DNA from: Methanothermococcus thermolithotrophicus DSM 2095
GTDB taxonomy: Archaea; AGJL01; Methanococci; Methanococcales; Methanococcaceae
Assembly (NCBI RefSeq): GCF_946463545.1
Contig: NZ_OX296583.1
Span: forward strand, 1,432,902 to 1,496,901
Reading direction: 5' to 3'
Length of the DNA: 64,000 nucleotides
Shown: in pieces, positions 1 through 64,000 of the stretch
Layout: the number at the start of each line of letters is the position of its first letter
How positions within the stretch are numbered: the first letter of the stretch is position 1
Program-made: the position numbers and the translations under genes
Notes under the pieces: model-generated
What the model was told of the DNA's origin: nothing
Databases searched by the model: none
The model's input: the letters and a program-made list of their open reading frames with translations, nothing else

Positions 1-1
1 A

Positions 2-481
2 TCCACACTATTAAGAAAGTTAACTGATGCAGAACCTGAAATTAACTCCTACCCATTTACAACAAAGGGGCTAAATATAGGATATACCCAGTCTGGGATC
101 CAGATAATAGATACACCAGGAGTTTTGGATAGGCCTTTGTACGAAAGAAACGACATAGAGCTAAATGCAGTTATTGCACTTAACTATTTGGCTGATATGA
201 TACTATTTGTAATAGACCCAACTGAATACTGCGGTTACACAGTCGAAGAACAACTAAATCTCTTAAATGAAGTTAAAGAAACATTTGAAGTTCCAGTTGT
301 TGTGGTAATTAACAAAATAGATATTGAAGAAAACAAAGATAAACTGGAAAGACTATCTATCCCATCAGAAGATATAGCCGAAATTATTAAAATATCCTCC
401 CAGACAGGTCAGGGATTGGATGAAGTTAATAAAGTAATCAGAAAAGTTTTAAAAGAGACTGGAAGATTGGATAGCCAATAA
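2..481 (+). CDS. NOG1-family GTP-binding protein, C-terminal part (5' end outside window)
   Basis: Frame is open from position 2. DTPG (G3) and NKID (G4) GTPase motifs are present. The ...IQIIDTPGVLDRPLYERN... stretch is typical of archaeal Nog1-like GTPases. Confidence 0.7.
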   Translation, partial: STLLRKLTDAEPEINSYPFTTKGLNIGYTQSGIQIIDTPGVLDRPLYERNDIELNAVIALNYLADMILFVIDPTEYCGYTVEEQLNLLNEVKETFEVPVVVVINKIDIEENKDKLERLSIPSEDIAEIIKISSQTGQGLDEVNKVIRKVLKETGRLDSQ

Positions 482-483
482 TA

Positions 484-1140
484 TTATTTATTTTGAATGG
501 ATTTATAGCTCTTAAATCCACCAACTAATCTTTTAACCTTAAAACCCATTAATTTTAAAATAAATGCTACAGTCTGGCTTCTCATGCCGCCTCTTGCACA
601 AAATACAACAAGTGTTTTATTTTTATCCAATTTTAGAGCTTCTTTTACTATTCTATCGATTGCTTTTGGAATTATTTCCACAGCTAAATCCATGGCTTTA
701 TCCTTACCTTCTTTTTTGTAAATTTTACTTATGGATATATGCTCATCGGTTAAAAACAGCGGGATATTCACGGCATTTGGAATTGTTTTTTCGGCATATT
801 CCTTTGGGGTCCTTGCATCCACTAAAATAAATTCATCTTCATTCATTTTTTCAAGTTCTTCAATTGTTAGGAGCTCCTCAGTTAGTTCCTTACCTATTGA
901 ATCTAAATATTTTTTAATGTCTATTGGTTCAAAATATATTAATTCACCTTGATACTCTACAGTTTTTGGAGAATTTATTTTTTTAGATTCTTTCAAAATA
1001 AATGATGCTAAATCTCCGCCTATCTTTCCAGCCAATATATTTTTACCGTTTGTTATCATTTTTTTACCGTCTTTTAAACGTATGGCTAGTACGACATTTT
1101 CCTTGAATGTTAAAAGTCTTGATAGTATTTCCTCATCCAT
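484..1140 (-). CDS. Rhodanese-domain protein, probably the rhodanese half of a split tRNA 2-selenouridine synthase (SelU/MnmH)
   Basis: The C-terminal rhodanese active-site loop VFCARGGMRSQ (CxxGxR) is present. The gene lies immediately downstream of a P-loop gene on the same strand. Confidence 0.55.
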   Translation of the reverse strand: MDEEILSRLLTFKENVVLAIRLKDGKKMITNGKNILAGKIGGDLASFILKESKKINSPKTVEYQGELIYFEPIDIKKYLDSIGKELTEELLTIEELEKMNEDEFILVDARTPKEYAEKTIPNAVNIPLFLTDEHISISKIYKKEGKDKAMDLAVEIIPKAIDRIVKEALKLDKNKTLVVFCARGGMRSQTVAFILKLMGFKVKRLVGGFKSYKSIQNK

Positions 1141-1148
1141 AATTATCC

Positions 1149-1808
1149 CTAATTCTTTAATCCATGTTTTTTTAGTTTCTCGTTAATGAAGTTATTAACT
1201 ACATCTGCTGATTCTAAGGTATTTTCATTATAAATCACCAGATCAGGCTCTATTTTTTTGATATGCCTTAAATAGTGCTGTCTGTACAGTTTTTCTTCCA
1301 CAATTACCGCAGCTTCGTAGTATTCGTCATTGTTTACAAGTTCGATAATTCTATCCAAGGCTTCAAGTGCGTCTTTCCTCCTTAAAGAGTTTTTTAATAG
1401 AATAAACTTTGATAGGAGGATTTCTTTTTCTTTCTCGTTGTTTGGTAGATAGTACTTTAGGAGCCTTTTTATTTGGCAGTGATATGGGCAATCTATTACA
1501 ATTTTGTAGTTGTAGCTTTTAATATTGGAAAAAGGCCCTGGAATGATTAGTTTTTTTGCTCCGCCTATTTTTCTTCCTTCGAATTCTGTAACGCAGTATC
1601 CTGCTTTTTTGGCTTTTTCATACTGTTTATTTAGCAGGTGATCGAATTCCTCCTGACTCCGTTGTTTTAAATTATATAAATCTCCCAAAACACTACCTCT
1701 CGTGTTTCCGCATGCTTCAATATCCACCACTGGATGAAATTTCTTTAATTCCTGTAAAATTTCCGTTTTTCCACAACCGGTCTTACCAAATAATCCAAAA
1801 ATAATCAT
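1149..1808 (-). CDS. P-loop NTPase, probably the P-loop half of a split SelU/MnmH
   Basis: Walker A GKTGCGKT is present, followed by an ...EFEGRKIGG...IIP... pattern resembling the SelU C-terminal domain. GGTGA ribosome-binding site sits 5 nt before the ATG. It is paired with the rhodanese gene. Confidence 0.5.
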   Translation of the reverse strand: MIIFGLFGKTGCGKTEILQELKKFHPVVDIEACGNTRGSVLGDLYNLKQRSQEEFDHLLNKQYEKAKKAGYCVTEFEGRKIGGAKKLIIPGPFSNIKSYNYKIVIDCPYHCQIKRLLKYYLPNNEKEKEILLSKFILLKNSLRRKDALEALDRIIELVNNDEYYEAAVIVEEKLYRQHYLRHIKKIEPDLVIYNENTLESADVVNNFINEKLKKHGLKN

Positions 1809-1810
1809 AT

Positions 1811-2034
1811 AATCACCTGAGTGAAACGAAGGTGAGTTACAAAAACCGTTAGGTTTTTGTTCAATCCCTACCTTAATAGGCGGAGGTTATTAAAAAAGTT
1901 AATGGTTATTTATCTAAATATTTGATTATATATGAAAATAGCTAATAAAATTAAATAAAGTTAACCTCCAAATCCTTTAAAAAAGGATTTGGAATCCCAA
2001 ATCCGATACCTCTTCACTTCGTGAAGAGATATAT
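1811..2034. repeat. Hairpin repeat elements in the selU-argJ intergenic region
   Basis: GAGTTACAAAAACCgttaGGTTTTTGTTCAATC (1834-1866), CCAAATCCtttaaaaaaGGATTTGG and CTCTTCACttcgGTGAAGAG. Confidence 0.6.
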
Positions 2035-2120
2035 TTTTAGCCGGTTTTGTATTGCTATATAGTGCCAAAGTTAGTGGAATGACTAAAAAATAAGCAAAAA
2101 TAAAAAAAGCAAAATTAAAA

Positions 2121-3374
2121 TTATGTTGTATATTCTGAGTTAATTCTTACGTATTCGTAACCTAAATCACAACCATAGGATGTATTTTCTTCATTACCTA
2201 ATTTTAAATCCACTATTATTTTTATTTTCTCATTTTTCATAATTTCTTCTGCTTTTATGAGCTCCGCTGTTCCTTCGTCTGCTATCTGTTCCCCATCCTT
2301 AACAAGATAAACCTCTTCTTTAAAATCGCCAATCAAAACGTCTATTTTATTCATGTCCATCTCTGCTCCACTGTATCCCACTGCAGCTACAATTCTACCC
2401 CAGTTAGGGTCGCTACCAAATAATGCAGTTTTTACTAAGAGTGACCTAACAACTGACATAGAAGCTTTTTTTGCATCTTCTTTGGTCTTAGCCCCTCTTA
2501 CCAAGACTTCCATGAATTTTGTAGCTCCTTCTCCATCGCTTACAATCATCTTTGCGAGCTCCCTGCATACATAGGCAATGGCTTTATCAAAAGTTTCTTT
2601 ACAGTCTTTGTAGTTAACTCCACTTTCCCCATTTGCAAGAACAAAAACAGTGTCGTTTGTGCTCATATCTCCATCCACAACTGCACTATTGAAGCTCTCA
2701 TCAACTGCATTTTGTAGTGATTCTGTTAGTTCATCCCTGTTTATTTCTATATCTGTAGTTATGAAACATAACATTGTTGCATGGAGCATGTTTGGAGCTA
2801 TCATTCCAGCCCCTTTGGCTATTCCTCCGACTCTAACTTTTTTTCCGTTAACTTCAAATTCAACTGCAGTCGTTTTTGGAAATGCGTCTGTAGTCATTAT
2901 CGCTTTTGCAGAGTTTAAATTATTGTTTTCTTTGGTTAGGATATCGTATGTTTTTTTCAGTCTATCTTTTATAATATCCATTGGCATTTTTCTACCGATT
3001 ACACCCGTAGAGGCAATCAAAACCTGATTTTCAGGAATGTTTAACAATCTTGCAGTTTCTTTAATCATTTCTTTTGCATCTTCCATTCCATCCTTTGTAA
3101 AACAGTTGGCATTACCGCTGTTTGCAACAATTGCCCTTATTTTTTCATTATTTTTTAAAATTTCCTTTGACAGTTTCACAGGATGGGCATAAACCTTGTT
3201 TGTTGTAAATACACCTGCGGCAACTGCCTCTTTTTCGGATAAAATTAAAGCTACACCGTATTTATCTTCTTTAAAACCGTTTGCTTTAAATCCTTTTGGA
3301 GCTACGACTCCATTATCGATTACTTTTATCTCCAAGTCGTTCATTGTATTATTGGTTTGATTTGTTTGTCCCAT
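2121..3374 (-). CDS. argJ: Glutamate N-acetyltransferase / amino-acid acetyltransferase ArgJ
   Basis: ArgJ-like throughout, including the ATMLCFITTD autoproteolytic site region. The likely start is the ATG at 3374, preceded by GGTGG. The ORF track extends to 3413. Confidence 0.85.
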   Translation of the reverse strand: MGQTNQTNNTMNDLEIKVIDNGVVAPKGFKANGFKEDKYGVALILSEKEAVAAGVFTTNKVYAHPVKLSKEILKNNEKIRAIVANSGNANCFTKDGMEDAKEMIKETARLLNIPENQVLIASTGVIGRKMPMDIIKDRLKKTYDILTKENNNLNSAKAIMTTDAFPKTTAVEFEVNGKKVRVGGIAKGAGMIAPNMLHATMLCFITTDIEINRDELTESLQNAVDESFNSAVVDGDMSTNDTVFVLANGESGVNYKDCKETFDKAIAYVCRELAKMIVSDGEGATKFMEVLVRGAKTKEDAKKASMSVVRSLLVKTALFGSDPNWGRIVAAVGYSGAEMDMNKIDVLIGDFKEEVYLVKDGEQIADEGTAELIKAEEIMKNEKIKIIVDLKLGNEENTSYGCDLGYEYVRINSEYTT

Positions 3375-3429
3375 TTTTCCACCTGACTTTATAGTATTGA
3401 ATATAATCGCCATTTATGATATGATATTT

Positions 3430-4749
3430 TTATTTTTTGTGAAATTGCCATACTTTCAATTTTTCTATGGTAAAGTACAATGTAATGACAAATATAAAAA
3501 ATGATGATATTAAAGTTGCAGCAGCTCCTCCAACTATCCCAATGTTCTTAACCAAGATATAGTTTAAAATGGCATTTAACACCACGCCAAAGGATATAAC
3601 ATAAAGGGGCACTTTTGCATAACCAAGACCTTGCAGTGAAGCAGCACATATTGTATATGAGCCCATAAATGCAGCTGAGATTGACAGTATCTTCAAGCTT
3701 AGGGATGATTCATAATAATCTATATTGAAGAACAGTATAAGCAATTCCTTTGAAAATATGAGGAACATAAATAAAAACGGAGTTACAATTCCTAAATTCA
3801 TCAGTATGGCTTTTTTAAAGTAATTTACATCCTTTGTTTTTGCGATTCTTGGAATTAATGGTATTGATATTGAAGATGCAAATAAAAAAAGAGCTCTTGA
3901 CAGTAGTGAAGCATAACCATATAATCCGTTTAACTGTGGGCCCAATATTGACATTATAAATATACTGTCCAAATCGCTTAAAAGTCTGTATGATGCTGTT
4001 CCAAGGGCTATAGGTATCGAATAAAGTATGACTTTTTTAACCATCGGGTTTTTAACCATTAATTTAAAACTTCTTATTTTATTTTTAGGTATCAAATTAT
4101 TTTTGGCTATAAAGTAGAATCCTAAAAGTCCTCCGATAATATAACCTAAAGATATGGATAAAATACCGCCCATCACACCGATAAGTGAAGCTAAAAAGAT
4201 TGAAAATATTATTTTTGAAGTATGCTCTGCTATCCAAGTTTTAGAGAGCTCCTTTATTTTCAAGCTACCCTGCAAAACTCCTCTATTCCATGATATAAAT
4301 GCTGAAAATGGGAGGGTCAAGGCTATGATATAATAGATATTAGCATCTAAGTTTTTGTAGTATCCTCCCAAAAAATACTTTAAAAAAATGGTGAATATTC
4401 CACCAATCAATGAAAAAATCAACATTACATTTAATACTCCGTAAATCCAAGATGTTTCATTATAATGGGATTTATTGTCGTGTTTGTATTCGGAAATAAA
4501 TTTTGCCATTGCCGGGGGTATTCCAGAGCAGAAAAAAATAACCAAAGAATCTAAAATAGGTAATACTCCCCTTAAAGTTCCAAAACCCTCTGTTCCAAGT
4601 ATGTAAGCCATTAAAAAGAAAAATATGTAGGATGCACCTTTTGAATAAATATTTGAGAATATCATGTAGAAACTATCTTTCAATAGGCCTTCTTTTCTAA
4701 GGGAATTGAGAACTTTCTTTGATTTTAGATTTTTAAATTTTTTTAACAT
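3430..4749 (-). CDS. Polysaccharide biosynthesis protein / Wzx-like flippase (MOP superfamily)
   Basis: About 12-14 predicted hydrophobic helices. Composition is typical of oligosaccharide flippases. Confidence 0.65.
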   Translation of the reverse strand: MLKKFKNLKSKKVLNSLRKEGLLKDSFYMIFSNIYSKGASYIFFFLMAYILGTEGFGTLRGVLPILDSLVIFFCSGIPPAMAKFISEYKHDNKSHYNETSWIYGVLNVMLIFSLIGGIFTIFLKYFLGGYYKNLDANIYYIIALTLPFSAFISWNRGVLQGSLKIKELSKTWIAEHTSKIIFSIFLASLIGVMGGILSISLGYIIGGLLGFYFIAKNNLIPKNKIRSFKLMVKNPMVKKVILYSIPIALGTASYRLLSDLDSIFIMSILGPQLNGLYGYASLLSRALFLFASSISIPLIPRIAKTKDVNYFKKAILMNLGIVTPFLFMFLIFSKELLILFFNIDYYESSLSLKILSISAAFMGSYTICAASLQGLGYAKVPLYVISFGVVLNAILNYILVKNIGIVGGAAATLISSFFIFVITLYFTIEKLKVWQFHKK

Positions 4750-4848
4750 AATCTCACTAAAAGAAAAATTTTATTATTAATGTTTAAACTTAAAAAAGTG
4801 TTATATAAAGAATGTACTCATTGAGTGAAGCAGAATATCCCTTGTAGA

Positions 4849-5844
4849 TTAAACCAGCTCTCCATTAAACGCCTTATTTAATATGGACTCTTTTAACTCT
4901 CTGAATATATTCAATTCTCTTTCCTGTAATTCTTCCAACCTTTTTATTTTCTCGGTTAAAATGTCTAAATAATTTACTATCTCCAACTGTCTTTCTAGAT
5001 TAGGTTGATTGTTTTTGTATGGGATTGGGATTGATAAATTATCAAATACTTCTTTTGAAATAGATGGAATTTCCGAGTCTATGGCATTTTCATTAGGAAT
5101 TGAAAAATAGTGTTTTATAAAATAATAAATAAACTTATTATAAAGATCGTTATTTATAGACGTTGATATTCTCCCAATATCTGAAATGAGAATATTATCT
5201 AGTTCTTCCATGCTTGTTATTTCATTTAATTTAACTAATTCCCAACCTTCTTTATCTGCTATTTCCCTAAAAATTTTATTTAAAACCGAGCTAAATAAAC
5301 CCCTTGTTTCACCTATTGATTTTTGTTTTAACTCTATTGCGTTATCCAAATCTTTAAAAAGGTACTCTATTTTGTCTATAATTTGTTTTTGTTTTTCAAG
5401 CGGGGGTAATAAAAATTCGAATGATTTTATTTCATCCCATGAGCTCTGTGGGTTCATTTCTTGCATGGTTTTGTTAACAAAATTTAAGAAACTTTCAGAG
5501 CTCATGGCAATTAAAAGATATTTTGAATAAATTTTAGCAATATCTGGAGTTAATACAAGTATATCTGTCGAACAGGCTCCATCTACATCTGACAAGACGG
5601 CCTTATTCAAATATTGGCTTGGTTTTCCATATAAAATATCTCCAGCATAAAATTTGTTTTTGCCATCCTCAACTTCCTTTGGGCTACCATAATTGGATAA
5701 ATGCCATTCATTGCTTTTAATGTGTTCCAAACCAACATAAACATTTTCATCCTTCATCTCTAAGGGGCTAATCTGCTCTTCTCGAGTATTGCATACTTCC
5801 CCCAATTTAACCCATTCCCAACCTTCTGGTATATTATATTCCAT
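4849..5844 (-). CDS. hsdS: Type I restriction-modification specificity subunit HsdS (two short target-recognition domains)
   Basis: Two EGWEW/EGWELVKL target-recognition-domain starts are present. A central conserved LPPLEKQ..I repeat and the C-terminal ...LEELQERE....LNKAFNGEL motif are present. Probable ATG is at 5844, preceded by GGTGA. No hsdM or hsdR is nearby. Confidence 0.75.
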   Translation of the reverse strand: MEYNIPEGWEWVKLGEVCNTREEQISPLEMKDENVYVGLEHIKSNEWHLSNYGSPKEVEDGKNKFYAGDILYGKPSQYLNKAVLSDVDGACSTDILVLTPDIAKIYSKYLLIAMSSESFLNFVNKTMQEMNPQSSWDEIKSFEFLLPPLEKQKQIIDKIEYLFKDLDNAIELKQKSIGETRGLFSSVLNKIFREIADKEGWELVKLNEITSMEELDNILISDIGRISTSINNDLYNKFIYYFIKHYFSIPNENAIDSEIPSISKEVFDNLSIPIPYKNNQPNLERQLEIVNYLDILTEKIKRLEELQERELNIFRELKESILNKAFNGELV

Positions 5845-6066
5845 AAATTCACCCACAACGATTTTAATTATAATAAATGTTTTAACTTCATTCTTTTAAA
5901 ACTTCATATGTTCTTCATATTTAATTCCTTTTATACACTTGTATCGAAATGATTAACAAGTAAATTCAAACTTATTTTAATATAAATCACTCTTCTACAT
6001 CCTTTCCTTAAATAATCCACTGTCATAGGTGTATTTTTTTCGCTTCGATTACTCCGACTACTGTTT

Positions 6067-6534
6067 TTATTCGAGCTCCTTTAAAATTTTCTCAATGATG
6101 GGTTTTAATTTTGTGAGCCCCTTTCTAATCAGTTTCCAAATTAAATTATAATCAGCATCCCAATATTGGTAAAGTAGGCTGTTTTCTATTTCTTCTAATT
6201 TTTTAAAAGGTACATTTTTATATTTTTTCTTAAATTCTTCATCAATATATTTTGACGCTTCCCCTATAATTATCAAACATTGAGATACTGCATCTTTTGT
6301 TAGTTTGTCATTTAAAAATTCTTTGTAATTCATATTTTTTGTAAATTCGATGGTGTAATTAATATTTTCTAAAATATCAGTTAAAAATACTTTATTATTT
6401 TTTTCAAATTTGTATATTAATTCGTCATCAGTTGATTTTATTAATTCTGATTTAATATTGTTTTTAAGTATTAAATTTATATTTTCATTAAATAAGTTCT
6501 CCAAATAATTTTCTAAACTTACATAATTATCCAA
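6067..6534 (-). CDS. HEPN-like protein; upstream in-frame sequence (6535-6660) encodes a truncated minimal-nucleotidyltransferase motif
   Basis: The frame stays open upstream to 6660 and encodes ...TPDIDILVEFEDE..., the nucleotidyltransferase catalytic motif. There is no start codon or GS motif. This looks like a 5'-truncated MNT-HEPN fusion next to a hairpin repeat. Confidence 0.35.
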   Translation of the reverse strand: MDNYVSLENYLENLFNENINLILKNNIKSELIKSTDDELIYKFEKNNKVFLTDILENINYTIEFTKNMNYKEFLNDKLTKDAVSQCLIIIGEASKYIDEEFKKKYKNVPFKKLEEIENSLLYQYWDADYNLIWKLIRKGLTKLKPIIEKILKELE

Positions 6535-6686
6535 ATTTTCATACTCATCTTCAAATTCAACTAAAATATCAATATCGGGTGTTTCTTGCTCCCATTTTGG
6601 TAAATCCTTTAATATTCCGATAGTTTTAACTTTGTATTTTTCTTTAGTTCTTTTTGTACTCTAAAAGTATGTTTTTTATTTCGTTT

Positions 6687-6740
6687 AAGGTTTTCGTAGC
6701 GAAGCGGAGAGCTACAAAAACCGAAGGTTTTTGTTTAATC
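6687..6740. repeat. Hairpin repeat element upstream of the truncated MNT-HEPN gene
   Basis: GTAGCgaagcggagaGCTAC, then ACAAAAACCgaaGGTTTTTGTTTAATC. Confidence 0.65.
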
Positions 6741-6816
6741 ATGATATCCCCTCGGAGCTCCCAAAAGTATATATTATGTTAATATCGTATTAATATTATA
6801 TAAATAAAAGGTGGTG

Positions 6817-7065
6817 TTAATGGTTAAAGCAATAGTCAATATTTCAGATGAAAACAATCAAGTAATTAACATTATAAAAGCAAAATACAACCTTAAAGAC
6901 AAAAGCGAAGCGATAAATAAGATAATAGAAGAATACGCAGAAATATTATTAGAACCAGAGTTAAAACCTGATTATGTTGAGAAAATAAAAAGAATTATGG
7001 AAAATGAAACACCCATACATATCGGCTCTGTTGAAGAACTAAATAAAAGATATTTGGGTGAATAG
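6817..7065 (+). CDS. RelB-like antitoxin (small DNA-binding protein)
   Basis: 82 aa, GGTGG ribosome-binding site. Its stop TAG overlaps the ATG of the downstream relE-like gene (TAGATG). Confidence 0.5.
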   Translation, partial: LMVKAIVNISDENNQVINIIKAKYNLKDKSEAINKIIEEYAEILLEPELKPDYVEKIKRIMENETPIHIGSVEELNKRYLGE

Positions 7066-7365
7066 ATGTATGATATTGAAATCATGCCCTCGTTGGATAG
7101 GATACTTACAAAATTATCTAAAAAAGATGGGAAAAAAGTAGAAATCATCTTAAAAAAGATTAGTGAAATAAACAAAAATCCACACCACTATAAAAATTTA
7201 AGAACACCAATGGAAGATTTTAAAAGAGTTCATATTGATAAAAGTTTTGTTTTAATATTTACTGTGGATGATAATGAAAAGAGAGTTATATTTGTAGATG
7301 TTGCTCACCATGATGAGATATATAAAAATAAAAGAATATCAAAAATAAAGAAAATATTGCAATAA
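7066..7365 (+). CDS. relE: RelE/ParE-family toxin
   Basis: 99 aa, basic, with a C-terminal ...KRVIFVDVAHHDEIY pattern typical of archaeal RelE. It is translationally coupled to the antitoxin. Confidence 0.6.
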   Translation: MYDIEIMPSLDRILTKLSKKDGKKVEIILKKISEINKNPHHYKNLRTPMEDFKRVHIDKSFVLIFTVDDNEKRVIFVDVAHHDEIYKNKRISKIKKILQ

Positions 7366-7566
7366 CCATATTTTTAAACTGTATTGAACCATACAGCACG
7401 TTTTATACTCCTGGAAATAACAAAGGCATATATTTAAATACTCTAAGCGCGCAGTATAAAAACCAAAATAACAAATACAACAAGGAACCACACAATAACA
7501 TAACAATAATAATTCTAAAAATAGCAAACATCAAATAATACTCTTTAAATAGTGCAGTGCTAAAAA

Positions 7567-8313
7567 CTAAACTTGCCACTTTTTTTCAAGCAAGTTTTCC
7601 ACTGACTCTTTATGAATTCCCACTGAATATCTTTCCCCATCTAACTCTATTACTGCAAAACTTCTGGATTTTTCAGACGAATCAACCCTAATATATAAAC
7701 CTCCATAATCCATCCTTGTTAAAGTATATTCTGTAAAATGCAAATGCCCATTAAGCACAATTTTTGGTTTTATCAAATTAATGGTATCCATAATCAATTT
7801 TGAACCTTTAGATATTCTGAATTTAAAACATTCCAATTCATTAGAAGAATACACAGGCAATTCAGGAGTTTCATGACAGAGAAAAAAGTCTATTGAGTAA
7901 AGAGACGTTTGAGTTTCCTCAAGAAAATTCCTTGCCTTTATTATAAATGAATCACCCCTTTGCCTTGGCACACCCTTCTTCATTAATCTCTTTTCACTAT
8001 AAATGCCATTAACTCCACATATTTTCAAACCGCAAACTTCAACCACTTCAAAATCCTGCAAAAGCGCCGACCTACCAAGACTGGGGGCAATAATCTGAGT
8101 GAGCTCTTGCATATTCTCATGATTTCCAAAAATTGTAAGGAGGGGTATTTTCTCTAGAATTGGTTGAATAGAATTTCTTGTTAATCCTTCGTCCCAATCT
8201 CCTGCTGATAGGAGTAAATCTGGCCGGGTTTCTATTATGATTTGATTTAACCATTCAAATTGAGCATTTTCTATCATAGTAGTATGCAAATCACTAATAA
8301 ATAGAATTCTCAT
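7567..8313 (-). CDS. Calcineurin-like metallophosphoesterase
   Basis: DLH, GDW.E, GNHE and GHLH metal-ligand motifs are present. Confidence 0.7.
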   Translation of the reverse strand: MRILFISDLHTTMIENAQFEWLNQIIIETRPDLLLSAGDWDEGLTRNSIQPILEKIPLLTIFGNHENMQELTQIIAPSLGRSALLQDFEVVEVCGLKICGVNGIYSEKRLMKKGVPRQRGDSFIIKARNFLEETQTSLYSIDFFLCHETPELPVYSSNELECFKFRISKGSKLIMDTINLIKPKIVLNGHLHFTEYTLTRMDYGGLYIRVDSSEKSRSFAVIELDGERYSVGIHKESVENLLEKKWQV

Positions 8314-8486
8314 ATTATCCCATAATTGTTATAACTGTTATTTTTCTGCATTTGAAGAAACTTACTAGGTTAAATGTTTGCGTATTTTTGAATATAATCG
8401 AACTTTATAATCGAGTGAGATCTACAGTTTTATTACTTGGCAAATATATTAACACATTAAATTTCAATTAAAGAGAGGACTATACT

Positions 8487-8514
8487 ATTTAAATAGTCTT
8501 AAACTGCGCCGTAC
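8487..8514. repeat. 28-bp direct repeat, left copy (ATTTAAATAGTCTTAAACTGCGCCGTAC)
   Basis: 25 of 28 positions match the copy at 19059-19086. Contains a palindromic ACTATTTAAATAGT core. Confidence 0.6.
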
Positions 8515-9949
8515 TCCAAAAAAAGGACATAAATCAACTTAAAAGTATAAAAATACCACTATAAATTACAAAGGCATAATCCCATCCAATTCAATACAAA
8601 ATAATGACCGATTTCTTTTTTTAATTTATTATCCACCGTAATCATTACTACACTGTTATCCATCATCCACAAACTTACTATTCCCTATTACCGGACCTGG
8701 AGGTTATTGCCCAACACCACCAAAAGGAGCTCTCTCACTAGCATATACTTATTAAGAGAACTAGGCACACTTGATCCAAATAGTCTGTTTTATTTAAAAT
8801 ATATTATTTTTTCTTTTAGAAGTGAATAAAAGTATTTAAAAAACATGCCTCCGTAATATTACAAAGGCATATATTCAATAAGGTTAACATTGGCATATAT
8901 TGTGTGAATGGAAAAGTAGAGAATAATATAAGTTTTTCTGATTTTTTCTAATAATTGGCGTTAAATGCGCCTCTGGTTAAGTTTCTTATGTTGGATGTTA
9001 TGTTTAAAAAACTTAAGATATGAGTAAAAATAAAATACAAGGAAGTAAATATTTACAACTTAAGTCTATATCTATCCTTTAATAGGTATTGAAAATGTTA
9101 GGTACCTTCGGATGTATGAACATGCGCCATATTTATTATATATTTCATCAAGTTTTTCATTGATTTGTTCATTTTTTCGCTTAGCAATTCATGGTTGGTG
9201 CTAACATCCTCTGCAAGAGATTTCTTTTAAGTTTTTTCATTAATTTTACATCTTTAAATTTATTTACCAAAAATTCAGACCAATCATGCTCCTTGCAAGC
9301 ATATATAAACAACTCATCCCTAACGAAGAACCTATACCTGTTTTAAAATCTTATCTTCAAATTAGTGGATAAAAAATAGAATACAGCGCTAAAAATCTAT
9401 GATACTACTGAGTCCTATTAAAATAGTTAGATAATGCCTTATAGATTAAGTTAGTCATCAAAACGAAGGGCCAAGGCTGGTTTTTACTAAAATTAAGATT
9501 ATTAACATATTTCAGATGTATGAACATGCGCCACATCATATGGTGTTAAATACACTTAAATTTCTTATAAATTGCGCTATTTAGTATTTATTGGACAATT
9601 GATTATATTGTGCCTTTGTAATATATTACAAGGGCATATACTAGTTCTGGATACTGTATAGAAAAAACTATTCGATGCTAATGATAGGTTAAAAATGAAG
9701 ATACGAAAACTTATAAAACTTTAAGCAATTTAAACTTATATACTGATGAAGAAGAGAAAAATGAAAAATTATTTAAAAGATTAAAAAAAGAAAATTAATA
9801 ATTTCCTACTTTGCTTTTTATGGGGGATATAATGGGGAATATTATGGTTTTAGAACTAATGAATTAATTGAACAAGAAGAAATAGACGAAATACATGTTT
9901 CTGGATTGTTATGGAAATTTAGATTACATATATAAAAATTTGGCAATTG

Positions 9950-10250
9950 TTGGATATGGGGGCGATTGTTTATACTTTTGGTATTAATACTGGTAAAAAG
10001 GTTTGGGAGTTTGAAACAAAAAGGGGTAATCTCATTTTGTAAGTATGGCAATATTGTGATGGTTGGATGTTATGATGATGCATTTATGCCTTAAATTCAA
10101 ATAATGGCTCTAAACTTGGGAGTTTGAGGCGAGTAGTAGTATAGAGGGTCAATGAAAAAAGATATTTTAGTGATGAAATGTAATATCGGGCATATTTATG
10201 CTTTTGATTTTAATATAATATCGGATAATCTCTTAAAAAGTAAATAAATG
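9950..10250 (+). pseudogene. Degraded PQQ-like beta-propeller gene remnant
   Basis: Broken frames encode ...AIVYTFGINTGKKVWEFETKRGN... and ...DDAF.ALNSNNGSKL.EFE....KKDILVMKCNIGHIYAFDFN. These are classic propeller blades interrupted by stops and frameshifts. Confidence 0.45.
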
Positions 10251-10336
10251 TTTTAACCGTATCGCCCTTAACGGGCTTCGTGCCTTATTGTGAGGGAACT
10301 ATAGTTGTATATATAGGATTACAATAGGGGGACATT

Positions 10337-13300
10337 ATGAATACTGATTTATCATTTTTAACTAATGAAAAGGGCAATAAACTTGTAGATAGATTTTCAA
10401 TACTATTGAAAGATACTAAATTTTTTGACTGTCTGGTTGGTTATTTTTATGCTAGTGGATTTTATGCATTATATAAATCATTAGAAAATACTGAAAAAAT
10501 TAGAATACTCGTAGGTATCAATACGGATAAAAAAACTTTTGATTTAATTCAGGAGGCTGCGGGGGACATTAAAAAATATAGACTATCATTCAAAGAAGTT
10601 AAAGAAAATTTTTCAGAAAGCATAATTTCAGAAATGGAAACTTCTGAAGACTCATGCACTGTTGAAGAAGGAATTAAAAAATTCATTGAATGGCTTAAAT
10701 CTGGAAAACTTGAAATAAGGGTATATCCCAAAGCTAAAATCCATGCAAAACTTTACATAATGAGTTTTAAAGAAGGGGATAGGGATAAAGGCAGAGTCAT
10801 TACAGGTTCAAGCAACTTCACGCGCTCTGGATTGGTGGATAATCTTGAATTCAATGTGGAATTAAAAACCAGGTCTGACTATGAATTTGCATTAAATAAA
10901 TTTAATGAATTATGGGAGGATTCGGTAGATGTTTCGGAAGAGTACGTTAGAACAGTTAATAAAAAAACATGGTTAAATGAGGACATCACGCCGTATGAAT
11001 TATATTTAAAATTCCTTTACGAATACATGAAGGAAAAAATAAATTTAGATTTAACTGATGAATTTGAAAGTAAATTCCGACCTGATAATTTTATGGATTT
11101 AAAATATCAAAGGGATGCAGTCCAAGATGCAAAACTTAAACTTGAAGAATATGGAGGAGTTTTTATTTCCGATGTTGTTGGTTTGGGAAAAACATACATA
11201 GCCACAATGTTGGTTCAGCAACTTGGTGGTGAAACTCTTGTAATTGCTCCGCCAGTATTGATTGATGAAAGAAATCCAGGCTCTTGGAAAAATGCCTTTT
11301 ATGATTTTGGAGTTAGGGGAAGATTTGTATCAAGGGGCAATTTAGATATGGCATTTGAATATGGTATTGAAAACTTTAAAAATATTATAATTGATGAATC
11401 TCATTATTTTAGAAATGAATCTACGGAGATGTATGAAAAATTATTTAGGATATGCAGTGGAAAACGGGTAATATTGGTTTCTGCAACTCCGTTAAATAAT
11501 AAGCCCATGGATATTCTTGCCCAGATAAAATTGTTTCAAAATGTTCATAATTCCACACTCCCAAATCCAAAGGTAAGGGACCTTGAAAAATTCTTTAAAA
11601 AATTAGATGCAAGACTTAAAGGAGTAGATAGGCGAAAGGACAAAGAAAAATATATGAAAATTGTTCAGGAGAATGCAAAAGAAATTCGTGAAAATGTTTT
11701 ACAGTATTTAATGGTAAGAAGGACTAGAAAAAGTATTGAGAAGTATTATTCAAAAGATTTGGAAAAACAGGGTTTGAAATTTCCAGAAGTTCAGGACCCA
11801 AAGCCAGTTTATTATGAATTTGATGAAAAGTTAGATTCAATTTTTGAAGAAACCCTTAATTTAATTACAAAAGAGTTAAAATATGCAAGATATACTCCAA
11901 TGCTATATTATAAAGGGAGAGAATTTGATAACCGAATTATTCAGCCACAAAAGAATATGGCAGGATTTATGAAAACCATGCTTTTAAAACGGCTGGAGAG
12001 TAGTTTTCACGCATTCAAGATGTCAATTAATAGGTTTATAGGTTATTACGAAAAATTTATAGCTGGATGTGAGGATGGTAATGTTTATATCAGTAAAAAA
12101 CATCTATCCAAAGTTTTTGAGTTTCAGGAAAACGATGATGAGGAGTCCATTGAAAAGTTAATAAGTGAGGGAAAGGTGGAAATCTACCCTATTAAAGATT
12201 TTGAGCCTAAACTTATTGATGACTTAAAATATGATTTAGAGATTCTAAAACATATAAAAGAAATGTGGAGCTCCGTTGATGAAGACCCGAAACTTGATAA
12301 ATTAATCGATATTTTAGAAACAGATGATGTGTTAAAGGATAATAAGGTAATAATATTTACAGAATCAGAAGAAACTGCAAAATATCTTGAAAGGGAATTA
12401 AATCCCTTGTTTAATAATAAAGTTTTGGCATTTTCTGGAACTTCTGACAATAGTTTAAGAAAAATTATAACTGAAAATTTTGATGGAAAATCAAAGGTTA
12501 AAAAGGATGAATATATGATTTTAATTTCAACAGAAGTTCTTTCAGAAGGTGTAAATTTACATAGGTCAAATGTGGTAATTAACTACGACATTCCTTGGAA
12601 TCCTTCAAGAATGATGCAGAGAGTGGGGCGTATAAACAGAGTAGATTCCAAATTTGATAAAATATATATTTATAACTTCTTTCCAGCAACAAAAATAAAT
12701 GAAAATATGGGTTTGAAGGAAGCCGCAGAGGCTAAAATTAGAAGTTTCATTGAAATGCTTGGAACTGATTCTAGGTTATTAACCGATGAAGATATAAAAT
12801 CCTTTGACTTATTTTCACGCCTTAACTCAAAAGAAACAGTCATTGGGGAAGATGAGGACGACCCTGAGTTGGCATATTTAGCATATTTGAGAGATATTCG
12901 AGACAATGATAAGGAATTATTTGATAAAATAAAAAACCTTCCTAAAAAAGCAAGGACTGCAAAAAAACATAATGAGAATTATAATTCACTGATTACATTC
13001 TTTAAAAAGGGAAAAATGAGAAAGATATATCAAACTACACCAGAGGGAGTTAAAGAACTTGATTTTTATAAGGCCGCAGAGATTCTAAAAGCAGATATTG
13101 ATACAAAAAAGATGAAAATTGGAATGGACTATTATGCTCATCTTGATATGCTTAAGAAAGAATTTAATAAAGTATTCGAAGAGGAACATGTTATTTCAAA
13201 AATTAAAATAAGAAGAAGTAGGAATGAGTCTAAATTAATTAAGTTAATAAAAGCCATAAAACAGAATGAAAGAAGGCTCACGGATGATGATGTAGAGTAT

Positions 13301-13540
13301 CTCGACAGGGTGTTGAAACTTATTGAAATAGGCGGTGTATCTAAAAATACCATAAAAACTATACTGGATAATATTAAAAAAATAAATAATAATAGTGGCA
13401 TGCTTGATTTATTCAAAATGTATAACGAGATAAAAAAAGGAATACCTTATGATTTATTCCAAAAATTAGAATTTAACTCATCGGCAAATATTGAGGGGCC
13501 TAAGGAAATAATTCTTTCTGAATATTTAGTGGGGAAGTAA
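10337..13540 (+). CDS. PLD-family nuclease fused to SNF2-family helicase (defense-type helicase-nuclease)
   Basis: N-terminal HxK...GSxN phospholipase-D motif (KIHAKLYIM...GSSNFT). SNF2 motifs GLGKT, DESH and SAT are present. The C-terminal helicase domain has the ...QRVGRINR motif. Confidence 0.85.
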   Translation: MNTDLSFLTNEKGNKLVDRFSILLKDTKFFDCLVGYFYASGFYALYKSLENTEKIRILVGINTDKKTFDLIQEAAGDIKKYRLSFKEVKENFSESIISEMETSEDSCTVEEGIKKFIEWLKSGKLEIRVYPKAKIHAKLYIMSFKEGDRDKGRVITGSSNFTRSGLVDNLEFNVELKTRSDYEFALNKFNELWEDSVDVSEEYVRTVNKKTWLNEDITPYELYLKFLYEYMKEKINLDLTDEFESKFRPDNFMDLKYQRDAVQDAKLKLEEYGGVFISDVVGLGKTYIATMLVQQLGGETLVIAPPVLIDERNPGSWKNAFYDFGVRGRFVSRGNLDMAFEYGIENFKNIIIDESHYFRNESTEMYEKLFRICSGKRVILVSATPLNNKPMDILAQIKLFQNVHNSTLPNPKVRDLEKFFKKLDARLKGVDRRKDKEKYMKIVQENAKEIRENVLQYLMVRRTRKSIEKYYSKDLEKQGLKFPEVQDPKPVYYEFDEKLDSIFEETLNLITKELKYARYTPMLYYKGREFDNRIIQPQKNMAGFMKTMLLKRLESSFHAFKMSINRFIGYYEKFIAGCEDGNVYISKKHLSKVFEFQENDDEESIEKLISEGKVEIYPIKDFEPKLIDDLKYDLEILKHIKEMWSSVDEDPKLDKLIDILETDDVLKDNKVIIFTESEETAKYLERELNPLFNNKVLAFSGTSDNSLRKIITENFDGKSKVKKDEYMILISTEVLSEGVNLHRSNVVINYDIPWNPSRMMQRVGRINRVDSKFDKIYIYNFFPATKINENMGLKEAAEAKIRSFIEMLGTDSRLLTDEDIKSFDLFSRLNSKETVIGEDEDDPELAYLAYLRDIRDNDKELFDKIKNLPKKARTAKKHNENYNSLITFFKKGKMRKIYQTTPEGVKELDFYKAAEILKADIDTKKMKIGMDYYAHLDMLKKEFNKVFEEEHVISKIKIRRSRNESKLIKLIKAIKQNERRLTDDDVEYLDRVLKLIEIGGVSKNTIKTILDNIKKINNNSGMLDLFKMYNEIKKGIPYDLFQKLEFNSSANIEGPKEIILSEYLVGK

Positions 13541-13541
13541 A

Positions 13542-15143
13542 ATGGATAGAAAAAATGCCGTAAAACTTGTTGAAAAAACTTTTGGGGGAGAGTTTAATGA
13601 GGATAGGTATTTAGAATTCGTTATCGAGATGTTTGGAGACAGTAGTTTTTTAAAATCTCCTAAGGAATATTCGATGTGGGAAGAATATGCTGAATATACT
13701 GATTCTCTCAAATATTACGGGACATATACGGACAGTTCCAATAAAACAATAGATGTTCTATCTGTGAGATTAAAAAAAGATAAATATGTTACTAAGTCGA
13801 GGACTGTGCAAAGGAACATTATTTTAAAGTGGATTGGGGGTACAAACAAAGATGGTGCATTAGTTGCATTTTACAGTGATGAGCTCGACGACTGGCGGTT
13901 TTCATTTGTTAAAATGGAGTATAAAATTACAGAAGATTTTAAAATTGAAAAGGGTTTTACTCCTGCTAAAAGGTGCTCCTTTTTAGTTGGGAAAAATGGG
14001 GCAAACTATACATGCAAAAAAAATTTTTTAAGATTGATAGTAAATGAAAATAACCCTGCTTTGGAAGAAATTGAAAACGCTTTCAATGTTGAAAATATAT
14101 CTGATGAGTTTTTAAGAAAGTATGAAAATTTATTTTCGGGTAATACTCATAACTTAAAAATTGAAGAATCACAAATAATGGACTTAAAACATATAATGTT
14201 AGATTATGGGCGTTTGCCACTTGATAATCATCAAAAAAATATTTTAGATAAACTATTGAAAACCACAAGTAAAAACATTAAACGTTTCTTAATTAAGTAC
14301 AAAAACAACTGTAATTATATACCCATCTCTGATTTTAAATTGAGAATGTTATTGTCGGATGAAGAATTAATTTTGTGTATCTTTAAAAATATGAAGTATG
14401 TGGGGAAAAATATAATATATTTGGATAAAACAGAATCAGAAATTGAAAAGGAACGCATTGAAAAAAACCAATTTAATAAATTGTTACTAAAATATAAAGA
14501 CTTATATTGTCCAGATGGTCAAATTGAGATCATATATAAGATTCTTAAGTCTCAGACAGATGAACTAAAAAATATGTTGCTAAATTATGAACATATGTCA
14601 CTTGATAATCATCAAAAGCAAATTTTAGATACAATACTGAAAACTATCGGTAGGAAGATATCATACATGAATATTTGGGTACATGATAAAGGCGGGATTA
14701 CGAATACATACTCTTACAAAAAATACAAAATGAAAATGAGTAATAAAGACTTTGCATTATTTATTCTTAAAAATGCAAAGTGGAAAAATGGGACACTATA
14801 TATTAATGAGCATAAGTGTGAAAAACAGTCATCAACTTTAAAGAAAGACAATACAGTCAAAAGAAGGGTAAAAACTAAAATGGTTATAACTTCATCAAAG
14901 AAAGTTGGAAAGTTGGAAAATATAATCATAAATAATAAATTAATGGTTAAAAAAGTTATGAGCTGTAAGTTTAATGATAACAATAATAAACTAATAGTTT
15001 ATGTGGAGCATAATAAAAAACCATTAAAAATAACTATTATTGGAAAAAATAATAAACATATTTGTTATATAAACCAGAAGGGACTTAAAAATAAAGAAAT
15101 AAAAGAAATTAAAAATAAGTATATAACACATTTAACAATTTGA
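13542..15143 (+). CDS. Paralog of the Type IIG enzyme N-terminal nuclease-like domain fused to a K/N-rich C-terminus with an internal ~30-aa duplication
   Basis: The first ~200 aa are near-identical to the N-terminus of the 15225 gene. Some DNA tracts are 100% identical. A candidate PD-(D/E)xK core is D...ELDDW...VKMEYK. The C-terminus carries two LDNHQK.ILD..LKT repeats. Confidence 0.55.
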   Translation: MDRKNAVKLVEKTFGGEFNEDRYLEFVIEMFGDSSFLKSPKEYSMWEEYAEYTDSLKYYGTYTDSSNKTIDVLSVRLKKDKYVTKSRTVQRNIILKWIGGTNKDGALVAFYSDELDDWRFSFVKMEYKITEDFKIEKGFTPAKRCSFLVGKNGANYTCKKNFLRLIVNENNPALEEIENAFNVENISDEFLRKYENLFSGNTHNLKIEESQIMDLKHIMLDYGRLPLDNHQKNILDKLLKTTSKNIKRFLIKYKNNCNYIPISDFKLRMLLSDEELILCIFKNMKYVGKNIIYLDKTESEIEKERIEKNQFNKLLLKYKDLYCPDGQIEIIYKILKSQTDELKNMLLNYEHMSLDNHQKQILDTILKTIGRKISYMNIWVHDKGGITNTYSYKKYKMKMSNKDFALFILKNAKWKNGTLYINEHKCEKQSSTLKKDNTVKRRVKTKMVITSSKKVGKLENIIINNKLMVKKVMSCKFNDNNNKLIVYVEHNKKPLKITIIGKNNKHICYINQKGLKNKEIKEIKNKYITHLTI

Positions 15144-15224
15144 ATATATATTGATTCCAAAAATAGATTTAATCGGTTAGTAGGTATGAGGAACTTAAAT
15201 AAAACTTTTTTGAGTAGTTAATAG

Positions 15225-18200
15225 GTGGAACCAATGGATAGAAAAAATGCCGTAAAACTTGTTGAAAAAACTTTTGGGGGAGAGTTTAATGAGGATAGGT
15301 ATTTAGATTTTGTTGTTGAAATGTTTGGGGATAGTAGTTTTTTAAAAGAATCTCCTAAGGAATACCTGTGGAAAGAATATAGTGAATATGCCGACTATCT
15401 TAAGTATTACGGCACATATAAGGATAGCTCCAATAAAACAATAGATATTTTATCTGTAAAATTAAAGAAAAACAAGTATAGGGATAGATCAAGGACTATG
15501 CAGCGGAACCTTATTGCAAAATGGCTTGAAAATGCAAATAAGGACGCTGCAATAGTTGCATTTTATGGCGATGAGCTCGATGACTGGCGGTTTTCATTTG
15601 TTAAAATGGAGTATAAAATTACAGAAGATTTTAAAATTGAAAAGGGTTTTACTCCTGCTAAAAGGTGCTCCTTTTTAGTTGGAAAGAACGAACCAAACCA
15701 TACCTGTAAAGAAAGATTTCTTGGCATGATAATAGCTGAGAAAAACCCAACTTTAGAGGAAATTGAAGAAGCATTCAGTGTTGAAAATGTATCCGATGAG
15801 TTTTTCAAAGAATATAAGGAGTTATTTTTAGATTTAAAAGATGAGCTCGACAAATTATTGGAATGTGATAAGGACATTAAAAAGGAATTTGAAGAAAAAG
15901 AGATTTCTACAGTGGATTTCGCTAAGAAATTGCTTGGACAGATTGTATTTATATACTTTCTCCAAAAAAGGGCTGGCTTGGTGTTCAAAGAGACCCTGAA
16001 ACTGGGAAGTTTAAAGAATGGGGAGCTGGTCCAAAAGATTTTTTAAAGAGGTTGTATGCGGGAGAATATGCCAAATATGAAAATTTCTTTAAGGAGATGT
16101 TGGAACCATTATTTTATGAAGCGTTATCTACTCAGAGGGATGATTACTATTCTCCTTTTGACTGTAAAATCCCTTTCTTAAATGGGGGACTATTTGAACC
16201 TATTGGGGGCTACAATTGGAAAGAAATTAATTTAAAATTGGACAATGGAATTTTTGAAAAAATTTTTAATGTCTTTGATAAGTATAATTTCACAATAAAA
16301 GAGGATGAACCACTGGATAAAGAGGTTGCTATTGACCCTGAAATGCTTGGGAAGGTTTTTGAAAACCTATTGGAGATTAAAGATAGGAAATCAAAAGGGG
16401 CATTCTATACTCCAAGGGAAATAGTGCATTATATGTGCCAGCAGAGTTTGATTAATTATTTGGAAACGAATACGGACATTCCACGGGAAGATATTGAAAA
16501 ATTCATATATCTCAGTGGATTTTCAACTTCGGAATATCAAAGAAAATTAATTGAACTTGAAAAAATAAATGAACAGATGAAAAAGTTTAACAATGTTTTA
16601 TCAAAAGGATACAGAAAATTATTAAATGAGCGAATAAAGTTAATTAAAAATATAAACTTTCCAAAAAGCATATTGGATAATATAGAAAAAGTTGATGAGC
16701 TATTAAGATGCGTAAAAATAGCAGACCCTGCGGTTGGTTCTGGTGCTTTTCCAGTTGGGATTATGAATGAGATTGTAAAGGCAAGGTCTATATTAACACC
16801 TTTCTTAATAGCAAAGAATAGTGCAAAAATGGAAGACCGGACACTTTATAAATTAAAATGGGAAACTATTCAAAACTGTTTATACGGCGTAGATATTGAT
16901 TCATCTGCTGTGGAAATTACAAAACTTAGGTTTTGGTTATCGTTGGTGGTGGATGAGGATAGCCTAAATAATATAAGGGCATTGCCAAATTTAGACCATA
17001 AAATAATGTGTGGAAATAGTTTGTTGGATGAATTTGAAGGAATAAAACTTTTTGATGATAGTATTCTTGAAATTCCCGAAGAAGAAGATAAAGAACCTGA
17101 GGAATTAAAAAAATTGAAAATTGAAAGGGAAAATTTAGAAAAAACCGCTAAGGAATTGATGTTAAAACAAAAATGGAAGGAACTTGAACCAGTAAGTAAA
17201 AAATTAAATGAATTATATGAATATATTAAAAAATTGGAAAATCAATATAAAAAATCAAAAAATAAAAATTTGAATGATTTACAATCTCAAATTACACTGT
17301 CCGATGCTATAAATATTAGGCGGAAAAAATCACAGGAGAAACTTGCAGAGCTCAAAAAATTGTATAAAGAATATTTCAATGCCCGAGCTAAACGGGATAA
17401 AAATGAGTATAAAGAAAAAATAGAAAAACTTGAATGGGAGCTCATAGAGGAAACACTAATAGAATCAGGAAATGAAGATGCACTGGAAAAATTGAAGCAG
17501 TATAAAAAATCAAGGTCAAAACCATTTTTCTTATGGAAGTTGTACTTTTCAGATGTATTTAGGAGAGAAAACCCTGGCTTTGATATAGTAATAGGTAATC
17601 CACCTTATGTAAGGCAGGAAAAAATAAAAGAATTAAAACCCGCACTTGAAAGAAATTATAAAACATATACTGGAGTTGCTGACCTTTATGTTTATTTCTA
17701 TGAGTTGGGATATAATATTTTAAGAGATGAGGGAGTTTTAGCATATATTACAAGTAATAAATGGATGAGAGCAAATTATGGCGAAAAATTAAGAAAATTC
17801 TTTAAAGAAAATACGAGTATAAAGGAAATTATTGATTTTGGAGGGGAAAAGGTATTTGAAACTGCAACAGTGGATACAAATATTTTGATATTTAAAAAAG
17901 GATATAAAAAAGATAATTTAATGTCTGCGGTGGATTTCACAAAAATTAAAAATTATAATGGATTTATCGATGGGATAAAAAGCAATAGGTTTAAAATACC
18001 GCAATCAGATTTGAAAGAAAATTCCTTTAATTTATCGCCACCAGAGGAATTAAATTTAAAAAAGAAGATTGAAAAAATTGGAATACCTTTAAAGGATTGG
18101 GATATAAAAATAAATTATGGAATTAAAACAGGTTTTAACGATGCTTTTATAATTGATGGAAAAACTAAGGATGAATTAATTAAAAAAGACCCAAAGAACA

Positions 18201-19048
18201 AAGAGATAATAAAACCGATTTTAAGGGGAAGGGATATAAAACGATATGGTTATGAATTTGCGGATTTATGGTTAATTTTTGTTCCTTGGCATTTTCCATT
18301 GCATAATAATTCATCAATTTCTGGGGCATCAGAGGAAGCCGAAAAGGCATTTAAGGAGCAATATCCTGATATATACAACCATTTGCTAAAATATAAGGAA
18401 AAATTAAGTAAACGAAATAAGGCTGAAACTGGAAAAAGATATGAATGGTATGCTTTACAGAGATGTGCCGCTTCGTATTATAAGGAGTTTGAGAAAGAAA
18501 AAATAATTTATCCAGAATTTAGTAGTTCATCTTGCTTTTATTTTGACAATGGGAAATATTACACATCTGATACGGCATGGTTTATTGTTGGAGGTTCTAA
18601 ATATTTGATGGTATTACTTAACTCGAAGGTAATATGGTTTTACTTAGAAAACATGGTATCCCAGCTCGGTTCGAAAGCCCTTAGGATGAAAAAAATATAT
18701 TTAGAAAAACTACCTATCCCAAAAATCCCAGAAGACCAACAAATCCCATTCATAGAAAAAGCGGATAAAATGATTGAATTAAATAAAAAATTCATAAATA
18801 AAAAGAATGAATTTTTAAAATCATTAAACCTAACTAAAATTACTAAGAAATTAGAAACATTTTATAATTTAAGTTATGAAGAATTCCTAAAAGAATTAAA
18901 GAAGCAAAAAATTAATACAGATTCTTTAAACGATTTAGAAAACCGCTTCAACAGCTACAAAAAGGAATTAATGGAAATAAAACAGGAAATAGAAAAAACA
19001 GATAAAGAAATCGATAAAATGGTTTGTATAATCCTAAAAAAACTATAA
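15225..19048 (+). CDS. Type IIG restriction-modification enzyme (N-terminal nuclease domain plus gamma-class N6-adenine methyltransferase plus target-recognition domain), interrupted by a frameshift at a T6 run (16039-16044)
   Basis: The ORFs 15225-16046 and 16052-19048 join into one frame if T6 is read as T7. Methyltransferase motif X (GAFYTPREIV), motif I (ADPAVGSGAFP) and motif IV (GNPPYV) are present. Confidence 0.8.
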
Positions 19049-19058
19049 CATTTAAATA

Positions 19059-19086
19059 GTCTTAAATTACACCGTACAATATCTTA
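19059..19086. repeat. 28-bp direct repeat, right copy (ATTTAAATAGTCTTAAATTACACCGTAC)
   Basis: Matches the copy at 8487-8514. It lies immediately 3' of the Type IIG gene and abuts the stop of an hsdS fragment. Confidence 0.6.
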
Positions 19087-19094
19087 TTGTTTTT

Positions 19095-19222
19095 CCTGTA
19101 ATTCTTCTAATCTTTTTATTTTGTTGTGTAGGTTTTCTAAATATTCTGCGATTTCTTTCTGTCTTTGCAGGTCTGGTTTTTGTCTTTGTATGGAGGGATT
19201 AAAAGGTTTTTTAGCTTTTTGT
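19095..19222 (-). pseudogene. hsdS 3'-end fragment (C-terminal conserved region only)
   Basis: The minus strand encodes ...PFNPSIQRQKPDLQRQKEIAEYLENLHNKIKRLEELQEKQ*. The DNA is clearly homologous to the 3' end of hsdS at 4861-4990 (shared TTCCTGTAATTCTTC.AA.CTTTTTATTTT). Confidence 0.55.
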
Positions 19223-19347
19223 TATATTGCACATTATGTTATTTAGCCCCATTAGTAAATGACACGATTAAAAACGATAAATTTTAAAAAATTGAAACAA
19301 TTCTAGGATTTGTTGAGTAATCATAAAAAATAGATAAATTAATTATA

Positions 19348-20280
19348 TTATTCAAATTCAATAGTGGCTGGTGGCTTGTCTGTAACATCCAAAACTACTC
19401 TTGCGACATTTGGAACTTCAGATGTTATTCTCTTACTTATTCTTTTTATAACTTCAAATGGGAGCTCAGGAACATGGGCAGTCATGGCATCTAATGATTT
19501 AACAAATCTTATTACAACGACCCAGTTGTATTCTCTTATATCTCCCTTAACTCCTGTGGCTTTTGTATCGAGAACAGCTGCAAAGTACTGCCATAAATCT
19601 TTATTCAATCCTTCTTTTTCTATTTCTTCTTCAACTATGGCGTTTGCCTCTCTACAGATTTCCAATTTTTCTTCGGTTATTTCTCCCAAAATTCTAACTG
19701 CCAAACCAGGACCTGGGAACGGCTGTCTGTATGCTATTTCATCAGGAAGTCCGAGCTCCTTTGCAAGTATCCTTACTTCATCCTTATAGAGCTCTCTCAA
19801 AGGTTCAACAACATCCAATACCATCCCACCAGGAAGTGCTATGTTGTGGTGGGTTTTGATGTTACCTTCACTTTCTATCCAGTCTGGTGCAATTGTTCCC
19901 TGAACTAAAACTTCTTCACCGTTTTCTTTTGCAACCTCTTCAAACACTTCTATGAATAATTTTCCTATTATCTTTCTTTTTTCTTCAGGGTCAGTTACTC
20001 CTTTCAGTTCCTTTAAAAATAGTTCTTTTGCATCTATTATTTTTAAGTTAAGTCCCATGTCTTCCTTAAATATTTTCCTTATTTCTTCTGCTTCGTTTTT
20101 TCTCATGAGACCGGTATCTACAAATACTGCCAAGAGTCTGTCTCCTATTGCCCTATCAGCCAAAACTGCAGCTACCGAACTATCTACGCCACCACTTAAT
20201 GCAATAATTGCCTTTCTATCTCCAATCTGTTCTTTTATTTCATTTATAGCCTCTTCAATAACCATTTTAGCGTCAAACAT
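19348..20280 (-). CDS. guaA: GMP synthase subunit B (ATP pyrophosphatase domain)
   Basis: PP-loop SGGVDSS is present. The C-terminus is conserved to ...PPATIEFE. The 310-aa length matches the archaeal split GuaA subunit B. Confidence 0.85.
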
Positions 20281-20345
20281 TTAATCACCTTTAAAATGTA
20301 TATTCGTTTTTTATTTGTTATTATTTTTTATCTTTATTATTTTTC

Positions 20346-21986
<1,641 letters not shown>

Positions 21987-22339
21987 TTATCGTGAGTTAA
22001 TTTTCCAAAATATGGTAGTTGACAATTAAGTAATATAACTAATCATACCATTAAAAGATAGTATTTAATTCTTAGTATTTTTTTACAACTTTTAACAACA
22101 CAGTTGGTGTTTTAATTTAATGTAAGAGCTAGTGGTTAATAACAACCTTTCGTCAAACGACTATAATAACAATATAATATAAATGTTATGATCTGATAGA
22201 TTAATGATCCTATAATATTTACGTTAATTGAATATGAATATCGATCCAAAACTATTTAAGAGGATTCATAGAAATAAGAATGAAATACCACATAAGATTT
22301 TAAAAATTAGAGTATGATAAATTGTTTGTAGAATAACAA

Positions 22340-22457
22340 CTGTGCAATGATGAGTGCCGACTTCACTGAGATTATCGCCAATTCCGATTTTGTTGTTGGT
22401 GAGCTGTGAAACTAAGATTTCACAATCAATGATGACATCGGGGACGACTGAGCACAG
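22340..22457 (+). ncRNA. Box C/D sRNA with an unusually long (~60 nt) D'-to-C' spacer containing a hairpin
   Basis: C box UGAUGA (22348-53), then a 12-nt guide, then D' CUGA (22366-69). C' UGAUGA (22430-35), then a 12-nt guide, then D CUGA (22448-51). Terminal stem CTGTGC/GCACAG. An internal TGTGAAA/TTTCACA hairpin lies in the spacer. Confidence 0.55.
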
Positions 22458-22502
22458 CTTTTTTAAACAGTAAATAATAAATTACAATAATTAAATGGTC
22501 AA

Positions 22503-25500
22503 TTAACTAAAATCAAACAAAGTTTGCTGACCATATTTCAAATCAAATTCTTCTAAGACTTTTTTTCCGATTTTATCTCCAAGCAAACTGATGACTTTTG
22601 ACTGGTTCTTTGGAATGTCATCTTTGCTTTTTATTCCAGCGTTGTATAGTTTTCTGGCCCTAACTCTTCCAACGTGTTTAATTTTGAGTAACTCAATGAT
22701 ATCTTTTTTAGCACCATACTCGAGTCTTATCTCCAATTCAGATAAACAGTCTTTGATTTGTTCATTTTTTAAATTTAATTGATTAAATATTTCTTTTGCA
22801 GAATATGCCATCCATTTAGCCTGTTCAACTTTGTACTTTAAAATCCCAGGTTCAATTCCATACCTTTTTAATATATCCTCCTCTGGAACCTCATTAATCC
22901 AGTCGTAGAACATCTTTGCAGTTTTAAAGCTTTCTAAATTTTCCCAGGAATAATCATCAATATTTAAGTCCATCATTTCTAAAATTAAATCTTCTTCTTC
23001 ATGATTTCTTACTCTTAAAGGGGGCCTCATTTCCGTGGTCATTGACAGTACATATAACATATAGAGCTCTAGATTTGTATTTAACTCAGAGGATTTGTTG
23101 ATCTTTTTTAATCCATCTATAATTATTTTTGCACTATATGGATCAATATACAGTTCTGAAACTCTTTTCCCAAGTTTTGTTGGTGTAAATGCAACGATAA
23201 AATCATAATCCTCTAAAAAATCAACGACTTCTTTTACATTCCTCAAAACTCCTTGGAGACTTCCATACTGGTGAGCATAAAATGTGTTTTTTATAAAGTT
23301 TTTTAAATCCATTTCATTTTCAACTTCCCTCGTGGATATCAATCCAAGGATATGGGTTCTAAGAACTTTTTGATTGGAAAGTTTTGAGTATATGTCCTCC
23401 ACCTTTCCAGTTAAGTATTCAAAACCTTTTTCAACATCGTTTGGATTTTTTATATAGACTATTCCTTCACCATAAGGATCTAAACCAGGTCTCCCGGCTC
23501 TTCCAATACATTGCTGAATTTCCATTTTTGAAATTGGAGCCATACCTCTACCGGAAAATCTCTTTAAATCCCTTACAATTGCTCTTCTACAAGGTAAATT
23601 TAGTCCAGCAGAGTTATGTACTATAAATCCATTTGCCACAACATAATGGTCATTTGTCCCATCATCTGGTAGTTCTATGTCATAAGCATATTTGTCATTT
23701 ACCTTTATTTTTTTAATTTCTTTGATCATGCTCCAATAAATATCTCCATCATAATATTCTTTTTTCCAACTATGTCTCATTTCTTTGTAGAGTGGCTTGC
23801 CACAAATTGGGCATTTTTCAAGATTTACTAAGAAGTCATACATTTCTTCTAAGTTCTCTTTATCTTTTATATTTTTATTAAGAAGATTCATTAAAATTTT
23901 TCCTTTATCATTTAGAGAATAATATACTCCTTTTTTATTTCCACCTATCTTTTCTCTTATGATAAACTCAAAATGGGGATTCTTTCTCTTTGAATAGTAG
24001 TTATTGTAGTTCATAACCAATTTTTTTCCATTTAATAGTTCAAAAAGTAATTTTACACGCTCTTTATTTAATTCATTCTGACTTTTTGTTCTTGGCTTAA
24101 ACATAGTTAAATCAATGCTAAATCCGCAATCACACCACATTTTAGCAATTTCCTTACTTTTTACGATTTCTTCCAATTTTCTTCTTTTTTCCTTGTGTCT
24201 CAGTGGAATATTTTCATAAAATCTTTTTACACTTACAAAATCACCAATTATTAGTTCATAAATATCTCTACTTTTGTATTCTTTATTATTTGTTGGCGAT
24301 CGAAGCGAATCCTTTGGATTCGCTGTCGAAGCAAATCGAAGATTTGCTGACTCACGAAACCTTCGGTTTCGTCGAGACTTACAAAACCTGAAGGTTTTGT
24401 TAAGCTTCATAACTTTTCCTTTTCTTTTTCTAATGGTGCTATGTATTCCAAACCTCAATAATGCTAATTGTAGTTTTTTGATTAGATTTTCTGATATCGA
24501 AGAGAATCCTATTTTCTTTCTGTTGGCATTAATGTATCCATCACTATCAAACAACCCTGCAATAAAGTGTGATAACTTTTCCAATGGAAGAATGTAAAAT
24601 ACATCAATATTTTTGTTATCCTTAGTGAGCATATTTAATTCATTAAATACTTCCCTTAGTCTTTTTGAATATACATAATGAGAAACATTTCCTTCCTCTT
24701 TAATTTTTAAAAAGTATTTTTTGTGAAGTTTAGAGTCATCAAAATTTGGCGGGTATTTTGGATTAAACGTAATATCGGGACTACCTCTAAATACATTTTT
24801 TTCGATAACACCGGTATAGCCATCTCCTATAAAATATCCAATGAAATAAAGGTCCCCATAGGATAAATCAATATCTCTTTCTTCAACCACTATTTTATCA
24901 GCAGTAGCCACATAGTCCCCCACTTTTAAATCCTTTGCTTCTTTTTCACAGGTCTCTTTTCCTTTTTTAACTAAGAACAAATGATTGGGGGTTGTGGTAA
25001 TTTTTAGCCCATTTGCGGTTTTTACAACAATATTATATTCATGTTGCGGGGTTTTATGAACTTTCCAACAATCCACTGGTCTTATTTTATTTCCACACAA
25101 TGCAAATACCTTTTCATTTTTATTCAATTCTGTAATCTTTTTAAATCCACTTTCTTGCAATATCTCGGTATTTGCATTTAAACAGAGTGTCGGAGTACAG
25201 CATATAACCTTTATCAGTTTCTTTCTGAATCCTTCTTCAACTATTTTCCTCTGTTCATAGGTAAGACCTGCATGGTGAAATGCCACCCCTTTTTCAATAC
25301 ATTCTGCAAGAGCTCTACAGGTTTCAGTTGGTGGATCGAATATGCTTAAAACTTCGTCTTTCAGTTTTTGAAGTTCGTGTTTTTCACTGTGGGATAAGTA
25401 TTTCTTTAAATTCAATTTTTTTGCTTCACTAACCGCTCCTCTCTTAGAATTACAAAAAATTAAACATGAACCATCTTCATCGATACAATCTACAACCAAA

Positions 25501-26261
25501 TTCATAATGTCATTTTTATAACTATCGTTTAGGGGTTTTTGGAGTGAGCGAAGCGAACGGAGAGCAACGAAATCACTCTTCGTGATTTCGTCTAATGAAT
25601 TATTTTCATCAATGTATTCTATTTTGTTTTTATAGAATATTCCTTTTTTTAATTCCACAGGTCTCCAATCATCAATTACAAGTGTTGCATTTAGCCAGTT
25701 TGCAAGTTCCTCTGGATTCCCAACAGTTGCAGACAAACCGATTAATTGGATATTATTTAAATTCTTTAATTTCGTTAAAATGATCTCAAGGGTTCCTCCT
25801 CTTTCATCATCCCCTATTAAATGGATTTCATCTACCACTACAACAGAAACCTTATCTATCCAATCGATCCTATGTCTCATTAAAGAATCAAGTTTTTCAG
25901 CAGTAGTTATGATTAGATCGTAGCTCGATAAATTCTCTTTTTCATCAAAATCTCCAATGGACAAAGCCACTTTTAAACCATATTTTTCATATTTTTCTTT
26001 AAACTCGTCGTATTTTTCATTTGCAAGGGCTTTTAATGGAACTATAAATAGTCCCTTTTTCCCTGTCGGTTGTTTGTTTTCATCCAATAGATGGTTTATT
26101 AGGGCTATCTCTCCAATAAGGGTTTTTCCACTGGCTGTAGGGATGCATATTAAAAAATTCTTTTGTTTATCAAGTAGTCCATGTTCCAATACCTTTTTTT
26201 GCGGCGGCCTAAGTTCCGTTATGCCGTTGTCGTTTAATACACTAAAAACATAATGCTGCAT
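22503..26261 (-). CDS. hel308: Hel308/Hjm Ski2-type DNA helicase containing a 524-aa intein
   Basis: Walker A PTASGKT and DEIH motifs are present. The intein is inserted in motif VI (TPTL|C...HN|SAGLNLPCRR). The extein portion is about 728 aa. Confidence 0.85.
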   Translation of the reverse strand: MQHYVFSVLNDNGITELRPPQKKVLEHGLLDKQKNFLICIPTASGKTLIGEIALINHLLDENKQPTGKKGLFIVPLKALANEKYDEFKEKYEKYGLKVALSIGDFDEKENLSSYDLIITTAEKLDSLMRHRIDWIDKVSVVVVDEIHLIGDDERGGTLEIILTKLKNLNNIQLIGLSATVGNPEELANWLNATLVIDDWRPVELKKGIFYKNKIEYIDENNSLDEITKSDFVALRSLRSLQKPLNDSYKNDIMNLVVDCIDEDGSCLIFCNSKRGAVSEAKKLNLKKYLSHSEKHELQKLKDEVLSIFDPPTETCRALAECIEKGVAFHHAGLTYEQRKIVEEGFRKKLIKVICCTPTLCLNANTEILQESGFKKITELNKNEKVFALCGNKIRPVDCWKVHKTPQHEYNIVVKTANGLKITTTPNHLFLVKKGKETCEKEAKDLKVGDYVATADKIVVEERDIDLSYGDLYFIGYFIGDGYTGVIEKNVFRGSPDITFNPKYPPNFDDSKLHKKYFLKIKEEGNVSHYVYSKRLREVFNELNMLTKDNKNIDVFYILPLEKLSHFIAGLFDSDGYINANRKKIGFSSISENLIKKLQLALLRFGIHSTIRKRKGKVMKLNKTFRFCKSRRNRRFRESANLRFASTANPKDSLRSPTNNKEYKSRDIYELIIGDFVSVKRFYENIPLRHKEKRRKLEEIVKSKEIAKMWCDCGFSIDLTMFKPRTKSQNELNKERVKLLFELLNGKKLVMNYNNYYSKRKNPHFEFIIREKIGGNKKGVYYSLNDKGKILMNLLNKNIKDKENLEEMYDFLVNLEKCPICGKPLYKEMRHSWKKEYYDGDIYWSMIKEIKKIKVNDKYAYDIELPDDGTNDHYVVANGFIVHNSAGLNLPCRRAIVRDLKRFSGRGMAPISKMEIQQCIGRAGRPGLDPYGEGIVYIKNPNDVEKGFEYLTGKVEDIYSKLSNQKVLRTHILGLISTREVENEMDLKNFIKNTFYAHQYGSLQGVLRNVKEVVDFLEDYDFIVAFTPTKLGKRVSELYIDPYSAKIIIDGLKKINKSSELNTNLELYMLYVLSMTTEMRPPLRVRNHEEEDLILEMMDLNIDDYSWENLESFKTAKMFYDWINEVPEEDILKRYGIEPGILKYKVEQAKWMAYSAKEIFNQLNLKNEQIKDCLSELEIRLEYGAKKDIIELLKIKHVGRVRARKLYNAGIKSKDDIPKNQSKVISLLGDKIGKKVLEEFDLKYGQQTLFDFS
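23613..25184 (-). mobile_element. Intein with LAGLIDADG homing-endonuclease domain inside hel308
   Basis: Starts with Cys after TPTL and ends with His-Asn followed by Ser. LAGLIDADG-type blocks LYFIGYFIGDGY and IAGLFDSDGY are present. Confidence 0.8.
24295..24412. repeat. Multi-hairpin repeat element inside the intein coding sequence (in frame)
   Basis: Contains GCGAATCCtttGGATTCGC, GCAAATCgaaGATTTGC, GAAACCttcgGGTTTC and CAAAACCtgaaGGTTTTG. It encodes an Arg-rich peptide FRFCKSRRNRRFRESANLRFASTANPKDSLRSP. Confidence 0.7.
25541..25592. repeat. Hairpin repeat element inside the hel308 extein coding sequence (in frame)
   Basis: Contains GAGCGAAGCGAACGGAGAGC plus the ACGAAATCACtcttcGTGATTTCGT hairpin. 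It encodes DEITKSDFVALRSLRSL between helicase motifs. Confidence 0.65.
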
Positions 26262-26755
26262 TTTTTATTCACCAGCCATTTAATGAGCTCTTATAATTGT
26301 CCTACAAATATGTAAGTTATCTACCTTTAAATCTAAACTTAAAATTTGTTAAATAAATTCCAATTAAAATTTAATGATATTTATAGTGGTGTGCATTACT
26401 TACTAAACATAAAATAAACTGTTAATTGAAAAATATGGTTTATTTAGTACTGTTATTCAATTTACGATATATTGATCGGTTTATTTAAATTGCACACCAA
26501 TATATATCACCCTTCGTAGAACGACTATAAATATCAAAAATTGAGTTTAGTGATATTAATTAAAAGGATTTTTGAATTTAAATACTTTTTATAATTCCAT
26601 ATATTAATAATATACAATAATATTTTTTGTAAAACAATATTCAAAATTATTACAAAAATTATATGGGAAAACTATAAATATGAAATATTATAATAACGTA
26701 ATACTGTATTAAGTTATCTTAAAATAGTGTGAAATAATGCAAAAAAGGTGAAAAC

Positions 26756-27397
26756 ATGCACATACCAGATGGTTTTTTACCCATATGGGAAAGTGGTATT
26801 TTCTGGGTAGTGTCACTAATTTTCATATTGCTGTCTCTTAAGTGGGCATCAAAAGAAATGAACGAAAAGACAGTGCCGCTCTTTGCAGCATTAGCTGCAG
26901 GTATCTTTGCTATTCAAGCTATGAACATGCCAATACCATGGGGTACAAGTGGACACATGGTAGGAGGAGCTCTAGCCGCCATTATTTTTGACTCCCCATG
27001 GGCAGGAGTTTTACTGTTAACACTGGTTTTAATTGTTCAAGGTTTGTTCTTTGCAGACGGTGGCCTATTAGTAATGGGGGCGAATATTTTTAATATGGGA
27101 ATTATTGGTGGTTTTATAGGTTATTACGTATTTAAAGCATTAAAAAACACCAACACAACTGTTGCAGCATTTGCTGCAGGATGGGCAAGTCTGTTTTTAT
27201 CTGCAATAGCCTGTGCAATTGAATTGGCAATTTGTGGAACCTTTCCTCTTGATAAAGGGTTACAATTCATGGGATTATACCATGCAGTAATTGGACTTAT
27301 TGAAGGAGGTATAACTGCCATAGTGGTTTCATACCTCTCATCTGTAAGGCCCGACTTGGTTAAAGGGTTAAGCAAGGTGATGAGTCATGGACAATAA
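26756..27397 (+). CDS. cbiM: Cobalt/nickel ECF transporter substrate-specific component CbiM
   Basis: N-terminus MHIPDGFLP with multiple transmembrane helices. GGTGA ribosome-binding site. Confidence 0.85.
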
Positions 27398-27710
27398 GAT
27401 ATTGATTTCAGGCTTGATAGTTGCCCTATTGATAGGTATTTTGGCACCATTCTTGGCATCAGGAGATCCCGATGGTTTAGAAAGTGCTGCGGAAAAGATA
27501 ATCAATGAACATGTATTGCACAGTAATTTAGAAGAAGTAGGGCTTGAAGAAGAAGGTACTGTAGTACCGTCTCCAATGCCTGACTATTCAATCGAAGGAA
27601 TGGATAAAATCGGAGAAATAATTGCAATGCTTGTTGGTATAATCATAATGACTGGTGTTGCATATGGAGTAGCTGCAGTTTTCAAAAAGTCAAACGCAGT
27701 TAGTGAATAA
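27387..27710 (+). CDS. cbiN: Cobalt transport protein CbiN
   Basis: 107 aa with two transmembrane helices. Overlaps the cbiM stop. Confidence 0.7.
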
Positions 27711-27874
27711 TTAATATTCTTCTTTTTTAGTTTTTGATGAACCAAATATCATAATTAAGATATTGCAAATTTTCATTTTGGGCTATATTTTATATACTAT
27801 GAAAATATTATTAATTTTAAAAATGATCTGATTTTATAATCAAAATAATATAGTATTCTTACCGGTGATTTTTT

Positions 27875-28645
27875 TTGCATGGCTCACTATATAGTATTGA
27901 AAAAGAAAGTTTTAAAAAGAGTTTAATTCATGACATGGATCCAAGAGTTAAATTATTATCTATTTTCTTAATAATATTGGCGGCCACACTTTCAAACAAT
28001 GTTTACTCTATGATTTTAATTGAACTTTACCTGATTTTATTGATGATGGTGTCTAGGATCTCTTTATCTTATGCACTTAAAAGAATATTACTCATATTAC
28101 CATTTGGAGGATTTATATCATTATTTCAACCATTTGTACATGGGGAAACTGTAGTTTTTCAGATTTTTAGCTTACCTGTGTATCAAGAGGGGCTATCTTT
28201 TGGTCTAATATTATTCTCGAAATTTTTAGTTTCTGTAACCTCCGTAGTCTTTCTATCTTTAACAACACCTATGCATGAAGTTATAAGCGCAGGAAGAAAA
28301 TTAGGACTCCCAAATATAATGTCAACACTTTTGGGATTAATGGTGAGGTATTTATTTATAATGTATGATGTTTTGGAATCTACCTTAAGGGCCCAAAAAG
28401 CCAGGTGTTTAAATAGAAAAAACTTAACCTATATACAGATGTTAAACATATTTGGATACAGTGTAGGAGCTCTTTTTTTAAGAGCGTATGAACAAGGAGA
28501 AAGGACATACTTAGGAATGATTTCAAGAGGATACTCAGAAAACTCAAAAATAGGGCTGTATGAAAGAAACATTGGATTTAAGGAAATTGGATTTTTAATA
28601 TTTACCATTATTTTTTTGATTGCGGGGCTGGTGCTATTTAATTAA
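27875..28645 (+). CDS. cbiQ: ECF transporter transmembrane component CbiQ
   Basis: Polytopic membrane protein downstream of cbiMN. The likely true start is the ATG at 27935 (MDPRVKLL...). Confidence 0.7.
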   Translation: MHGSLYSIEKESFKKSLIHDMDPRVKLLSIFLIILAATLSNNVYSMILIELYLILLMMVSRISLSYALKRILLILPFGGFISLFQPFVHGETVVFQIFSLPVYQEGLSFGLILFSKFLVSVTSVVFLSLTTPMHEVISAGRKLGLPNIMSTLLGLMVRYLFIMYDVLESTLRAQKARCLNRKNLTYIQMLNIFGYSVGALFLRAYEQGERTYLGMISRGYSENSKIGLYERNIGFKEIGFLIFTIIFLIAGLVLFN

Positions 28646-28751
28646 CTACAAGTTATTATTTTATTTTTATTTAATAAATATAGTAGTGAAATTTTCTTAT
28701 ATTATCAAAATGTCATAGGCAATTATAAATATTCAAATATTCTATAATATA

Positions 28752-29282
28752 TTGAAGCATTGTTTAAAACTTGGAATGGTGAAAAGGATGGATTTAGAAA
28801 GGCTTTATGTTACCCAAGCCCTTTGTGAATCAAATGTTTTTGAAAAGTTAAGAATGATTATTGCAGAGAAAGTATCTGGAATTTATGATGTTAAAATTAC
28901 AAACACATTAAATAACAAATACTATTTTTTGAAATTCGTAGTTAAAGCCACAACTGAAAACTACACAAAACTCTGTGAAGTTTTGCAAAACAACGGAGTA
29001 ATATTGATAAACTGTTATGAGCTAATTTTTCCATCATATAAGATTACAATCAAAGGGGATGCTGAAAAGTGTTTGACAATTCAGAATGAAATATTGAAGA
29101 CACTTCTATCATATGGCTCAGTACCTTTAAAAACTGAAATGAATTCGGATGATTTCATAGTGGCCACATGTGATATAATTGTTACAAACAAAGATCCATC
29201 TAAATCCATGAGCTTTTTGGAAATTATGAGAAAAAACAGTGATTTGAAGTTTAAAATAATCCCGATTACAGGATACGACTGA
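28752..29282 (+). CDS. Hypothetical protein
   Basis: ORF only. No motif recognised. Confidence 0.3.
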   Translation: MKHCLKLGMVKRMDLERLYVTQALCESNVFEKLRMIIAEKVSGIYDVKITNTLNNKYYFLKFVVKATTENYTKLCEVLQNNGVILINCYELIFPSYKITIKGDAEKCLTIQNEILKTLLSYGSVPLKTEMNSDDFIVATCDIIVTNKDPSKSMSFLEIMRKNSDLKFKIIPITGYD

Positions 29283-29346
29283 TAGTGCAGTAATATTTTA
29301 CAGTAATAAAAGATTTACAGTAATATTGTATATTCTGTAGGGATTT

Positions 29347-30315
29347 ATGGGTGGTTTAATGATCTTTCCCTTCTTTCGTTCAAAATCTAGCAAACTAAAA
29401 AAATTATTAGAGGAGGATCATCTCAGTGAAGCCCAAAAACTCATAGACGAGGATGACTCACTGATAGACGATCTTATACATATTCTAAACTCCAGTAATC
29501 CAAAATTAAAGTCCAATTCAATTTTCTTAGCTACAAAAGTATTTCTAAAGTACGGCAGAGATATTAATAAATTAATCCCCCACATAAAAAAATTCCTAAA
29601 CGATGAAGATGAAGATATGATTTTAAATGCACTAGTTTCTCTAAAAATGATCGTTGAAAAAAACCCAGAATACTTTAAACTATTTGAAAAAGAAATCTGG
29701 AAAATCAACAAAAAAATTGTGAATCTTCAGATAAGGGAATATACTTGGGAGCTCATTAAGAAATATGGTGAAGTGAAAGAGTACAAGTTGGACGATCGTC
29801 AAAAGAAAATGCACGAGCAGATAAAAAGATTAATGCAATCAAGTGAACAAGAATCACTACTTAGAAAATTATTTGAAATTGGTTCGTCAATGCTCGACTT
29901 AGAACCTGAAAAACTTGAAGTTACTGAAGAAAAGCTAAGAACATCAATATCTAAAGAACAGATGAAAATCGACCTTGATATAATAAAAAGCGGTGGAATA
30001 ACAAATATGGATCCTTTAAATATGATTTATATACTTTCTAAAGTGCCGGAACTAAATAAAAATGAATTAGAACGGATCATTGACAAAGTTTTAGATCTTC
30101 TGGTTAGTGATAATAATATAATCAGAAATATGGTTCTAAATACTATATATGATATATCTAAAAATTATCCTGATATTATTTACAACCACTTAGGTAAATT
30201 AGAGGAGTATGCCAAGAAGTTTGGGGGCAGAAACAACATATTTAAGTCAATATTAAAAGAAATTTCAAAAGAATATGATTTAAGAAATACTCCTTTGGCT
30301 AAATACGTTGAATAA
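29347..30315 (+). CDS. Hypothetical alpha-helical (HEAT/ARM-like) repeat protein
   Basis: ORF with repetitive helical pattern. No catalytic motif recognised. Confidence 0.3.
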   Translation: MGGLMIFPFFRSKSSKLKKLLEEDHLSEAQKLIDEDDSLIDDLIHILNSSNPKLKSNSIFLATKVFLKYGRDINKLIPHIKKFLNDEDEDMILNALVSLKMIVEKNPEYFKLFEKEIWKINKKIVNLQIREYTWELIKKYGEVKEYKLDDRQKKMHEQIKRLMQSSEQESLLRKLFEIGSSMLDLEPEKLEVTEEKLRTSISKEQMKIDLDIIKSGGITNMDPLNMIYILSKVPELNKNELERIIDKVLDLLVSDNNIIRNMVLNTIYDISKNYPDIIYNHLGKLEEYAKKFGGRNNIFKSILKEISKEYDLRNTPLAKYVE

Positions 30316-31200
30316 TTAAAATTTATACGGGAAGTTCCTTATGAGCTCATTCATTCTTTCAGCATCAATATATTCTTTATTACCTATCTTAAGTATTCTT
30401 TCATTGGTTATTTTCCCAAAAGGTATTGCAGGGCATCTTTTTTCAATTGTTATGTCTAAAACTTTATCAAGATCTTCTTCATTGATGCATACAAGATATG
30501 TCCCCAAATACCTTGTAGCTCTTGGATAGGGTATGGAGTTTATTTCAATACCTTTTTTTGCTTTAACAAGCATTTCAAGTAAATTACAAAGCCAGCCTCC
30601 TCTTGAAGCATCCTTACAGGCATGAACTTCAATATCATTATTTTTTATGATTTCCAGGTAGGTTTCAAATTTGTTTTTTGCCTTTTGAACTCTCTCCCCA
30701 ATATCTCCTTCAACAGGATGTCCGAGCATTATAATTATATCATTTTCTTTTGCACCGCCGTCTCTGATGATTTTATCGCTTATCAATTCTCCAAATACTG
30801 CAACACTCATACATGATTTTAAGTTTTCTACAGTTTGAGTGTTTCCCCCAACAATAGGGATGTTTAGACCCATAGACTGTTTTTTCAATCCATCAACTGC
30901 CATCTTTATTTCTTCCTCATTCTCTGCCTGGATTGCATCCATTGCATAAAGTGGCTGAGCTCCCATTGCTACGACATCGCATGAGGTGTGAATTAATGCA
31001 GTTTTTGAACCAAGTTTTAAAGGATATGGACCTTCCATGTTTATTACATTTTTTCCGATAACAACCGCATCATCTCCTGCTCTAATTCCACTTATTAATT
31101 CAGGAAGTTTTGAATCCATCTTCCAGAACTCTTTTCTTGGATAATTCGTTTCCATCATGTGTTCTATTGCGTAGTTTACTTCATATTTTATGTTTTCCAT
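30316..31200 (-). CDS. AIR-synthase-related (PurM-like superfamily) protein
   Basis: N-domain motif GIRAGDDAVVIG is characteristic of the PurM/ThiL/HypE fold. Possibly the methanogen-marker PurM-like family. Confidence 0.4.
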   Translation of the reverse strand: MENIKYEVNYAIEHMMETNYPRKEFWKMDSKLPELISGIRAGDDAVVIGKNVINMEGPYPLKLGSKTALIHTSCDVVAMGAQPLYAMDAIQAENEEEIKMAVDGLKKQSMGLNIPIVGGNTQTVENLKSCMSVAVFGELISDKIIRDGGAKENDIIIMLGHPVEGDIGERVQKAKNKFETYLEIIKNNDIEVHACKDASRGGWLCNLLEMLVKAKKGIEINSIPYPRATRYLGTYLVCINEEDLDKVLDITIEKRCPAIPFGKITNERILKIGNKEYIDAERMNELIRNFPYKF

Positions 31201-31585
31201 GATTTCATCTCGTTTATTTTAATCTAAATAAAATTCACTTCAATTATTTTAATTCTCCTTGTTAAATTGTAAAGATTGCCGTCCCCTAATATAGTGATGT
31301 GCAATTTCAATTAGTATATTACACACATTTAAATTAAATCGAGACAAATTCCAAGGAATTTTAGACTCACAAAACCATCGGTTTCGTCGAGAACATAAAA
31401 TATTGTTTAATTTGAAAATATGACAATTAAAAATAAATTTCAGGTGCAGTTTATTCGTAATACACACTCTCTATAAAACACCGACTACTATTACTACCAT
31501 TGTAACATAGTATATAATAATATATAATATTAAATTCTTAAAATTCAACGTACTATATTGTGTAAAAAATATCAAGGGGGTAACA

Positions 31586-32416
31586 ATGAATAATTTTAAA
31601 AGTGCTATTACAGGGTTTATTCTATTACTATTAGTCGGGGTTATTGGGGTAACCGGAATATCATTCGCACTGGATGGATGGTACATCGTAGATGAAACCG
31701 AAGTAGGAATTGTAAAAACATTTGGAAAAATAAACCAAGAACCTGTAGGTGCAGGATTACATTTCAAATTACCAGTTGTTCAGTCAGTCGTAAAAATGAA
31801 TACTTACGAAAAAACATTAGATATGACTCAAAAACAAGGGAACGCAATAAAAGCGTTAACAGCTGAAGGATTACCTGTAGTCATTGATATATCGATACAG
31901 TACAAAATCAATCCTAACAAAGCACCAGAGTTGTACGCCACTATAAAAAATCCAGAATCATGGATGACGAGTAGAATAAGGGCAAAAGTAAGAGATATAA
32001 TTGCCCAATATACTGTAGAGGACCTATATACAGACAGGAGAACAGAAGTTCAAGAAAAAATTGCATCTGCAGTTCAAAAAGAGTTTGACAGTAAGGGAAT
32101 AATGATAACTGCCACGTTGATTAGGAATATTGATTTGCCAGATCAGGTTGAAGGTGCCATTGAACAGAAACTGAGGGCAAAACAGGAAGCAGAAAAAATG
32201 AGGTTTGAAGTACAAAAAGCGAGATTAGAGGCAGAAAAGAAAATTGTTGAAGCTCAAGGGCAGGCAAATGCTACAGAGATTATGGCTAAAGCCATTAGAA
32301 AGAATCCAGAAATTCTTGAATATAAAAAACTAGAAGTTTTGGAAAAATTGGCTGAAAACAACAACAAAGTGTTCGTTGTTCCTGGTTCGAATGATTTGTT
32401 ACTTAACGTAAATTAA
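31586..32416 (+). CDS. SPFH/band-7 (stomatin/prohibitin-like) membrane protein
   Basis: N-terminal transmembrane helix and an SPFH core, with a C-terminal coiled coil (...EAEKMRFEVQKARLEAEKK...). GGGGT ribosome-binding site. Confidence 0.8.
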   Translation: MNNFKSAITGFILLLLVGVIGVTGISFALDGWYIVDETEVGIVKTFGKINQEPVGAGLHFKLPVVQSVVKMNTYEKTLDMTQKQGNAIKALTAEGLPVVIDISIQYKINPNKAPELYATIKNPESWMTSRIRAKVRDIIAQYTVEDLYTDRRTEVQEKIASAVQKEFDSKGIMITATLIRNIDLPDQVEGAIEQKLRAKQEAEKMRFEVQKARLEAEKKIVEAQGQANATEIMAKAIRKNPEILEYKKLEVLEKLAENNNKVFVVPGSNDLLLNVN

Positions 32417-32787
32417 AGTGATTATTTTTGTTTTACTATTCTCTTTTTTCATTAGGGAGTTTTGGTTTTTTTGTAATTGGTGGTTTTGTTTTACGTTTAC
32501 TTTTACTATTTTCTTTCTCTTTTTTCTCGTCTTTAAAGATGAGTTTTTCAAACAAAATCTACATGTATGGGTGGGCGTATGTGAAAGACAATATAATGAT
32601 GGACATGAATAAAGAACAATTAAAAGAATAATTATGGGTTTAAGGAAGTGTTTATCGAGATAATTTATACAATATGATCTGTGAAACAATGTTTTTAAGT
32701 GAAGTAACATACTGTTGAAGTTATAGTGATTTGAATCGTGCTTATGAATTTCATCTGCTGCTGAGCTCAGGTGGCATATCGAATAAC

Positions 32788-33456
32788 TTACCTTCCAAAT
32801 TTAATAGCGTCTTTTCTACATGCACTCATACACTCAAAGCACCTTACACATTCCATCTGGTCTATTTTATCAACATCAACTATTTTTATTTGCATTGGGC
32901 ATTTGAACTCACACAACCTGCAACCTATACATTTATTCTTATCGAGCTCTAATTTAAATATTGAGAACCTTGCAAGTATACTTAATAACGCTCCTACTGG
33001 ACAGACATACTTACAAAAGAACCTTGGGTAAATAAAGCCCAAAACCAAAAATAAAGCCAACAATAGGTATGAGAATTCATATAAATCAATAAACGCTCTA
33101 ACCCCCAATACATAAGCTAGGACTATTATCGAAACCAATACAACATACTTAAAATACTTCAATTTATTGTGTATATGCTCTGGAACAGTTGGTAGTTTTT
33201 TTAATCTGGATATTTTTACTCTTGCTTGATAAACCAAATCAAACAAGAATCCAAAAGGACACATCCACCCGCAAAATACCCTCCCCGCAATAATTGCTAA
33301 TATTATAATAACAATTTTTACATTGATATATGCATTCCCACTTAAAATAAATCTTACAATAAACCCTATAATACTTAAATAAAAACCAGCAACAACCAGT
33401 GCACGTATAAAAAAGAATGTTTGAGAGATTTTTCTTAATATTTGTATTTTATCCAT
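32788..33456 (-). CDS. NapH/MauN-type membrane-bound 4Fe-4S ferredoxin
   Basis: Transmembrane helices plus two CxxCxxCxxxCP clusters (CIGCRLCEFKCP and CVRCFECMSACRKD). Confidence 0.6.
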   Translation of the reverse strand: MDKIQILRKISQTFFFIRALVVAGFYLSIIGFIVRFILSGNAYINVKIVIIILAIIAGRVFCGWMCPFGFLFDLVYQARVKISRLKKLPTVPEHIHNKLKYFKYVVLVSIIVLAYVLGVRAFIDLYEFSYLLLALFLVLGFIYPRFFCKYVCPVGALLSILARFSIFKLELDKNKCIGCRLCEFKCPMQIKIVDVDKIDQMECVRCFECMSACRKDAIKFGR

Positions 33457-33950
33457 AATCCCACCATTTATAAATAAATGTCGTTTTATTATATGATAAA
33501 ACCTTCGGTTTTGTCGATTAGTTTTTTAAAAACAACAATATTAGTAAACTCCTAATTTTACAACCTACATTTAAATTTTAAGTATAAAAAGGTTTTTAAC
33601 TAATTATTTAAAAAGGTATGGCACAAAAATTAAGCAATTTGTGTAAAGAATATATGCAATTATTCACAAAAATAATAAATTAGTATTTTTTTAGTATTAT
33701 CAAAATAGATAGTTTATTAATTTTCCTTTTTAAAAATATAAAAAATATGCCATTGTAATTTACAAAGGCATAATATGCATTATAACAGTTTCGAGTTTTA
33801 CTTAAAGGAAATTCGAAACTTAATTTATAATTGTGAATGTAATAAAGTGATATTATTTTTATCCTTTATCCATTTTGGACAAAATTAAAAGTACTCCAAA
33901 AAAACCAAAATATTATATATTCTAAAAATCAAATTATATTTTGTGATATT

Positions 33951-34478
33951 ATGAGTAATTTAATAGTGGTAGATTATGACAAAGATGCTGAGAGAAAGAG
34001 GATTGATTACCTAATCGAAAGATGGTCAAATAAAGGAAATTTGGAGAAAATAAGAAAGATGGCTATAATAGCAGATATAGATGACGTGGATGGATTTGTA
34101 AAGGATATTATGTCCCGTTTGGAAGGAAATCCTGAAGAGAAAGTGAGGGTCTATGAAATTAAAGAATTGAAAAAAACAATATCTTCAAAAAAAACCACAC
34201 TGAGCTATAAGATTACCGATAAAAAAGAAGCTGTAGAGGGTTTTTTAAAATATCTTATGATAAAACTCGGTGCAAGCTACGAATGTTCTGTAAATGGTAC
34301 AAAAAAATACGAAGTATACACAAAAAAAGGGAATTGTTCCATTTCAATCAAATTAAAAGAAAATAATGAAAATAAATTGATAATAAACTTTGAAATTGAA
34401 GGTTACGGCGAAAGTGTGGATTTAATAAAAAATAAAATTGACAATGATATGAAATTATTTATTGAGGGGTTATTATGA
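33951..34478 (+). CDS. Hypothetical protein (first gene of the co-directional 33.9-45.4 kb cluster)
   Basis: ORF. A palindromic operator-like motif lies at 33749-33772 upstream. Confidence 0.3.
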   Translation: MSNLIVVDYDKDAERKRIDYLIERWSNKGNLEKIRKMAIIADIDDVDGFVKDIMSRLEGNPEEKVRVYEIKELKKTISSKKTTLSYKITDKKEAVEGFLKYLMIKLGASYECSVNGTKKYEVYTKKGNCSISIKLKENNENKLIINFEIEGYGESVDLIKNKIDNDMKLFIEGLL

Positions 34479-34584
34479 GTCTGTTTTCAGAGGGGAATTA
34501 TGAACAATTAGATAAACTAAAACAAAAAGCAAACAGAGTATTAAGGGATGGATACGATATAATATATGAACCTTATGAAAAAGG

Positions 34585-36210
34585 GTGGAGTTATGGAATA
34601 GAATAAAAGAAAACTATGAAAAATACAAAGATGGGGAATGCGGGACTTTTTCAAAAGACCTTGACAATGCCGTAAGAAGAGATTTTGAATGGGCATTAGC
34701 AACACTTGCATTTAGTTTTTACCATAACAACGAATCATTTCCAGCAATTAAGCGATATAGTTTTAAGGAGCTCGAACTTGTGGAGTATATTTTAAAATAT
34801 AACGTATTTGAAATCTGGACAGCAGATGATATTTTAAGGGAAATAAGCAAAGCAAATAGAGACGGCACAGATAAAACCTTAAACCTTCTTAAAGAATATT
34901 ATAACAACATAGGAAAAAAAGTTGATGAAATTATCAAAGACCACACGATAAAACTTCCAATAAGGGATTATGCCCAAACAAAATGGAAAGAATACAAAAC
35001 TAAAATGGATGAAGCAATATTCAGGGCAATGAAGGAAATAGATTGGTTTAGTGATTTTATAACGGGCGTAGATAATAAAATCCAAAAACTTGAAAATGAA
35101 ATTTACGAGCTCCGTGATTTTGTAAGGGTGGAAAAGAGAAGGTTGAGGGATGAACTCAAACGAGAAAAAGAAATAGAACTGTCAAAAATTGAGGAAATGA
35201 AAGAAGAGTTAAAAAGAAGGTTTGAGAGGGAAAAAGAAAAGATAAGAATAGAAATTGAAATGGAGAAAAATAGGGAGCTCCGAGAGAAACTAAACAAAGA
35301 AATTGAATATATTGAAGAGGATTACAGGGACTTTATTGATGAGTTAAATGAAAAAATAGAATCACTGGAATCAGAAAAAACAGAATTAAAGGAGAAAAAT
35401 GAGAAATTAACTGACCTTTTAAAAAGGATAAGGGATGCTAAAAAGGAAGGTTCGAGATTTGTAAGAACAGAAAACGCATTATCCTATGAGGAATGGTTTA
35501 TTGGACGATTGGATAAAAAATTAGATGAAATGAGGAAAACGGGCGTGAAAGTTGAAAATAAAACTTTTAAAATAATCTCTATTGAAGAAGTATTTAATCC
35601 AAACAATTCAGTGGAACTTCCTAAAAATAAACAAATAAAAGCAGTGTTAAAGGAGAAAAAGCTTAATCCGTTTGGTAAAAAGATGGAAGTAATGTTGAGG
35701 GGGATGTTCTTAGCAAATGGGGGAAATTACAAAAAAATGGGTTTTGATGTTTATCCAATATCATTGGGTAAAATAATTGAGGTGGTGGAGAATGTGAAAG
35801 ATGGCAGTTTTGATAAAATTGTGTTACTGATTGCCTCACCAACGGGTTTTGAGGATGAAGTAATTAAATTTGTCAATTCTGATGACTTTAAAATGAGATA
35901 TTTATCCAAAAAAATTGCTCTCGCACTTCTCGATGTTGAAACTGGAAATTTATACTATAATGAAGTGGATGAGTATGCAAAGGCATTTGCACCATTGATG
36001 AGCTTGGAATTTGATAAGGAGAAGGTTGAAAGATTGAAAAAGTATATTGATGAGAACATATTTATAAAAAGATATATTACGCTGGAAGAGGCTATCAATG
36101 AAGTTGGGGATGAAAGGGTGGCAAAAAAGGTATTTTATGAGTACGAATCTTCTGGAAAGGGGGAAACTAAATATTATAAAGAAATTGGTTTTGTTTTGTT
36201 AAAAAAATAA
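34585..36210 (+). CDS. Hypothetical protein with long central coiled coil
   Basis: GTG start. Residues ~170-300 are a K/E/R-rich heptad coiled coil flanked by globular domains. Confidence 0.35.
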   Translation: MELWNRIKENYEKYKDGECGTFSKDLDNAVRRDFEWALATLAFSFYHNNESFPAIKRYSFKELELVEYILKYNVFEIWTADDILREISKANRDGTDKTLNLLKEYYNNIGKKVDEIIKDHTIKLPIRDYAQTKWKEYKTKMDEAIFRAMKEIDWFSDFITGVDNKIQKLENEIYELRDFVRVEKRRLRDELKREKEIELSKIEEMKEELKRRFEREKEKIRIEIEMEKNRELREKLNKEIEYIEEDYRDFIDELNEKIESLESEKTELKEKNEKLTDLLKRIRDAKKEGSRFVRTENALSYEEWFIGRLDKKLDEMRKTGVKVENKTFKIISIEEVFNPNNSVELPKNKQIKAVLKEKKLNPFGKKMEVMLRGMFLANGGNYKKMGFDVYPISLGKIIEVVENVKDGSFDKIVLLIASPTGFEDEVIKFVNSDDFKMRYLSKKIALALLDVETGNLYYNEVDEYAKAFAPLMSLEFDKEKVERLKKYIDENIFIKRYITLEEAINEVGDERVAKKVFYEYESSGKGETKYYKEIGFVLLKK

Positions 36211-36255
36211 TTAGAAAATAATTAGGAAACTAACTAAAATAAAATAGGTGAAAAA

Positions 36256-36897
36256 ATGAGTTTATGGAACAAAATAAAAGGGAAATTACAAAAAAATCCA
36301 ATAGAAAAATTAACAATAAGAGACTTAGAGGGGGAAAGAATTAGATTAAAAAGTAAGTTAGATAGGGTGAAAAAAGAGATAAAATCATTGGATAAGCAAA
36401 AAAAGCAATTATTCAAAGAAGGGGTTGGTGCCGATAAACTCACAAAAAAAATGCTTGCACAGGACATAAAAAGTGTTGAAATGGAAATGAGATTAAAGTA
36501 TAAAAGCTTCCAAACTTATCAGAAGCAGTTTAATTTTGTAAATAACCTGTTAATTGTTAAAAAATACGAAAAAGAATTGAAAAATATAGGAATGTGGAAT
36601 AAAATTAACAACATACAACCTGAGCTCTTGGAGTTAAAACTGAGTGATATAATACTTGATGGTAAGGAGTTTGACCAAACTGTTGAGGGGTTGAATAAAG
36701 TATTTGAAATGAGAATTGATGATTTTGATGAGGAAGTCGATAGCACAGAGAAAAAACTATTCGATGCATGGGGGCAGGCTGAAAGTGGTGATATGGAAGC
36801 TGATGAGGTTGTGAGCAATTTGAACTTGGATACTGATGGGGAGGAAGAAGAGGACGATGAAGAATTATTTAAGAGATTAGAGAAGGAGAATCAATAA
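36256..36897 (+). CDS. Snf7/ESCRT-III-like (PspA/Vipp1 superfamily) protein with acidic tail and MIM1-like motif
   Basis: Basic N-terminal helical hairpin and an acidic C-terminus (DTDGEEEEDDEE). The terminal EELFKRLEKE resembles the MIT-interacting motif D/ExxLxxRLxxL. Confidence 0.55.
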   Translation: MSLWNKIKGKLQKNPIEKLTIRDLEGERIRLKSKLDRVKKEIKSLDKQKKQLFKEGVGADKLTKKMLAQDIKSVEMEMRLKYKSFQTYQKQFNFVNNLLIVKKYEKELKNIGMWNKINNIQPELLELKLSDIILDGKEFDQTVEGLNKVFEMRIDDFDEEVDSTEKKLFDAWGQAESGDMEADEVVSNLNLDTDGEEEEDDEELFKRLEKENQ

Positions 36898-37068
36898 TAA
36901 TTTAATTTTTTATTTTTTTGAATATAATGTTATGTGGGATATTGTGGTATTTGATAAGATTAAAATCCCGATATCTTATGAAGTAGTGGCATCAGCGGAG
37001 GTAATAATCCATAAGATTAAATTAGGTTTCAAATGTGATTAAAATATCTCAAAAAATGAGGGGATAAA

Positions 37069-37704
37069 ATGTTAGGTAAATTAAAAAGTCTGTTCTCTAA
37101 AAATAAAAATCCATTAGATATGCCATTAGATAAACTAAACGAATCAAAAATAAAATTGGATATTCAAGTTAAAAAATTAGAAGATGAGCTCTCAAAAATA
37201 GACGACCAAATTACAATATTGTTTGGAAAGGCAAAGAGCTCTAAAAGCAAAAGTGAAGAATTGACAATTGCTACAAAAATAAAAACTCTCAGTCAAAGAA
37301 AAAAGCAATTACAAAATTCTCATGCTCTATTAAACAAACAGGTGAGATTCGTAGATAATCTTTTAGTAATAAAAGAAAATGAAGAGATTTTAAAATCCAC
37401 GCCTTTATGGAACACACTAAACAGTATGTCGCCACAGGAGTTGGAAAATTATCTAATTAATATGAAAATAAACAGTGAAAATATTATCGGAACACTAAAT
37501 AACGCTCTCGGTATCACCGATGACATGCTGAGCTCGGCATCAGAAGAACATGATGAGGATATTGCTGATATTTTAAATACAATACATGCGGTTAAAGAGG
37601 GGGAATTGGATATTGACGATGCAAAGGAAATAGTATCCGATGAAAAGAAGCAGGAAAAAGAAGACGATTTTGAAAAGGAATTGAAAAGAATATTAGAAGA
37701 ATAA
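37069..37704 (+). CDS. Snf7/ESCRT-III-like protein, second paralog, with MIM1-like C-terminus
   Basis: Same architecture as the first paralog. C-terminal EKELKRILEE. Confidence 0.55.
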   Translation: MLGKLKSLFSKNKNPLDMPLDKLNESKIKLDIQVKKLEDELSKIDDQITILFGKAKSSKSKSEELTIATKIKTLSQRKKQLQNSHALLNKQVRFVDNLLVIKENEEILKSTPLWNTLNSMSPQELENYLINMKINSENIIGTLNNALGITDDMLSSASEEHDEDIADILNTIHAVKEGELDIDDAKEIVSDEKKQEKEDDFEKELKRILEE

Positions 37705-37755
37705 TTATTATCACTATTTTTTAATAATTATATTATCATATTTGGGGGGATTATA

Positions 37756-38976
37756 TTGGAAATTGATTTATCCGGAGCTCTGATGAGTCAGTTTAAAAGA
37801 GCTAAAAAAGAATATGAGATAGCAAAGGAGAAAAAGAACGAAAGTATTGCTAAAAAAAAGGCGTTAGAATGTGCCAAATTATTGAGACAAATAGCAAAGT
37901 ATGATGGATACAATGAAAAAAGCTATTTGGAGAAAGCTAAAAAATGGGAGTTAGTGGCAAATAACATAGAAGAAGTATTTAATCCATCAAAAGCTAATAA
38001 ATCCAAACCTACAAAAAAATCAGCACCATCAAATAAACCAAACTCATCAAACACCACAGAGGATGAGGCAGAAGATGAAATTGATAAGTTTAAAAATTTT
38101 GTGAAAAATAATTTAATACAAAAATCCACTATGAAGTGGGACGATATAGGGGGGTTAGAAGAAGTAAAACAGCTTATGATGGAAACCATAGTAATATCAG
38201 CACTTCAAAAGCCTGCATCAATACAACCATGGAAAGGGATTTTATTATTTGGACCACCAGGAACAGGTAAAACACTATTAGCTTCTGCATGTGCTGGAAG
38301 TTTGGAAGCAACATTCTTTAATGTGAAGGCATCATCCGTATCAAGTAAATACTACGGCGAATCTTCAAAAATTGTAAGTGCATTATATGATGTTGCAAGG
38401 GAGCTCCACCCAAGTATTGTATTTATTGATGAAATCGATGCCTTAACAACAAAGAGGAGCGATGGAATAAGTGAGGCATCAAGGAGGATGTTATCAACTT
38501 TATTAACAGAATTGGATGGTTTTCAAGATAAGGGGAGCGATAGGTTAATATTAACACTTTCGGCAACAAATACGCCATGGGATTTAGATGAGGCGGTGCT
38601 TTCAAGGTTTTCAAGGAGAATTTATATTCCTTTACCTGATAAAGAAGCTACAAAGGAAATTATTAAAATTAACACAAAAGGGGTTAAGTTGAATGTTAAT
38701 TTAGATGAAATTGCGGATAAGTGTGTGGAAAAACTCTATTCTGGTAGGGATTTAAAAAATCTCTGTCAGGATGCTATTTGGAATATGATTAGGGATGTAA
38801 ATAAGGATTTGTATAAAATGGCTAATTTGTCCTATAAAGAGTTGAAGAGGAGGAAGTTAAAAACAAGAGCTCTGACTGATGATGATTTTGAAGAGGCATT
38901 TAAGAAAATAAAAAGCCCTTTAACTAAATCTGAAATTGAGAAGTATGAGAAATGGGGGGAGGAATTTGGAGGATAA
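37756..38976 (+). CDS. Vps4/CdvC-like AAA+ ATPase with N-terminal MIT-like three-helix domain
   Basis: Walker A GPPGTGKT. Vps4-specific SEASRR motif and the ATNTPWDLDEAVLSRFSRRIYIPLPD segment are present. N-terminal 75 aa are helical. Confidence 0.85.
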   Translation: MEIDLSGALMSQFKRAKKEYEIAKEKKNESIAKKKALECAKLLRQIAKYDGYNEKSYLEKAKKWELVANNIEEVFNPSKANKSKPTKKSAPSNKPNSSNTTEDEAEDEIDKFKNFVKNNLIQKSTMKWDDIGGLEEVKQLMMETIVISALQKPASIQPWKGILLFGPPGTGKTLLASACAGSLEATFFNVKASSVSSKYYGESSKIVSALYDVARELHPSIVFIDEIDALTTKRSDGISEASRRMLSTLLTELDGFQDKGSDRLILTLSATNTPWDLDEAVLSRFSRRIYIPLPDKEATKEIIKINTKGVKLNVNLDEIADKCVEKLYSGRDLKNLCQDAIWNMIRDVNKDLYKMANLSYKELKRRKLKTRALTDDDFEEAFKKIKSPLTKSEIEKYEKWGEEFGG

Positions 38977-39022
38977 TTAACATATTTTTTTAATTTTTTA
39001 TATCATTCAATAAGGTGATATA

Positions 39023-40586
39023 ATGAAGTTTAGGAATTTGTTGATTGGGATATTATTAGTTGGGATTTTTGTAAATGTTGGAGTTGTTTTTGGAGAGGAT
39101 GTTGTAAAGCCAGAGTGGGCATATCATTTAGGTGATTGGGCAAGTGCTATATCGATAACTCCTGATGGAAAATATATCGTTGCTGGAACGGGGGGCTATG
39201 GAGGTAATGGTGATTATAAAGTTTACTTATTTAATAATAAAGGAAACTTACAGTGGTCTTATAAAATAGATGGTAAAGTAGAATCTGTGGCAATAACTCC
39301 AGATGGTAAGTATATAGTTGCGGGAACATGGTTTGACAAAAATGGAAATAATCATAGAGATTCAGAAGACTATGGGAAAGTATATCTTTTTAATAAAGAT
39401 GGAAATTTATTGTGGAGTCGTAATTTAAATCCTACAGTATATGATGTTTCAATATCTTCTGATGGAAAATACATTGTTGTAGCATATTCCAATAAGCTTT
39501 CTGTTTTTGATACCAAAGGGAATCTATTATGGTCATATGAAACATACAGGTGGATATACTCTATATCGATAACTCCTGATGGAAAATATATCGTTGCAGG
39601 AACTGGCAGCACCGGTGACTATGGTAGGGTTTATCTATTTGATTAATGAAGATAATGTATTGTGGAGTTATAATGCGGGTTTTGTTAGATATGTTTCCAT
39701 AACTCCGGATGGAGAATACATAGTTGCTGGAAAAACCCCTCATGGAACAAATAATGGTCAAGATGACGAAAATACAATTTATTTATTTAATAAAAATGGA
39801 AAATTACTTATGAGTTATAATGTTAAAGGAAAAATTCGTGAAAAATCTATATCAATATCACCGAATGGTAATATTGTTGTTGGTACCTGGGTTGATGAAA
39901 ATAAAGACAATGTAATGGACCCTATGGATACAGGATATATTTACTTTTTTGATAGTGGTGGATTGAAATGGAAGTACCATACTAATGAAGGTATCCACTC
40001 TACATCCGTAGATTTTAATGGCAAATATATAGTTGCTGGAGGTACTCATGGTTCAATATACTTGTTTAATAATAATGGAGATACATTGTGGAATTATAAA
40101 TTACAACGATTAATTACGGTTTCTATAGACTCATATGGAAAATACATTGTTGTAGGGTCATTATTTGATATTTATTTATTTGATAACCAAAAAATATTAG
40201 AAATTTTAAAAGAAAAAGACAATGGAACACTTGAAATATCATCAAATCTACCAAATGCTAAAATTTATATTGATGGCAAATATAGTGGATTAACTCCAAA
40301 AACTATTAAATTACCGCCTGGAACTTATGAAATTACACTAAAAAAAGAAGGATACAGCGATTATAAGACCATACTAACCATCAATGGTGGAGAAACTAAA
40401 AATTTAAACGTTAATTTAAAACCTGTAGTTGCAGAAACAACTAATACACCCAATACTAAAGAAGAAAAAGTTTCTGTGGGGACTAATACTAATAAGGATA
40501 ACAACAACCTGTTATTTATAATCATGGGGCTATTAATAACTGGCGGAGTAGTAGGTGGGATTTATTATGCAAAAAAAAAGGCATAA
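39023..40586 (+). CDS. Secreted, C-terminally membrane-anchored PQQ-like beta-propeller protein, interrupted by a 1-nt frameshift near 39641-39646
   Basis: Signal peptide, then repeated ...ISITPDGKYIVAGT...VYLFN..GNLLWSY blades. Deleting one nt in GATTAAT restores ...RVYLFDNEDNVLWSY. C-terminal transmembrane helix. Confidence 0.7.
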
Positions 40587-41775
40587 GGGAGAATCTAAGA
40601 TTCCAGACTTTCCAAGAGAATTATTAAACAAATACATTCCACTACAAAAATTAGGAGAAGGTGGATTTGGAAAAGTATTTAAAGTTAAAAGAAAAGGCGG
40701 AACATTACCATTAGCAATAAAAACACCTAACTTAAACGAAAAAGCTAAAAAATACTTATTAAAAGAAATCAAAGCATGGAAAAATCTTAATCATCCAAAC
40801 ATAGTTAAACTATATGATACATTCACAGAACCAATCCCGCATATAGAAATGGAATATATTGAAGGATGTAACATAAATGGAAAATCAGTAAAAGATTTAG
40901 ATGATTATCCAAAACCATTAAATCCAAAGGAAAGTATTAAACTAATAAAACAAATAGCAGAAGGGTTAAAACACGCTCATGACAAAAACATAATCCACAG
41001 AGATATTAAACCATCGAACATCCTATTAACTCAAAATTTAACACCAAAAATAACAGACTGGGGATTGGCAAAAATAGGGGCAAAATCATCAACAGCAACA
41101 ACCACAAAGGGATTAACTTTACTATATTCAGCACCGGAGCAAATAGATGAAGAAGAATACGGAAAGACAGATAAAAGAACGGATATTTATCAGTTAGGAG
41201 TTTTATTCTACGAGTTATTAACCGGTAGATTACCTTATGAAGGAACTTCACCAGCTCAAGTATCATTAAAAATAGTAAATCCAGATAAAAAACTACTACC
41301 GCCATCAAAAATAAATCCTAATTTGTCAATATTTGATGGAATATTTGAAAAACTCTTGGCAAAGAAAAAGGAAGATAGATTCCAATCAATAGATGAGTTT
41401 TTAGAGGCTTTAAATTCATTAGGAGAACTAATCAAAGAAAAAGAAGGGTTCAAAAACACATTAACCAAAACCATACAAAAACTAAAAACATCAACTGACA
41501 AAAAAGAGATTGAAACATTAACTAAAGAGCTCATAAACTCAACAACAAAACTTGCTTTAAACTGCGCAGATACAAATGATAAAGTTGGATTATTGGAGGC
41601 ATTGGAAATATTAAAAGATCATGCCAAATCAGATGAAAATAGAAAGGACTTGGAAGGAGCAATAAAACATATAGAATATTTAATAAAAGAAAGCATCCCT
41701 CTTGGAAAAGATACTAGGGAGAAACTTAAAGTTTTAATCAATAGGATTAAGAGAGATGAAAATAAAATATATTAG
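40555..41775 (+). CDS. Ser/Thr protein kinase (Hanks-type) with helical C-terminal domain
   Basis: GEGGFGKVFKV, AIK, HRDIKPSNILL, DWGLAK and APE motifs are present. Confidence 0.85.
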   Translation: MGFIMQKKRHKGESKIPDFPRELLNKYIPLQKLGEGGFGKVFKVKRKGGTLPLAIKTPNLNEKAKKYLLKEIKAWKNLNHPNIVKLYDTFTEPIPHIEMEYIEGCNINGKSVKDLDDYPKPLNPKESIKLIKQIAEGLKHAHDKNIIHRDIKPSNILLTQNLTPKITDWGLAKIGAKSSTATTTKGLTLLYSAPEQIDEEEYGKTDKRTDIYQLGVLFYELLTGRLPYEGTSPAQVSLKIVNPDKKLLPPSKINPNLSIFDGIFEKLLAKKKEDRFQSIDEFLEALNSLGELIKEKEGFKNTLTKTIQKLKTSTDKKEIETLTKELINSTTKLALNCADTNDKVGLLEALEILKDHAKSDENRKDLEGAIKHIEYLIKESIPLGKDTREKLKVLINRIKRDENKIY

Positions 41776-42043
41776 ATTTGGTAAGAGGTTCCATCCTTGT
41801 TAGGTATTGATTTGATTTCTTGCCAAATAGGTATTTTCAATATATAAATGTAAAATAAAAAATAAATTTGTGTTTATGATTTACCAAATACTATATACTA
41901 TAAGAGTCCAAGGTGAAATTATGAAAAAATATATCTGGCAATTCTAATGTCGTTATTGGCAACTGTAACTTTTTGCGGATGTATTGATGAATATTCAAAA
42001 TACATAAATGATGTATCTAATGTAGTATATCGGTGCATTATAT

Positions 42044-43030
42044 ATGGAGGGGGGAAATATGATAGAATATATTTGGGAATCATTCACATATATATTTAAA
42101 GATAAAAATTGGAAAAAAAAGCTTGTTAAGGGTGGGGCAATAGGGGTAATACCTCTACTTAATATTTCATTACTTGGCTATATGGTAGATATGATAACTC
42201 TTATTTATAAAGGTAAAAATAATGAGTTGCCTGAATTTGATATATCTAGTCAATTTATCGATGGATTTAAGATATCCGCAGTTCTTTTTGTATATTTTAT
42301 ATTATTTTATATATTGCTTATTGTGATTCTCGGTATTTTTTCGGTAATTTTCAAAGACAATATTTTTAGTGTTATTGGTATTGTGTGCTTCGCAATATTT
42401 ATGTTATTCATGCATATCGCATTTTCACATTACATATATACCAACAAAATATCTTCATTTTTTGAATTCACTACATTATTTAGAATACTTAAAAAAACAT
42501 GGGTTAATATCCTAATTTTTGATATTATTTACTATATTATTATGGGCTTTTTAGCTATTGCGATATATATAATGGCAGCCCTATTTTCCATGACAATTAT
42601 ATTAATTCCTGTGGCTATTTGGTTATTGGGGGCATTCTATTATTATTCCTGCATAGTATTTGGTTATTTCTGTGGAAAAGTATACTTAGAAGGAATTAAT
42701 AAAAAACCAATAACTATGGGCTCCAAAGTGTTACCGACCAAGACGGTATCAAACAATAACAAAGATTTAAATCTACTTAATTCCTACCTATTAGGGGCTA
42801 AGGAGCTATTACCCGGAGCATTGGATGATTTTCGAAACAACAACTTAAATGATGCCATAAAAAAATGGAATAAATCATTGGAATACTATAAAAAAGCAGA
42901 GAAAATAGCAAAATCAAACAAAGATGAAGAATTAATTTCATCCCTAAATAATAACATTAAATCAGTAGTCCATAACATATTAGATGCAAAAATTAAATTA
43001 GTATCTGATAAAATTGGGGGGATGGTATGA
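42044..43030 (+). CDS. Polytopic membrane protein with helical C-terminal domain
   Basis: About 5 transmembrane helices followed by a TPR-like or coiled region. Its stop overlaps the start of kinase 2 (ATGA). Confidence 0.45.
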   Translation: MEGGNMIEYIWESFTYIFKDKNWKKKLVKGGAIGVIPLLNISLLGYMVDMITLIYKGKNNELPEFDISSQFIDGFKISAVLFVYFILFYILLIVILGIFSVIFKDNIFSVIGIVCFAIFMLFMHIAFSHYIYTNKISSFFEFTTLFRILKKTWVNILIFDIIYYIIMGFLAIAIYIMAALFSMTIILIPVAIWLLGAFYYYSCIVFGYFCGKVYLEGINKKPITMGSKVLPTKTVSNNNKDLNLLNSYLLGAKELLPGALDDFRNNNLNDAIKKWNKSLEYYKKAEKIAKSNKDEELISSLNNNIKSVVHNILDAKIKLVSDKIGGMV

Positions 43031-44531
43031 TAAAGGAAATATTAAATGAAATAAATGCTATTGAGAGATTTTTAAAAAATCATAGGGAGTATTTAGGGGA
43101 GGAGTATGCCAAATATCAAACCACATTAAACGAGCTCAGGTTAAAAGTTAAACTAAAAGAAATCGAAAATAATGTAATGGATGCTTTAACATTGAAATCA
43201 GATGAAGAGTATTTAAAAGCAAGGGATCTCTTAAAAAAATCTTCTAACGATATTGATAAATTAGAGGATGAAATGATAAATTTAAAGATAAAAACATTTA
43301 ACAGTCAAATTACTAACTTAAAAAATCAAATAAATAATGAATTAAACTTCATAAAAAATTTGTTATTAGGTGAAGACTCCTCAATAAATGCGCCATATAA
43401 TTCCTCATCGGTTAATTCTTCAAATCCTATAAATCAATCATTTAGTGGAGAAAACGAATTATTGAATATACTAAATGAATTATTATCAAAATATCAAAAT
43501 CCTATAAAAATTGGGGAAGGGGGATTTTCCCATGTATTTAAAGTAATTAAAAATGGAAAGACAGTAGCCCTAAAAGTCCCGAAAGAATTAACTGAAATTA
43601 CTGGGGAGTTATTCCTTAGAGAAATAGGAAATTGGAAAAAATTAAAACATATCAACATTGTTCGACTTTATTATAGTAATATTTATCCATATCCATACGT
43701 GGAAATGGAATACTGTGAAAAGGAATTAAATAAAATAAAAAATAATTTAGAGTTAAAAGAAGCAGTTTTATTATTTTTTGAAGTGTTAAATGGACTGAAA
43801 TATGCACATAGTAAAGGGATAATTCATAAGGATTTAAAACCACACAACATTTTAATAAACAACAACATACCAAAAATTACAGATTGGGGACTATCAAAAG
43901 AAACTACTTCAAAATCCACAACTATAAACGCTTTAACTCTACAATACTCAGCACCAGAACAAATAAGCAGGGGAACAATCGATAAAAGGACGGACATTTA
44001 TCAAATGGGGGTAATCCTATACGAATTAACAACAAAAAACTACCGTTTAATGGTAATGAGTTTGACATAATCGATAGTATTAAAAACGAAATGCCGCCAA
44101 AACCATCGAAATTAAATCCTTTAATTGATGAGGAGTTGGAAAATATTATCTTAAAATGTATCCAAAAAGACAAATCCAAAAGATACCAATCAGTAGAAGA
44201 ATTGCAGAAGGATTTATCAGAATACCTAAACATACAACTTACAACTAACCTTACAGCTTCAAAAACAAATAAAGATTTTAGTAGAAGTATATTCTATTGT
44301 GCTGATTTGGTTTTATTCCACTTATTAAACAACGATTTAGGGGATGCTTTAAATTATCTCTACGATTTAAAACATTATGCAAATAAGAATTGCTCTGAGG
44401 AAATAATAAATTCCGTTGATAATCTAATAAAAGCTATCGAATATCGGATTAAAGAAGGGATAAAGGAGCCATCCGATGAGATAAAAATAAAGGCGAAAAT
44501 AGTAGTAAATAAGGTTAAGATGAGATTTTAG
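43027..44531 (+). CDS. Ser/Thr protein kinase with N-terminal coiled coil, interrupted by a frameshift in an A6 run (44034-44039)
   Basis: GEGGFSHVFKV, HKDLKPHNILI and DWGLSK motifs are present. Reading A7 instead of A6 fuses 43027-44070 to 44091-44531, giving ...ILYELTTKKLPFNG...KCIQKDKSKRYQSVEEL. Confidence 0.8.
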
Positions 44532-44539
44532 GGGGTAAT

Positions 44540-45430
44540 ATGGAAATAATAAACAAATTTCTAAAAAAAATTGGATATAAGAAAGATGGAGAAGAAAAAA
44601 AGGACAAATCTAAAACCAAAATAAAAATTGAAGAAGAAAAAACCATGGATATCGAAATTCCAAAAATTGAACCTACTGAAAATTTTAATCGTGATGAAAT
44701 TGTTTTTGAGGAAGATAATGCCTACGGTATATCCCACAAAGGAAATAGAACAAACAACGAAGACAATATCTTAATTAAAAAAATAAAAGATACCTACATA
44801 TTAGCAGTTGCAGATGGTGTCGGAGGGCACAGCTCAGGAGATGTTGCATCAAAGATGGCAGTGGATATTTTAGAAAACATTATCATGGAAAAATACAATG
44901 AAAACCTATCAATTGAAGAGATAAAAGAACTTTTAAAAGATGCATACATTACGGCACACAACAAAATAAAAGAAAACGCTATTGGAGATAAAGAGGGAAT
45001 GGGAACAACACTAACAACTGCAATAGTTAAAGGGGATAAATGCGTTATAGCAAACTGCGGGGATAGTAGGGCTTATTTAATTAGAGATGGAGAAATAGTT
45101 TTTAGAACAAAAGACCACTCTTTGGTTCAGGTTTTAGTAGATGAAGGACATATTTCAGAGGAGGACGCAAGGCATCATCCAATGAAAAATATCATTACCT
45201 CAGCATTGGGATTGGATGAATTTAAGGTAGATGATTACGAATGGGATTTAATTGATGGTGATGTATTATTGATGAGCTCCGATGGGCTTCATGATTATGT
45301 CAGTAAGGAAGATATTTTAAAAACTGTAAAAAATAATGATCACCCAAAAGATATTGTAGATGAATTATTCAATACTGCATTAAAAGAGACAAGGGACAAT
45401 GTGAGTATTATCGTATATAAAAAGCAATAA
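44540..45430 (+). CDS. PP2C-family Ser/Thr protein phosphatase
   Basis: ADGVGGH, GTTLT, CGDSRAY and SSDGLHD motifs are present. Confidence 0.85.
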   Translation: MEIINKFLKKIGYKKDGEEKKDKSKTKIKIEEEKTMDIEIPKIEPTENFNRDEIVFEEDNAYGISHKGNRTNNEDNILIKKIKDTYILAVADGVGGHSSGDVASKMAVDILENIIMEKYNENLSIEEIKELLKDAYITAHNKIKENAIGDKEGMGTTLTTAIVKGDKCVIANCGDSRAYLIRDGEIVFRTKDHSLVQVLVDEGHISEEDARHHPMKNIITSALGLDEFKVDDYEWDLIDGDVLLMSSDGLHDYVSKEDILKTVKNNDHPKDIVDELFNTALKETRDNVSIIVYKKQ

Positions 45431-45723
45431 GTAGTAAATACTTTGCTTACAGGATGTATGAAGAAGAAATGGTTGGAAAATGGCTGTTTATATTTTATTT
45501 AACAGAGCTCCAATATATACTGCATGAATAAGACGTTCTCTATCTCAGTGTATTATGTGGTTAGTGAGCTCACTTATTAAAAAATAATCTCGAGTTTCTA
45601 TTAAAGGAAATACAAAATCCATTATATCGATAGAGCTCTTATACTACAACTATACAATGGCGTAAGTTGGCTAAAAATAGTTTAGTAGATCCTTTTGCGA
45701 TTCTACCTTACTGTTTCAAGTAA

Positions 45724-46458
45724 CTACACCACATAATCTAAGAGCATTTTTCCTTTTTCACTTATTTTTATATATTTTGACCTTCCAATCTTTTCTGGCT
45801 CTTTTATTAATTCCCATTCTAAAAGTTTTTCAACAACATTCTTATTAATCCAAACTAAATCATTATGACTTGAAGATTTAGATGAAACCATGCTGTTCTT
45901 TCTCCATTTTATAACTTTTTCTAAATCTTCCTTAGTTATGCCTTTATCTTTATTATTAATCATCTCAGTTATAATTCTATTGTTGGATTCCCCCTTTAAA
46001 ACTTCCTCTTTTGTTAATAGGGTAAGTTCTTTTATAGTTAGCCCCCTGTCCCCTGATAGTTCAATAATCTTTAAAAATATTAATAATTCATCTCTTGGAA
46101 GATTCACTTTAAAAGGGTAGATAAATTTTACGTCTTTAACACCATATGTTCTTGGAAGGGAATTGATATGTTCATACTCATCCTTATATTTCTCTATTAA
46201 TACTTCTTTTTCCTCATCAGATAGATTTTCATAAAGATTTTCGGGAATTACATAATATGGAATTATTTTCGAATTGTCCTTATTTAATACCATAGCACAG
46301 GTCATTCCTGCAATACACCCAATTGTAGAGCCAGATGATACGTTAATATAAAATTTAACATCTCCAAAAGATTCTCTTTCACTTACGATGATGGATTTCA
46401 TCTTTTGAATATTTCTTCCAAATTGTTGTAAATTGTAATAAGGGGCAGTTTCCTTCAA
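45724..46458 (-). CDS. Putative winged-helix transcriptional regulator (Csa3-like architecture?)
   Basis: The C-terminal ~60 aa resemble a winged helix-turn-helix (...RSKYIKISEKGKMLLDY). The N-terminal domain has a Rossmann-like pattern. Confidence 0.3.
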   Translation of the reverse strand: MKETAPYYNLQQFGRNIQKMKSIIVSERESFGDVKFYINVSSGSTIGCIAGMTCAMVLNKDNSKIIPYYVIPENLYENLSDEEKEVLIEKYKDEYEHINSLPRTYGVKDVKFIYPFKVNLPRDELLIFLKIIELSGDRGLTIKELTLLTKEEVLKGESNNRIITEMINNKDKGITKEDLEKVIKWRKNSMVSSKSSSHNDLVWINKNVVEKLLEWELIKEPEKIGRSKYIKISEKGKMLLDYVV

Positions 46459-46475
46459 ATAATTTAGATAAGAAT

Positions 46476-47299
46476 ATGATTGAGTATGATGACATTTACG
46501 GCATCAGATTATCCAAATTATATGGAATTAAAAACAATTATCACGATATATTTGATAACTGGAAAGTAGACCTTGTAAAATCGGCTATTGTAAAAAACAA
46601 CGATGAAGAAAGAAGATTAATGTTTGTTGCAATCACTCGGGCAAAGCAGTATGTATTTTTCACGTCCCACAATCCATCGGAGTTTTTTAATGGACTTTTG
46701 AAGAATATGGTAATGGTGTTGAAGAAATTGAAGAAGTTGAAATAAAACCTGCTGAACAATTTAATGAATCTTATGAAAAAATAGATATAAAGCTTCCAGA
46801 ATGTGAAAAAACTAAAACTGTTCTTGCTGTGCATGATATTATGAGGTATAAACCGTCTGCAAGTGAAAAAGGAAAGGCGGGAAAAGGTGTTGAATTTGGA
46901 AAGTATATTCACCATGTTGCTGAGCAAATAGCTCTTGGAAGGGAAGTTAAAGAAGATGTTGAAGAAGTTAAACGAATAAAAAAATTCATTTCAGAACTTA
47001 ACGCAAATGAGTTATTAACTGAAATTGAATGCTCCCTTCCATTAGGTGATTACATAATTAGGGGAGTTATTGATTTAATAGCAATATATGATGATAGGAT
47101 TGAAATAATTGATTATAAAACAGATGTTTCCAAAAATAACCATTTTGAATATGTTAAACAACTATCAATATATTATCATGCTGTTAAGGAATACTATAAT
47201 AAAAAAACTGTATGTAAAATATACTATGTGAGCTCCGATGAAGTTGTTGAAGTTGAGCCATTGGATTTGGAGTCTATCATAAAAGAACTTAAAAAATAA
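46476..47299 (+). pseudogene. Remnant of a UvrD-family helicase with C-terminal RecB-like PD-(D/E)xK nuclease (5'-truncated, frameshifted)
   Basis: Helicase motif VI LMFVAITRAKQYVFF is present. The nuclease motifs GVIDLIAIYDD, EIIDYKTD and QLSIYYHA lie in another frame. Confidence 0.55.
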
Positions 47300-48131
47300 C
47301 CAACTTCGTTGTTATTTTTAATGTTGGTATTGGCATAATAATGGTTTTTATAATGCAGTTGGAAGTTAAGGCATATTCTAAATTTCTGATAAAATAGTAA
47401 ATTGAAATGCATCATACGGACCTATTGAAAACTAAACAAATATTTAAATTTATCATAAAATTGTTTATATAATTTTATCCATATAATAATTCAAATTATC
47501 ATAATTATAATTATTACAACTCCATTTCCAAAATAATATTGTTCTAACTTTTCATCCTACATAGCGAATAATTAGTTAATGTTTCACTTTATATGGTGAA
47601 GGTTATTTAAATAGTGCTATTACGTGGGCGTTGGCAGGAGCTCACCACATAATAATTCCATAATTATATGATTAAGTAATATTTTTAAATGACACAACCA
47701 ATATTATTTATACCACTTCATATAAATGATAATTTAAATTATCATAATCACAATTATCATAATAAAAAGTGATACTATGTTTGTAGATAGAGAGCATGAA
47801 CTCACATCAATTGAAGAAAAATTAAACAGCAAATTGTTTTGAATTTACTTTAAATATATTTTTCTAAATTTATCTGCGATTGAGAAAAGATTATAATATA
47901 TTCTAGATAAAAAGGGATTATAATTAATATTCAGGTATGATTTTGATTTATAATTGCATAATTATATCATTGTAATTATCCAATCAATATGATTGAATTT
48001 TAGGAGCTATATAATTTAAAAAATGTATAATTGTATATCATTTAGTTCATATTTTATGAAATAAAATTCAATAATAGAAAATTTTATATACTATATTATG
48101 AACAAATAATTATGTATATGGAGGTGAAATC

Positions 48132-49652
48132 TTGAAAAAAGCAATAGGCATATTAGGTGTAATATTCACAATATTCATATTGCTGGCATCTCAGGCGAGT
48201 GCAGCAAAAAGTAATGCAGAATCAGCATCAGCATTTAAGTCAAATGGAGTTAAAAATGTAATAATCTTGATAGGGGATGGAATGGGATTCAGTCAGTTGA
48301 AACTAACTAAGCAGTGTTATGGTCATTTAAGTATGGAAGATATTCCATCCACAGGTTTTGAGCTCACCGACTCATTAAGTGGTGAGGTTACAGATTCAGC
48401 AGCAGCTGGAACAGCAATTGCCACAGGATTTAAAACTTACAATGGGATGATTTCAACAATAAAAAAAGGCGAAATTAAAAATGTGACAACATTATTGGAA
48501 TTGGCAGAACTATGCAATAAATCCACAGGATTGGTATCAACAGCAAGAATTACCCATGCAACTCCTGCGGTATTTGCTTCCCATGTTGAAGATAGGGACA
48601 TGGAAAAAGAAATATCTAAACAGCTAATAGAGCACAAAGTAAATGTAATGTTTGGTGGCGGTAAAAAAGAATTTGACAGCGATACCTTGAATATGGCAAA
48701 AAATTATGGATATAATATTGTTTATGATAAAAAAGGATTAGAATCAGCAAATGGAAATTATATATTGGGATTGTTCTCAGATAGTCATATACCTTATGTA
48801 TTGGATAGAGATGAAAATACACCAGGATTATTAGATATGACTAAAAAAGCAGTAGATTTATTAGAAAAAGACAATGATGGATTCTTTTTAATGATCGAAG
48901 CTGGAAGAATTGACCATGCAAGCCATGCCAATGATATTGCGTCAGTGGTGGCTGAAACAAAAGAATTTGATGATGTTGTAAATTACTGCTTAGATTATGC
49001 AAGGAAAAACAAAGATACTTTGGTTATTGTTCTTGCCGACCATGAAACTGGTGGACTGGCTGTGGGGACAGGATACGGTAATCCAGTGAATGAAGAAAAA
49101 ATATTAAACATAAAAGCAAGCACCGACAAAATGGCAAAAGAAATAAAAAGCGGAAAGGACCCGAAAGAAGTTTTAAAAGAATACGCAGGAATAACATTAA
49201 CCGATGATGAAGTTAAATTGATAAATGATGCTAGGAGCTCCGATAACAAGTATGCCCTTGGAAATACCATAGCAGAAATCATTGATGAAAAGGTTGGAGT
49301 TGGATTTGTATCCCACAAACACACCGGAGCTCCTGTGCCATTAATGGTGTATGGAAAAGGTTCTGAGAATTTTAGGGGATTTTTACACCATGTAGATACA
49401 AGTAAGGAGACGGCAAAATTGATGTTGTTTGGAAATACCAACAAATACATAAAGAACTACGGCGTAAGCAGTTTAAAAGGAGATGCAAATGGTGATTTTG
49501 TAATCAACAAAGATGACGCATACGTTACATTAATGTCCTATGTTGGGGAAGAAGTTGATACACAGAATGAAGAAAAATTAGATATGGATAATAATGGATT
49601 GATTGATTACATGGATGTTGCCATTATAATGAATAAGGCGGAATCCTACTAA
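48132..49652 (+). CDS. phoA: Alkaline phosphatase (PhoA family) with signal peptide and C-terminal dockerin-like repeats
   Basis: Active-site VTDSAAAGTA. TTG start with GGAGGTGA ribosome-binding site. The C-terminus has two DxNxDGxI-type repeats (DANGDFVINKDDA and DMDNNGLIDYMDV). Confidence 0.85.
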   Translation: MKKAIGILGVIFTIFILLASQASAAKSNAESASAFKSNGVKNVIILIGDGMGFSQLKLTKQCYGHLSMEDIPSTGFELTDSLSGEVTDSAAAGTAIATGFKTYNGMISTIKKGEIKNVTTLLELAELCNKSTGLVSTARITHATPAVFASHVEDRDMEKEISKQLIEHKVNVMFGGGKKEFDSDTLNMAKNYGYNIVYDKKGLESANGNYILGLFSDSHIPYVLDRDENTPGLLDMTKKAVDLLEKDNDGFFLMIEAGRIDHASHANDIASVVAETKEFDDVVNYCLDYARKNKDTLVIVLADHETGGLAVGTGYGNPVNEEKILNIKASTDKMAKEIKSGKDPKEVLKEYAGITLTDDEVKLINDARSSDNKYALGNTIAEIIDEKVGVGFVSHKHTGAPVPLMVYGKGSENFRGFLHHVDTSKETAKLMLFGNTNKYIKNYGVSSLKGDANGDFVINKDDAYVTLMSYVGEEVDTQNEEKLDMDNNGLIDYMDVAIIMNKAESY

Positions 49653-49725
49653 GTAGTTTAAATTCAAACCATCTATTATTGTTATTATTTTATTTTTTCC
49701 TTGTATTTAAGAGATTTTGATTATT

Positions 49726-50862
49726 TTAGTTTATGGTTATATTGTATTTTGAAACCTCATCAAAATATCCCAAAATTGATAGATATCCATTATTGTTTTC
49801 ATCATTTTGTACATATTTATCACCATAATATCTTTGATGAGGATAATTGGAGATACCATAATAATATATTTTAACCTTGAATTTTTCCCCATTATTTATG
49901 TTTTCAAGGTTTTTTACGCCGTACCCTATCAATGTGTTGTTTTCATTGTAAAAATTTACTTTTATGTAGATTTGCGTATTATCATCTGCGATATTCTCTC
50001 CAATTAACTCCACATAAGGTCTTCCATTGTCTGACATTAGTTTTTGACTGATTATTTTAGTATCATTTTGATGACTAATCATAGGATAATAATCTATACC
50101 AAAAATAGGGAATAACTTGCATTTTGAAATTGTGTAGTTGTTATACACCCAATCGTTGTTGTTGGTTTTAAACTTGAATGTCTCATTTGGTTCTATATTG
50201 TACAAATGAACCCTATTTTGACTTATTAATATGTTATTTTTATCATAATATTTTATAAAAACATATCCATCAACATATTTATTATTGGTATTTTCGCCTA
50301 TAACTTCGATAATCTGGCTGTTGTTGTGTTTTAAAATATTGTATCTAATTTTAACAGGTACTCCGTGGTTTCCATTTTCATTGTAAAATAGCGTATCTTT
50401 ATAACATTTTACCGATAAATTAACTGTTGATACGGAATCAACATAGTTTGAAGGACATTTTATTTTTGCTTTAAATGTTTCGCCCGGATTTATATTATCA
50501 AATTTTTCTTTGAAACTACCTATTACATAGCCATCTGAATCATACAATTTGGCATAGATAACACAATTACCTGAGATATTTCCAATATTTTTACCAATTA
50601 CCTCTATGTATGCGTTGTTGTGGTTATTATTGTTGTTATTCCCCTTATCACCATTGTTTTCAAATATTAACTTATAATTAACTATCTGAATTAGGTTTTG
50701 CTCCTCCATCATATCTTCAAATGGTATTGCATTTCTAGGGTCATTGATGGAGCTCCATACAAAATAAATAGATGATGCTATTATGATTATCAGTACAATA
50801 TTTATCAAAATCGATATACTTAGAAGTATATTTTTACCATTCATACATACATCCCTTTGCAA
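49726..50862 (-). CDS. Membrane-anchored N/Y-rich protein with three tandem ~90-aa beta-rich repeats
   Basis: N-terminal transmembrane helix. Three repeats begin YIEVIGKNIG..., IIEVIGENTNNKY... and YVELIGENIADDN... Confidence 0.4.
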   Translation of the reverse strand: MQRDVCMNGKNILLSISILINIVLIIIIASSIYFVWSSINDPRNAIPFEDMMEEQNLIQIVNYKLIFENNGDKGNNNNNNHNNAYIEVIGKNIGNISGNCVIYAKLYDSDGYVIGSFKEKFDNINPGETFKAKIKCPSNYVDSVSTVNLSVKCYKDTLFYNENGNHGVPVKIRYNILKHNNSQIIEVIGENTNNKYVDGYVFIKYYDKNNILISQNRVHLYNIEPNETFKFKTNNNDWVYNNYTISKCKLFPIFGIDYYPMISHQNDTKIISQKLMSDNGRPYVELIGENIADDNTQIYIKVNFYNENNTLIGYGVKNLENINNGEKFKVKIYYYGISNYPHQRYYGDKYVQNDENNNGYLSILGYFDEVSKYNITIN

Positions 50863-51586
50863 AATTAGAATTATGTTAATAAATTATCTATATCGACAAC
50901 ATTGTATATAGTCAATTGATACTATTTGAAACAAATGAAACCAATTGCATGACCTAATAGATATTAATAACAATTTTTTTCTCAATCGATATTATGGTGA
51001 GGTTATGAGACATGTTAAAAAGACGATATTGGTGTTGGGGGTTATGGTATTATTATCTTCAGTATATGCAGATACTGCCCCAAAAGTAGTTAAAGCATAC
51101 CTTGGAGTAGATACTAAAGGGTAATTTTTAATATTATTATATTTCCACAATAGTTTTCTTTGATTATTTAGTAAATTATTAGTTAGTAAATAAATATATT
51201 CTAGCGTGGGTCATATTTCCTATTATTTAAATAAAATTATACCATTTTACTATCTATGTATATAACTAAAACTTAAAAATCATAAGGAACTTATAAGTAA
51301 TTTGGATTTTGACCCCACTAATAATATTCTTCTAAAATCAAGTAGAAAACATTATATATTAGTGTTAGTATTACTCACTTAATTAAACATAATAATTATG
51401 ATATTCCAAAACTAGATATTTTTATCAACACTATATATTTATATATTTAAAATTATTTAAAATATATTAAGATTAATTAATATATCGAAAAGTTTAAATA
51501 TAATAATTTCTATTTAATATATTTGTGAATATCAATCTAAAATTAAATAGTCAAATAAATATTATAAAATAAAAAAAGGTGAATTA

Positions 51587-51958
51587 ATGAAAGATTTGCC
51601 TGTAATTGGGAAAGACCCTTTGGGAAGGACAATAAAAGATTTTACAGTAATGCCTTGGTGGGGTGTAGATAGAAAAAATATAGAATGGTATCCAAAAATA
51701 GACTACGATGCATGCACAGGCTGTGGTATATGCTATATTACATGCGGAAACAGAGTAGTATTTGATTGGGACAAAGAAATGAAAAAACCTGTTGTTGCAA
51801 GACCATACAACTGTGTAGTTTCATGCACCACATGCGGTAATCTATGCCCTCATGATGCATTAATATTCCCAGATAGGGAATATATGCATGAAGTTATTAT
51901 CAAAGAAAAAATTCTTAAAAAAGCTGCCAATAAATTAAAAGAACATGATTTAATATAA
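51587..51958 (+). CDS. 2x[4Fe-4S] ferredoxin-domain protein
   Basis: CTGCGICYITCG and CTTCGNLCPHD motifs are present. Confidence 0.65.
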   Translation: MKDLPVIGKDPLGRTIKDFTVMPWWGVDRKNIEWYPKIDYDACTGCGICYITCGNRVVFDWDKEMKKPVVARPYNCVVSCTTCGNLCPHDALIFPDREYMHEVIIKEKILKKAANKLKEHDLI

Positions 51959-51996
51959 AATAATATAAATTCTTTTATTTTTTACAATATAAAATT

Positions 51997-52614
51997 TTGG
52001 TGAGTTCTATGAAAGAAATGATGTGTGAGATGATGAAAAATATGAAACCTGAATTTATGATGGAAATGATGGATGAAATGATAGATTCAAATATGGCAGA
52101 AAATTTTGCACCTAAGATGATGCCTAAATGTCTAAATAATTTTTTATCAAAGATACCTGAAAAAGAAAGAGAGGAGTTAATAAAAAAAATCGTTGATATT
52201 ATAACATCCAAATACTACGATGAAGGCATAAATTCAACCTTTGTAAAAGAATTTGAAACTGATGTAAATATCAAAGGATTAAAGATAGCATCAAAAGGGG
52301 GAAAAGGTTCAGTGGGGGACAAAATTAATCCTATGGATTTATTTTTATCCGGATTATGCGGTTGCACAGCCATTGCAGTGGGGAGGACCTTGGAGGAGCT
52401 CAGTATTAAGGGAACAGTTAAGGTAGATGGTTCTGTTAAAAAAAGTTTTGAAAAAGGATGTATTGAACAAATTACATTGAACATCCATGTAAAAATTGAA
52501 GATAGCAGTAAGTCAGAAGAGGAGCTCACCAACATAATATTGGAAGGTTCAAAGAAATGTTTAATAAGCAACTCGTTAAAATGTGAGCTCATAAAAAATG
52601 TCATATTTGAATAG
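51997..52614 (+). CDS. OsmC/Ohr-family protein with Met-rich N-terminal extension
   Basis: C-terminal PMDLFLSGLCGCTAIAV matches the OsmC core. The first 45 aa contain 14 Met in MxxMM-type spacing. Confidence 0.65.
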   Translation: MVSSMKEMMCEMMKNMKPEFMMEMMDEMIDSNMAENFAPKMMPKCLNNFLSKIPEKEREELIKKIVDIITSKYYDEGINSTFVKEFETDVNIKGLKIASKGGKGSVGDKINPMDLFLSGLCGCTAIAVGRTLEELSIKGTVKVDGSVKKSFEKGCIEQITLNIHVKIEDSSKSEEELTNIILEGSKKCLISNSLKCELIKNVIFE

Positions 52615-52638
52615 GAAAAATATAAAAAAGGTATAAAT

Positions 52639-53328
52639 ATGGCAAAAATATTAGTAATAACCGATGGAGCATATGGATATAGGATTCAAGGAACTGTAAA
52701 TTCATTTGGAAAGAAAAATGAGTTTATAGGAATATGCAAAATAGATAAACCCACAGATTTTATTATTGATGAAATAGAACTGCCCAAAGAAGTAATAGAT
52801 AAATTCAAAGAAGCAGATGTTCTATTGTTATATACTCAGCATCCAGACAATACATACGAAATTTGCAGAAAAGCCAAGAAAGAAAATCCTGATGTTGCCA
52901 TAATCGTTGCTACATGGAGTGGAGAGGGACAGAAAAAAGAATTGAGCAAATTTGATGCCATATGCCCAGATGAGATGTGCTTATTAGATGAAAAGGATGT
53001 GGAAGATTTAATAAATAAATATCCAAAGTTAAAAGAATTTTTAGAAGAATTCGGAACTCCAAAGGTTGAAATTTATATAAAAGATGATAAAGTTGAAGAT
53101 GTTAAAGTCATTAGGAGCTCCATATGTGGGAGCACATTGTTTATGGTTAAATCTATGAAAGGACTTGATGCAAAAGATAAAGAGGAATTAAGCAGAAAAT
53201 CGGCAATGATGATTCAAAGATATCCCTGTGTAGCTGGAAAAATAAAAATATTTAGAAAAGAGTGCAAAAAACAGAAAGCTTTGGAAGTTCATAAAGATGC
53301 TGTATTCAACGGTATAAAAACCGAATAG
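52639..53328 (+). CDS. Hypothetical protein
   Basis: ORF with a good start context. No motif recognised. Confidence 0.3.
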
Positions 53329-53369
53329 GTTTTATAATTTTAATTATTTTTATTTAATTTATTTTTTAT

Positions 53370-53660
53370 TTAATCACTCGCTCGCTATTATTGTAGTTAA
53401 TCTCCAAACCTTTTAAAAAATCGAAGCAAATCACCAGCTTGTTAGTGAGCTACAAAAATTACGAAGTAATTTTTGTTTAATCAGAGCTCACGAAGTGAGC
53501 GTTATAAAACCTAACGGTTTTTAAAACCCTTAACAGGTTATGAAAATCATAATTTCAAAATCTCACTTTAGTTCGGAAATGTAGCAAAATGCGAAGCGAA
53601 GAGCTACAAAATCACTTCATGATTTTGTTCAATGCGAAGGTTTTCGTCTAATTTTAGGTA
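53370..53660. repeat. Array of GAA-triloop mini-hairpin repeat units (largest copy of the family)
   Basis: Units such as GAGCTACAAAAATTACgaaGTAATTTTTGTTTAATC, GCTCACgaaGTGAGC, AAAACCtaacGGTTTT, GTAGC...GCGAAGC...GCTAC and CAAAATCActtcaTGATTTTG. Confidence 0.7.
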
Positions 53661-54194
53661 ATACTTATGTGCATACCATTCGCAGAACGACTATATATTC
53701 ATCTATATCGACAACATTGCATATGTAATAATGAAAATTACTTTATATAATCGTAACATCCATGATGAGCTCAGGAACATTCGTAATAAAATTGCACATG
53801 CTGATGTTGGTGAATGGTAAATCGAACAATGCCATTGGAAAAACAGATGAGTATTACAAAAAAGTAAAAGAAACGCTGAATAAAAAAGAGTTGTTTGATT
53901 TGCCAAAACAGTTACCTATGGAAAAACTGGTAGAGCTGTATGGGATCCAAAAAAATGGTAATATCCAAAATGCCTACCAGTGTTTATCACCCATAATTGT
54001 AAAAAAATTATGTAGTATTTATGATCTGAATTCAAAAAAAACAGTATGATTGTAACTTAACAATTGAAAAATTTAAAAGTTTGTTTAACTTAAAATCCTC
54101 AATTTAAAAACTATAAACTGCAGGAAATTATATGAAATTCCTTCGGAATTTCATCGATTTCTTGCAGATATGTTAGAATTGCACCCCACCATAA

Positions 54195-55028
54195 TTATTC
54201 TGGTTTTTCCATTAACTCTTTTTTACTTAATATTTGTCCTTCTGGATGGTGTGGTTTTCTACTTACACCATCTGTTGATTTTTCTAACTCTCTTGCTTCA
54301 TCCACTAATTTAGCAGCATATCTTATCATTTCATGGGCAGATGCTACAATTGGGATGTATTTTTCCATCTCTTTTGTCATGAAGCATCCTTTAACGTCAA
54401 CATCTCCAACTTTTTCAGCCATAACAAATGCGGCCATTGCCTTTGCCTTTGCGTAAGGGTTGGTAAATTCCATAGCTTCAACAGCTTTTTGCTCGTTGAT
54501 AACTATTTTTGGTAATTCAATTTCTTTTTCTTCCTTAACAGCATTAATCATTTCATCAATCGCATTTTGTACAACCCTTAGAGCTCCGGTACCTGCCAAC
54601 ACTCTTATTACATCTGCGTTAAACATTGCCATTTCAACAGGGTCTAAAAATTGTCTTCTTGCACCAATCATTGGGTCGCATTTTATAATGATATACCCCA
54701 GCCCTTGTTCAGCAATTTCGTCCTTTGCCTTTAAACCTGGAGCATCACCGATAATTACTGCAGGAATATCTGAGCTACTTAAAATTTCTCTTGCTTTTTT
54801 TGGACCTGGTGCAGCTGGGTTTGGTCCTATGTAAACTATAAAATCTGGTTTTACTTCATTTACCATTTTTGTAGTTACTTCTTCCACTTGCTCTGGCCCC
54901 ATCTTTGCCCCACTGCTTAAAACTATAACATCTATATCTTTTCTATCTGCCCTCTCATCCAATGCTAAGTCCACAATTGGAGACATCCCGATATTCCCAC
55001 ACTTGATAATTCCTACTTTCACAACCAT
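54195..55028 (-). CDS. mtd: F420-dependent methylenetetrahydromethanopterin dehydrogenase
   Basis: Near-full-length match to Mtd (VVKVGIIKCGNIG...GPNPAAPGP...). ATG at 55028 is preceded by GGTGA. Confidence 0.9.
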   Translation of the reverse strand: MVVKVGIIKCGNIGMSPIVDLALDERADRKDIDVIVLSSGAKMGPEQVEEVTTKMVNEVKPDFIVYIGPNPAAPGPKKAREILSSSDIPAVIIGDAPGLKAKDEIAEQGLGYIIIKCDPMIGARRQFLDPVEMAMFNADVIRVLAGTGALRVVQNAIDEMINAVKEEKEIELPKIVINEQKAVEAMEFTNPYAKAKAMAAFVMAEKVGDVDVKGCFMTKEMEKYIPIVASAHEMIRYAAKLVDEARELEKSTDGVSRKPHHPEGQILSKKELMEKPE

Positions 55029-55133
55029 CGTATCACCTTTCTTCATATTAAAATTTTGTATAGTAGTAAATCATAATATTAAATATATATAATTTATTAT
55101 TTATACCAAATAAAAAATAATGTATCAATACCA

Positions 55134-56273
55134 CTATTCAAAATCGAACAACGGTGGCATTTTGTCATCAACCCCCGGCACATAATCAAAAGTATCTCTA
55201 AGTTTTAACTGCATTCTGTGGAATATATGTACAAGTGGAATTTCCATTGGACAGACGCCCTCACACTGTCCGCAGTTTATGCAACTTTGGGAAATATGGG
55301 ACAATCTAATCCCTTGGAACATTATTGGGTTTGGTGGGATTTTGCCTTTCTCATCAACATAGTCCTTCTCCAATTTACACTCCTCACAGAAACAGATTGG
55401 GCATACGTCTCTGCATCCATAACATTTAATACACCTATTCCAATATTCTTTCCATCTTTCAATATTTGGATATTCCTCTTCAAGTTGTTTCTTTTGGAAA
55501 CTTTTAGCGAGTTTAATCATGTTGTTTTCTATTTTTTCCCTAATTTCAATGCCTTTCTCAGATGGTTTTTTGGTTTTTATGTATCCCTCTTTTTCAGCAT
55601 CCTCAATGAGCTCCATTCCTTTCTCTGAACAAATCTCAACAAACGTCCATCCTGAGTCTGCCCCCCAATTCCCACATGCTAAATCCGCATTTCTCGGGAC
55701 TTTTAATTCACATCTTTGACAATTCTCCCTCCTTCCGAAGCCTTTTTCTTCCAACTCATGGATTTTTATTGCCTTATGTTCCCCATTCTTCAACTCAATG
55801 ATGAATTTTCCTTTATCAATTTCCTCCTTTACAACGTCCTTGGGATTTACTCCATAAAATAGTTCAATCATCTTCATTGCAGTTATTGGACTTATGGTCC
55901 CTCCACAGTTCAAACCAATCATATAAACATTATCCAAGTTAATTTGGTTTAACTTTGCTAATTCCCTTATTGCCATGGCATCACAAGGTTTAACAGAAAC
56001 GGCAATCTTTTTATCTGCTAAGTAGTTCTTTATCAAATTTCCAAAGTTCGTTGGAGCACAGTGCAGAGAACCTGCAGTTTCAATCAATTCTTCTGAGCTC
56101 GTTATGAACGCTGGGATTCCATCATAAATATCCTCCCCCCTCTTTAATGCCAAGACTCCATCAACAAGTTTTTTATCCAATAAATATTTAGACAGTGCGG
56201 TAACTGCCCCCCCACATTCTGCCTGTTTTAAGATTTCTTCATCAGTAGCTTGAATTAAAATGTATTTATCCAT
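55134..56273 (-). CDS. fdhB: F420-dependent formate dehydrogenase beta-subunit-like protein (FrhB/FdhB family)
   Basis: FrhB-like N-domain plus C-terminal 2x CxxCxxCxxxCP. Start MDKYILIQ at 56273 is preceded by GGTGG. Confidence 0.8.
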   Translation of the reverse strand: MDKYILIQATDEEILKQAECGGAVTALSKYLLDKKLVDGVLALKRGEDIYDGIPAFITSSEELIETAGSLHCAPTNFGNLIKNYLADKKIAVSVKPCDAMAIRELAKLNQINLDNVYMIGLNCGGTISPITAMKMIELFYGVNPKDVVKEEIDKGKFIIELKNGEHKAIKIHELEEKGFGRRENCQRCELKVPRNADLACGNWGADSGWTFVEICSEKGMELIEDAEKEGYIKTKKPSEKGIEIREKIENNMIKLAKSFQKKQLEEEYPNIERWKEYWNRCIKCYGCRDVCPICFCEECKLEKDYVDEKGKIPPNPIMFQGIRLSHISQSCINCGQCEGVCPMEIPLVHIFHRMQLKLRDTFDYVPGVDDKMPPLFDFE

Positions 56274-56331
56274 GATACCACCCTTTTGATGGGATTTTTC
56301 CCTTTCCATCATTTTTATCCGGAGATTAAAA

Positions 56332-57558
56332 TTAGAGATTCTTTTGGATGTCTTCAATTGAGTTGAATCCCAAATTAATTTCCATTTTCTCAGCAAGATT
56401 TTTTATTATTCTCCAATCCTCCAACGCATCCTCTGGTGGATTTACTGCTTTATTTATTTTTTGAGTTTTTCTCTCAGTATTGATGAATGTTCCCCCTTTT
56501 TCTGCCCAACATGCCGAAGGCAACACTACATCAGCAAGTTTTGCGGTTTCGCTCATTATAATGTCTTGAACAACCAAAAATTCAACATTTTTTAATGCTT
56601 CATTATCAATTAATGCTGGATTTTCACCCATGATGTAGAGGCATTTGACACTTTTTATTAAGTTTATTACCTCATCCTTATTTAACGCTGGAACACCCAC
56701 CATTGTTGCTCCAACGGTGTTGCAATGTTTTGCAATTGGCAATATTCTACTATTTGTTTTTTCTGCCAATTTATATGCTAAATCACATTCTTCCTCTTTC
56801 GTTAGGGCATTAAATATTATAATTGAGTTTTTTTCACTGAGCTTCTTTACTATTTCATCATTGGGATTGCTTAAAAATTCCGCAAAGTCATTAACCTTTA
56901 TAAACTCATCTGAATTTAATTTGGTTATTTCTTTCTCTACCCTATCAACAGTAATAACTTCAGCTCCTTTATCTTTTGCTTTAATTACTTTTCTTCCAAT
57001 TAGGGCATTCCACTCAAATACGTCCCCAAATATTAAAATAACTTCTGCATTCTCAATATCATCAATTGACGCAATTTCTTTATCCAAACTGACTTTTGGG
57101 GAGTTGCATATACAATGTCCAATATTTTCAACTCCAAGAGCTTCTGCAAACTTTTTTAATGCATAGTTGTCTTCATTTGTGCATTTTCCAGAAGCAATAA
57201 AACCAATATCTTTTGAGTCATGATTTTTTAGTTTATTTGCTATTAACTCTAAAGCCTCGTTCCAACTAACTTCAACAAACCCTCCATTTTTCTTAATTAA
57301 TGGTTTTTTTAATCTTTCTTCATGATTTATGATTTTATAACAATTTTTTCCGTCTAAACAGTTCTTTCCTTCATTTATTGGATGCCTTTTATATGGATAA
57401 GTTCCTACAACTTTTCCATTCTCAACAATCAAATCTATTCCACATCCAACACTACAACTTGGACATATTGCATGTACAATTTTCACCTTCTCACCCTTTA
57501 TTTTATGATACAACCTTTTGAGCTGGAATTTCCACGAGTGGGAAATTTTTGACTTCAA
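56332..57558 (-). CDS. fdhA: Formate dehydrogenase alpha-subunit-like molybdopterin oxidoreductase, short form (408 aa), Cys not Sec
   Basis: N-terminal CPSCSVGCG Fe-S motif and [11 protein letters not shown] are present. The position equivalent to the Sec/Cys ligand reads CICNSPKV. The protein ends ~270 aa short of canonical FdhA. Confidence 0.7.
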
Positions 57559-57883
57559 TATGCATTTCTTTTGTTAGATTTATCATATTTACTAAAATTT
57601 GAAATAACTTATCTACTATTGATTGTGAGATATTCTCTGAAATATGATTGATACTTTCTTCAAACTCTACAATCCCTTCAACAACAAATGATGTTTGGAA
57701 TCCCCCCTCCATTTTTAAATTGCATATGTACTCAAATGAGTTTTTACTTATTTTTTTATATTCAATATCCCAATCCACATTTAATTCTAAGTTCGCATTT
57801 TTTGGATTTTCTGTTGGTCTTATCAATTTTAACTTTTTAATACCTATATTCATATTCATAATTATCACCATCTCCCTACGCAT
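57503..57883 (-). CDS. Hypothetical small protein upstream of fdhA-like gene
   Basis: ORF overlapping the fdhA-like start by 56 nt. Confidence 0.3.
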
Positions 57884-58288
57884 GTATTAATAATAATTTT
57901 AATAATCGTATATAAAATTTACTATTTAATTTAAATTTTTAATATTATAATAATATAAAATTTTAAAAAGTATTACTAAATGAGTTGATACTTATTTTCC
58001 AATAAAATTTTAATAGACAGGGAAAAGTTATTGCGATAAATGAGGCGTTGAATTTGGACCGTAGGTAAAAAATCGTATAAACTAATTGCATATCTAAATA
58101 TATTTTAAAAATATTGAAATTAATTTATATATTGAAAAGTTTAAATTTGTCAAAAATGAAAAATATAATAGTTTGCGTTAAATATTGAAATATACTCCAA
58201 TAAATTTAAGAAAGATGGATTATTTTAAAATTTGAAGCATAAACATTTTACAATTATTCAAGAATTTCGAAACATATAAATATCAACT

Positions 58289-58335
58289 GCAACCGTAGGT
58301 TGCAGGGAAGTTGAATAATCGTAGATTATTCAACT
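58289..58335. repeat. Two adjacent perfect hairpins in the fdh/DUF89 divergent intergenic region
   Basis: GCAACCgtaGGTTGC and GTTGAATAATCgtaGATTATTCAAC. Confidence 0.6.
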
Positions 58336-58677
58336 AATTTTAATAAAATTCACAAAAAACAACTAAATATAAAACATATGTTGACAACTATTTCAATTTC
58401 TATAGCAAGTAATAATAAATATGTCCTAAACAATCAAAAATATAAACAATAGAAACCATATCATAAAAAATTATAAAAATAAAAAACAATAAACTCATAA
58501 ATATGTCCTAAACAATCAAAATAACCAAAACAACTGAATTGAGAAGCAAACTACTAACAAAAAGAAAAATAAAAATCTTATAGGATATTATAAGTATATT
58601 ATAAGCATCTATAAAGATATTTTATCAACTTCTTTATTGGATTAAAAATTTATCTATTACTGATTTATGGTGATATT

Positions 58678-59601
58678 TTGAAGATTAAACCAGAATGTGC
58701 AATATGTATTACAAGACAGGTTGTTGATGCTGCAAGAGAGATAACCGACGATGAAAGAGAACAACTTATGTTAATAAAATCCTGTTTAAATAAAATAGAA
58801 GAAGAATATCATGAAGATGCAGTTCCTGCATGGATGGGAACCGCAGTCCACAGATATTTAAAAAATATAAGCAAAAATGAAGACCCGTACCGTAAGTTAA
58901 AGGATTCTGCAAATAAACTTGCTCTTAAATACTTGGATAAGATCATGGAAAAAGTTGATATTGAGGATGACTTGGAAAGGTTAAAAATGAAAGTATTGGT
59001 AAGTATTGCAGGTAATGTAATTGACTTTGGACCATACAGTACAGGTATCGATATTGAAGAGAAAATAAAAAGTACACTTGAAGGTGAATTAAAGATAGAT
59101 CACAGTAAAGAGCTCTTAGAAGATTTGAAGAAATCAAAAAAAGTCTTTTATATTACTGATAACGCCGGGGAAATAGTTTTTGATAAACCGTTAATTGAAG
59201 AGATAAAAAAATACTGCGACGTAGTTATAGCAGTTAAAGGAAAGCCTATTTTAAACGATGCTACTTTAGAAGATGCCAAAGTTGCCGGATTGGATAAAGT
59301 AGCTAAAGTTATAACAAGTGGTACTGACGTCATAGGTACAAGATTTGAAGAATGTTCAGAAGAATTTTTAAAAGAATTTGAGAGCTCAGATATAGTCATA
59401 GCAAAAGGTATGGGTAACTATGAAAGTTTGACCGAGTACGAAGGTAAAATTAAACAACCAATATACTACATATTCAAGGCAAAATGTAGGCCAATTGCTG
59501 ATAGTCTTAAAAACCTTAAGTATTTAAAATCTTCTTCACTGAGCTCCAAAGATGTTGATGTGGACGACAACATACTTTTAAAGGGCAATGTATATTTATA
59601 A
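58678..59601 (+). CDS. DUF89/ARMT1-like metal-dependent phosphatase family protein
   Basis: CAICITRQ N-terminus and an ITDNAGEIVFD motif. TTG start with GGTGA ribosome-binding site. Confidence 0.65.
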   Translation: MKIKPECAICITRQVVDAAREITDDEREQLMLIKSCLNKIEEEYHEDAVPAWMGTAVHRYLKNISKNEDPYRKLKDSANKLALKYLDKIMEKVDIEDDLERLKMKVLVSIAGNVIDFGPYSTGIDIEEKIKSTLEGELKIDHSKELLEDLKKSKKVFYITDNAGEIVFDKPLIEEIKKYCDVVIAVKGKPILNDATLEDAKVAGLDKVAKVITSGTDVIGTRFEECSEEFLKEFESSDIVIAKGMGNYESLTEYEGKIKQPIYYIFKAKCRPIADSLKNLKYLKSSSLSSKDVDVDDNILLKGNVYL

Positions 59602-59683
59602 AATTATTAAAATAAATTAGAACGTTCTTTCTTTTGTCAAACAATCATATTATTTATATATTTTAAAATTAGTAGGTGGTATT

Positions 59684-60733
59684 TTGGTAACATACAAAGA
59701 CGCTGGTGTTGATATTTACAAGGAAGACAGAGTTATAAAAGCACTTATGTCCCAGATAAAGTTCCAGAGAACTGACGACATAAAACCTGCAGCAGATTTA
59801 AAAGGACATTATGCAGGAGCCATTGAATTTGGTGATTATTATTTAGTTTTATGTACCGATGGAGTAGGAAGTAAGATGATAGTGGCTGAAATGGCCAATA
59901 AATTTGATACTGTACCTATAGACATGATAGCAATGAATGTAAACGATGCCATTTGTATTGGGGCAGAACCTGTAGCACTTGTTGACTATATGGCTGTTGA
60001 AGATATAAACGAAGAAATAGCTGAGCAGATAGGTAGAGGTTTAGAAAGAGGAATAAGAGAATCCAATATAAATCTAATAGGCGGAGAAACTGCATCCCTT
60101 CCAAGCATGATTAAAGGAATTGATATTGCAGGTACTGTTTTAGCCATTGTAAAAAAGGACGAAATAGTAACTGGAGAAAAGGTAAAAAAAGGAGATGTAA
60201 TTGTAGGACTTAGAAGTAGCGGAATACACAGCAATGGATTATCCCTTGCAAGAAAGGTATTCTTTGAAATTGCAGGTATGGATATAAACACCGAGCTCTC
60301 CCATGGGAAAACTGTAGGTGAGGAGCTCCTAACTCCAACAAGAATTTATGTTAAACCTGTTTTAGAAATGATAAAAAAATTGGAAGTTAAAGGATTGGCT
60401 CACGTTACTGGAGGAGGATTTAGAAAATTAAAAAGATTGAACAAGAATGTATGCTATTTAATTGATAATCTTCCAGAAATTCCACCAGTATTCAAAGAGA
60501 TACAAAGGCTGGGCAATATTTCAGATGAAGAAATGTTCAAAACCTTTAACATGGGTATTGGTTTCTGCGTAATTGTGGATAAAGAAGATGCAGAAAAAGT
60601 CATTGAGATTTCAAACCAGTACAATATACCTGCCTTTGTTATTGGAAGAATTGAAGACCAGTACGATGGAGAAAAAATTACAGACGGTAAAGTTGTAGTT
60701 AAATACAAAGGCAAAGAAATGATAATGGAATAA
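59684..60733 (+). CDS. purM: Phosphoribosylformylglycinamidine cyclo-ligase (AIR synthetase)
   Basis: N-terminal YKDAGVDI and a PurM fold throughout. GGTGG ribosome-binding site. Confidence 0.9.
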   Translation: MVTYKDAGVDIYKEDRVIKALMSQIKFQRTDDIKPAADLKGHYAGAIEFGDYYLVLCTDGVGSKMIVAEMANKFDTVPIDMIAMNVNDAICIGAEPVALVDYMAVEDINEEIAEQIGRGLERGIRESNINLIGGETASLPSMIKGIDIAGTVLAIVKKDEIVTGEKVKKGDVIVGLRSSGIHSNGLSLARKVFFEIAGMDINTELSHGKTVGEELLTPTRIYVKPVLEMIKKLEVKGLAHVTGGGFRKLKRLNKNVCYLIDNLPEIPPVFKEIQRLGNISDEEMFKTFNMGIGFCVIVDKEDAEKVIEISNQYNIPAFVIGRIEDQYDGEKITDGKVVVKYKGKEMIME

Positions 60734-60755
60734 ATATTTCATAACAGGTGGAATT

Positions 60756-62426
60756 ATGCCAACAATAAACGTAAATAAAGCGGATCTTGAGAGATTAGTA
60801 AATATGTCATTATCGGATAGACTTATTGAAGATAAGTTTCCTATGATGGGCGTAGAGGTAGAGGACATATTTGAAGAGGAAGGGAATAAAATTGTTCAAT
60901 TTTCTATAAACCCAAACAGGCCAGATTATTTAAGTGTCGAAGGTCTTGCAAGGGGATTCAGAGGTTTCATGGGAATAGATACTGGTTTACCAAGGTATGA
61001 CGTATATGATTCTGACGTTGAGATCTTTGTTGAAGAAAACAAAACAAGACCATACATAGCATTTGCAATAGTTAAAAATGTTTTAATCGATGATGCTGTT
61101 TTAGAAAGTATCATTAACCTTCAAGAGAAGTTGCACTGGGCTATTGGAAGGGATAGAAAAAAACTTGCCATAGGGATACACGACTTTGACAAGGTTGAGG
61201 CCCCATTCTATTACAAGGAGATCAAAGGGGACGAATTAAAATTTGTTCCATTAGGGTATGAGGAAGAAATGACTCCTGAAGAGATATTGGAGAAACATGA
61301 GAAAGGAATAAAATATGCACACTTAATAAAAGACGATAGATATCCAATCATACTTGACAAGAATGGAAATGTCCTTTCAATGCCGCCAATAATAAACGGA
61401 AATCTAACAAAGGTCACTACCGAAACAAGAAACCTGTTAATTGATGTTACAGGTACAGAAAAAGAGGCTGTTGAAAATACATTAAACATCATAGTTACAG
61501 CTCTTGCAGAAAGAAGGGGAACAATATTTTCTGTAAAGATGAATTATATAAACAATAAATCAGAACCAGTCAAGTATCCAAATCTAAACCCTGAAATTAA
61601 AGAAGTCTCTCCTGAATTTATAAATAAAAAACTTGGATTGAATCTAAATATTGGAGAGATTATCAGCGCCTTTAAAAAAGCCAGACTGGATGCAAAGTTT
61701 GAAAATGGTAACATAAAAGTTGCAGTTCCAGCATACAGGGTTGATATGCTACATGAAGTCGATTTTGCTGAAGAAGTTGCCATAAACTATGGATATGAGA
61801 AATTTGCTGGAAAATTCCCTAAAGTTGCTACAATTGGGGAAAAGAACCCACTTGAAAAGAAATGCGACAACATAAGAAATATAATGACTGGACTTGGATT
61901 TTATGAAGTCATGAACTTGACATTATCCAACCAGGACATACTATTTAAAAACATGAGAATTGAAGTCGATGAAAATGAATACGTAGAAGTTTTAAAACCT
62001 GCATCAATAGAACATAGGGTTGTAAGGAGCTCAGTGATGCCTTTACTTTTAGAAACTTTGTTGATAAACAAACACAACGAGCTCCCTCAAAAAATATTCG
62101 AAGTTGGAGACTGTGTTATAATTGATGAAAATGAATCATCTGAAACAAAGTGTAAGAATATTAAGAAGGTGGCTTCAGCTGTTACACACCCAACAGCAAA
62201 CTTCAACGAGATAAAAAGCTACACAGAAGCGCTTTTAAGGGAGATAGGGATTGAATACGAGTTAGAGAACTACGAACATCCTTCATTCATAACCGGAAGA
62301 TGTGCTAAAATCGTAAATGTAAGTGATGGTAGAGTAGTAGGTTACTTTGGGGAACTACATCCTGAGGTCATTTTAAACTTTGGATTGGAGCATCCAGTTG
62401 TTGCATTTGAGATAGAAATAGAATAA
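60756..62426 (+). CDS. pheT: Phenylalanine--tRNA ligase beta subunit (archaeal type)
   Basis: 556 aa. Begins MPTINVNKADLERL with a B3/B4 domain pattern. Conserved C-terminal catalytic-like domain. Confidence 0.9.
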   Translation: MPTINVNKADLERLVNMSLSDRLIEDKFPMMGVEVEDIFEEEGNKIVQFSINPNRPDYLSVEGLARGFRGFMGIDTGLPRYDVYDSDVEIFVEENKTRPYIAFAIVKNVLIDDAVLESIINLQEKLHWAIGRDRKKLAIGIHDFDKVEAPFYYKEIKGDELKFVPLGYEEEMTPEEILEKHEKGIKYAHLIKDDRYPIILDKNGNVLSMPPIINGNLTKVTTETRNLLIDVTGTEKEAVENTLNIIVTALAERRGTIFSVKMNYINNKSEPVKYPNLNPEIKEVSPEFINKKLGLNLNIGEIISAFKKARLDAKFENGNIKVAVPAYRVDMLHEVDFAEEVAINYGYEKFAGKFPKVATIGEKNPLEKKCDNIRNIMTGLGFYEVMNLTLSNQDILFKNMRIEVDENEYVEVLKPASIEHRVVRSSVMPLLLETLLINKHNELPQKIFEVGDCVIIDENESSETKCKNIKKVASAVTHPTANFNEIKSYTEALLREIGIEYELENYEHPSFITGRCAKIVNVSDGRVVGYFGELHPEVILNFGLEHPVVAFEIEIE

Positions 62427-62816
62427 TAGTTTATTTTTTTAAATTTTTTATCTATCTTTAATAGTCTTCATTATTTTTTAATTTTATTTGTTTATTGTTT
62501 TTATTTTTCAAATACAAGCATAGATTACCAATCTCGAACCGATCACGTTTTATGATTGTTGTATATATTTAGATTTAATAATTTATAAAGATATTGTTTA
62601 GTCATGGTGTTAGAGACGGTTTTATCATGTTTTCCTTACAAATATTGTTTATTTTTTTGTTTATGCAACTGCATGTTCTTTATTTTAGAAAATAAAACCA
62701 ATTATCAAGTCGCACGTCTTTATATATGGAGCTCCAGATCATAGGTTCGAGATAAAAAGTTTTAAATAATGGAAGATACAACCTTCTTTATAGGGAAATA
62801 AGGAAAATTCTTAACT

Positions 62817-63054
62817 GTTAAAATCAGACCATTGTGGGATGGAAATCTTTTTGTGTTCTCTCATTTAGTTCTTCCTTAGATTTTTTACGTTAAAATCAGA
62901 CCATTGTGGGATGGAAATGAAATAAAATCTGACATTTTTTTTACCTCCTTTATTTGTTAAAATAAGACCATTGTGGGATGGAAATTTTGCAGTCGATAAA
63001 TGTAATGGTGAAAGGGGAATTTCTGTTAAAATCAGACCATAGTAGGAAAATAGA
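62817..63054 (+). CRISPR. Mini CRISPR array with 4 repeats (3 spacers), repeat GTTAAAATCAGACCATTGTGGGATGGAAAT
   Basis: Repeats at 62817-46, 62889-918, 62956-85 (1 mismatch) and 63025-54 (degenerate terminal). Spacers are 42, 37 and 39 nt. An AT-rich leader lies at 62430-62816. No cas genes are in the window. Confidence 0.8.
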
Positions 63055-63060
63055 AATATA

Positions 63061-63232
63061 CCTACTCAACGAAGTTGAGTAGGTATCAGATTTGGGGATC
63101 CAACACCTCTCGACGAAAACCTGAAAGGTTTTCGTGAGTCTCGACAAAAATTCAAAGAATTTTTGTGAGTCAGCGAATCCTTTGGATTCGCTTCGACAGC
63201 AAATCGAAGATTTGCTTCGATTTATAAAGGGG
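63061..63232. repeat. Multi-hairpin repeat element immediately 3' of the CRISPR array
   Basis: CCTACTCAACgaaGTTGAGTAGG, CGAAAACCTgaaAGGTTTTCG, ACAAAAATTCaaaGAATTTTTGT, GCGAATCCtttGGATTCGC and GCAAATCgaaGATTTGC, separated by TCGAC/GTGAGTC flanks. Confidence 0.7.
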
Positions 63233-64000
63233 TTGGAAATAAATGTCTTGTAGCAAATTCTTTTGCCCAGTATGTTATTATAAAGTCTGCTCCGGCTCGC
63301 TTAATGCTTAAAAGAGTTTCATAAATTGTGGCATCCCTATCAAGCCAGCCTTTTTCAGCTGCAGCTTCCACCATTGAATACTCTCCACTTACGCAATAGC
63401 CCCCAATTGGCACGTTGAAGTTATCTTTAGCCATTTTTAATATATCCAAATATGGAAGTGCAGGTTTGACAAGTATTAAATCAGCACCTTCTTCTATGTC
63501 CAACTCAATTTCTCTTAAGGCTTCCTTTGAATTTCCGGGATCCATCTGATAGGTTTTTCTATCTCCAAATTTAGGGGCACTTTCTGCAGCATCCCTAAAA
63601 GGACCATAAAATGCAGAAGAATACTTTGCCGCGTAGCTCATTATGGCAACATTTTTGTGGCCGTTTTCTTCTAAAACTTCCCTAATTTTTCTAACTCTTC
63701 CATCCATCATGTCAGAAGGAGCCACTATATCGGCACCACTTTCAGCATAGGATAATGCTATCTTACCTAAGATTTCAAGGGTTTCATCGTTTAAAATTTC
63801 ATTATCTTTAACTATACCACAATGTCCATGAGAAGTATATTCGCACATACAAACATCAGCTATAACTAAAAGTTCATCCCCAAGTTCTTCCTTTATTTTT
63901 GAAATTGCCTTTTGAACTCCGCCATTCATATCGTAGGCTGAAGAGGCTACTTCGTCTTTGTATTTCGGAATTCCAAATAAAATAACGGCAGGAATTCCTA
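63222..64000 (-). CDS. hemB: Porphobilinogen synthase (delta-aminolevulinate dehydratase), partial; N-terminus beyond window end
   Basis: The frame stays open to position 64000 (...[31 protein letters not shown]...). Conserved HemB C-terminal half. Confidence 0.85.

What the first reader, a model, noticed from the sequence alone, without database searches (positions are those of the whole stretch)
1..64000. Palindrome GAGCTC (frequently GGAGCTCC) is ~15-fold over-represented and frame-independent
Reading through the window I find about 75 GAGCTC sites. Examples are at 868, 2265, 5448, 6071, 13868, 15568, 15842, 19756, 21567, 35273, 38400, 49246, 49330, 50752, 53116, 60323 and 62731. Base composition alone (~32% GC) predicts 4-5. 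At least a dozen sites are the 8-mer GGAGCTCC, expected fewer than 0.2 times. One-mismatch neighbours (GAGCTG, GAGCTA, CAGCTC) occur only a handful of times. Sites fall in all three codon phases, for example gat-GAG-CTC-gac and a-GGA-GCT-CCt, and also in intergenic DNA. The pressure therefore acts on the DNA, not on a peptide. The motif is absent from the intein (23613-25184). It is sparse in the 8.5-19.1 kb island, about 6 sites in 10 kb against about 1 per 0.85 kb elsewhere. That pattern fits these segments being recently acquired and not yet ameliorated. Possible explanations are a genome-wide protein-binding or uptake-like signal, a by-product of a very-short-patch repair or methylation system, or an engineered watermark.
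Basis: seen in the sequence. Interest (0 to 1): 0.75.

Follow-up and report, generated by a model that had tools for sequence, protein, structure and literature searches.

The report
Archaeal highly iterated palindrome GAGCTC
The six-letter palindrome GAGCTC occurs about once per kilobase (17 times more than chance) throughout this Methanothermococcus genome and some relatives, in any reading frame and between genes, making it an apparently unreported archaeal counterpart of the cyanobacterial "highly iterated palindrome" HIP1, whose reader protein is still unknown.

Summary
The window (Methanothermococcus thermolithotrophicus) holds 71 GAGCTC against 4.3 expected. It is by far the most deviant hexamer under every null tried.

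Enrichment holds in all three codon phases (37/9/15 against 3.2/0.8/1.4 after synonymous shuffling) and between genes (10 against 0.4). Flanks are unique, so this is not a repeat element.

The same word is 18-21-fold enriched, at about 1 per kb, in Methanothermococcus sp. Ax23, M. okinawensis and its plasmid pMETOK01. In Methanococcus aeolicus it is sharpened to GGAGCTCC, about 650-fold. It is absent in M. voltae, Methanofervidicoccus, Methanotorris, Methanocaldococcus and about 75 other archaeal loci.

Sites are positionally conserved at silent positions (13 of 14 against 55% for controls). The silent one-off precursor GAACTC is depleted.

The published M. aeolicus PL15/Hp methylome reports no m6A or m4C at this word and assigns all five identified methyltransferases to other motifs.

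Best reading: a HIP-type genomic word, made by point substitution and held at a set-point density by a lineage-specific factor with two-fold symmetry. The force probably acts through DNA exchange or recombination. That mechanism is inferred, not shown.

The intein and island deficits are not significant, and the watermark idea is refuted.

The parts
871..876 (.). GAGCTC site (full 8-mer GGAGCTCC)
   Evidence: exact match; in ORF 484-1140(-), codon phase 0
2259..2264 (.). GAGCTC site
   Evidence: exact match; in ORF 2121-3413(-), codon phase 0
2556..2561 (.). GAGCTC site
   Evidence: exact match; in ORF 2121-3413(-), codon phase 0
3891..3896 (.). GAGCTC site
   Evidence: exact match; in ORF 3430-4749(-), codon phase 1
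4246..4251 (.). GAGCTC site
   Evidence: exact match; in ORF 3430-4749(-), codon phase 0
5441..5446 (.). GAGCTC site
   Evidence: exact match; in ORF 4849-5856(-), codon phase 2
5498..5503 (.). GAGCTC site
   Evidence: exact match; in ORF 4849-5856(-), codon phase 2
6073..6078 (.). GAGCTC site
   Evidence: exact match; in ORF 6067-6534(-), codon phase 0
6755..6760 (.). GAGCTC site (full 8-mer GGAGCTCC)
   Evidence: exact match; intergenic
8101..8106 (.). GAGCTC site
   Evidence: exact match; in ORF 7567-8313(-), codon phase 0
8727..8732 (.). GAGCTC site
   Evidence: exact match; intergenic
12268..12273 (.). GAGCTC site (full 8-mer GGAGCTCC)
   Evidence: exact match; in ORF 10337-13540(+), codon phase 2
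13881..13886 (.). GAGCTC site
   Evidence: exact match; in ORF 13542-15143(+), codon phase 0
15573..15578 (.). GAGCTC site
   Evidence: exact match; in ORF 15225-16046(+), codon phase 0
15843..15848 (.). GAGCTC site
   Evidence: exact match; in ORF 15225-16046(+), codon phase 0
17348..17353 (.). GAGCTC site
   Evidence: exact match; in ORF 16052-19048(+), codon phase 0
17438..17443 (.). GAGCTC site
   Evidence: exact match; in ORF 16052-19048(+), codon phase 0
19462..19467 (.). GAGCTC site
   Evidence: exact match; in ORF 19348-20280(-), codon phase 0
19753..19758 (.). GAGCTC site
   Evidence: exact match; in ORF 19348-20280(-), codon phase 0
19789..19794 (.). GAGCTC site
   Evidence: exact match; in ORF 19348-20280(-), codon phase 0
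20961..20966 (.). GAGCTC site
   Evidence: exact match; in ORF 20346-21953(-), codon phase 0
21570..21575 (.). GAGCTC site
   Evidence: exact match; in ORF 20346-21953(-), codon phase 0
23064..23069 (.). GAGCTC site
   Evidence: exact match; in ORF 22503-26261(-), codon phase 0
25310..25315 (.). GAGCTC site
   Evidence: exact match; in ORF 22503-26261(-), codon phase 1
26285..26290 (.). GAGCTC site
   Evidence: exact match; intergenic
26967..26972 (.). GAGCTC site
   Evidence: exact match; in ORF 26756-27397(+), codon phase 1
28467..28472 (.). GAGCTC site
   Evidence: exact match; in ORF 27875-28645(+), codon phase 1
29749..29754 (.). GAGCTC site
   Evidence: exact match; in ORF 29347-30315(+), codon phase 0
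30343..30348 (.). GAGCTC site
   Evidence: exact match; in ORF 30316-31200(-), codon phase 0
30957..30962 (.). GAGCTC site
   Evidence: exact match; in ORF 30316-31200(-), codon phase 1
32763..32768 (.). GAGCTC site
   Evidence: exact match; intergenic
32944..32949 (.). GAGCTC site
   Evidence: exact match; in ORF 32788-33456(-), codon phase 0
34768..34773 (.). GAGCTC site
   Evidence: exact match; in ORF 34585-36210(+), codon phase 0
35107..35112 (.). GAGCTC site
   Evidence: exact match; in ORF 34585-36210(+), codon phase 0
35275..35280 (.). GAGCTC site (full 8-mer GGAGCTCC)
   Evidence: exact match; in ORF 34585-36210(+), codon phase 0
36622..36627 (.). GAGCTC site
   Evidence: exact match; in ORF 36256-36897(+), codon phase 0
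37186..37191 (.). GAGCTC site
   Evidence: exact match; in ORF 37069-37704(+), codon phase 0
37236..37241 (.). GAGCTC site
   Evidence: exact match; in ORF 37069-37704(+), codon phase 2
37530..37535 (.). GAGCTC site
   Evidence: exact match; in ORF 37069-37704(+), codon phase 2
37775..37780 (.). GAGCTC site
   Evidence: exact match; in ORF 37756-38976(+), codon phase 1
38401..38406 (.). GAGCTC site (full 8-mer GGAGCTCC)
   Evidence: exact match; in ORF 37756-38976(+), codon phase 0
38867..38872 (.). GAGCTC site
   Evidence: exact match; in ORF 37756-38976(+), codon phase 1
41527..41532 (.). GAGCTC site
   Evidence: exact match; in ORF 40555-41775(+), codon phase 0
43132..43137 (.). GAGCTC site
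   Evidence: exact match; in ORF 43027-44070(+), codon phase 0
45274..45279 (.). GAGCTC site
   Evidence: exact match; in ORF 44540-45430(+), codon phase 2
45505..45510 (.). GAGCTC site
   Evidence: exact match; intergenic
45566..45571 (.). GAGCTC site
   Evidence: exact match; intergenic
45633..45638 (.). GAGCTC site
   Evidence: exact match; intergenic
47230..47235 (.). GAGCTC site
   Evidence: exact match; in ORF 46829-47299(+), codon phase 2
47638..47643 (.). GAGCTC site
   Evidence: exact match; intergenic
48360..48365 (.). GAGCTC site
   Evidence: exact match; in ORF 48132-49652(+), codon phase 0
49235..49240 (.). GAGCTC site (full 8-mer GGAGCTCC)
   Evidence: exact match; in ORF 48132-49652(+), codon phase 2
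49327..49332 (.). GAGCTC site (full 8-mer GGAGCTCC)
   Evidence: exact match; in ORF 48132-49652(+), codon phase 1
50750..50755 (.). GAGCTC site (full 8-mer GGAGCTCC)
   Evidence: exact match; in ORF 49726-50862(-), codon phase 2
52396..52401 (.). GAGCTC site
   Evidence: exact match; in ORF 51997-52614(+), codon phase 0
52522..52527 (.). GAGCTC site
   Evidence: exact match; in ORF 51997-52614(+), codon phase 0
52585..52590 (.). GAGCTC site
   Evidence: exact match; in ORF 51997-52614(+), codon phase 0
53115..53120 (.). GAGCTC site (full 8-mer GGAGCTCC)
   Evidence: exact match; in ORF 52639-53328(+), codon phase 2
53484..53489 (.). GAGCTC site
   Evidence: exact match; intergenic
53767..53772 (.). 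GAGCTC site
   Evidence: exact match; in ORF 53762-54049(+), codon phase 2
54581..54586 (.). GAGCTC site
   Evidence: exact match; in ORF 54195-55046(-), codon phase 1
55608..55613 (.). GAGCTC site
   Evidence: exact match; in ORF 55134-56396(-), codon phase 0
56095..56100 (.). GAGCTC site
   Evidence: exact match; in ORF 55134-56396(-), codon phase 2
59110..59115 (.). GAGCTC site
   Evidence: exact match; in ORF 58678-59601(+), codon phase 0
59382..59387 (.). GAGCTC site
   Evidence: exact match; in ORF 58678-59601(+), codon phase 2
59541..59546 (.). GAGCTC site
   Evidence: exact match; in ORF 58678-59601(+), codon phase 2
60293..60298 (.). GAGCTC site
   Evidence: exact match; in ORF 59684-60733(+), codon phase 0
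60323..60328 (.). GAGCTC site (full 8-mer GGAGCTCC)
   Evidence: exact match; in ORF 59684-60733(+), codon phase 0
62027..62032 (.). GAGCTC site
   Evidence: exact match; in ORF 60756-62426(+), codon phase 2
62079..62084 (.). GAGCTC site
   Evidence: exact match; in ORF 60756-62426(+), codon phase 0
62729..62734 (.). GAGCTC site (full 8-mer GGAGCTCC)
   Evidence: exact match; intergenic

Best explanation
SHOWN. GAGCTC is a highly iterated palindrome, a HIP-type genomic word, of Methanothermococcus thermolithotrophicus and of a group of related Methanococcaceae. It is not a repeat element, a coding by-product or an artefact. The pattern of silent use and neighbour depletion fits sites arising one by one by point substitution from near-cognate hexamers. 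These changes are mostly silent, for example Glu-Leu GAA-CTC to GAG-CTC. Sites occur in any frame and between genes. Once formed they are retained at silent positions far better than control hexamers. Density sits near 1 per kb in every enriched lineage. This holds whether the word is the 6-mer (Methanothermococcus) or the sharpened 8-mer GGAGCTCC (M. aeolicus). It also holds on a resident 15-kb plasmid.

INFERRED. The two-fold symmetric word is read by a so far unidentified factor, probably a dimeric protein, present only in these lineages. Reading gives word-bearing DNA a transmission advantage that saturates at about one word per kb. I think this most likely acts during DNA exchange or recombination, between cells or between the many genome copies. 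That would be a molecular drive of the kind that builds bacterial uptake sequences and is now proposed for cyanobacterial HIP1. Unlike HIP1, it does not appear to depend on m6A or m4C methylation of the word.
For: Real and DNA-level. The window has 71 sites against 4.3 expected, and GAGCTC is the top hexamer under order-0 to order-4 nulls. All three phases and intergenic DNA are enriched 10-25-fold over synonymous-shuffle or composition nulls. The same holds in L087, L089 and L093. The test can tell the difference: the 6-12-fold CTGCAG and TGGCCA excesses in Methanobacteriaceae loci sit almost entirely in one codon phase and are about half explained by codon usage.

Not a repeat. There is no information beyond position +/-1.

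Substitution origin. 37 of 181 Glu-Leu dipeptides use GAG-CTC against 2.7 expected, yet the Glu-Leu frequency itself is not raised. The silent one-off GAACTC/GAGTTC is depleted to 0.44 of expectation against 1.14 in unenriched relatives (P=0.001). GAGCTT/AAGCTC is at 0.66 against 1.07.

Retention. Between Ax23 and M. okinawensis (86% nucleotide identity), 14 of 18 sites are shared, against 29-44% for control hexamers. Where the amino acids are conserved, 13 of 14 are shared against 55% (P=0.003).

Lineage-specific, with dialects. Densities are 1.1-1.3 per kb in M. thermolithotrophicus, Ax23, M. okinawensis and two M. aeolicus strains. In M. aeolicus 20 of 28 sites are GGAGCTCC (expected 0.03) and G at -1 reaches 86%. 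Pooled counts are 163 against 8.8 in 141 kb of enriched lineages, and 7 against 6.9 in 95 kb of M. voltae, Methanofervidicoccus, Methanotorris and Methanocaldococcus.

Plasmid. pMETOK01 has 13 sites against 0.65 expected.

Same density for a 6-mer and an 8-mer. A fixed per-site bias would need a 40-fold different strength to give this, whereas a saturating process gives it naturally (inference).

Methylation. The M. aeolicus PL15/Hp methylome shows no m6A or m4C motif containing the word, and all five identified methyltransferases are assigned elsewhere (PMC10113651). SMRT does detect m4C at GAGCTC in a bacterium that has such an enzyme (PMC4752239 supplement).

Precedent. The literature reports about 1 per kb density for HIP1, and HIP1 sites are conserved between genomes. 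It also reports that HIP1 enhances natural transformation. Natural transformation exists in Methanococcus maripaludis (PMC10133366).
Against: No reader protein was identified. Whole genomes could not be searched with these tools.

No competence or DNA-exchange data exist for the enriched species. Two lineages of the genus Methanococcus, whose member M. maripaludis is naturally transformable, lack the word (M. voltae and a Methanococcus sp. MAG).

A hexamer gives only about 16-fold discrimination of self from foreign AT-rich DNA.

Spacing is indistinguishable from Poisson, so there is no sign of selection for even coverage.

The clearest depleted neighbour is the C-to-T product of the central cytosine. 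That is also what a cytosine-deamination repair bias would give.

m5C was not assayed in any of these organisms.

Taxon sampling is 7-20 kb per species, and a single-gene tree does not make the enriched taxa monophyletic.
Confidence: 0.45

Rival explanations
1. Methylation-coupled repair by-product (Vsr/VSP-like, or Elhai's HIP 'ratchet'). An m5C methyltransferase marks GAGCTC, and a T:G-mismatch-specific enzyme restores C in that context. C-to-T losses are therefore undone and near-cognates are ratcheted into the word.
For: The word is a Type-II-like palindrome (the SacI site). GAGCTC-specific m4C and predicted m5C methyltransferases exist in bacteria. The only clearly depleted neighbour is GAGTTC/GAACTC, the deamination product of the central C (0.44 against 1.14, P=0.001). 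HIP1 is tied to methyltransferases and has the same density of about 1 per kb. From my own knowledge, Methanobacteriales have a plasmid-borne T:G glycosylase (Mig.MthI) linked to an m5C system.
Against: The SMRT methylome of the motif-rich M. aeolicus PL15/Hp has no m6A or m4C at the word. The only m5C enzyme found is assigned to ACGT, and no unassigned methyltransferase remains. From my own recollection, known VSP footprints such as CCWGG in E. coli are modest (under about 3-fold), against 17-650-fold here. GAACTC is also simply the commonest silent precursor, so its depletion follows from any directional force.
Confidence: 0.2
2. Methylation-independent, cell-autonomous biased mismatch correction or gene conversion. 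A sequence-specific nuclease or glycosylase resolves heteroduplexes in favour of GAGCTC, amplified by frequent conversion among genome copies in polyploid Methanococcales. The word itself would have no function.
For: Every replicon in the cell is affected, including a 15-kb plasmid at 26.8% GC. Spacing is random and there is no positional preference within genes. AT-richer one-off neighbours are depleted. Sites are retained at silent positions.
Against: The same density of about 1 per kb for a 6-mer and an 8-mer would require bias strengths that differ about 40-fold by coincidence. Only 20% of freely convertible Glu-Leu dipeptides are converted. No such enzyme is known.
Confidence: 0.17
3. Binding site of an abundant nucleoid, chromosome-architecture or segregation protein, kept by ordinary purifying selection at each site.
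For: The word is symmetric, which suits a dimer. Positions are conserved between species. Specificity shifts between lineages. A structural role has been proposed for HIP1.
Against: Spacing is Poisson, with gaps up to 3.5 kb and pairs only 21-30 bp apart. Density is equal on a small plasmid. Density is proportionate in coding and non-coding DNA, with no promoter or terminator association. Sister genera do without it.
Confidence: 0.13
4. Coding artefact: codon or dipeptide preference, such as Glu-Leu, Gly-Ala-x or x-Ser-Ser.
For: 52% of sites are in phase 0 as Glu-Leu.
Against: Synonymous shuffling gives 5.4 +/- 2.2 sites against 61 observed in genes. All phases are enriched 11-12-fold and intergenic DNA 25-fold. 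GAG and CTC are minor codons, and 37 of 101 CTC codons lie in the word. Related genomes with the same proteins lack it. Genuine coding palindromes are phase-locked.
Confidence: 0.01
5. Engineered watermark, cloning-site contamination or an assembly artefact.
For: GAGCTC is the SacI cloning site.
Against: Identical sites occur in independent assemblies of the species. The same word occurs in 4 further species or strains, in metagenome and Logan assemblies, and in a natural plasmid. Sites lie in frame inside conserved genes and are shared between species.
Confidence: 0.01

Closest known systems
HIP1 (GCGATCGC) and alternate highly iterated palindromes of cyanobacteria
   Same: A short perfect palindrome, 15-300-fold or more over-represented, at about 1 per kb. 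Sites sit in place without indels, consistent with spread by substitution rather than insertion. It occurs in all frames and in non-coding DNA. Sites are conserved between genomes more than control words. There are lineage variants, and one-off forms deviate mainly at the outer positions: in M. aeolicus all 28 hexamers carry at least one of the two outer G/C (PMC4390886, PMC5861425).
   Different: The domain is Archaea, and the word differs (an AGCT core rather than GATC). The genome is AT-rich (30% GC). In most enriched lineages the word is a bare hexamer. In the one methylome available there is no m6A or m4C at the word and no methyltransferase left unassigned, whereas HIP1 is defined partly by its two cognate methyltransferases. 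The 10-90 kb periodicity of HIP1 could not be tested in 64 kb.
DNA uptake sequences of Pasteurellaceae (USS) and Neisseriaceae (DUS)
   Same: Density of about 1 per kb. The word occurs inside genes in any frame. It is accommodated largely by silent or tolerated changes. It is shared by related species with 'dialects' and is present on resident plasmids. In those bacteria it is built by molecular drive rather than by insertion.
   Different: USS and DUS are 9-12 nt, non-palindromic, and often paired at terminators. Here the word is a 6-8-nt palindrome with no terminator association. One-off forms are depleted rather than enriched. No uptake bias or receptor is known in any archaeon.
Very-short-patch repair footprint (Dcm/Vsr, CCWGG over and CTWGG under in E. 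coli)
   Same: The word is a methylase-type palindrome, and the C-to-T one-off is under-represented.
   Different: The magnitude is 17-650-fold rather than under about 3-fold. No cognate methylation or Vsr-like gene was found or is reported.
Chi / KOPS-type oriented genome-maintenance motifs
   Same: A short word over-represented on the core genome and read by DNA-processing machinery.
   Different: Those are asymmetric, strand-skewed with replication, and only modestly enriched. A palindrome cannot carry orientation.
SacI-type (GAGCTC) restriction-modification targets
   Same: The sequence is identical.
   Different: Restriction targets are normally avoided in the host genome. Here the site is the most over-represented word. 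No such system has been reported in these archaea.

Membership tests
Highly iterated palindromes (HIP class, as defined for cyanobacteria) | Perfect short palindrome hyper-abundant (at least about 15-fold) genome-wide | tested here: met
   16.6-fold in the window. 18-21-fold in L087, L089 and L093. About 650-fold for GGAGCTCC in M. aeolicus.
Highly iterated palindromes (HIP class, as defined for cyanobacteria) | Occurs in coding DNA in all frames and in non-coding DNA; spreads by substitution, not as part of a longer repeat | tested here: met
   Phase and intergenic tests. No flank conservation. Aligned orthologous sites differ by single substitutions, without indels.
Highly iterated palindromes (HIP class, as defined for cyanobacteria) | Sites conserved between genomes above control words | tested here: met
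   14 of 18 against 29-44%. 13 of 14 against 55% with amino acids held constant, P=0.003. Not significant at the larger distance to M. aeolicus.
Highly iterated palindromes (HIP class, as defined for cyanobacteria) | Density about 1 per kb | tested here: met
   0.9-1.3 per kb in all enriched loci and in the plasmid.
Highly iterated palindromes (HIP class, as defined for cyanobacteria) | Cognate DNA methyltransferase(s) recognising the word or its core | tested here: inconclusive
   Literature only. The M. aeolicus PL15/Hp SMRT methylome has no m6A or m4C at the word, and all five methyltransferases are assigned elsewhere. m5C was not assayed, and genomes could not be scanned here.
Highly iterated palindromes (HIP class, as defined for cyanobacteria) | Kilobase-scale (10-90 kb) periodicity | not testable with these tools
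   Only 64 kb of contiguous sequence is available. Nearest-neighbour spacing is Poisson.
DNA uptake sequences (USS/DUS) | Preferential uptake of word-bearing DNA by the competence machinery | not testable with these tools
   Needs transformation or uptake assays. Natural transformation is documented only for M. maripaludis.
DNA uptake sequences (USS/DUS) | 9-12-nt asymmetric word, frequent as inverted pairs in terminators | tested here: not met
   The word is a 6-8-nt palindrome. 10 of 71 sites are intergenic, in proportion to 18% non-coding DNA.
DNA uptake sequences (USS/DUS) | About 1 per kb, shared by relatives with lineage dialects | tested here: met
VSP-repair footprint (Dcm/Vsr type) | m5C methyltransferase plus T:G endonuclease for the same context | not testable with these tools
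   Whole genomes are not searchable here. The literature gives no candidate.
VSP-repair footprint (Dcm/Vsr type) | Depletion of the T-containing deamination product | tested here: met
   GAGTTC/GAACTC is at 0.44 against 1.14 in unenriched relatives, P=0.001. This is also expected from any drive acting through silent transitions.
REP/MITE-type dispersed repeats | Longer conserved unit, mainly intergenic | tested here: not met
   Information content is about 0 beyond +/-1. 86% of sites lie inside ORFs.
Chi/KOPS-type oriented motifs | Asymmetric word with strand skew | tested here: not met
   The word is its own reverse complement.

The most novel reading that the evidence does not exclude
GAGCTC/GGAGCTCC is the first 'self-DNA' word of an archaeon. 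On this reading it is a methylation-independent uptake or recombination tag, read by an unknown dimeric protein confined to the Methanothermococcus and M. aeolicus lineages. It would bias which DNA is taken up or retained during exchange between cells or genome copies. It would then be an independent, archaeal invention of what USS/DUS and (as now argued) HIP1 do in bacteria.
Probability: 0.25. Interest if true: 0.9.

Novelty: new variant of a known kind. Interest (0 to 1): 0.72.

Why it matters
Hyper-abundant short words (Chi, USS/DUS, HIP1) have each pointed to a DNA-handling machine. I know of no such word in Archaea, and full-text searches for GAGCTC, GGAGCTCC, or over-represented palindromes in Methanococcales found nothing.

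This one is strong: 17-fold as a hexamer and about 650-fold as an octamer. It is clade-restricted, shows a specificity shift between lineages, and sits on a plasmid as well as the chromosome. A published methylome argues against the explanation favoured for HIP1.

That makes two things directly testable. The first is whether HIP-type words need methylation at all. The second is whether methanogens have a sequence-specific step in DNA exchange or recombinational repair.

Close relatives differ in word density. Ax23 is enriched, MAG GCA_027074775.1 appears to be losing sites, and Methanofervidicoccus and M. voltae lack the word.

Practically, the word is a sharp marker for binning and for spotting foreign DNA in these genomes. 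It also means SacI will cut their DNA about every 0.9 kb unless the word is modified.

Tried and rejected
These served as negative controls. Methanococcales loci had to be fetched one by one with the look-up of encoding contigs.

2. An Mtd neighbour-joining tree does not recover the accepted genera (Methanotorris pairs with the window species). It cannot decide between a single origin with losses and multiple gains, so I make no claim about monophyly.

3. Even-spacing test. The CV of gaps is 0.87-1.00 against 0.94-0.98 simulated (pooled P=0.43). There is no evidence of regular spacing.

4. Position within genes is uniform (KS P=0.07). There is no enrichment next to start codons in the window.

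5. A search for viruses or mobile elements through the island helicase gave one 47%-GC viral contig unrelated to these hosts. The window has no tRNA genes to use as provirus anchors.

6. Accession CP002793 was not in the plasmid collection. The RefSeq accession NC_015632 worked.

7. The Type IIG methyltransferase of the island and the solitary HsdS were considered as cognate enzymes and rejected. They are strain- or element-specific. From my own knowledge, their families recognise asymmetric or bipartite sites. M. aeolicus has the word without them.

8. The small RecB-type PD-(D/E)XK nuclease-domain gene (46829-47299), next to a cluster of three intergenic sites, was looked at as a possible reader. 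It is a generic AddA/Cas4-like nuclease domain, there is no evidence linking it to the word, and I did not pursue it.

9. The Blow et al. 2016 methylome survey contains no Methanococcales.

10. GC-rich Bathyarchaeia loci show 3-5-fold GAGCTC. I did not test these. I attribute the excess to Glu-Leu preferred codons at about 60% GC and set it aside.

Full report
Identity of the window. A 541-aa protein of the window is encoded identically in assembly GCA_000376965.1 (record prefix AQXV01), in a contig of more than 1 Mb, and in several other assemblies that are 99.9-100% identical over 9-22 kb. From memory, not from a tool result, GCA_000376965.1 is the Methanothermococcus thermolithotrophicus DSM 2095 draft. 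The window encodes methanogen markers: Mtd, and formate dehydrogenase FdhA and FdhB. Its Mtd is 90% identical to that of Methanothermococcus sp. Ax23 and 77-86% identical to those of other Methanococcales.

The observation. There are exactly 71 GAGCTC sites, against 4.28 expected from composition (30.8% GC). There are 11 GGAGCTCC against 0.10 expected. GAGCTC is the most deviant of all 4096 hexamers under order-0 to order-4 Markov nulls (z = 45, 47, 39, 20, 4.9). No other palindromic hexamer exceeds 3-fold. An alignment of the 71 sites shows no information outside the hexamer, apart from G at -1 (and C at +1) in 35% of sites against 15% background. All flanks are unique, so this is not a dispersed repeat. 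The octamer excess is fully explained by the hexamer plus that flank preference.

DNA level, not protein level. Of the 71 sites, 61 lie in ORFs: 37, 9 and 15 in phases 0, 1 and 2. Shuffling synonymous codons within each gene gives 3.2, 0.84 and 1.4 (total 5.4 +/- 2.2, maximum 15 in 500 shuffles). Ten sites lie in 11.4 kb of non-coding DNA, where 0.41 are expected. GAG and CTC are minor codons, and 37 of the 101 CTC codons in the window follow GAG. Of 181 Glu-Leu dipeptides, 37 are written GAGCTC against 2.7 expected. The Glu-Leu frequency itself (observed/expected 1.22) matches that of relatives lacking the word (1.24). The word is therefore accommodated by silent codon choice and does not reshape proteins. 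As a control for the test, the 6-12-fold excesses of CTGCAG or TGGCCA seen in Methanobacteriaceae loci are almost entirely in one codon phase and about half explained by codon usage. GAGCTC in L087, L089 and L093 is spread over phases and 10-13-fold above the shuffled expectation.

The claimed deficits. The intein (23613-25184) has 0 sites where 1.8 are expected at the local rate (P=0.17). The 8.5-19.1 kb island has 7 where 12.7 are expected (P=0.06) and is still 11-fold above chance. Neither deficit is significant. The island is a defence module: an HKD/PLD-SNF2 helicase plus a split Type IIG restriction-methyltransferase. A homologous gene pair (27% identity) sits on plasmid pMETOK01 of M. 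okinawensis.

Taxonomic range. I fetched 7-21 kb around mtd in relatives.
- Enriched: Methanothermococcus sp. Ax23 (28 sites in 20.8 kb); a metagenome contig with the same Mtd (12 in 10.4 kb); M. okinawensis IH1 (23 in 20.8 kb); Methanococcus aeolicus Nankai-3 (28 in 20.8 kb) and PL15/Hp (27 in 20.8 kb); two further M. aeolicus-like assemblies (20 in 17.3 kb and 13 in 11.8 kb); and, at half density, a Methanothermococcus MAG, GCA_027074775.1 (8 in 14.2 kb).
- Not enriched: M. voltae (1), a Methanococcus sp. MAG (0 in 6.5 kb), Methanofervidicoccus abyssi (3), the SCGC AD-155 lineage (0 in 12 kb and 0 in 7.8 kb; its Mtd resembles that of Methanofervidicoccus), Methanotorris formicicus (0), Methanocaldococcus indicus (3), and about 75 loci of Methanobacteriales, Archaeoglobi, Bathyarchaeia and others.
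- Pooled: 163 against 8.8 in 141 kb of enriched lineages, and 7 against 6.9 in 95 kb of the unenriched Methanococcales.

A dialect. In M. aeolicus 20 of 28 hexamers are the full octamer GGAGCTCC (expected 0.03, about 650-fold). G at -1 reaches 86%, and every hexamer carries at least one of the two outer G/C. The density of the octamer there (0.96 per kb) equals that of the bare hexamer in Methanothermococcus (1.1-1.3 per kb).

Dynamics. In 14 orthologous genes of Ax23 and M. okinawensis (86% nucleotide identity), 14 of 18 sites are at the same position. The figures for controls are 44% for all hexamers and 29% for hexamers of the same G+C. Restricting to positions where the encoded amino acids are identical, 13 of 14 sites are conserved against 55% of control hexamers (P=0.003; reverse direction 13 of 13, P=0.0004). 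Silent positions inside the word are therefore protected. At the larger distance to M. aeolicus (75% identity) only 4 of 16 are shared, which is not above control, so sites turn over on that scale. The MAG GCA_027074775.1 shares 5 of the 9 Ax23 sites in 9 orthologues, has none of its own, and differs at the others by single transitions. Conservation there is no better than control. This looks like a lineage in which maintenance has lapsed.

Neighbour depletion. Among one-off neighbours, only GAACTC/GAGTTC is clearly depleted relative to unenriched relatives (0.44 against 1.14 of expectation, P=0.001). GAGCTT/AAGCTC follows (0.66 against 1.07, P=0.065). Neighbours of equal or higher G+C are not depleted. 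These are the commonest silent precursors reachable by a transition, so the pattern shows a directional flux of point substitutions into the word. Spacing between sites is indistinguishable from random placement, and positions within genes are uniform.

Other replicons. Plasmid pMETOK01 (14.9 kb, 26.8% GC) has 13 sites against 0.65 expected. That is 0.87 per kb, close to its host chromosome. Whatever acts, it acts on all DNA resident in these cells.

Methylation. Fomenkov et al. 2023 (PMC10113651) closed the M. aeolicus PL15/Hp genome by SMRT sequencing. They report m4C CTAG, m6A GTNAC, m6A GCACY and m6A CGAG, plus a predicted m5C ACGT enzyme, and they assign all five methyltransferase genes they could find. 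I verified that this strain carries the word at full density (L094). That extrapolates to roughly 1,600 GGAGCTCC in the genome (an inference from 20 in 20.8 kb). m4C at GAGCTC is detectable by SMRT where it exists (M.AspJHL3I, PMC4752239 supplement). So m6A and m4C are effectively excluded in M. aeolicus. m5C is not excluded, but it has no candidate enzyme.

Interpretation. The following is shown:
- The word is a genuine, DNA-level, lineage-restricted, hyper-abundant palindrome.
- The silent-codon use and neighbour depletion point to creation by substitution.
- It is protected at silent positions.
- It is present on chromosome and plasmid at about 1 per kb.
- Its specificity shifts from 6 to 8 bp between lineages.
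That is the definition of a highly iterated palindrome as worked out for cyanobacterial HIP1 (PMC4390886, PMC5861425), now in an archaeon.

What is inferred is the force. The two-fold symmetry suggests a dimeric reader. The equal density of a 6-mer and an 8-mer argues for a saturating process rather than a fixed per-site mutational bias. The plasmid result and the random spacing argue against a purely architectural role. The methylome argues against the methylation-coupled models favoured for HIP1.

By elimination, and by analogy with USS/DUS and with recent evidence that HIP1 enhances natural transformation, I rank the rivals as follows:
- An exchange- or recombination-linked molecular drive (a 'self' tag) is the most likely mechanism, with confidence about 0.45 for the whole statement.
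- Methylation-coupled repair: 0.2.
- Methylation-independent biased mismatch correction in polyploid cells: 0.17.
- An architectural binding site: 0.13.
- Coding bias: 0.01.
- Watermark or artefact: 0.01.

Novelty. Nine full-text searches (including GAGCTC, GGAGCTCC, and over-represented palindromes, octamers or uptake sequences in Methanococcales) found no report of this word. I also read the HIP1 papers, the palindrome surveys and the archaeal restriction-modification review, and none mentions it. The library lacks most subscription journals, so an earlier mention cannot be excluded. I class the finding as a new variant of a known kind: a HIP-type word, but archaeal, with a different sequence, mostly a hexamer, and apparently without cognate methylation.

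Noticed in passing
window 10337-19048: Defence island. It has an HKD/PLD-nuclease + SNF2 helicase fusion (1067 aa; PADLOC 'HKD+Snf2', DrmD-like). This is followed by a Type IIG restriction-methyltransferase split into three ORFs (13542-15143, 15225-16046, 16052-19048; Eco57I + TaqI_C domains). A homologous helicase + methyltransferase pair (27% identity each) is on M. okinawensis plasmid pMETOK01 (L100 5124-8597 and 9590-12637).
   Followed up: partly
window 13542-15143 and 15225-16046: Both ORFs match the N-terminal about 200-250 residues of the same Type IIG profile, so the endonuclease-side module is duplicated. The two copies share a near-identical stretch around the GAGCTC sites at 13881 and 15573 (gcattttaYRGYgatGAGCTCgaYgactggcggttt).
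   Followed up: partly
window 22503-26261 (-): A 1252-aa Hel308-type helicase (DEAD/ResIII, Helicase_dom4_arc) interrupted by an intein with a LAGLIDADG homing-endonuclease domain. These are the precomputed Pfam hits listed.
   Followed up: no
window 33951-45430 (+): A co-oriented cluster. It holds three proteins with no Pfam match (541, 213 and 211 aa), a Vps4-like AAA ATPase, beta-propeller/PEGA proteins (fused or frameshifted differently between strains), two Ser/Thr protein kinases, a DUF4013 membrane protein and a PP2C phosphatase. It looks like a signalling or 'dark matter' module.
   Followed up: no
window 4849-5856 (-) and 6067-6534 (-): A solitary Type I specificity (HsdS) gene with no HsdM or HsdR nearby, next to a HepT-like ribonuclease toxin gene.
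   Followed up: no
window 45505-45638, and 46829-47299 (+): Three GAGCTC sites lie within 134 bp of the intergenic region between convergent genes. About 1.2 kb away is a stand-alone RecB/AddA/Cas4-type PD-(D/E)XK nuclease-domain ORF (156 aa), beside an HFX_2341-like winged-helix protein gene (45724-46458). No link to the word was shown.
   Followed up: partly
L100 (pMETOK01) 5118-5126 and 9584-9592; 45-5117: On the plasmid, GAGCTC directly abuts the ATG start codons of both large genes (AGGTGAGCTCATG twice). The 5-kb integrase-side part has no site at all, while the remaining 7.5 kb has 12. The window shows no comparable start-codon association.
   Followed up: partly
L091 (GCA_027074775.1, Methanothermococcus sp. 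MAG): A close relative of Ax23 (93% nucleotide identity in orthologues) with half the site density. It has lost 4 of 9 shared sites by single transitions and gained none. It is possibly a natural loss of the maintaining factor.
   Followed up: partly
L013-L038 (Methanobacteriaceae loci): CTGCAG, and in some loci TGGCCA, are 6-12-fold above composition. The excess is almost entirely in codon phase 1 (xCT-GCA-Gxx or xTG-GCC-Axx) and about half explained by codon usage. It still reaches 2-3-fold over the synonymous-shuffle null.
   Followed up: partly
window 49726-50862 (-): A 378-aa protein with no Pfam match but two FxLYD domains (NCBIfam NF038353).
   Followed up: no

Follow-up and report, generated by a model that had tools for sequence, protein, structure and literature searches.

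A dispersed family of inverted repeats of about 26 bp in gene debris of Methanothermococcus thermolithotrophicus and in related mobile elements

In the 64-kb stretch of DNA of the heat-loving methanogen Methanothermococcus thermolithotrophicus that was analysed here (the window), about 2 kb (8340-10336) are free of ORFs and carry copies of a short palindrome that recurs elsewhere in the window, which raises the question of what this stretch is made of and what the palindromes do. An earlier note had read the stretch as pseudogene debris and the palindrome as an operator-like motif, through which one dimeric regulator might tie two accessory regions together. The first reading is confirmed below; the palindromes turn out to be an undescribed family of inverted repeats of about 26 bp, present in dozens of copies in related mobile elements and mostly near promoters. 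To our knowledge, hardly anything has been established about cis-elements in archaeal mobile elements, and we know of no defined regulators of integrated elements in Methanococcales.

The decayed end of a strain-variable block

The stretch indeed has no credible ORF: none exceeds 69 aa, a six-frame Pfam scan of it gave no match, Rfam gave none in the whole window (gathering threshold) or in 7300-10400 (E up to 1), and a plasmid database matched neither the stretch nor one palindrome-rich contig. A tRNA scan of the window found none, and the window thus holds no tRNA-type attachment site. What the stretch does contain is gene debris, namely pieces of gene X, of a paralogue of a 213-aa gene and of a PQQ-like beta-propeller gene (Table 1), which bears out the earlier description and extends it to three identified fragments. 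One of them goes back to a gene of mobile elements, and the other two derive from Vps4-like/kinase-cluster paralogues. Gene X encodes a predicted surface protein of 262-273 aa, the intact homologues of which adjoin the integrase in integrase/MCM mobile elements. The propeller remnant, previously placed at 9950-10250, is similar, with E ~1e-5, to the propeller parts of two proteins, a propeller-PEGA-kinase protein of 1040 aa (L076) and a TPR/propeller protein of 658 aa (L106). Positions 8870-9580 are similar to none of the related sequences compared. The 22-nt direct repeat is also as first described, with two copies (0 expected) that are identical except at the Y position, and its TGCGCCAYAT box is found as well in the sequence after motif-2 promoters in related contigs.

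This ORF-free mosaic of gene fragments forms the decayed left end of a strain-variable block of 10.5 kb, which contains the debris and four genes. The left copy of the 36-bp repeat bounding the block is a promoter-like repeat, "motif 2" (..ACTATTTAAATAGTCTTAAACTGCGCC..), and window positions 8479-8553 are 84-86% identical to a segment in four related contigs (L112, L101, L085 and L120). The idea that one island of 24 kb extends from the 9.6-kb to the 33.7-kb palindrome was rejected, as core genes including GMP synthase, CTP synthase, Hel308 and CbiMNQ lie at 19-33 kb. The practical upshot for the window is that the 2 kb are dead DNA within a strain-variable defence island.

Table 1. Features of the window (positions counted from its first letter)
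Feature	Position	Strand	Remarks
Vestigial palindrome	7405-7432	.	right arm ATAACAAAGGCA (7417-7428) good; left arm ~8/12 bases
36-bp imperfect direct repeat, left copy	8479-8514	+	~86% identical to right copy; bounds variable block
Strain-variable block, 10.5 kb	8515-19041	.	missing from 99.7%-identical contig L003
Vestigial palindrome	8553-8580	.	right arm ATTACAAAGGCA (8565-8576) perfect; left arm ATACCACTATAA, 3 mismatches
Gene X fragment, internal, frameshifted	8654-8790	+	tblastn 61% over 31 aa, E 6e-6
Palindrome TGCCTCCGTAATATTACAAAGGCA, 24 nt	8846-8869	.	left arm 2 mismatches (TCC for TTT)
Direct repeat, 22-26 nt, copy 1	9111-9132	+	TGCGCCAYAT box
Direct repeat, 22-26 nt, copy 2	9515-9536	+	
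Palindrome TGCCTTTGTAATATATTACAAGGGCA, 26 nt	9611-9636	.	TATA between 11-mer arms, the commonest class of the family
C-terminal end of 213-aa-gene paralogue, decayed	9647-9802	+	blastn 73%/150 nt, E 7e-19; tblastn E 3.5e-6; intact gene at 36256-36897 (36.3 kb)
PQQ-like beta-propeller fragment, decayed	9971-10223	+	related to propeller-PEGA-kinase genes
PLD/SNF2 helicase gene	10337-13540		inside variable block
533-aa ORF and 273-aa ORF			inside variable block
Eco57I-type methyltransferase gene	16052-19048		variable block
36-bp direct repeat, right copy	19042-19077	+	bounds variable block
Palindrome TGCCATTGTAATTTACAAAGGCA, 23 nt	33748-33770	.	in 494-bp divergent spacer
Second recurrent hairpin motif (TTTCGAGTTT..AAAGGAAATTCGAAA)	33789-33818	+	19 nt from palindrome 33748-33770
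Second hairpin motif, weaker copy	45590-45611		just beyond the other end of the kinase cluster

A dispersed palindrome family

The count of three full palindromes and two half-sites in the window holds, with positions correct to within 1-2 bases. The copy given before as 33749-33772 reads as 33748-33770; for the copy at 9611-9636 the position stands and the proposed ATAT gap does not, the 26 nt leaving AT between 12-mer arms. The 12-mer ATTACAAAGGCA has 10 matches with at most one mismatch in the window against 0.64 expected, a number reached by 0 of 100 shuffles, and 26 matches with at most two mismatches against 12.0 expected. Seven of the ten fall in two non-coding areas, and the three inside genes (30583, 60631 and 60702), which are without partner arm or flanking T, are at chance level. 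The vestigial copy at 7405-7432 is located outside the variable block, where the ParE-toxin gene and the metallophosphatase gene converge. The 33.7-kb copy, reported to lie about 180 bp upstream of the first gene of an ESCRT-III/kinase cluster, here the Vps4-like/kinase cluster, does end 180 nt before the ATG of that gene (33951); it lies 291 nt from the polyferredoxin gene and is unchanged in 10 of 10 strain loci examined. The region is 100% identical across all strains of the species, which makes footprinting by strain comparison uninformative. The second hairpin motif next to the 33.7-kb copy adjoins palindromes in three contigs too (L106, L061 and L070).

A pattern scan of metagenomes gave 75 loci, 47 of them low-GC contigs, about 42 of which carry the element in 17 distinct flanking contexts that have only the palindrome of some 30 bp in common. 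Together with the window, these contigs, which were chosen for carrying the motif and to which the family statistics apply, provide 37 distinct full copies with the consensus YATGCC-N-TTGTAA (1-5 nt) TTACAA-N-GGCATR. All full copies lie in intergenic or ORF-poor DNA, and the neighbouring genes sampled are mostly defence or accessory genes. In eight of the 17 contexts the palindrome lies 3-33 nt past a stop codon, some copies lie between convergent genes, and in one contig (L112) about 12 arms are arrayed through a 1.4-kb ORF-free stretch. A pattern scan of 185,579 species genomes gave 26 matches, all bacterial, at chance level and none in Methanococcales, but missed the window's own genome despite two matches there, probably because that genome was masked. 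The four matches in viral contigs are put down to chance by their low number, and literature searches on the sequence, on MITEs of Methanococcales and on palindromes of Methanothermococcus yielded nothing relevant.

The arms are conserved for their sequence and not for their pairing. Of 75 partners of a perfect right arm, 42 are perfect as well and 15 have a single mismatch, and change at the 11 specified arm positions amounts to about 2.4%. The inner N is free (A 15, T 21 and C 6 among the 42 perfect arms), and its two copies pair in 12 of 37 palindromes, close to the value predicted by independence. The ends read YA-TGCC...GGCA-TR on either side, with T-A and T-R as the bases flanking the arms. 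The gap between the 11-mer arms is variable, with 4 nt in 21 copies, 1 nt in 14, and 3 nt and 5 nt in one copy each; it is 2 nt at window position 8846 and 8-35 nt in diverged versions in mobile elements.

Promoter placement and possible functions

Some of the palindromes occupy fixed positions at promoters. In one contig set, a conserved module of promoter and 5'UTR, which precedes at least five unrelated genes, starts exactly with the palindrome at its 5' side, in the order palindrome, 29 nt, AAAGTTTAAATAGT (BRE/TATA box), 5'UTR, AGGAGGT and ATG; in nine intergenic copies of this module the left flanks are unrelated and the palindrome is invariant except at N. In another promoter class the palindrome lies about 21 nt before the TATA box, and other copies are found between convergent genes or in ORF-free arrays. 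At its two preferred offsets, a TATA-like 8-mer by a strict definition accompanies no more than about 18% of the flanks of arms. A connection with mobile elements is evident from the elements with intact gene X homologues, which are ordered integrase - gene X - 285-aa gene - MCM - HTH_17. Diverged ATGCCACTG..CAGTGGCAT repeats occur at three sites in these integrase/MCM elements: in L122 they surround a TATA-like box that immediately precedes the ATG of the integrase gene and are found again in a divergent promoter region, and in L128 they lie 78 nt upstream of the 285-aa gene. A 244-aa gene homologous to the latter (L096) has a palindrome 53 nt upstream. Candidates for the cognate DNA-binding protein are a wHTH protein (window 45724-46458), the HTH_17 protein and the 101-107-aa proteins of the elements, and a 140-aa protein of L057 that looks like a winged helix by eye; no cognate binding protein for the arms was found.

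With a confidence a little short of even, we favour the palindromes being protein-binding sites of a mobile-element family, of which the window holds mostly relics. The inverted repeat would be a lineage-specific element of integrase/MCM-type mobile elements and of accessory islands that descend from these. Each 9-12-nt arm would most likely be the recognition site of a sequence-specific double-stranded-DNA-binding protein, probably a regulator of this mobile-element family, and at promoters the arm pair would act as an operator or as an upstream element. The window copies at 7.4-9.6 kb would be relics with nothing left to control, while the 33.7-kb copy, whose divergent promoter region is live, may still act and is the window's only candidate for a working site. 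Both the binding of a protein to the palindrome and an effect on transcription we infer from the sequences compared: the arms are conserved in sequence with one inner base free and without covariation, their spacing is variable, copies share only the palindrome between contexts, the palindrome is invariant in nine modules with unrelated left flanks, and promoter placement, the mobile-element link and the weakness of the hairpins point the same way. Against it weigh the spacing itself, as a classical rigid dimer would not tolerate arms at unfixed distances, a share of copies perfect over 24-30 bp that is above that of typical regulons, the copies 3-33 nt after stop codons or between convergent genes, the arm arrays of L112 in ORF-free DNA and the small proportion of flanks with the TATA-like 8-mer. 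The earlier term operator-like is hence plausible, and gains from the reused module and from the diverged versions at promoters of integrase/MCM elements. A single dimeric regulator tying the two accessory regions together is not borne out, since the motif is a dispersed family with dozens of copies; of the five window copies, four have nothing near them to regulate, being located in dead DNA or between genes that converge, and gaps of 1, 3, 4, 5 and, in diverged versions, 8-35 nt fit a rigid dimer poorly.

It is unlikely that the palindrome is a selfish REP- or MITE-like sequence that spreads as a single-stranded-DNA hairpin by means of an enzyme and piles up in intergenic DNA. Such a sequence would account for dozens of near-identical copies with unrelated flanks, for their confinement to intergenic or ORF-poor DNA, often just past stops, for clusters in ORF-free stretches that resemble BIME-type arrays, for a centre whose length varies as a hairpin loop would permit and for T-A / T-R flanks that could be a TA target duplication. 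However, compensatory changes are absent and the sole variable stem position does not covary, the hairpins are weak, with folding energies of just -5 to -8 kcal/mol at 37 C, and neither half-site (7405-7432 and 8553-8580) folds, overlapping contigs show no insertion/absence polymorphism of the palindromes, and their invariance where the flanks have diverged past alignment looks like selection and not like youth. The GTAG or CGTC tetranucleotide conserved at one end of bacterial REPs (PMC3733652) is missing, archaea had only IS200-type Y1 transposases and none of the RAYT type in a 2018 survey (PMC6006769), and Pfam scans of the window and contig proteins (in the 85-protein scan, the best 25 families) revealed no Y1 (HUH) RAYT gene. 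The hairpins on either side of the one TnpB element sampled (L069) are GC-rich and of another kind, and a link to IS200/IS605 was rejected. We consider it quite unlikely that the palindromes are sites of site-specific recombination or cassette junctions of the elements' tyrosine integrase, where crossing-over would shuffle cassettes and leave truncated genes alongside. Module homology does start exactly at the palindrome, the 213-aa-paralogue homology begins 10-25 nt past the copy at 9611-9636, two copies bracket the gene X fragment at 8654-8790, 5'-truncated gene X starts about 60 nt past a palindrome in L074 and L093, the family travels with integrase-bearing elements, and a 10-6-10 reading of the 26-mer would match how a recombinase core is laid out. 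Nevertheless, such cores need a fixed 6-8 bp whereas the spacer varies, the 10.5-kb indel is bounded by the motif-2 repeat and not by palindromes, the other boundary of the module is the ATG and not a second palindrome, and no integrase remnant is present in the 64-kb window.

Initiator-binding repeats of the MCM-carrying elements appear improbable; on this reading the stretch, free of ORFs and rich in repeats, would be a plasmid origin that is now dead. An AT-rich, ORF-free and repeat-rich stretch is the usual origin criterion in such elements (PMC6972569), the inverted arms surround AT-rich spacers of varying length, TTACAGTGGCAT loosely resembles the Pyrococcus mini-ORB TTCCAGTGGAACT, and the elements encode MCM, but the ORB core motifs TTCC and GAA are missing from the arms, the copies are spread over many promoters and gene ends instead of forming one cluster per element, and no initiator gene lies near 7-10 or 33.7 kb. 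In Methanococcales there is no recognisable Orc1/Cdc6 and no mapped origin (PMC3984812). A chromosomal origin was rejected, as the GC-skew turn at 9 kb tracks gene orientation and the stretch is missing from the sister strain. The least probable function, which we hardly expect, is that of an RNA-level element, a 3'UTR hairpin that terminates or stabilises transcripts. The contexts just past stop codons and the T-runs that follow some copies (on the minus strand at 8846 and 33748, and in L076 and L070) would suit it; against this, covariation is absent, the copies inspected do not have T-runs consistently, many palindromes are located before promoters or in spacers that look untranscribed, a perfect palindrome carries no strand information, and weak, AT-rich stems sit badly with growth near 65 C. 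There is a slim chance that the palindromes are no ordinary operators but recognition repeats of a replication-initiation or recombination system of the MCM/integrase elements of Methanococcales, with the ORF-free stretches as captured or dead origins or cassette-exchange sites, or else the first archaeal REP-like self-spreading family.

Whichever way they act, the palindromes provide a short, well-defined 26-bp bait for fishing out a binding protein and a marker of mobile-element-derived DNA in Methanothermococcus genomes, and they bear on the reuse of promoter modules before unrelated accessory genes.

Comparison with known repeat systems

Integron attC sites are 55-141 bp long, with R''/L''-L'/R' core sites GTTRRRY, and depend on an IntI gene. 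The present elements are similar in being imperfect palindromes with a variable centre that can directly follow ORFs, next to unrelated cassettes, but they are 23-27 bp long and without GTTRRRY, their cassettes have their own promoters, and no IntI-type integrase is adjacent. Xer/dif sites occur as a single chromosomal copy with an 11-6-11 layout, in contrast to five copies in 64 kb, dozens in relatives and variable spacers. MITEs are recognised by terminal inverted repeats, a target duplication and presence/absence polymorphism; the arms could be such repeats and the T-A flanks a duplication; the interior is just 1-5 nt, and overlapping contigs showed no polymorphic insertion. REP/BIME and REPIN-RAYT sequences (PMC2817692, PMC3116915, PMC3733652) are, like the present family, extragenic palindromes of 20-40 bp in high copy number, sometimes clustered and often located after genes; unlike them, the family has no tag, its stems are AT-rich instead of GC-rich, their pairing is not kept by compensation, and no RAYT was found among the families listed for the proteins scanned. 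The ORB and mini-ORB repeats bound by archaeal Orc1/Cdc6 (PMC1904270) share inverted repeats of 12-13 nt around AT-rich DNA, clustering in ORF-free stretches and a loose sequence likeness (TT.CAGTGG.A.), and differ from the present arms, TTAC..GGCA without the ORB cores and with copies at many loci.

As in the operator of a rigid homodimer, there are two equivalent inverted half-sites (ATGCC-N-TTGTAA / TTACAA-N-GGCAT), although not at constant spacing. The KorB OB sites of plasmid RK2 and the "stoperators" of Cluster A mycobacteriophages are dispersed sets of operators, all read by one element-encoded protein. The present family differs from them in its archaeal host with BRE/TATA promoters, in its 9-12-nt arms at variable spacing, in a binding protein that is only putative, and in copies that also occur in chromosomal accessory islands and dead DNA; it resembles them in having many near-identical short sites in short spacers between genes, where the distance to promoters varies and some sites come right after stop codons.

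The ORF-free stretch and its palindromes

The ORF-free 2 kb at window positions 8340-10336 fits best with a mobile-element remnant mixed with fragments of kinase-cluster paralogues, in which the palindromes are relics. As the earlier note had stated, there is no credible ORF (none exceeds 69 aa); neither an Rfam family nor a tRNA was found in the stretch, and window 8870-9580 has no similarity to any retrieved sequence. The recognizable gene pieces are listed in the table. Palindromes are placed at the edges of these fragments: that of gene X, a predicted surface-protein gene (262-273 aa) of integrase/MCM mobile elements, is bracketed by copies at 8553-8580 and 8846-8869, and that of the 213-aa gene starts 10-25 nt past the copy at 9611-9636. 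On reading the sequence, the palindromes and half-sites described in the earlier note are present, as are both copies (9111 and 9515) of the 22-nt repeat, with two small corrections: the spacer between the 12-mers of the 9611 copy is AT, not ATAT, and the 33.7-kb copy lies at 33748-33770, not at 33749-33772. At up to one mismatch the 12-mer occurs 10 times in the window versus 0.64 expected. The two half-sites have lost folding and look like decayed palindromes, because about 8 of the 12 bases of a left arm are retained on alignment. Contig AQXV01000032.1 (GCA_000376965.1), from an accession series assigned to strain DSM 2095 (PMC6972569), matches window 1-13990 with 100% identity.

The closest analogue of the stretch is found in L112 (L-numbers denote retrieved loci or contigs) at 4619-6059. 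This 1.4-kb ORF-free region, downstream of HerA/NurA genes, holds about a dozen close-packed palindrome arms, several copies in both orientations of the promoter-like repeat AACTATAATCTTTAAATACTTTTAAAC (motif 2), and an 85%-identical match to window 8479-8553.

Features of the window and of gene X elements (palindromes and single arms read from sequence)
Feature	Position	Detail
Full palindrome	8846-8869	gap between arms 2 nt
Full palindrome	9611-9636	26 nt
Full palindrome	33748-33770	
Right arm alone	7417-7428	
Right arm alone	8565-8576	
Gene X, internal piece	8654-8790	frameshifted
C-terminal end, paralogue of 213-aa gene (36256-36897)	9647-9802	
PQQ-like beta-propeller piece	9971-10223	kin to propeller-PEGA-kinase genes
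Imperfect 36-bp direct repeat bounding 10.5-kb block	8479-8514 and 19042-19077	copies ~86% identical
PLD/SNF2 helicase	in 10.5-kb block	1067 aa
ORF	in 10.5-kb block	533 aa, no Pfam match
ORF	in 10.5-kb block	273 aa, no Pfam match
Eco57I/TaqI_C-type methyltransferase	in 10.5-kb block	998 aa
Diverged repeat 1, gene X elements	directly ahead of integrase ATG	flanks TATA-like box
Diverged repeat 2, gene X elements	divergent promoter region	35-nt AT-rich spacer
Diverged repeat 3, gene X elements	78 nt upstream of 285-aa gene	

Distribution of the family and constraint on its arms

In 185,579 species genomes the strict pattern TGCCNTTGTAA N{0,6} TTACAANGGCA gave only bacterial matches at chance level; the window's own genome, with two matches, was not returned and was probably masked, so that the scan is uninformative on its genome-wide count. 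In metagenomes the pattern was found at 75 loci, 47 of which are contigs of low GC content (19-35%); most of them belong to a single set of ENA assemblies. The palindrome element is present in about 42 of the 47, in 17 distinct flanking contexts that have only the ~30-bp palindrome in common; these contigs were selected for carrying the motif. The kinase of some contigs is 84% identical to that of the window, which points to the same genus or to paralogous regions of the same species. All 37 distinct full copies (window included, one mismatch per arm) lie outside credible genes, two overlapping only short, doubtful ORFs. The palindrome stands 3-33 nt past a stop codon in 8 of the 17 contexts, and a few copies are located between convergent genes. 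Sampled neighbour genes are mostly of accessory or defence type (helicases, HerA/NurA, HsdM, ATPase_2/DUF234, TPR proteins, kinases). No description of this palindrome sequence or family was found in the literature. On L069, a ~1-kb insertion sequence (378-1418) bounded by 15-bp terminal inverted repeats (CCKTAGTTCCCATCA) and a TnpB gene (1449-2813) flanked by GC-rich hairpins are inserted beside a palindrome copy; both are missing from L086 and L095, contigs that overlap L069.

Constraint was measured by taking each perfect right arm and scoring its partner. Among 75 partner arms, 42 are perfect and 15 have one mismatch, the rest being solo or decayed; the 11 specified arm positions deviate in about 2.4% of cases. 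The inner variable base of perfect arms is A (15), T (21) or C (6), and the two such bases of one palindrome would pair in 12 of 37 copies, the expectation under independence. Other variants are few (for example TGTTA and TAACA) and uncompensated. It is thus the arm sequence, not pairing ability, that is conserved. The weakness of the hairpins (-5 to -8 kcal/mol; DNA, 37 °C) is consistent with this; M. thermolithotrophicus grows near 65 °C. Among the competing readings, a role as RNA terminator or stabiliser ranks last in likelihood. The inter-arm distance is not conserved, with gaps of 1, 3, 4 and 5 nt in the family and 2 nt in window copy 8846.

Promoters, mobile elements and the kinase cluster

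In one group of small-gene contigs a conserved ~115-nt module (palindrome, 29 nt, the BRE/TATA-like AAAGTTTAAATAGT, ~45 nt, AGGAGGT, ATG) starts exactly at the palindrome and precedes five or more unrelated genes; sequence left of the palindrome is unrelated among copies. In a second class an arm lies ~21 nt ahead of motif 2. Homologues of gene X form only seven clusters among 5.8 billion proteins, all unnamed, two of which are located in elements from vent metagenomes. These elements encode, in order, a tyrosine integrase, a 101-107-aa protein, gene X, a 285-aa protein (opposite strand), an MJ0349-like protein, MCM and an HTH_17 protein, and carry diverged inverted repeats of the palindrome type, ATGCCACTG ... 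CAGTGGCAT, at three positions. Since the 285-aa gene and its 244-aa homologue in L096, with a canonical palindrome 53 nt upstream, are both preceded by such a repeat, the palindrome type persists at the homologous gene's promoter, its sequence shifting on both arms together. Upstream of the integrase genes of the gene X elements in L122 (100-290) and L128 (260-390) is a GC-rich, strongly self-complementary stretch of ~150-190 nt that might be a structured RNA or a tRNA-like attachment site.

The 33.7-kb copy is situated in a divergent spacer of 494 bp, 180 nt ahead of the kinase cluster's first gene as previously described, and is adjoined by a second recurrent hairpin motif (TTTCGAGTTT..AAAGGAAATTCGAAA, 33789-33818). 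The same pair precedes the paralogous kinase clusters of L106, L072 and L061, and the 33.7-kb copy could thus still be in use. The hairpin motif, also beside palindromes in L106, L061 and L070, is found in direct orientation just outside both cluster ends (33789-33818 and 45590-45611), where it may delimit a unit that is mobile or has been duplicated. The cluster (33951-45430) encodes two ~210-aa proteins without Pfam match, a Vps4-like AAA ATPase (Vps4_C match), a propeller-PEGA-kinase, a DUF4013 protein, a second kinase and a PP2C phosphatase; the same neighbourhood in L106 has a TPR protein with a MIT-domain match. An ESCRT-like module in Methanococcales would be unusual. The 916-aa beta-propeller-PEGA-kinase gene (39023-41775) is broken in the window strain into three overlapping ORFs (39023-39646, 39579-40586, 40555-41775) and a single intact gene in other strains (L037, L039 and L046, 1680-4434); L040 and L041 have large deletions inside the cluster.

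The strain-variable block and competing readings

Look-up of the neighbouring metallophosphatase protein gave six loci, four essentially identical to the window. In strain L003 the flanks are 99.7% identical, yet window 8514 is joined directly to 19042 (junction at L003 9800-9835); the missing 10.5 kb (8515-19041), a defence-type block of the window strain, comprises the entire ORF-free stretch and four genes. Because the 36-bp repeat bounding it is the same sequence as motif 2, recombination involving a pair of dispersed motif-2 promoter repeats is the most likely origin of the indel. Toxin-antitoxin genes (a HepT-like ribonuclease and a DUF2683 plus ParE-like pair, 6067-7365) directly adjoin the block. 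Just past it, a 119-bp segment (window 19078-19193) matches positions 4904-5022, within the HsdS (Methylase_S) gene (4849-5856), at 74% identity and is probably the remnant of a second specificity-subunit gene. The Hel308-type helicase gene (22503-26261), called as two ORFs in L003, is interrupted by an intein that bears an endonuclease domain of LAGLIDADG type.

The single dimeric regulator proposed in the earlier note to tie the two regions together is too narrow a reading: the variable spacing speaks against a rigid dimer, and a search for the regulator gave none. The evidence fits best with arms that are recognition sites, which would be read as double-stranded DNA by a putative sequence-specific protein of the mobile-element family acting at promoters. 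In this region the strains of the species do not differ, and function is for that reason something we infer. Copy number, post-gene positions and arrays would also be accounted for by a REP- or MITE-like selfish palindrome; however, there is no compensation, tag or enzyme, the sole nearby TnpB element has different hairpins, insertion polymorphism was not seen, and no REP-type system has been reported for archaea. The inconstant spacer length, and the fact that the only mappable indel is bounded by motif 2 and not by palindromes, argue against a recombination site, although this would explain the start of homology at the palindrome and the truncated genes next to it. As for origin repeats, arrays that are AT-rich and free of ORFs would suit them, as would the link to MCM, but the copies are dispersed, and the palindrome arms, without TTCC or GAA, differ from ORBs, in which both motifs are conserved.

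Follow-up and report, generated by a model that had tools for sequence, protein, structure and literature searches.

The window analysed here, a stretch of 64,000 nucleotides from Methanothermococcus thermolithotrophicus DSM 2095, covers a variable defence locus of Methanothermococcus that extends from guaAB to a flippase gene. At this locus, two direct repeats enclose a segment of 10,563 bp that comprises 1.8 kb of decayed DNA and an operon encoding a PLD-SNF2 helicase and a Type IIG-like restriction-modification (R-M) enzyme. On the left the segment is bordered by a metallophosphoesterase gene (7567..8313, minus strand). This gene had been described as conserved in the first-pass annotation, but it belongs to the rare accessory genes, its nearest homologue being 58% identical, and other strains possess a 556-aa gene in its place. 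The conserved flank on the right is the gene of GMP synthase subunit B (guaAB; 19348..20280, minus strand), which is preceded by the 3' fragment of an hsdS gene (19084..19178, minus strand; the translation ends in LEELQEKQ and the stop codon). This fragment belongs to the flank and not to the island. The stretch 19079-19178 shares 72% identity with the 3' end (4907-5006) of an intact orphan hsdS (4849..5856, minus strand), and the island-free allele and the alleles with other cargo contain the fragment as well. In the sister species, an intact Type I R-M system (hsdM-hsdS-...-hsdR) is located between guaAB and the flippase gene. The earlier proposal that the island replaced such a Type I R-M locus through the repeats is not supported, as the persistence of the hsdS fragment in the island-free allele makes the R-M decay a separate event.

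The left part of the segment (8515..10336) contains no intact genes. Its recognisable remnants resemble ordinary cellular genes: a C-terminal fragment at approximately 9700-9795 is paralogous to the ORF at 36256-36897, and the translated remnants at approximately 9890-10130 are reminiscent of a beta-propeller repeat of the PQQ type. The stretch also contains two repeats of 19 nt as well as TATGCCTTTGTAAT/ATTACAAAGGCATA-type palindromes. The operon begins with the PLD(HKD)-SNF2 helicase (1067 aa; 10337..13540, plus strand), the first gene of a widespread archaeal two-gene module that consists of this helicase and a large Eco57I/TaqI_C methyltransferase. It is followed by a 533-aa ORF (13542..15143, plus strand), which over its first ~200 residues shares 77% identity with the N-terminal domain of the downstream gene product; this ORF is part of a 1692-bp unit that is found only in this strain type and is deleted elsewhere with varying crossover points. 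The next gene encodes the Type IIG-like enzyme and is split by a frameshift in an A6 tract (15966-15971) into an N-terminal part (270-273 aa; 15225..16046, plus strand) and a C-terminal part, which comprises an Eco57I-type N6-adenine methyltransferase and a TaqI_C specificity domain (983-998 aa; 16052..19048, plus strand). The methyltransferase gene is frameshifted in every strain sampled. The DrmD, DrmMI, and PglX models were among the PADLOC matches of the cargo, with 'HKD+Snf2' and REase_MTase_IIG as the best ones. DISARM class 1 systems consist of DrmA (a DUF1998-partnered helicase), DrmB, and DrmC together with DrmD and DrmMI. An assignment of the cargo to this class was rejected, because only DrmD-like and DrmMI-like matches and no DrmA, DrmB, or DrmC were found in 10337-19048. 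Homologous helicase-methyltransferase modules elsewhere have neither the repeat site nor the decayed stretch, and thus the module itself does not carry the site.

The repeats were originally noticed as two 28-mers matching at 25 positions, a count that we can confirm. The left 28-mer was placed correctly at 8487-8514, but the right one is located at 19050-19077, nine bases away from the reported position (19059-19086), and the true repeat is longer. It comprises 36 bp at 8479-8514 (ACTATACTATTTAAATAGTCTTAAACTGCGCCGTAC, plus strand) and 19042-19077 (ACTATAACATTTAAATAGTCTTAAATTACACCGTAC, plus strand), with 31/36 identical bases. The two copies share an identical 17-bp core, ATTTAAATAGTCTTAAA (8487-8503 and 19050-19066), and the five mismatches are located near both ends of the 36-mers (positions 7, 8 and 26, 28, 30). 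A palindromic core had been reported for both copies. This holds for the left one, which contains the perfect 14-bp palindrome ACTATTTAAATAGT, whereas a deviating left arm leaves the right copy with ATTTAAAT only. The stop codon of the methyltransferase gene (19046-19048, plus strand) lies inside the right copy, and the stop codon of the hsdS fragment (19084-19086, minus strand) follows at a distance of 6 nt, in agreement with the first-pass annotation. In 100 dinucleotide shuffles, 0.00 matches like that between the 28-mers were expected. A third copy of the 36-mer does not exist in the 64-kb window at up to 11/36 mismatches, and nhmmer retrieved only non-significant partial matches there.

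A single site between the metallophosphoesterase gene and guaA had been predicted for island-free relatives, and exactly this arrangement was found in a conspecific metagenome contig (L003/L013; hybrid junction located in ERZ27245802). On this contig guaAB adjoins the metallophosphoesterase gene without the 10.6-kb segment, the flanks differ from the window by 0-1 SNP across several kb, and the BLAST alignments of the two junctions overlap by exactly 36 bp. The one 36-mer present is a hybrid that combines the left arm of the left copy with the right arm of the right copy. Consequently, the right arm of the left copy (C26, G28, G30) and the left arm of the right copy (A7, C8) are specific to the segment, and the left and right copies are 33/36 and 34/36 identical to the empty-site target, compared with 31/36 to each other. 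The locus thus displays what is expected of attL/attR-type ends, namely repeats at both ends and a single empty-site copy with the outer-half arms. From this hybrid it follows that the repeats are true recombination end-points and that the crossover must lie in the 17-bp core. The repeats are the end-points of a natural presence/absence polymorphism, and recombination between them within the identical core, leaving one hybrid copy, has produced an allele that exists in a natural conspecific genome. In the island-bearing contigs, which stem from several sources, the left copy and the right copy each have the same sequence throughout, and all methyltransferase-bearing contigs share one chromosomal context with the island always in the same place.

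Whether the empty site reflects loss or absence of the segment can be judged from the flanks. Per kb of right flank, one contig (L015) deviates from the window at 0.0 positions, the empty allele (B) and the minimal allele (D) at 0.3-0.6, other island-bearing strains at 2.0-3.3, and strains with the 556-aa gene at 16-25. The empty allele is thereby nested among the island bearers. These distances favour secondary loss over a pre-insertion state, on the basis of ~10 kb of flank with a handful of SNPs and under the assumption that no recombination took place between strains; one island-bearing strain, L011, looks mosaic. At least two further deletions between direct repeats have occurred at the locus. 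In the minimal guaAB-flippase allele (L017/L018), the 3' end of the orphan hsdS (4907-5006) has recombined with the hsdS fragment (19079-19178), and the resulting hybrid changes from one hsdS 3' end to the other within 16 identical bp. In addition, other strains have lost the 1692-bp paralogue unit by recombination between paralogous N-terminal segments, with at least three different crossover points. A hybrid repeat in the deletion allele and, where the repeats have sufficient length, separate events with differing crossovers are the pattern of deletion between direct repeats, and together with the nested position of the empty allele these events favour precise loss by short-homology recombination.

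We therefore consider it probable, at roughly 60%, that the 36-bp repeats are the end-points of a polymorphism whose empty allele arose by general short-homology recombination, with the two copies dating from an older event. According to this model, the hybrid allele would be a precise deletion of the segment, carried out by the general recombination machinery of the cell without a dedicated recombinase. More tentatively, the two copies might date from an older integration, in which a DNA circle with a similar site (...CTATAAC-core-CTGCGCCGTAC...) would have recombined once with the chromosomal site (...CTATACT-core-TTACACCGTAC...). Such a single crossover between circle and chromosome would yield the observed arm pattern, in which the variant bases of each copy face the segment. 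The two ends share no homology beyond the 36 bp, and neither an attP-bearing circle nor a donor of the segment was found in the searches made. Against loss by short homology speaks that a core of 17 identical bp offers very little length for RadA-type recombination, and a site-specific enzyme acting in trans would yield the same hybrid product.

Such an enzyme is central to a second explanation, possible but in our opinion doubtful, that the segment is or was an integrative element, inserted and excised at the 36-bp site by a tyrosine or serine recombinase that is encoded elsewhere in the genome or has disappeared from the 1.8 kb of decayed DNA. In that case the empty allele would be either attB before integration or a product of enzymatic excision. 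The arms fit the scheme well (attL, B-left/P-right; attR, P-left/B-right; empty site, B-left/B-right), the similarity runs past the identical core as in many att sites, the site includes the palindrome ACTATTTAAATAGT, and an integrase may formerly have been encoded in the decayed stretch beside the left copy. However, Pfam detected no integrase domain in the tested ORFs or in any of the six reading frames of 8515-10336, no ORF and hence no split integrase spans the reconstructed attP, and the remnants in the decayed stretch are of the cellular type described above. The window contains no tRNA that could have served as target; both absences had already been stated in the first-pass annotation. 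The site was observed in no other context, with 0 matches in species-representative genomes and 0 in JGI metagenomes, and none of the 58 viral matches to the 17-mer core extends into the arms. Moreover, the island is always at one place, no circular junction was seen among the methyltransferase contigs, and the other deletions at the same locus were clearly driven by homology. Thus, neither a recombinase in or next to the element, whole or split, nor a shared site or attP circle was encountered. The initial interpretation of the repeats as attL/attR scars is supported as far as the single hybrid empty site is concerned, but not with respect to a site-specific recombinase.

A third explanation, which we regard as improbable, holds that an R-M unit without any mobile-element genes inserted into a single 36-bp target and duplicated it, so that the empty allele would be ancestral (following the concept of Nobusato 2000 and Furuta 2010). 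The operational criteria of Furuta, Abe and Kobayashi (2010; PMC2853133) are homologues of R and M, an insert of <20 kb, a repeat of >30 bp, and a related genome with an empty site to which the repeat can be aligned. All of these have their counterparts here, with a Type IIG-like nuclease N-domain and a methyltransferase, a 36-bp repeat, and an empty site aligning with both copies. The identities of 33/36, 34/36, and 31/36 follow the same pattern as those of the Haemophilus cases (45/46, 45/46, and 44/46), and a stop codon lies within the repeat, a feature shared with many cases of that survey (PMC2853133). A second cassette at the same locus points in the same direction: in the sister species and other strains, the 556-aa orphan gene is enclosed by two 37-bp copies of the hsdS tail (32/37 identical, 17-bp core), a signature like that of the 10.6-kb segment (36 bp, 31/36, 17-bp core). 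On the other hand, the flank distances favour loss over gain, although on few SNPs and assuming no inter-strain recombination. Plain fill-in would give two copies identical to the target, but five differences are found exclusively on the segment-facing sides, while kilobases of flank show 0-1 difference. Furthermore, the insert is not a clean R-M unit, because it includes 1.8 kb of unrelated decayed DNA. The two cassettes would also permit a bolder reading, to which we assign little credence: Methanothermococcus might insert and excise defence cassettes near the hsdS 3' end without an integrase, duplicating ~36 bp, in a way not described before.

Very improbable, and largely refuted, is a Xer/dif-type module moved by the XerA of the host, resembling IMEX or the pdif modules of Acinetobacter plasmids. 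The 28-bp length, the imperfect direct repeats, and the lack of a recombinase in the segment would suit it, and the reverse complement shares 14/28 positions with E. coli dif (counted by hand), which is not significant in AT-rich DNA. Yet dif consists of 11-bp inverted arms around a 6-bp spacer (PMC2958812), and with TTTAAA as spacer the arms match at 6/11 positions at best. The site is also missing from the conspecific alleles C and D and near guaAB in the sister species, which counts against this explanation, since a chromosome-resolution site would be conserved; neither inverted arms nor one conserved site per chromosome was thus observed. Hardly credible, finally, is a reading of the repeats as two copies of a regulatory sequence, a palindromic promoter or operator resembling a TATA box, that is causally unconnected with gain or loss of the segment, as is an origin by chance or by misassembly: TTTAAATA matches the archaeal TATA-box consensus and TTTAAATAGT occurs 6 times in the window versus 1.06 expected, but the hybrid single copy in the empty allele marks recombination end-points, the similarity extends over 36 bp, far beyond a TATA box, and the right copy is located at convergent gene ends with no evident promoter use, while chance is excluded by the shuffles and the lack of another copy in the window, and the 141-base assembly word that we infer from the k141_ name of junction contig L003 could not collapse a 17-bp identity, with a look-up reporting one further similar place. 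A DNA transposon with target-site duplication was rejected as well: terminal inverted repeats are absent (167/300 shuffles scored as high), the search of the tested ORFs and of all six frames of 8515-10336 retrieved no transposase, and the copies differ at 5/36 positions.

In kind the result is unsurprising; prokaryotes commonly carry islands between direct repeats, with an empty site in related genomes. The present locus provides a base-resolved archaeal case of a defence locus gaining or losing a whole R-M module, with both junctions and the empty site from natural strains that are otherwise almost identical. If the preferred reading of short-homology loss is correct, direct repeats with 16-17 identical bases would suffice to reshape this genome. 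Island, empty, alternative-cargo, and minimal alleles are available in a methanogen that can be cultivated, and at this locus it could be measured directly how often the recombination occurs and what it requires genetically.

Among known systems, deletions between short direct repeats resemble the present case in the precise loss with one hybrid repeat left and in the two further events between hsdS 3' ends and paralogous N-terminal segments; the loss is accounted for by this class, but the position of a 36-bp similarity exactly at the two ends of the segment is not. Tyrosine-integrase islands are flanked by attL/attR, with SSV-type and pTN3/pT26-2-type elements as archaeal examples. They share with this locus the imperfect direct repeats, the identical core, the hybrid arms, and the single-copy empty site, but here an integrase (whole or split) and a tRNA target are lacking, use of the site by another element or genome was not observed, and a mobile-element backbone is missing from the cargo. 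IMEX and pdif modules likewise have 28-bp sites and no recombinase of their own, but they are defined by inverted arms in an 11-6-11 arrangement and their sites are conserved, neither of which applies here. With its SNF2-type helicase with PLD nuclease domain and its Eco57I-family adenine methyltransferase the cargo is reminiscent of DISARM class 1 and BREX-type systems, but it is a two-gene module only, without DrmA/DrmB or BrxA/B/C/L, and its methyltransferase gene is frameshifted throughout the sampled strains. The class of R-M units flanked by long direct repeats differs from the present case in that the host here is an archaeon, in which domain no R-M case passed the screen of the 2010 survey (PMC2853133), in the restriction of the copy mismatches to the segment-facing sides, in the decayed unrelated 1.8 kb of the insert, and in a polarity that favours loss. 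Nevertheless, this class of R-M gene complexes, described as 'insertion with long target duplication', is the closest known one, as both share an R-M unit of <20 kb, imperfect direct repeats of >30 bp that span a stop codon, the absence of mobility genes, and a conspecific empty site that aligns with both copies.

The segment of 10,563 bp is bordered by a 36-bp imperfect direct repeat, with the left copy (ACTATACTATTTAAATAGTCTTAAACTGCGCCGTAC) at 8479–8514 and the right copy (ACTATAACATTTAAATAGTCTTAAATTACACCGTAC) at 19042–19077. The copies are identical at 31 of 36 positions, with differences at positions 7–8 and 26, 28 and 30, and share an identical core of 17 bp. The first-pass annotation had reported 28-mers that agree at 25 of 28 positions; this count is correct, and as no such match is expected by chance, a chance origin of the repeat is ruled out. 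The left 28-mer was correctly located (8487–8514), but the right one actually occupies 19050–19077, nine bases to the left of the coordinates assigned to it, and the similarity grows leftwards from the 28-mer to the full 36 bp. A palindromic core had been ascribed to both copies: the left one indeed contains a perfect 14-bp palindrome, but only 8 bp of it are left in the right one. No homology, direct or inverted, extends past the 36 bp. Within the 64-kb window no further copy was found at up to 11 mismatches per 36 bp, and further nhmmer matches were partial and non-significant. The metallophosphoesterase stop codon is closely followed by two weak, incomplete versions of the motif, at 7536–7561 (minus strand) and 7431–7456 (plus strand), with nhmmer E-values (0.54 and 2.3) not significant alone. 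One of them matches at 20 of 26 positions including ACTATTTAAAGAGT, and the second has the sequence TATTTAAATACTCT..GCGCGCAGTA. The chance expectation for a 16-mer with a single mismatch is just 0.02. Both are located inside the 1.16-kb metallophosphoesterase cassette that alternates with a 556-aa gene. The pattern TTTAAATAGTCTTAAANNNNNCCGTAC had no match in metagenome_contigs or in genome_contigs, a set of representative genomes apparently devoid of an island-bearing assembly of this species (two scans of species representatives gave none), and none of the 58 viral matches to the 17-mer core reached into the arms. Read as a continuation of the hsdS tail, the 36-mer shows an in-register identity to intact tails of ~54% (15/28 to 21/39, aligned by hand). 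This likeness is suggestive of a decayed tail but not significant, and the 85–90% identity of the adjoining hsdS fragment is at odds with it.

Searching public assemblies for exact matches to the flanking proteins revealed four alleles of the locus within the species. Allele A, from several sources, contains the island as in the window, with the left and the right copy each identical in every case. Allele B (loci L003 and L013) has guaAB directly followed by the hsdS fragment, then by a lone 36-mer and then by the metallophosphoesterase. In allele C, the 556-aa orphan gene replaces the metallophosphoesterase cassette, and in allele D guaAB is directly followed by a hybrid hsdS 3′ end, and this in turn by the flippase gene. 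The single 36-mer of allele B has the structure ACTATACT-core-TTACACCGTAC: its left arm is that of the left copy and its right arm that of the right copy, with otherwise identical flanks. The single empty site that the first-pass annotation had proposed to look for thus exists, and this left/right hybrid is proof of a recombination event that took place within the core and had the repeats as its end-points. The segment is adjoined on the left by the metallophosphoesterase, a rare accessory gene, and on the right by the hsdS 3′ fragment and guaAB. Toxin–antitoxin-type genes occupy 6067–7365, between an orphan hsdS and the metallophosphoesterase: a HepT-like gene (6067–6534, minus strand) and DUF2683 and ParE-like genes (6811–7365, plus strand). 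The region between guaAB and the flippase gene is therefore a small defence/addiction island with several alternative contents. The nearest homolog of the metallophosphoesterase (58% identity) is encoded on a 46.7-kb contig (ENA ERZ23495891 scaffold_156), nearly all genes of which have no Pfam match. It shows weak PHROG matches to tail and SbcC-like proteins, and may represent a virus of archaea or a mobile element of a different type.

Whether the segment was gained or lost was assessed from the number of differences to the window over ~9–11 kb of the right flank. One island-bearing locus (L015) had 0.0 differences per kb, the B and D alleles had 0.3–0.6, the other island-bearing strains 2.0–3.3, and the C strains 16–25. 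With allele C as the root, the empty allele and the window's strain form a sister pair, outside which the other island bearers fall. Barring recombination between strains, one loss would thus be more parsimonious than two identical gains. We therefore favour loss of the segment through short homology, in which recombination between the repeats would have removed the 10.6 kb. Such recombination is demonstrably active at the locus and sufficient to account for this loss, as seen in the hybrid of allele D and in chimeras at a 1692-bp unit within the segment. In allele D, the hsdS fragment at 19079–19178 is joined to the 3′ end of the orphan hsdS at 4907–5006 inside an identical 16-bp stretch; these regions are direct repeats with 72% identity, and the minimal-locus strains (L017, L018) lack the metallophosphoesterase, ParE/DUF2683, HepT and hsdS. 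The 1692-bp unit (13541–15232, compared with 15233–15666) is restricted to the window's strain type and encodes an ORF of 533 aa; over its first ~200 aa, this ORF shares 77% identity with the N-terminal domain of the adjacent Type IIG-like enzyme. Other strains lack the unit and possess one clean chimera of the two paralogous N-terminal segments. The crossover lies at no fewer than three different points among these strains, a sign that deletion between the segments is recurrent. A 1252-aa helicase at 22503–26261, compared across loci L011–L020, harbours an intein with Hint, Intein_splicing and LAGLIDADG domains and is split into two ORFs in empty- or minimal-locus strains. Between this helicase and pyrG, other strains encode HTH_20, MTH865 and FMN_red, which are missing here; this three-gene indel is not bounded by repeats.

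Loss through short homology does not account for the similarity over 36 bp at both ends. In each copy the variant bases are on the side facing the segment, as expected if one crossover had joined a chromosomal site to a similar site carried by incoming DNA. We take this pattern as the probable trace of an older integration. The predicted junction of an excised circle would read AAAAACTATAAC-ATTTAAATAGTCTTAAA-CTGCGCCGTACTCC. No circular or second-site form of the island was found among 22 contigs carrying the methyltransferase. The earlier proposal of attL/attR scars stands insofar as the repeats are recombination junctions for which a corresponding empty site exists; their origin is unproven, no recombinase was found, and short-homology loss is favoured. 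A site-specific recombinase acting in trans could also have been involved, as it would yield the same products as short-homology recombination. In agreement with the first-pass annotation, the window contains no tRNA according to ARAGORN, and neither the ORFs nor any of the six reading frames of 8515–10336 gave a Pfam integrase domain, which argues against a tRNA or integrase target. A split integrase of the SSV type is rejected, as no ORF spans the reconstructed attP. A dif-type (IMEX or Xer/dif) module is contradicted by the lack of 11-6-11 inverted arms and by the absence of the site from alleles C and D and the sister species, and a transposon by the lack of terminal inverted repeats and of flank homology past 36 bp.

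The repeats had alternatively been suggested to be the sites at which the island replaced a Type I restriction–modification (R-M) locus. This is not supported, as the hsdS fragment is kept in alleles A, B and C, so that the loss of hsdM and hsdR was a separate event. In the sister species, Methanothermococcus sp. Ax23, the order at the locus is guaAB-hsdM-hsdS-556aa-MNT-hsdR-flippase. The 556-aa gene, here an orphan inside the Type I R-M operon, lies between two imperfect 37-bp copies of the hsdS tail, in Ax23 as well as in allele C. These copies agree at 32 of 37 positions and share an identical core of 17 bp, and none of 500 shuffles reached their score. The copies lie at 13950–13986 and 15683–15719 of the Ax23 locus (L021) and are also found in L014; the first is the hsdS 3′ end including the stop codon. 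The 556-aa protein has no Pfam match and no homolog outside the genus. Because this cassette and the 10.6-kb segment show a similar repeat signature, a recurrent process of cassette insertion next to hsdS could be envisaged, but is unlikely.

The window has a G+C content of ~30% and encodes a split GMP synthase. Among other genomes, the closest belong to Methanothermococcus, with GuaAB 92% identical in strain Ax23. Proteins identical to those of the window are labelled 'Methanothermococcus sp.' by their sources and are also encoded in GCA_000376965.1, an assembly of M. thermolithotrophicus DSM 2095. A short CRISPR-like array at 62811–63057 consists of four ~30-nt copies (GTTAAAATCAGACCATTGTGGGATGGAAAT) at a spacing of 67–72 nt, the last of them degenerate. 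The segment itself begins with 1.8 kb of decayed sequence without intact genes (8515–10336), followed by a PLD-SNF2 helicase (10337–13540), the 533-aa ORF and a Type IIG-like enzyme encoded in two pieces, an N-terminal part of 270 aa and an Eco57I/TaqI_C methyltransferase of 983 aa. Elsewhere in archaea, the helicase is followed by one gene of ~1175 aa for this enzyme. The split is due to a frameshift in an A6 tract at 15966–15971, where one added A restores an ORF of 1274 aa, and the tract is present in all 21 sampled sequences of the gene. The frameshifted enzyme may be inactive, work as two chains, or depend on frameshifting. Homology to foreign helicase–methyltransferase modules begins at the helicase start codon, and the decayed stretch and the repeat therefore lie outside the conserved module. 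The decayed stretch carries a fragment of a paralog of the ORF at 36256–36897, and by our own reading of its translation may contain beta-propeller-like remnants. It had no blastn match in plasmid and phage collections and no remnants of the genes found upstream of metallophosphoesterase homologs, and its 44-aa ORF had no homolog among 1.84 billion representative proteins. A non-coding RNA was dismissed, as Rfam gave no match at E ≤ 1 in 7500–20500. Two identical copies of a 19-nt repeat, GATGTATGAACATGCGCCA, lie in the stretch at 9111–9129 and 9515–9533, 404 bp apart; both read ..WRMFIH.. on the minus strand and could mark the starts of two decayed genes. The motif ATTACAAAGGCATA occurs seven times (0.15 expected), at 7415, 8563, 8856, 9609/9623 and 33746/33757. 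Four copies fall within the decayed stretch and one pair within a divergent intergenic region, and three occurrences build palindromes of the form TATGCC(T/A)TTGTAAT..ATTACAAAGGCATA. The motif may constitute an operator or hairpin element.

Among known systems, the best match is the class of R-M complexes described by the Kobayashi group, which are flanked by long direct repeats, have an empty site in a relative and lack mobility genes. The class goes by the name of "insertion with long target duplication", and in a survey of it no archaeal case passed the screen (PMC2853133). The 10.6-kb segment agrees with the screening criteria of that survey. It is a well-documented case of a known form of genome plasticity, and possibly its first clearly resolved archaeal example.

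Follow-up and report, generated by a model that had tools for sequence, protein, structure and literature searches.

Type IIG restriction enzymes normally act alone, and single-protein restriction enzymes that combine PLD and helicase domains also exist. Proteins with an HKD nuclease fused to an SF2 helicase have been described as parts of larger systems, namely, the Type-2 BREX-related/Hma-like systems and PbeABCD (PbeA), where they are the proposed effectors beside a methylase (PMC12839542, PMC10853773). Another such group, cluster C3a139 "HKD+Snf2" of Shah et al. 2018 (PADLOC PDLC01075), has been defined solely by its location next to type III CRISPR-cas cassettes (PMC6546367). The adjacency of a PLD-SNF2 gene and a methylase gene, which is the subject of this work, was mentioned in passing by a published survey (PMC9881135); the same survey and its reference 45 document related type IIG genes that are phase variable. 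No name for the PLD-SNF2 plus IIG-like methylase pairing was found in PADLOC, NCBIfam, or searchable papers, and the literature on a matching named system was limited to passing mentions, with no characterized member found.

Here, we analyzed a locus with this adjacency in a window of 64,000 nucleotides (the whole stretch of DNA studied) from Methanothermococcus thermolithotrophicus DSM 2095. The sequence-only reading had proposed that three consecutive genes (i, ii, and iii) (Table 1) make up one defense system. We consider it probable that gene i and the methylase gene (iii) form a two-gene, ATP-dependent restriction-modification-like module, which is off in this genome and of which gene ii is not a core part.

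Composition of the block

Gene i had been read as a fusion of PLD and SNF2 domains of 1,067 aa, and this was borne out. Profile searches detected PLDc_2, SNF2-rel_dom, and Helicase_C, and in an alignment of 28 sequences the HKD residues (H136, K138, and G157-S-S-N160) and the ATPase motifs GLGKT (282 to 286), DExH (353 to 356), and QRVGRxxR (761 to 768) were invariant. The best full-length profile was PADLOC PDLC01075 (4e-42, spanning positions 14 to 1015 of 1,067 aa), while the match to HmaA was partial (6e-25).

The type IIG layout assigned to gene iii also stood, with Eco57I (1.4e-42) and TaqI_C (5.6e-14) domains, the motifs NPPY and FYTP, and a match of 4e-164 to the PADLOC type IIG model PDLC03596, that is, a gamma-class N6-adenine methyltransferase and a recognition domain belonging to one polypeptide. 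The solved structures nearest to the methylase part were CamA and BseCI. What did not stand was the single reading frame of ca. 1,270 aa: the gene consists of two ORFs in different frames, broken by a 1-nt deletion (A7 to A6) inside the conserved FLQKKGW motif, and a frame of 1,271 aa is obtained only after one A is added to the A6 run.

Gene ii begins 1 nt past the stop codon of gene i and has the structure initially described, a duplicate of the N terminus of gene iii (155 of 204 aa identical over the first ca. 200 aa) followed by a region rich in K, N, and I (K, 18%; N, 10%) with two repeats of ca. 127 aa (local alignment score of 133 versus 36 ± 6 for shuffles). This shared N-domain had been labeled a putative PD-(D/E)xK domain; neither fold nor profile searches gave a clear match to PD-(D/E)xK.

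TABLE 1 Features of the block and its flanks (positions within the window)
Feature	Position	Strand	Description
Left 36-nt direct repeat (ACTATACTATTTAAATAGTCTTAAACTGCGCCGTAC)	8479-8514		Internal palindrome; possible island boundary
ORF-poor stretch	8515-10336		Stops in all six frames, no ORF of >69 aa
Gene i	10337-13540	+	1,067 aa, intact; PLD (HKD) aa ~14-200, SNF2-type ATPase aa ~255-820, conserved C-terminal region
Duplicated unit, copy A	13450-14113	+	Last ~90 nt of gene i and first ~570 nt of IIG-type gene; source of gene ii N-domain
Gene ii	13542-15143	+	Chimeric 533-aa ORF: IIG N-domain paralogue (aa 1-198) and lineage-specific K/N-rich region
Unique insert	14114-15141	+	Codes for the orphan C-terminal region of gene ii; repeated internally at 14185-14278 and 14566-14659; absent from sister assemblies L001, L002, and L004-L006
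Duplicated unit, copy B	15142-15805	+	Decayed noncoding relic of gene i 3' end (15142-15233) and 5' part of gene iii
Gene iii, 5' ORF	15234-16046 (start 15225/15234)	+	270 aa: conserved N-domain, start of helical domain, out-of-frame tail after frameshift
Frameshift site, A6 homopolymer	15964-15969	+	Within codons of conserved QKKG motif; A7 in intact orthologue L007
Gene iii, 3' part	15970-19048 (ORF callable from 16052)	+	Shifted frame; helical domain, gamma-class N6-adenine methyltransferase (Eco57I family, NPPY), TaqI_C-type target-recognition domain
Right 36-nt direct repeat	19042-19077		Overlaps gene iii stop codon

Conservation of the gene pair

Among GTDB species genomes, 554 relatives of gene i were confirmed. 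We kept the 80 loci with the closest relatives (51 to 65% identity, mostly 52 to 65%), and in 75 of them, from many archaeal and bacterial groups, an IIG-type gene with the same N-domain and methylase lay directly downstream on the same strand; the remaining five contigs stop at or just past gene i. The two genes mostly overlapped slightly or were separated by a few nucleotides, and where the spacing was larger (0.3 to 2.6 kb), it held an inserted gene. No other gene family was present in more than 8 of the 80 loci. In the reciprocal direction, three out of three independently picked N-domain ORFs on long contigs were located just downstream of a PLD-SNF2 gene. A Parabacteroides plasmid carries a gene i homologue (33% identity) that was likewise followed by a 1,133-aa N-6 methylase. 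Beyond the 80 loci, more distant PLD-SNF2 proteins were found in other gene arrangements.

At our locus too, the PLD-SNF2 gene is immediately upstream of and co-directional with an N-domain methylase, gene ii occupying the slot between them. We therefore regard a PLD-SNF2 gene followed by a large DNA methylase gene as a widespread, so far unnamed two-gene module. Their domain content, intact motifs, and near-obligate co-directional, often overlapping arrangement are observed directly, and the nearly absolute co-occurrence supports the view that gene i and its type IIG-like partner belong together functionally. Of the three genes joined in the sequence-only reading, these two recur together elsewhere, but gene ii does not: it was absent from all 75 of the other informative loci. 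A single three-gene system is not upheld by this distribution, gene ii being missing from sister strains as well and its C-terminal part being confined to two closely related lineages.

State of the module in this genome

The split of gene iii into 270 and 983 aa was common to all sister assemblies returned (L001, L002, L004 to L006, and L089 to L093), whereas in the orthologue L007 the run is A7 and the methylase gene is intact. Given that gene iii is frameshifted, the module is most likely off in this genome, either dead or, less likely, reversibly phase-off, and the practical message is that it should be treated as probably inactive. Since gene i is intact without a working methylase, its product is presumably incapable of attacking DNA by itself.

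Origin of gene ii

Copies A and B of the duplicated unit are direct DNA repeats 1,692 nt apart, with 83 to 94% identity. Gene ii appears to have arisen by a duplication/insertion of ca. 1.7 kb in the gene i-methylase slot, made up of a diverged second copy of the junction and ca. 1 kb of unique DNA. In sister strains at ca. 99.5% identity, 1,692 bp are missing, and A/B chimeras with two different crossover points are found instead, as read from short-read assemblies, in which some collapse of the repeat is conceivable. The unique segment was absent from all Logan-derived proteins. The C-terminal 330 aa of gene ii had only Methanothermococcus relatives among 1.84 billion representative proteins, matching only itself and two metagenome orthologues in word-index and exhaustive HMMER searches, and no family in Pfam, NCBIfam, or PADLOC; the predicted structure of this region had no confident fold (pLDDT of 30 to 65). 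In other genomes, the slot carries Schlafen/AlbA_2-HATPase_c_4, Fic, RhuM-Fic, ORF6N, AbiEii plus DUF6922, NYN, PIN, Bro-N, or an ISL3 transposase, and it looks as if toxin-antitoxin and abortive-infection cargo lands there repeatedly.

Compared with its orthologue in a species at ca. 82% DNA identity, gene ii had a dN/dS ratio of about 0.23 to 0.31, which is more constraint than expected of a pure scar. Gene ii is therefore more than the duplicated, unconserved fragment with which the first reading would have fallen. We interpret it either as an accessory gene peculiar to this lineage or as a scar of recombination, retained under some constraint.

Flanks and window-wide signals

The block is indeed flanked by direct repeats, as had been noticed; the two 36-nt copies share 31 of 36 positions, and the 17-mer at their core has exactly two occurrences in the window, against a mean of 0.32 by chance (3 of 100 shuffles reached 2). 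The low density of GAGCTC also reported for the block did not hold up (6 sites, where the density in the remainder of the window predicts 10.3; P = 0.11), and depletion of this hexamer, not being significant, was rejected as a mark of foreign origin. GAGCTC itself is ca. 18-fold overrepresented across the window. Upstream of gene i, the ORF-poor region from 8314 to 10336 gave no match by blastx against the neighbor ORFs of related loci; faint beta-propeller-like peptide remnants were seen near 9900 to 10250. Rfam and tRNA scans detected no RNA genes in the window. Scans of bacterial type, applied here to an archaeal host, detected no terminator-like sites, and the frequency of promoter-like sites did not exceed that in shuffled sequence. 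There was no CRISPR array or cas gene near the block.

Alternative explanations

Considering how type IIG and PLD-helicase enzymes generally behave, gene iii could be an autonomous type IIG enzyme that merely lies beside an unrelated helicase-nuclease (e.g., type IV-like, of the SauUSI kind), the two being separate systems in a defense island, as nearby toxin-antitoxin genes and an orphan HsdS suggest. However, adjacency, order, and strand were kept in 75 of 75 informative loci, often with overlapping stop and start codons, which is unexpected for independent systems, and the reciprocal look-ups showed the same pairing. Such strict pairing with PLD-SNF2 genes, as seen in the sequences compared, argues against autonomy of the type IIG-like gene, and we consider two separate systems very improbable. 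A reduced class 1 DISARM variant, with DrmC and DrmD fused and DrmMI present, is barely credible. The likeness to DISARM pointed out at the outset is genuine in content (SNF2, PLD, and an N6-adenine methylase), and partial PADLOC/NCBIfam matches link gene i to DrmD and gene iii to DrmMI, but membership fails: neither DrmA (helicase) nor DrmB (DUF1998) was encoded in the block, which holds only genes i to iii, or at any of the 80 loci, gene i reached 133.6 bits against a cutoff of 610 for NCBIfam DISARM_DrmD, over the ATPase region only, and gene iii matched the type IIG model at 4e-164 versus a partial 2e-45 for PADLOC DrmMI. The DISARM, ARMADA, Hma/BREX-related, and CRISPR-accessory readings were all rejected because their required partner genes are missing. 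The frameshift raises a different question, whether this is a phase-variable (contingency) locus in which A6/A7 slippage reversibly switches the methylase/specificity subunit, as a poly-G tract does for Cj0031, a type IIG enzyme of Campylobacter. The break falls exactly in a homopolymer coding for a conserved motif, 19 of 68 family members have a run of A6 to A8 in the same place, the A7 orthologue is intact, and further members (P0157, P0159, P0149, and L067) are cut off shortly after the QKKG motif. Nevertheless, all sister-strain assemblies returned are in the off form, with no on variant seen within the species, a run of 6 to 7 nt is short for frequent slippage, and gene i is also frameshifted in some sister strains (L091 and L093), which resembles decay. 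Reversible switching is thus unlikely in our view.

A true three-gene system seems quite doubtful. In it, gene ii, as a functional N-domain decoy or regulator, would take the place of the methylase subunit on the PLD-SNF2 protein, or on the same DNA or partner surface, and would restrain the nuclease-motor or sense invaders. Such a system would fit the 1-nt gap, by which translational coupling to gene i is kept, and the N-domain of gene ii, which has a confident predicted fold like that of gene iii and retains the family-invariant Arg, Trp, and Ser, while E153 and H156 (each with a conservation of at least 90% in the family) are replaced by G and Y, and lost in both species. The order i-ii-iii is also found in L007, at 82% DNA identity, and the dN/dS ratio (about 0.3) extends over ca. 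0.9 synonymous substitutions per site. Against it, besides the narrow distribution of gene ii and the lack of a confident C-terminal fold, sister strains have lost the gene on at least two occasions, the copy in L007 is cut short at 442 aa compared with P0002, and the "decoy" would be retained where the protein to be mimicked is frameshifted. A more far-reaching proposal is that the pair represents an uncharacterized ATP-dependent restriction-modification enzyme of a distinct class, spread over many archaeal and bacterial groups. The methylase N-domain would then not be a nuclease but would couple the PLD-SNF2 motor or license it, and in Methanothermococcus gene ii, as a paralogue of the N-domain that is catalytically altered, would serve as a decoy and render the nuclease-motor harmless as long as the methylase is off. 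We give this combination only a slim chance.

Proposed mechanism and significance

Returning to the two-gene module, we infer complex formation, recruitment, and the manner of cutting as follows. The product of the second gene (ca. 1,100 to 1,270 aa) would supply sequence specificity and mark host DNA, and that of the first gene, in which a PLD (HKD) nuclease is joined to an SNF2 motor, would be the ATP-driven restriction subunit. At unmodified sites, the methylase subunit may recruit or license the gene i protein, which would then translocate on DNA, with cleavage when two single-HKD domains pair. The overall logic would be like that of type III or type ISP enzymes, with a PLD nuclease.

The methylase gene does match type IIG models, whereas its PLD-SNF2 partner, present in at least 554 species genomes, has no dedicated model in current defense annotation tools, the best PADLOC/NCBIfam profiles being partial or weak. 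If the pair is one enzyme, a sizeable number of the enzymes now predicted to be type IIG would in fact belong, as subunits, to a translocating, ATP-dependent restriction system whose nuclease is of the PLD type, and their recognition sites and cleavage behavior may be mispredicted.

Comparison with known systems

Class 1 DISARM and ARMADA likewise combine an SNF2 helicase with a PLD nuclease and a large N6-adenine methylase, but they are defined by a DrmA/YprA-type helicase and a DUF1998 protein, both absent here, where scores are far below the family cutoffs. Cluster C3a139 provides the best full-length profile match to gene i; for this cluster, no function or methylase partner has been described, and its CRISPR-cas context is not shared by our block. 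Type-2 BREX-related/Hma-like systems and PbeA have the same architecture as gene i, an N-terminal HKD nuclease fused to an SF2/SNF2 helicase. Their further core parts (a DUF499 ATPase and DUF3780, or a CxC ABC ATPase and DndE) are lacking here, and a DUF499-type ATPase or DUF3780 was neither in the block nor a conserved neighbor in the 80 loci.

Gene iii shares with type IIG enzymes of the Eco57I/BpuSI/Cj0031 group the succession of N-domain, helical domain, gamma-class N6-adenine methylase, and TaqI_C recognition domain, but it is strictly paired with PLD-SNF2, has an N-domain without a clear restriction endonuclease fold, and is frameshifted in this genome. The type III and type ISP enzymes (e.g., EcoP15I Mod/Res and LlaGI) resemble the pair in that specificity comes from a methyltransferase that carries a recognition domain, a superfamily 2 ATPase is fused to a nuclease for ATP-dependent restriction (proposed here), and the genes are cotranscribed and tightly coupled. 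Their nuclease is PD-(D/E)xK or Mrr, while in our pair the predicted nuclease is a single-HKD PLD domain joined to an SNF2-type motor, and the methylase subunit is large and Eco57I/type IIG-like, with an extra conserved N-domain.

Gene i and its methylase partner

Gene i carries the Pfam domains PLDc_2 (aa 44 to 193), SNF2-rel_dom, and Helicase_C and belongs to a family of at least 7997 clusters (E ≤ 1e-20); among the 120 matches listed, identity was 58 to 100% (58 to 64% beyond the first three), and nearly all were full length. Both the single HKD motif (H136, K138, and G157-S-S-N160) and the ATPase motifs (GLGKT at 282 to 286, D353-E-x-H356, and Q761-R-V-G-R..R768) were invariant across 28 aligned homologues (mean column identity, 71%). 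The top PADLOC profile was PDLC01075 ("C3a139 HKD+Snf2"), matched over its full length (4e-42); the DrmD, HmaA, BrxH, DpdE, and ZorD profiles matched the ATPase core only. C3a139 was defined solely as a gene cluster observed close to type III CRISPR loci (PMC6546367).

Scanning one genome per GTDB species, we confirmed 554 relatives of gene i and kept 80 loci, from archaea (Methanoperedens, Methanosarcinales, Methanobacterium, Woesearchaeota, Nanoarchaeota, Thermoplasmata, and Asgard) as well as Chloroflexota, Nitrospirota, Omnitrophota, Patescibacteria, Bacteroidota, and others. At 75 of the 80 loci, an ORF with a methylase and the N-terminal domain of the gene iii family (N-domain) lay directly downstream of gene i on the same strand, while the remaining five contigs stop at or right after gene i. 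The sequence-only reading named as its refutation that homologues of the three genes never co-occur elsewhere; the gene i-methylase pair does co-occur, but a gene ii-like gene was present at none of these 75 loci. Clustering of all neighboring ORFs at the 80 loci revealed no further recurrent family, the next commonest real neighbor being found in 8 loci. In the reciprocal direction, N-domain ORFs taken from long contigs (P0192, P0159, and P0157) followed closely on a PLD-SNF2 gene in 3/3 cases; the methylase gene was fragmented in each, in a sample that is biased because short proteins had been picked. In Parabacteroides distasonis, a plasmid homologue (33% identity) has an N-6 methylase of 1133 aa next after it. 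In Thermus and Thermococcus, where the homologues are more distant, the order is methylase-hypothetical-helicase, which looks like other systems.

A gene is inserted between the two partners in ca. 23 of the 80 loci. This slot contained Schlafen/AlbA_2+HATPase_c_4 in ca. 6 to 8 loci and elsewhere Fic, RhuM-Fic, ORF6N, AbiEii with DUF6922, NYN, PIN, Bro-N, or an ISL3 transposase, and it behaves like an insertion hotspot within the operon. None of the slot genes at the ca. 23 loci resembled gene ii or carried an N-domain duplicate. Loci with cargo included L026, L027, L031, L037, L039, L041, L048, L051, L058, L063, L073, L074, L079, L080, L084, and L088.

The sequence-only reading took the N-domain for a putative PD-(D/E)xK nuclease domain. 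The N-domain model built with AF2 from a 74-sequence alignment was confident (pLDDT, 88.9). Foldseek against the PDB gave no match under E = 1e-3 (TM, ca. 0.25), a profile search against PDB sequences gave none either, and no canonical D...(D/E)xK pattern was seen among the conserved N-domain columns.

Gene iii is frameshifted

Positions of the features in and just upstream of the block
Feature	Position	Strand	Length	Remark
Orphan type I specificity subunit (Methylase_S)	4849-5856	-		just upstream of block
HepT-like toxin	6067-6534	-		just upstream of block
DUF2683/ParE pair	6811-7365	+		just upstream of block
Gene i ORF	10337-13540	+	1067 aa	
Duplication copy A	13450-14113			
Gene ii ORF	13542-15143	+	533 aa	
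Unique DNA between copies	14114-15141			
Duplication copy B	15142-15805			
Gene iii 5' ORF	15225/15234-16046	+	273/270 aa	
Gene iii 3' ORF	16052-19048	+	998 aa	

The block had been read as three co-directional genes, the last a single ORF of ca. 1270 aa. The plus-strand order is correct, but there are four head-to-tail ORFs, a frameshift missed in that reading splitting gene iii in two. The 270-aa ORF closes with "...FIYFLQKRAGLVF...IF*" where relatives have "FIYFLQKKGWLGV", and the DNA at the break is CTCCAAAAAAGGG, with A6 at 15964 to 15969. With one A inserted, the frame stays open for 1271 aa and includes every expected motif, and the repaired protein matches the PADLOC type IIG model PDLC03596 and Pfam Eco57I and TaqI_C; its nearest solved relatives are CamA and BseCI, for the methylase and recognition part only. 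On the metagenome contig L007, collinear with window 13343 to 18154 at 81.6% DNA identity, the orthologue is intact and has A7.

Every sister-strain assembly returned had the same split (270 + 983 aa), which therefore is not a one-off sequencing error. Of 68 family members, 19 encode the QKKG motif by runs of A6 to A8, which makes the site intrinsically prone to slippage. Most likely, the locus is off in this genome. Gene i is also frameshifted in two sister-strain assemblies (L091, 3624 to 6826; L093, 167 to 3369; split 1031 + 40 aa), which suggests that decay of the module is ongoing in this population. In three unrelated genomes, the methylase gene is divided into 2 or 3 ORFs, with PLD-SNF2 intact upstream (L097, 7001 to 10661; L098, 7001 to 10309; L099, 7001 to 10390); right after the QKKGW motif is where two of them are broken. 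Loss of an intact methylase partner may be recurrent, in a sample biased towards short proteins.

Origin of gene ii

Gene ii does begin with a duplicate of the gene iii N terminus, as noticed from the sequence (aa 1 to 198, 76% identity [155/204]). The direct DNA repeats at 13541 to 14113 and 15233 to 15805, 1692 nt apart, are 83 to 94% identical and include an identical stretch of ca. 100 nt. Their homology reaches further upstream, the segment at 15142 to 15233, immediately 5' of gene iii, being a decayed copy of the last ca. 90 nt of gene i. Because the repeats extend into this decayed 3' end, the layout is copy A, unique DNA, copy B, as would be expected from a single-crossover insertion or unequal exchange and not from a designed paralogue; this mechanism we infer from the arrangement. 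Assemblies from other samples, with flanks ca. 99.5% identical, are without the 1692 bp and have a single chimeric copy, A at the start and B at the end, with two distinct crossover points (ca. aa 113 to 150 in P0125 and ca. aa 62 in P0124). The unique segment of gene ii was found in no Logan-derived protein, which argues against simple repeat collapse. The draft contig AQXV01000032.1 (assembly GCA_000376965.1), 100% identical to window 337 to 13990, terminates within the repeat region, and a MAG named Methanothermococcus sp. by NCBI has an identical gene i copy.

The C-terminal ca. 330 aa of gene ii are K/N/I rich, with two repeats of ca. 127 aa. When 5.8 billion proteins were searched by word index, this part was recovered only from the protein itself and the metagenome orthologues P0002 and P0003, and when 1.84 billion representatives were scanned exhaustively with HMMER, only from P0001 (the same protein) and P0003. 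The HMMER query matched 860 representatives; the matches listed covered the N-domain only, nearly always N-terminal in proteins of 1000 to 1250 aa. AlphaFold modeled the N-domain confidently, with pLDDT values of only 30 to 65 for the remainder. This restricted distribution, together with the absence of a gene ii-like gene from slots elsewhere, speaks against one three-gene system.

Could gene ii be simply an unconserved duplicated fragment? Compared with the L007/L008 orthologue, dN/dS was 0.23 for its N-domain (dN, 0.115) and 0.29 to 0.31 for its C-terminal part (dN, 0.25 to 0.28; dS, ca. 0.9 across this part), versus 0.13 for gene iii (dN, 0.07). These ratios argue against that alternative and suggest that gene ii is under some constraint. 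The L007 copy ends early relative to P0002 (442 aa). E153 and H156, ≥90% conserved in family N-domains, are G and Y in gene ii of both species, and the Arg, Trp, and Ser found at invariant positions are retained. Gene ii is a local addition, probably born by recombination, in a cargo-prone slot.

Flanking repeats and neighborhood

The direct repeats said to bound the block are real: a 36-nt pair (8479 to 8514 and 19042 to 19077; 31/36 identical) with an internal palindrome, GACTAT...ATAGTC, and a 17-nt core unlikely by chance (mean, 0.32; 2 copies in 3 of 100 shuffles). The pair encloses 8479 to 19077, including ca. 1.8 kb of ORF-poor decayed DNA, and may be an old integration boundary. The ca. 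2 kb 5' of gene i (8314 to 10336), with no ORF of >69 aa, stops in all frames, and faint beta-propeller-like peptide remnants at ca. 9900 to 10250, looks like decayed gene remains. With Methylase_S, the HepT-like toxin, and DUF2683/ParE upstream, the block lies within a small defense and toxin-antitoxin neighborhood. Downstream, a 1252-aa archaeal DEAD/Hel308-type helicase (22503 to 26261, minus strand) is split by an intein carrying a LAGLIDADG homing endonuclease domain. Sister-strain assemblies have ca. 1.9 kb extra (L001, 14103 to 16005), missing at window ca. 22460 to 22522, with three genes (FMN_red, MTH865, and an HTH_20/HTH_5 regulator), a second strain-level indel near the block.

The supposedly low GAGCTC density of the block amounted to no depletion (P = 0.11), and the whole window (1 to 64000) had 71 sites versus ca. 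4 expected from dinucleotide composition (ca. 18-fold enrichment). The sites (e.g., 871, 2259, 15573, 15843, and 62729) share no flanking context. Numerous other 6-bp palindromes, among them CCTAGG, GCTAGC, and GTCGAC, do not occur in the window at all.

Proposed mechanism and known systems

The two genes are nearly always adjacent and co-directional and often overlap, one encoding an N6-adenine methylase with a recognition domain and the other an intact SNF2 ATPase with a single HKD motif. Nuc and BfiI are examples of single-HKD nucleases, which act in dimeric form; SNF2 proteins move along double-stranded DNA; and in type III and ISP enzymes, a motor-nuclease is coupled to a methylase/recognition unit. 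The methylase subunit would mark host sites and, on unmodified DNA, recruit or license the PLD-SNF2 protein, which would translocate and cut when two HKD domains meet. An intact gene i beside a broken methylase gene would fit a nuclease-motor that does no harm when its specificity partner is missing.

The sequence-only observation was largely right and its interpretation half right. Gene i scored 133.6 bits with NCBIfam DrmD (cut-off, 610) and 160 with "phospholipD_antiphage" (cut-off, 1100) and so falls outside both families; the suggested likeness to DISARM does not extend to membership. ARMADA and DISARM require a YprA/DrmA-type helicase with DUF1998. In Type-2 BREX-related systems and PbeABCD, the fusion of an HKD nuclease to an SF2 helicase is an accepted design for the restriction effector (PMC12839542, PMC10853773), but these systems depend on additional core genes, which this locus lacks. 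We found no paper naming or testing the PLD-SNF2 and methylase pair in a search short on subscription journals and REBASE, where an earlier description is possible. Gene i and the methylase are a real, poorly described pair, neither DISARM nor a three-gene system, and a table in Milman et al. 2023 contains Cj0031-like type II RM genes next to a PLD + SNF CDS (PMC9881135).
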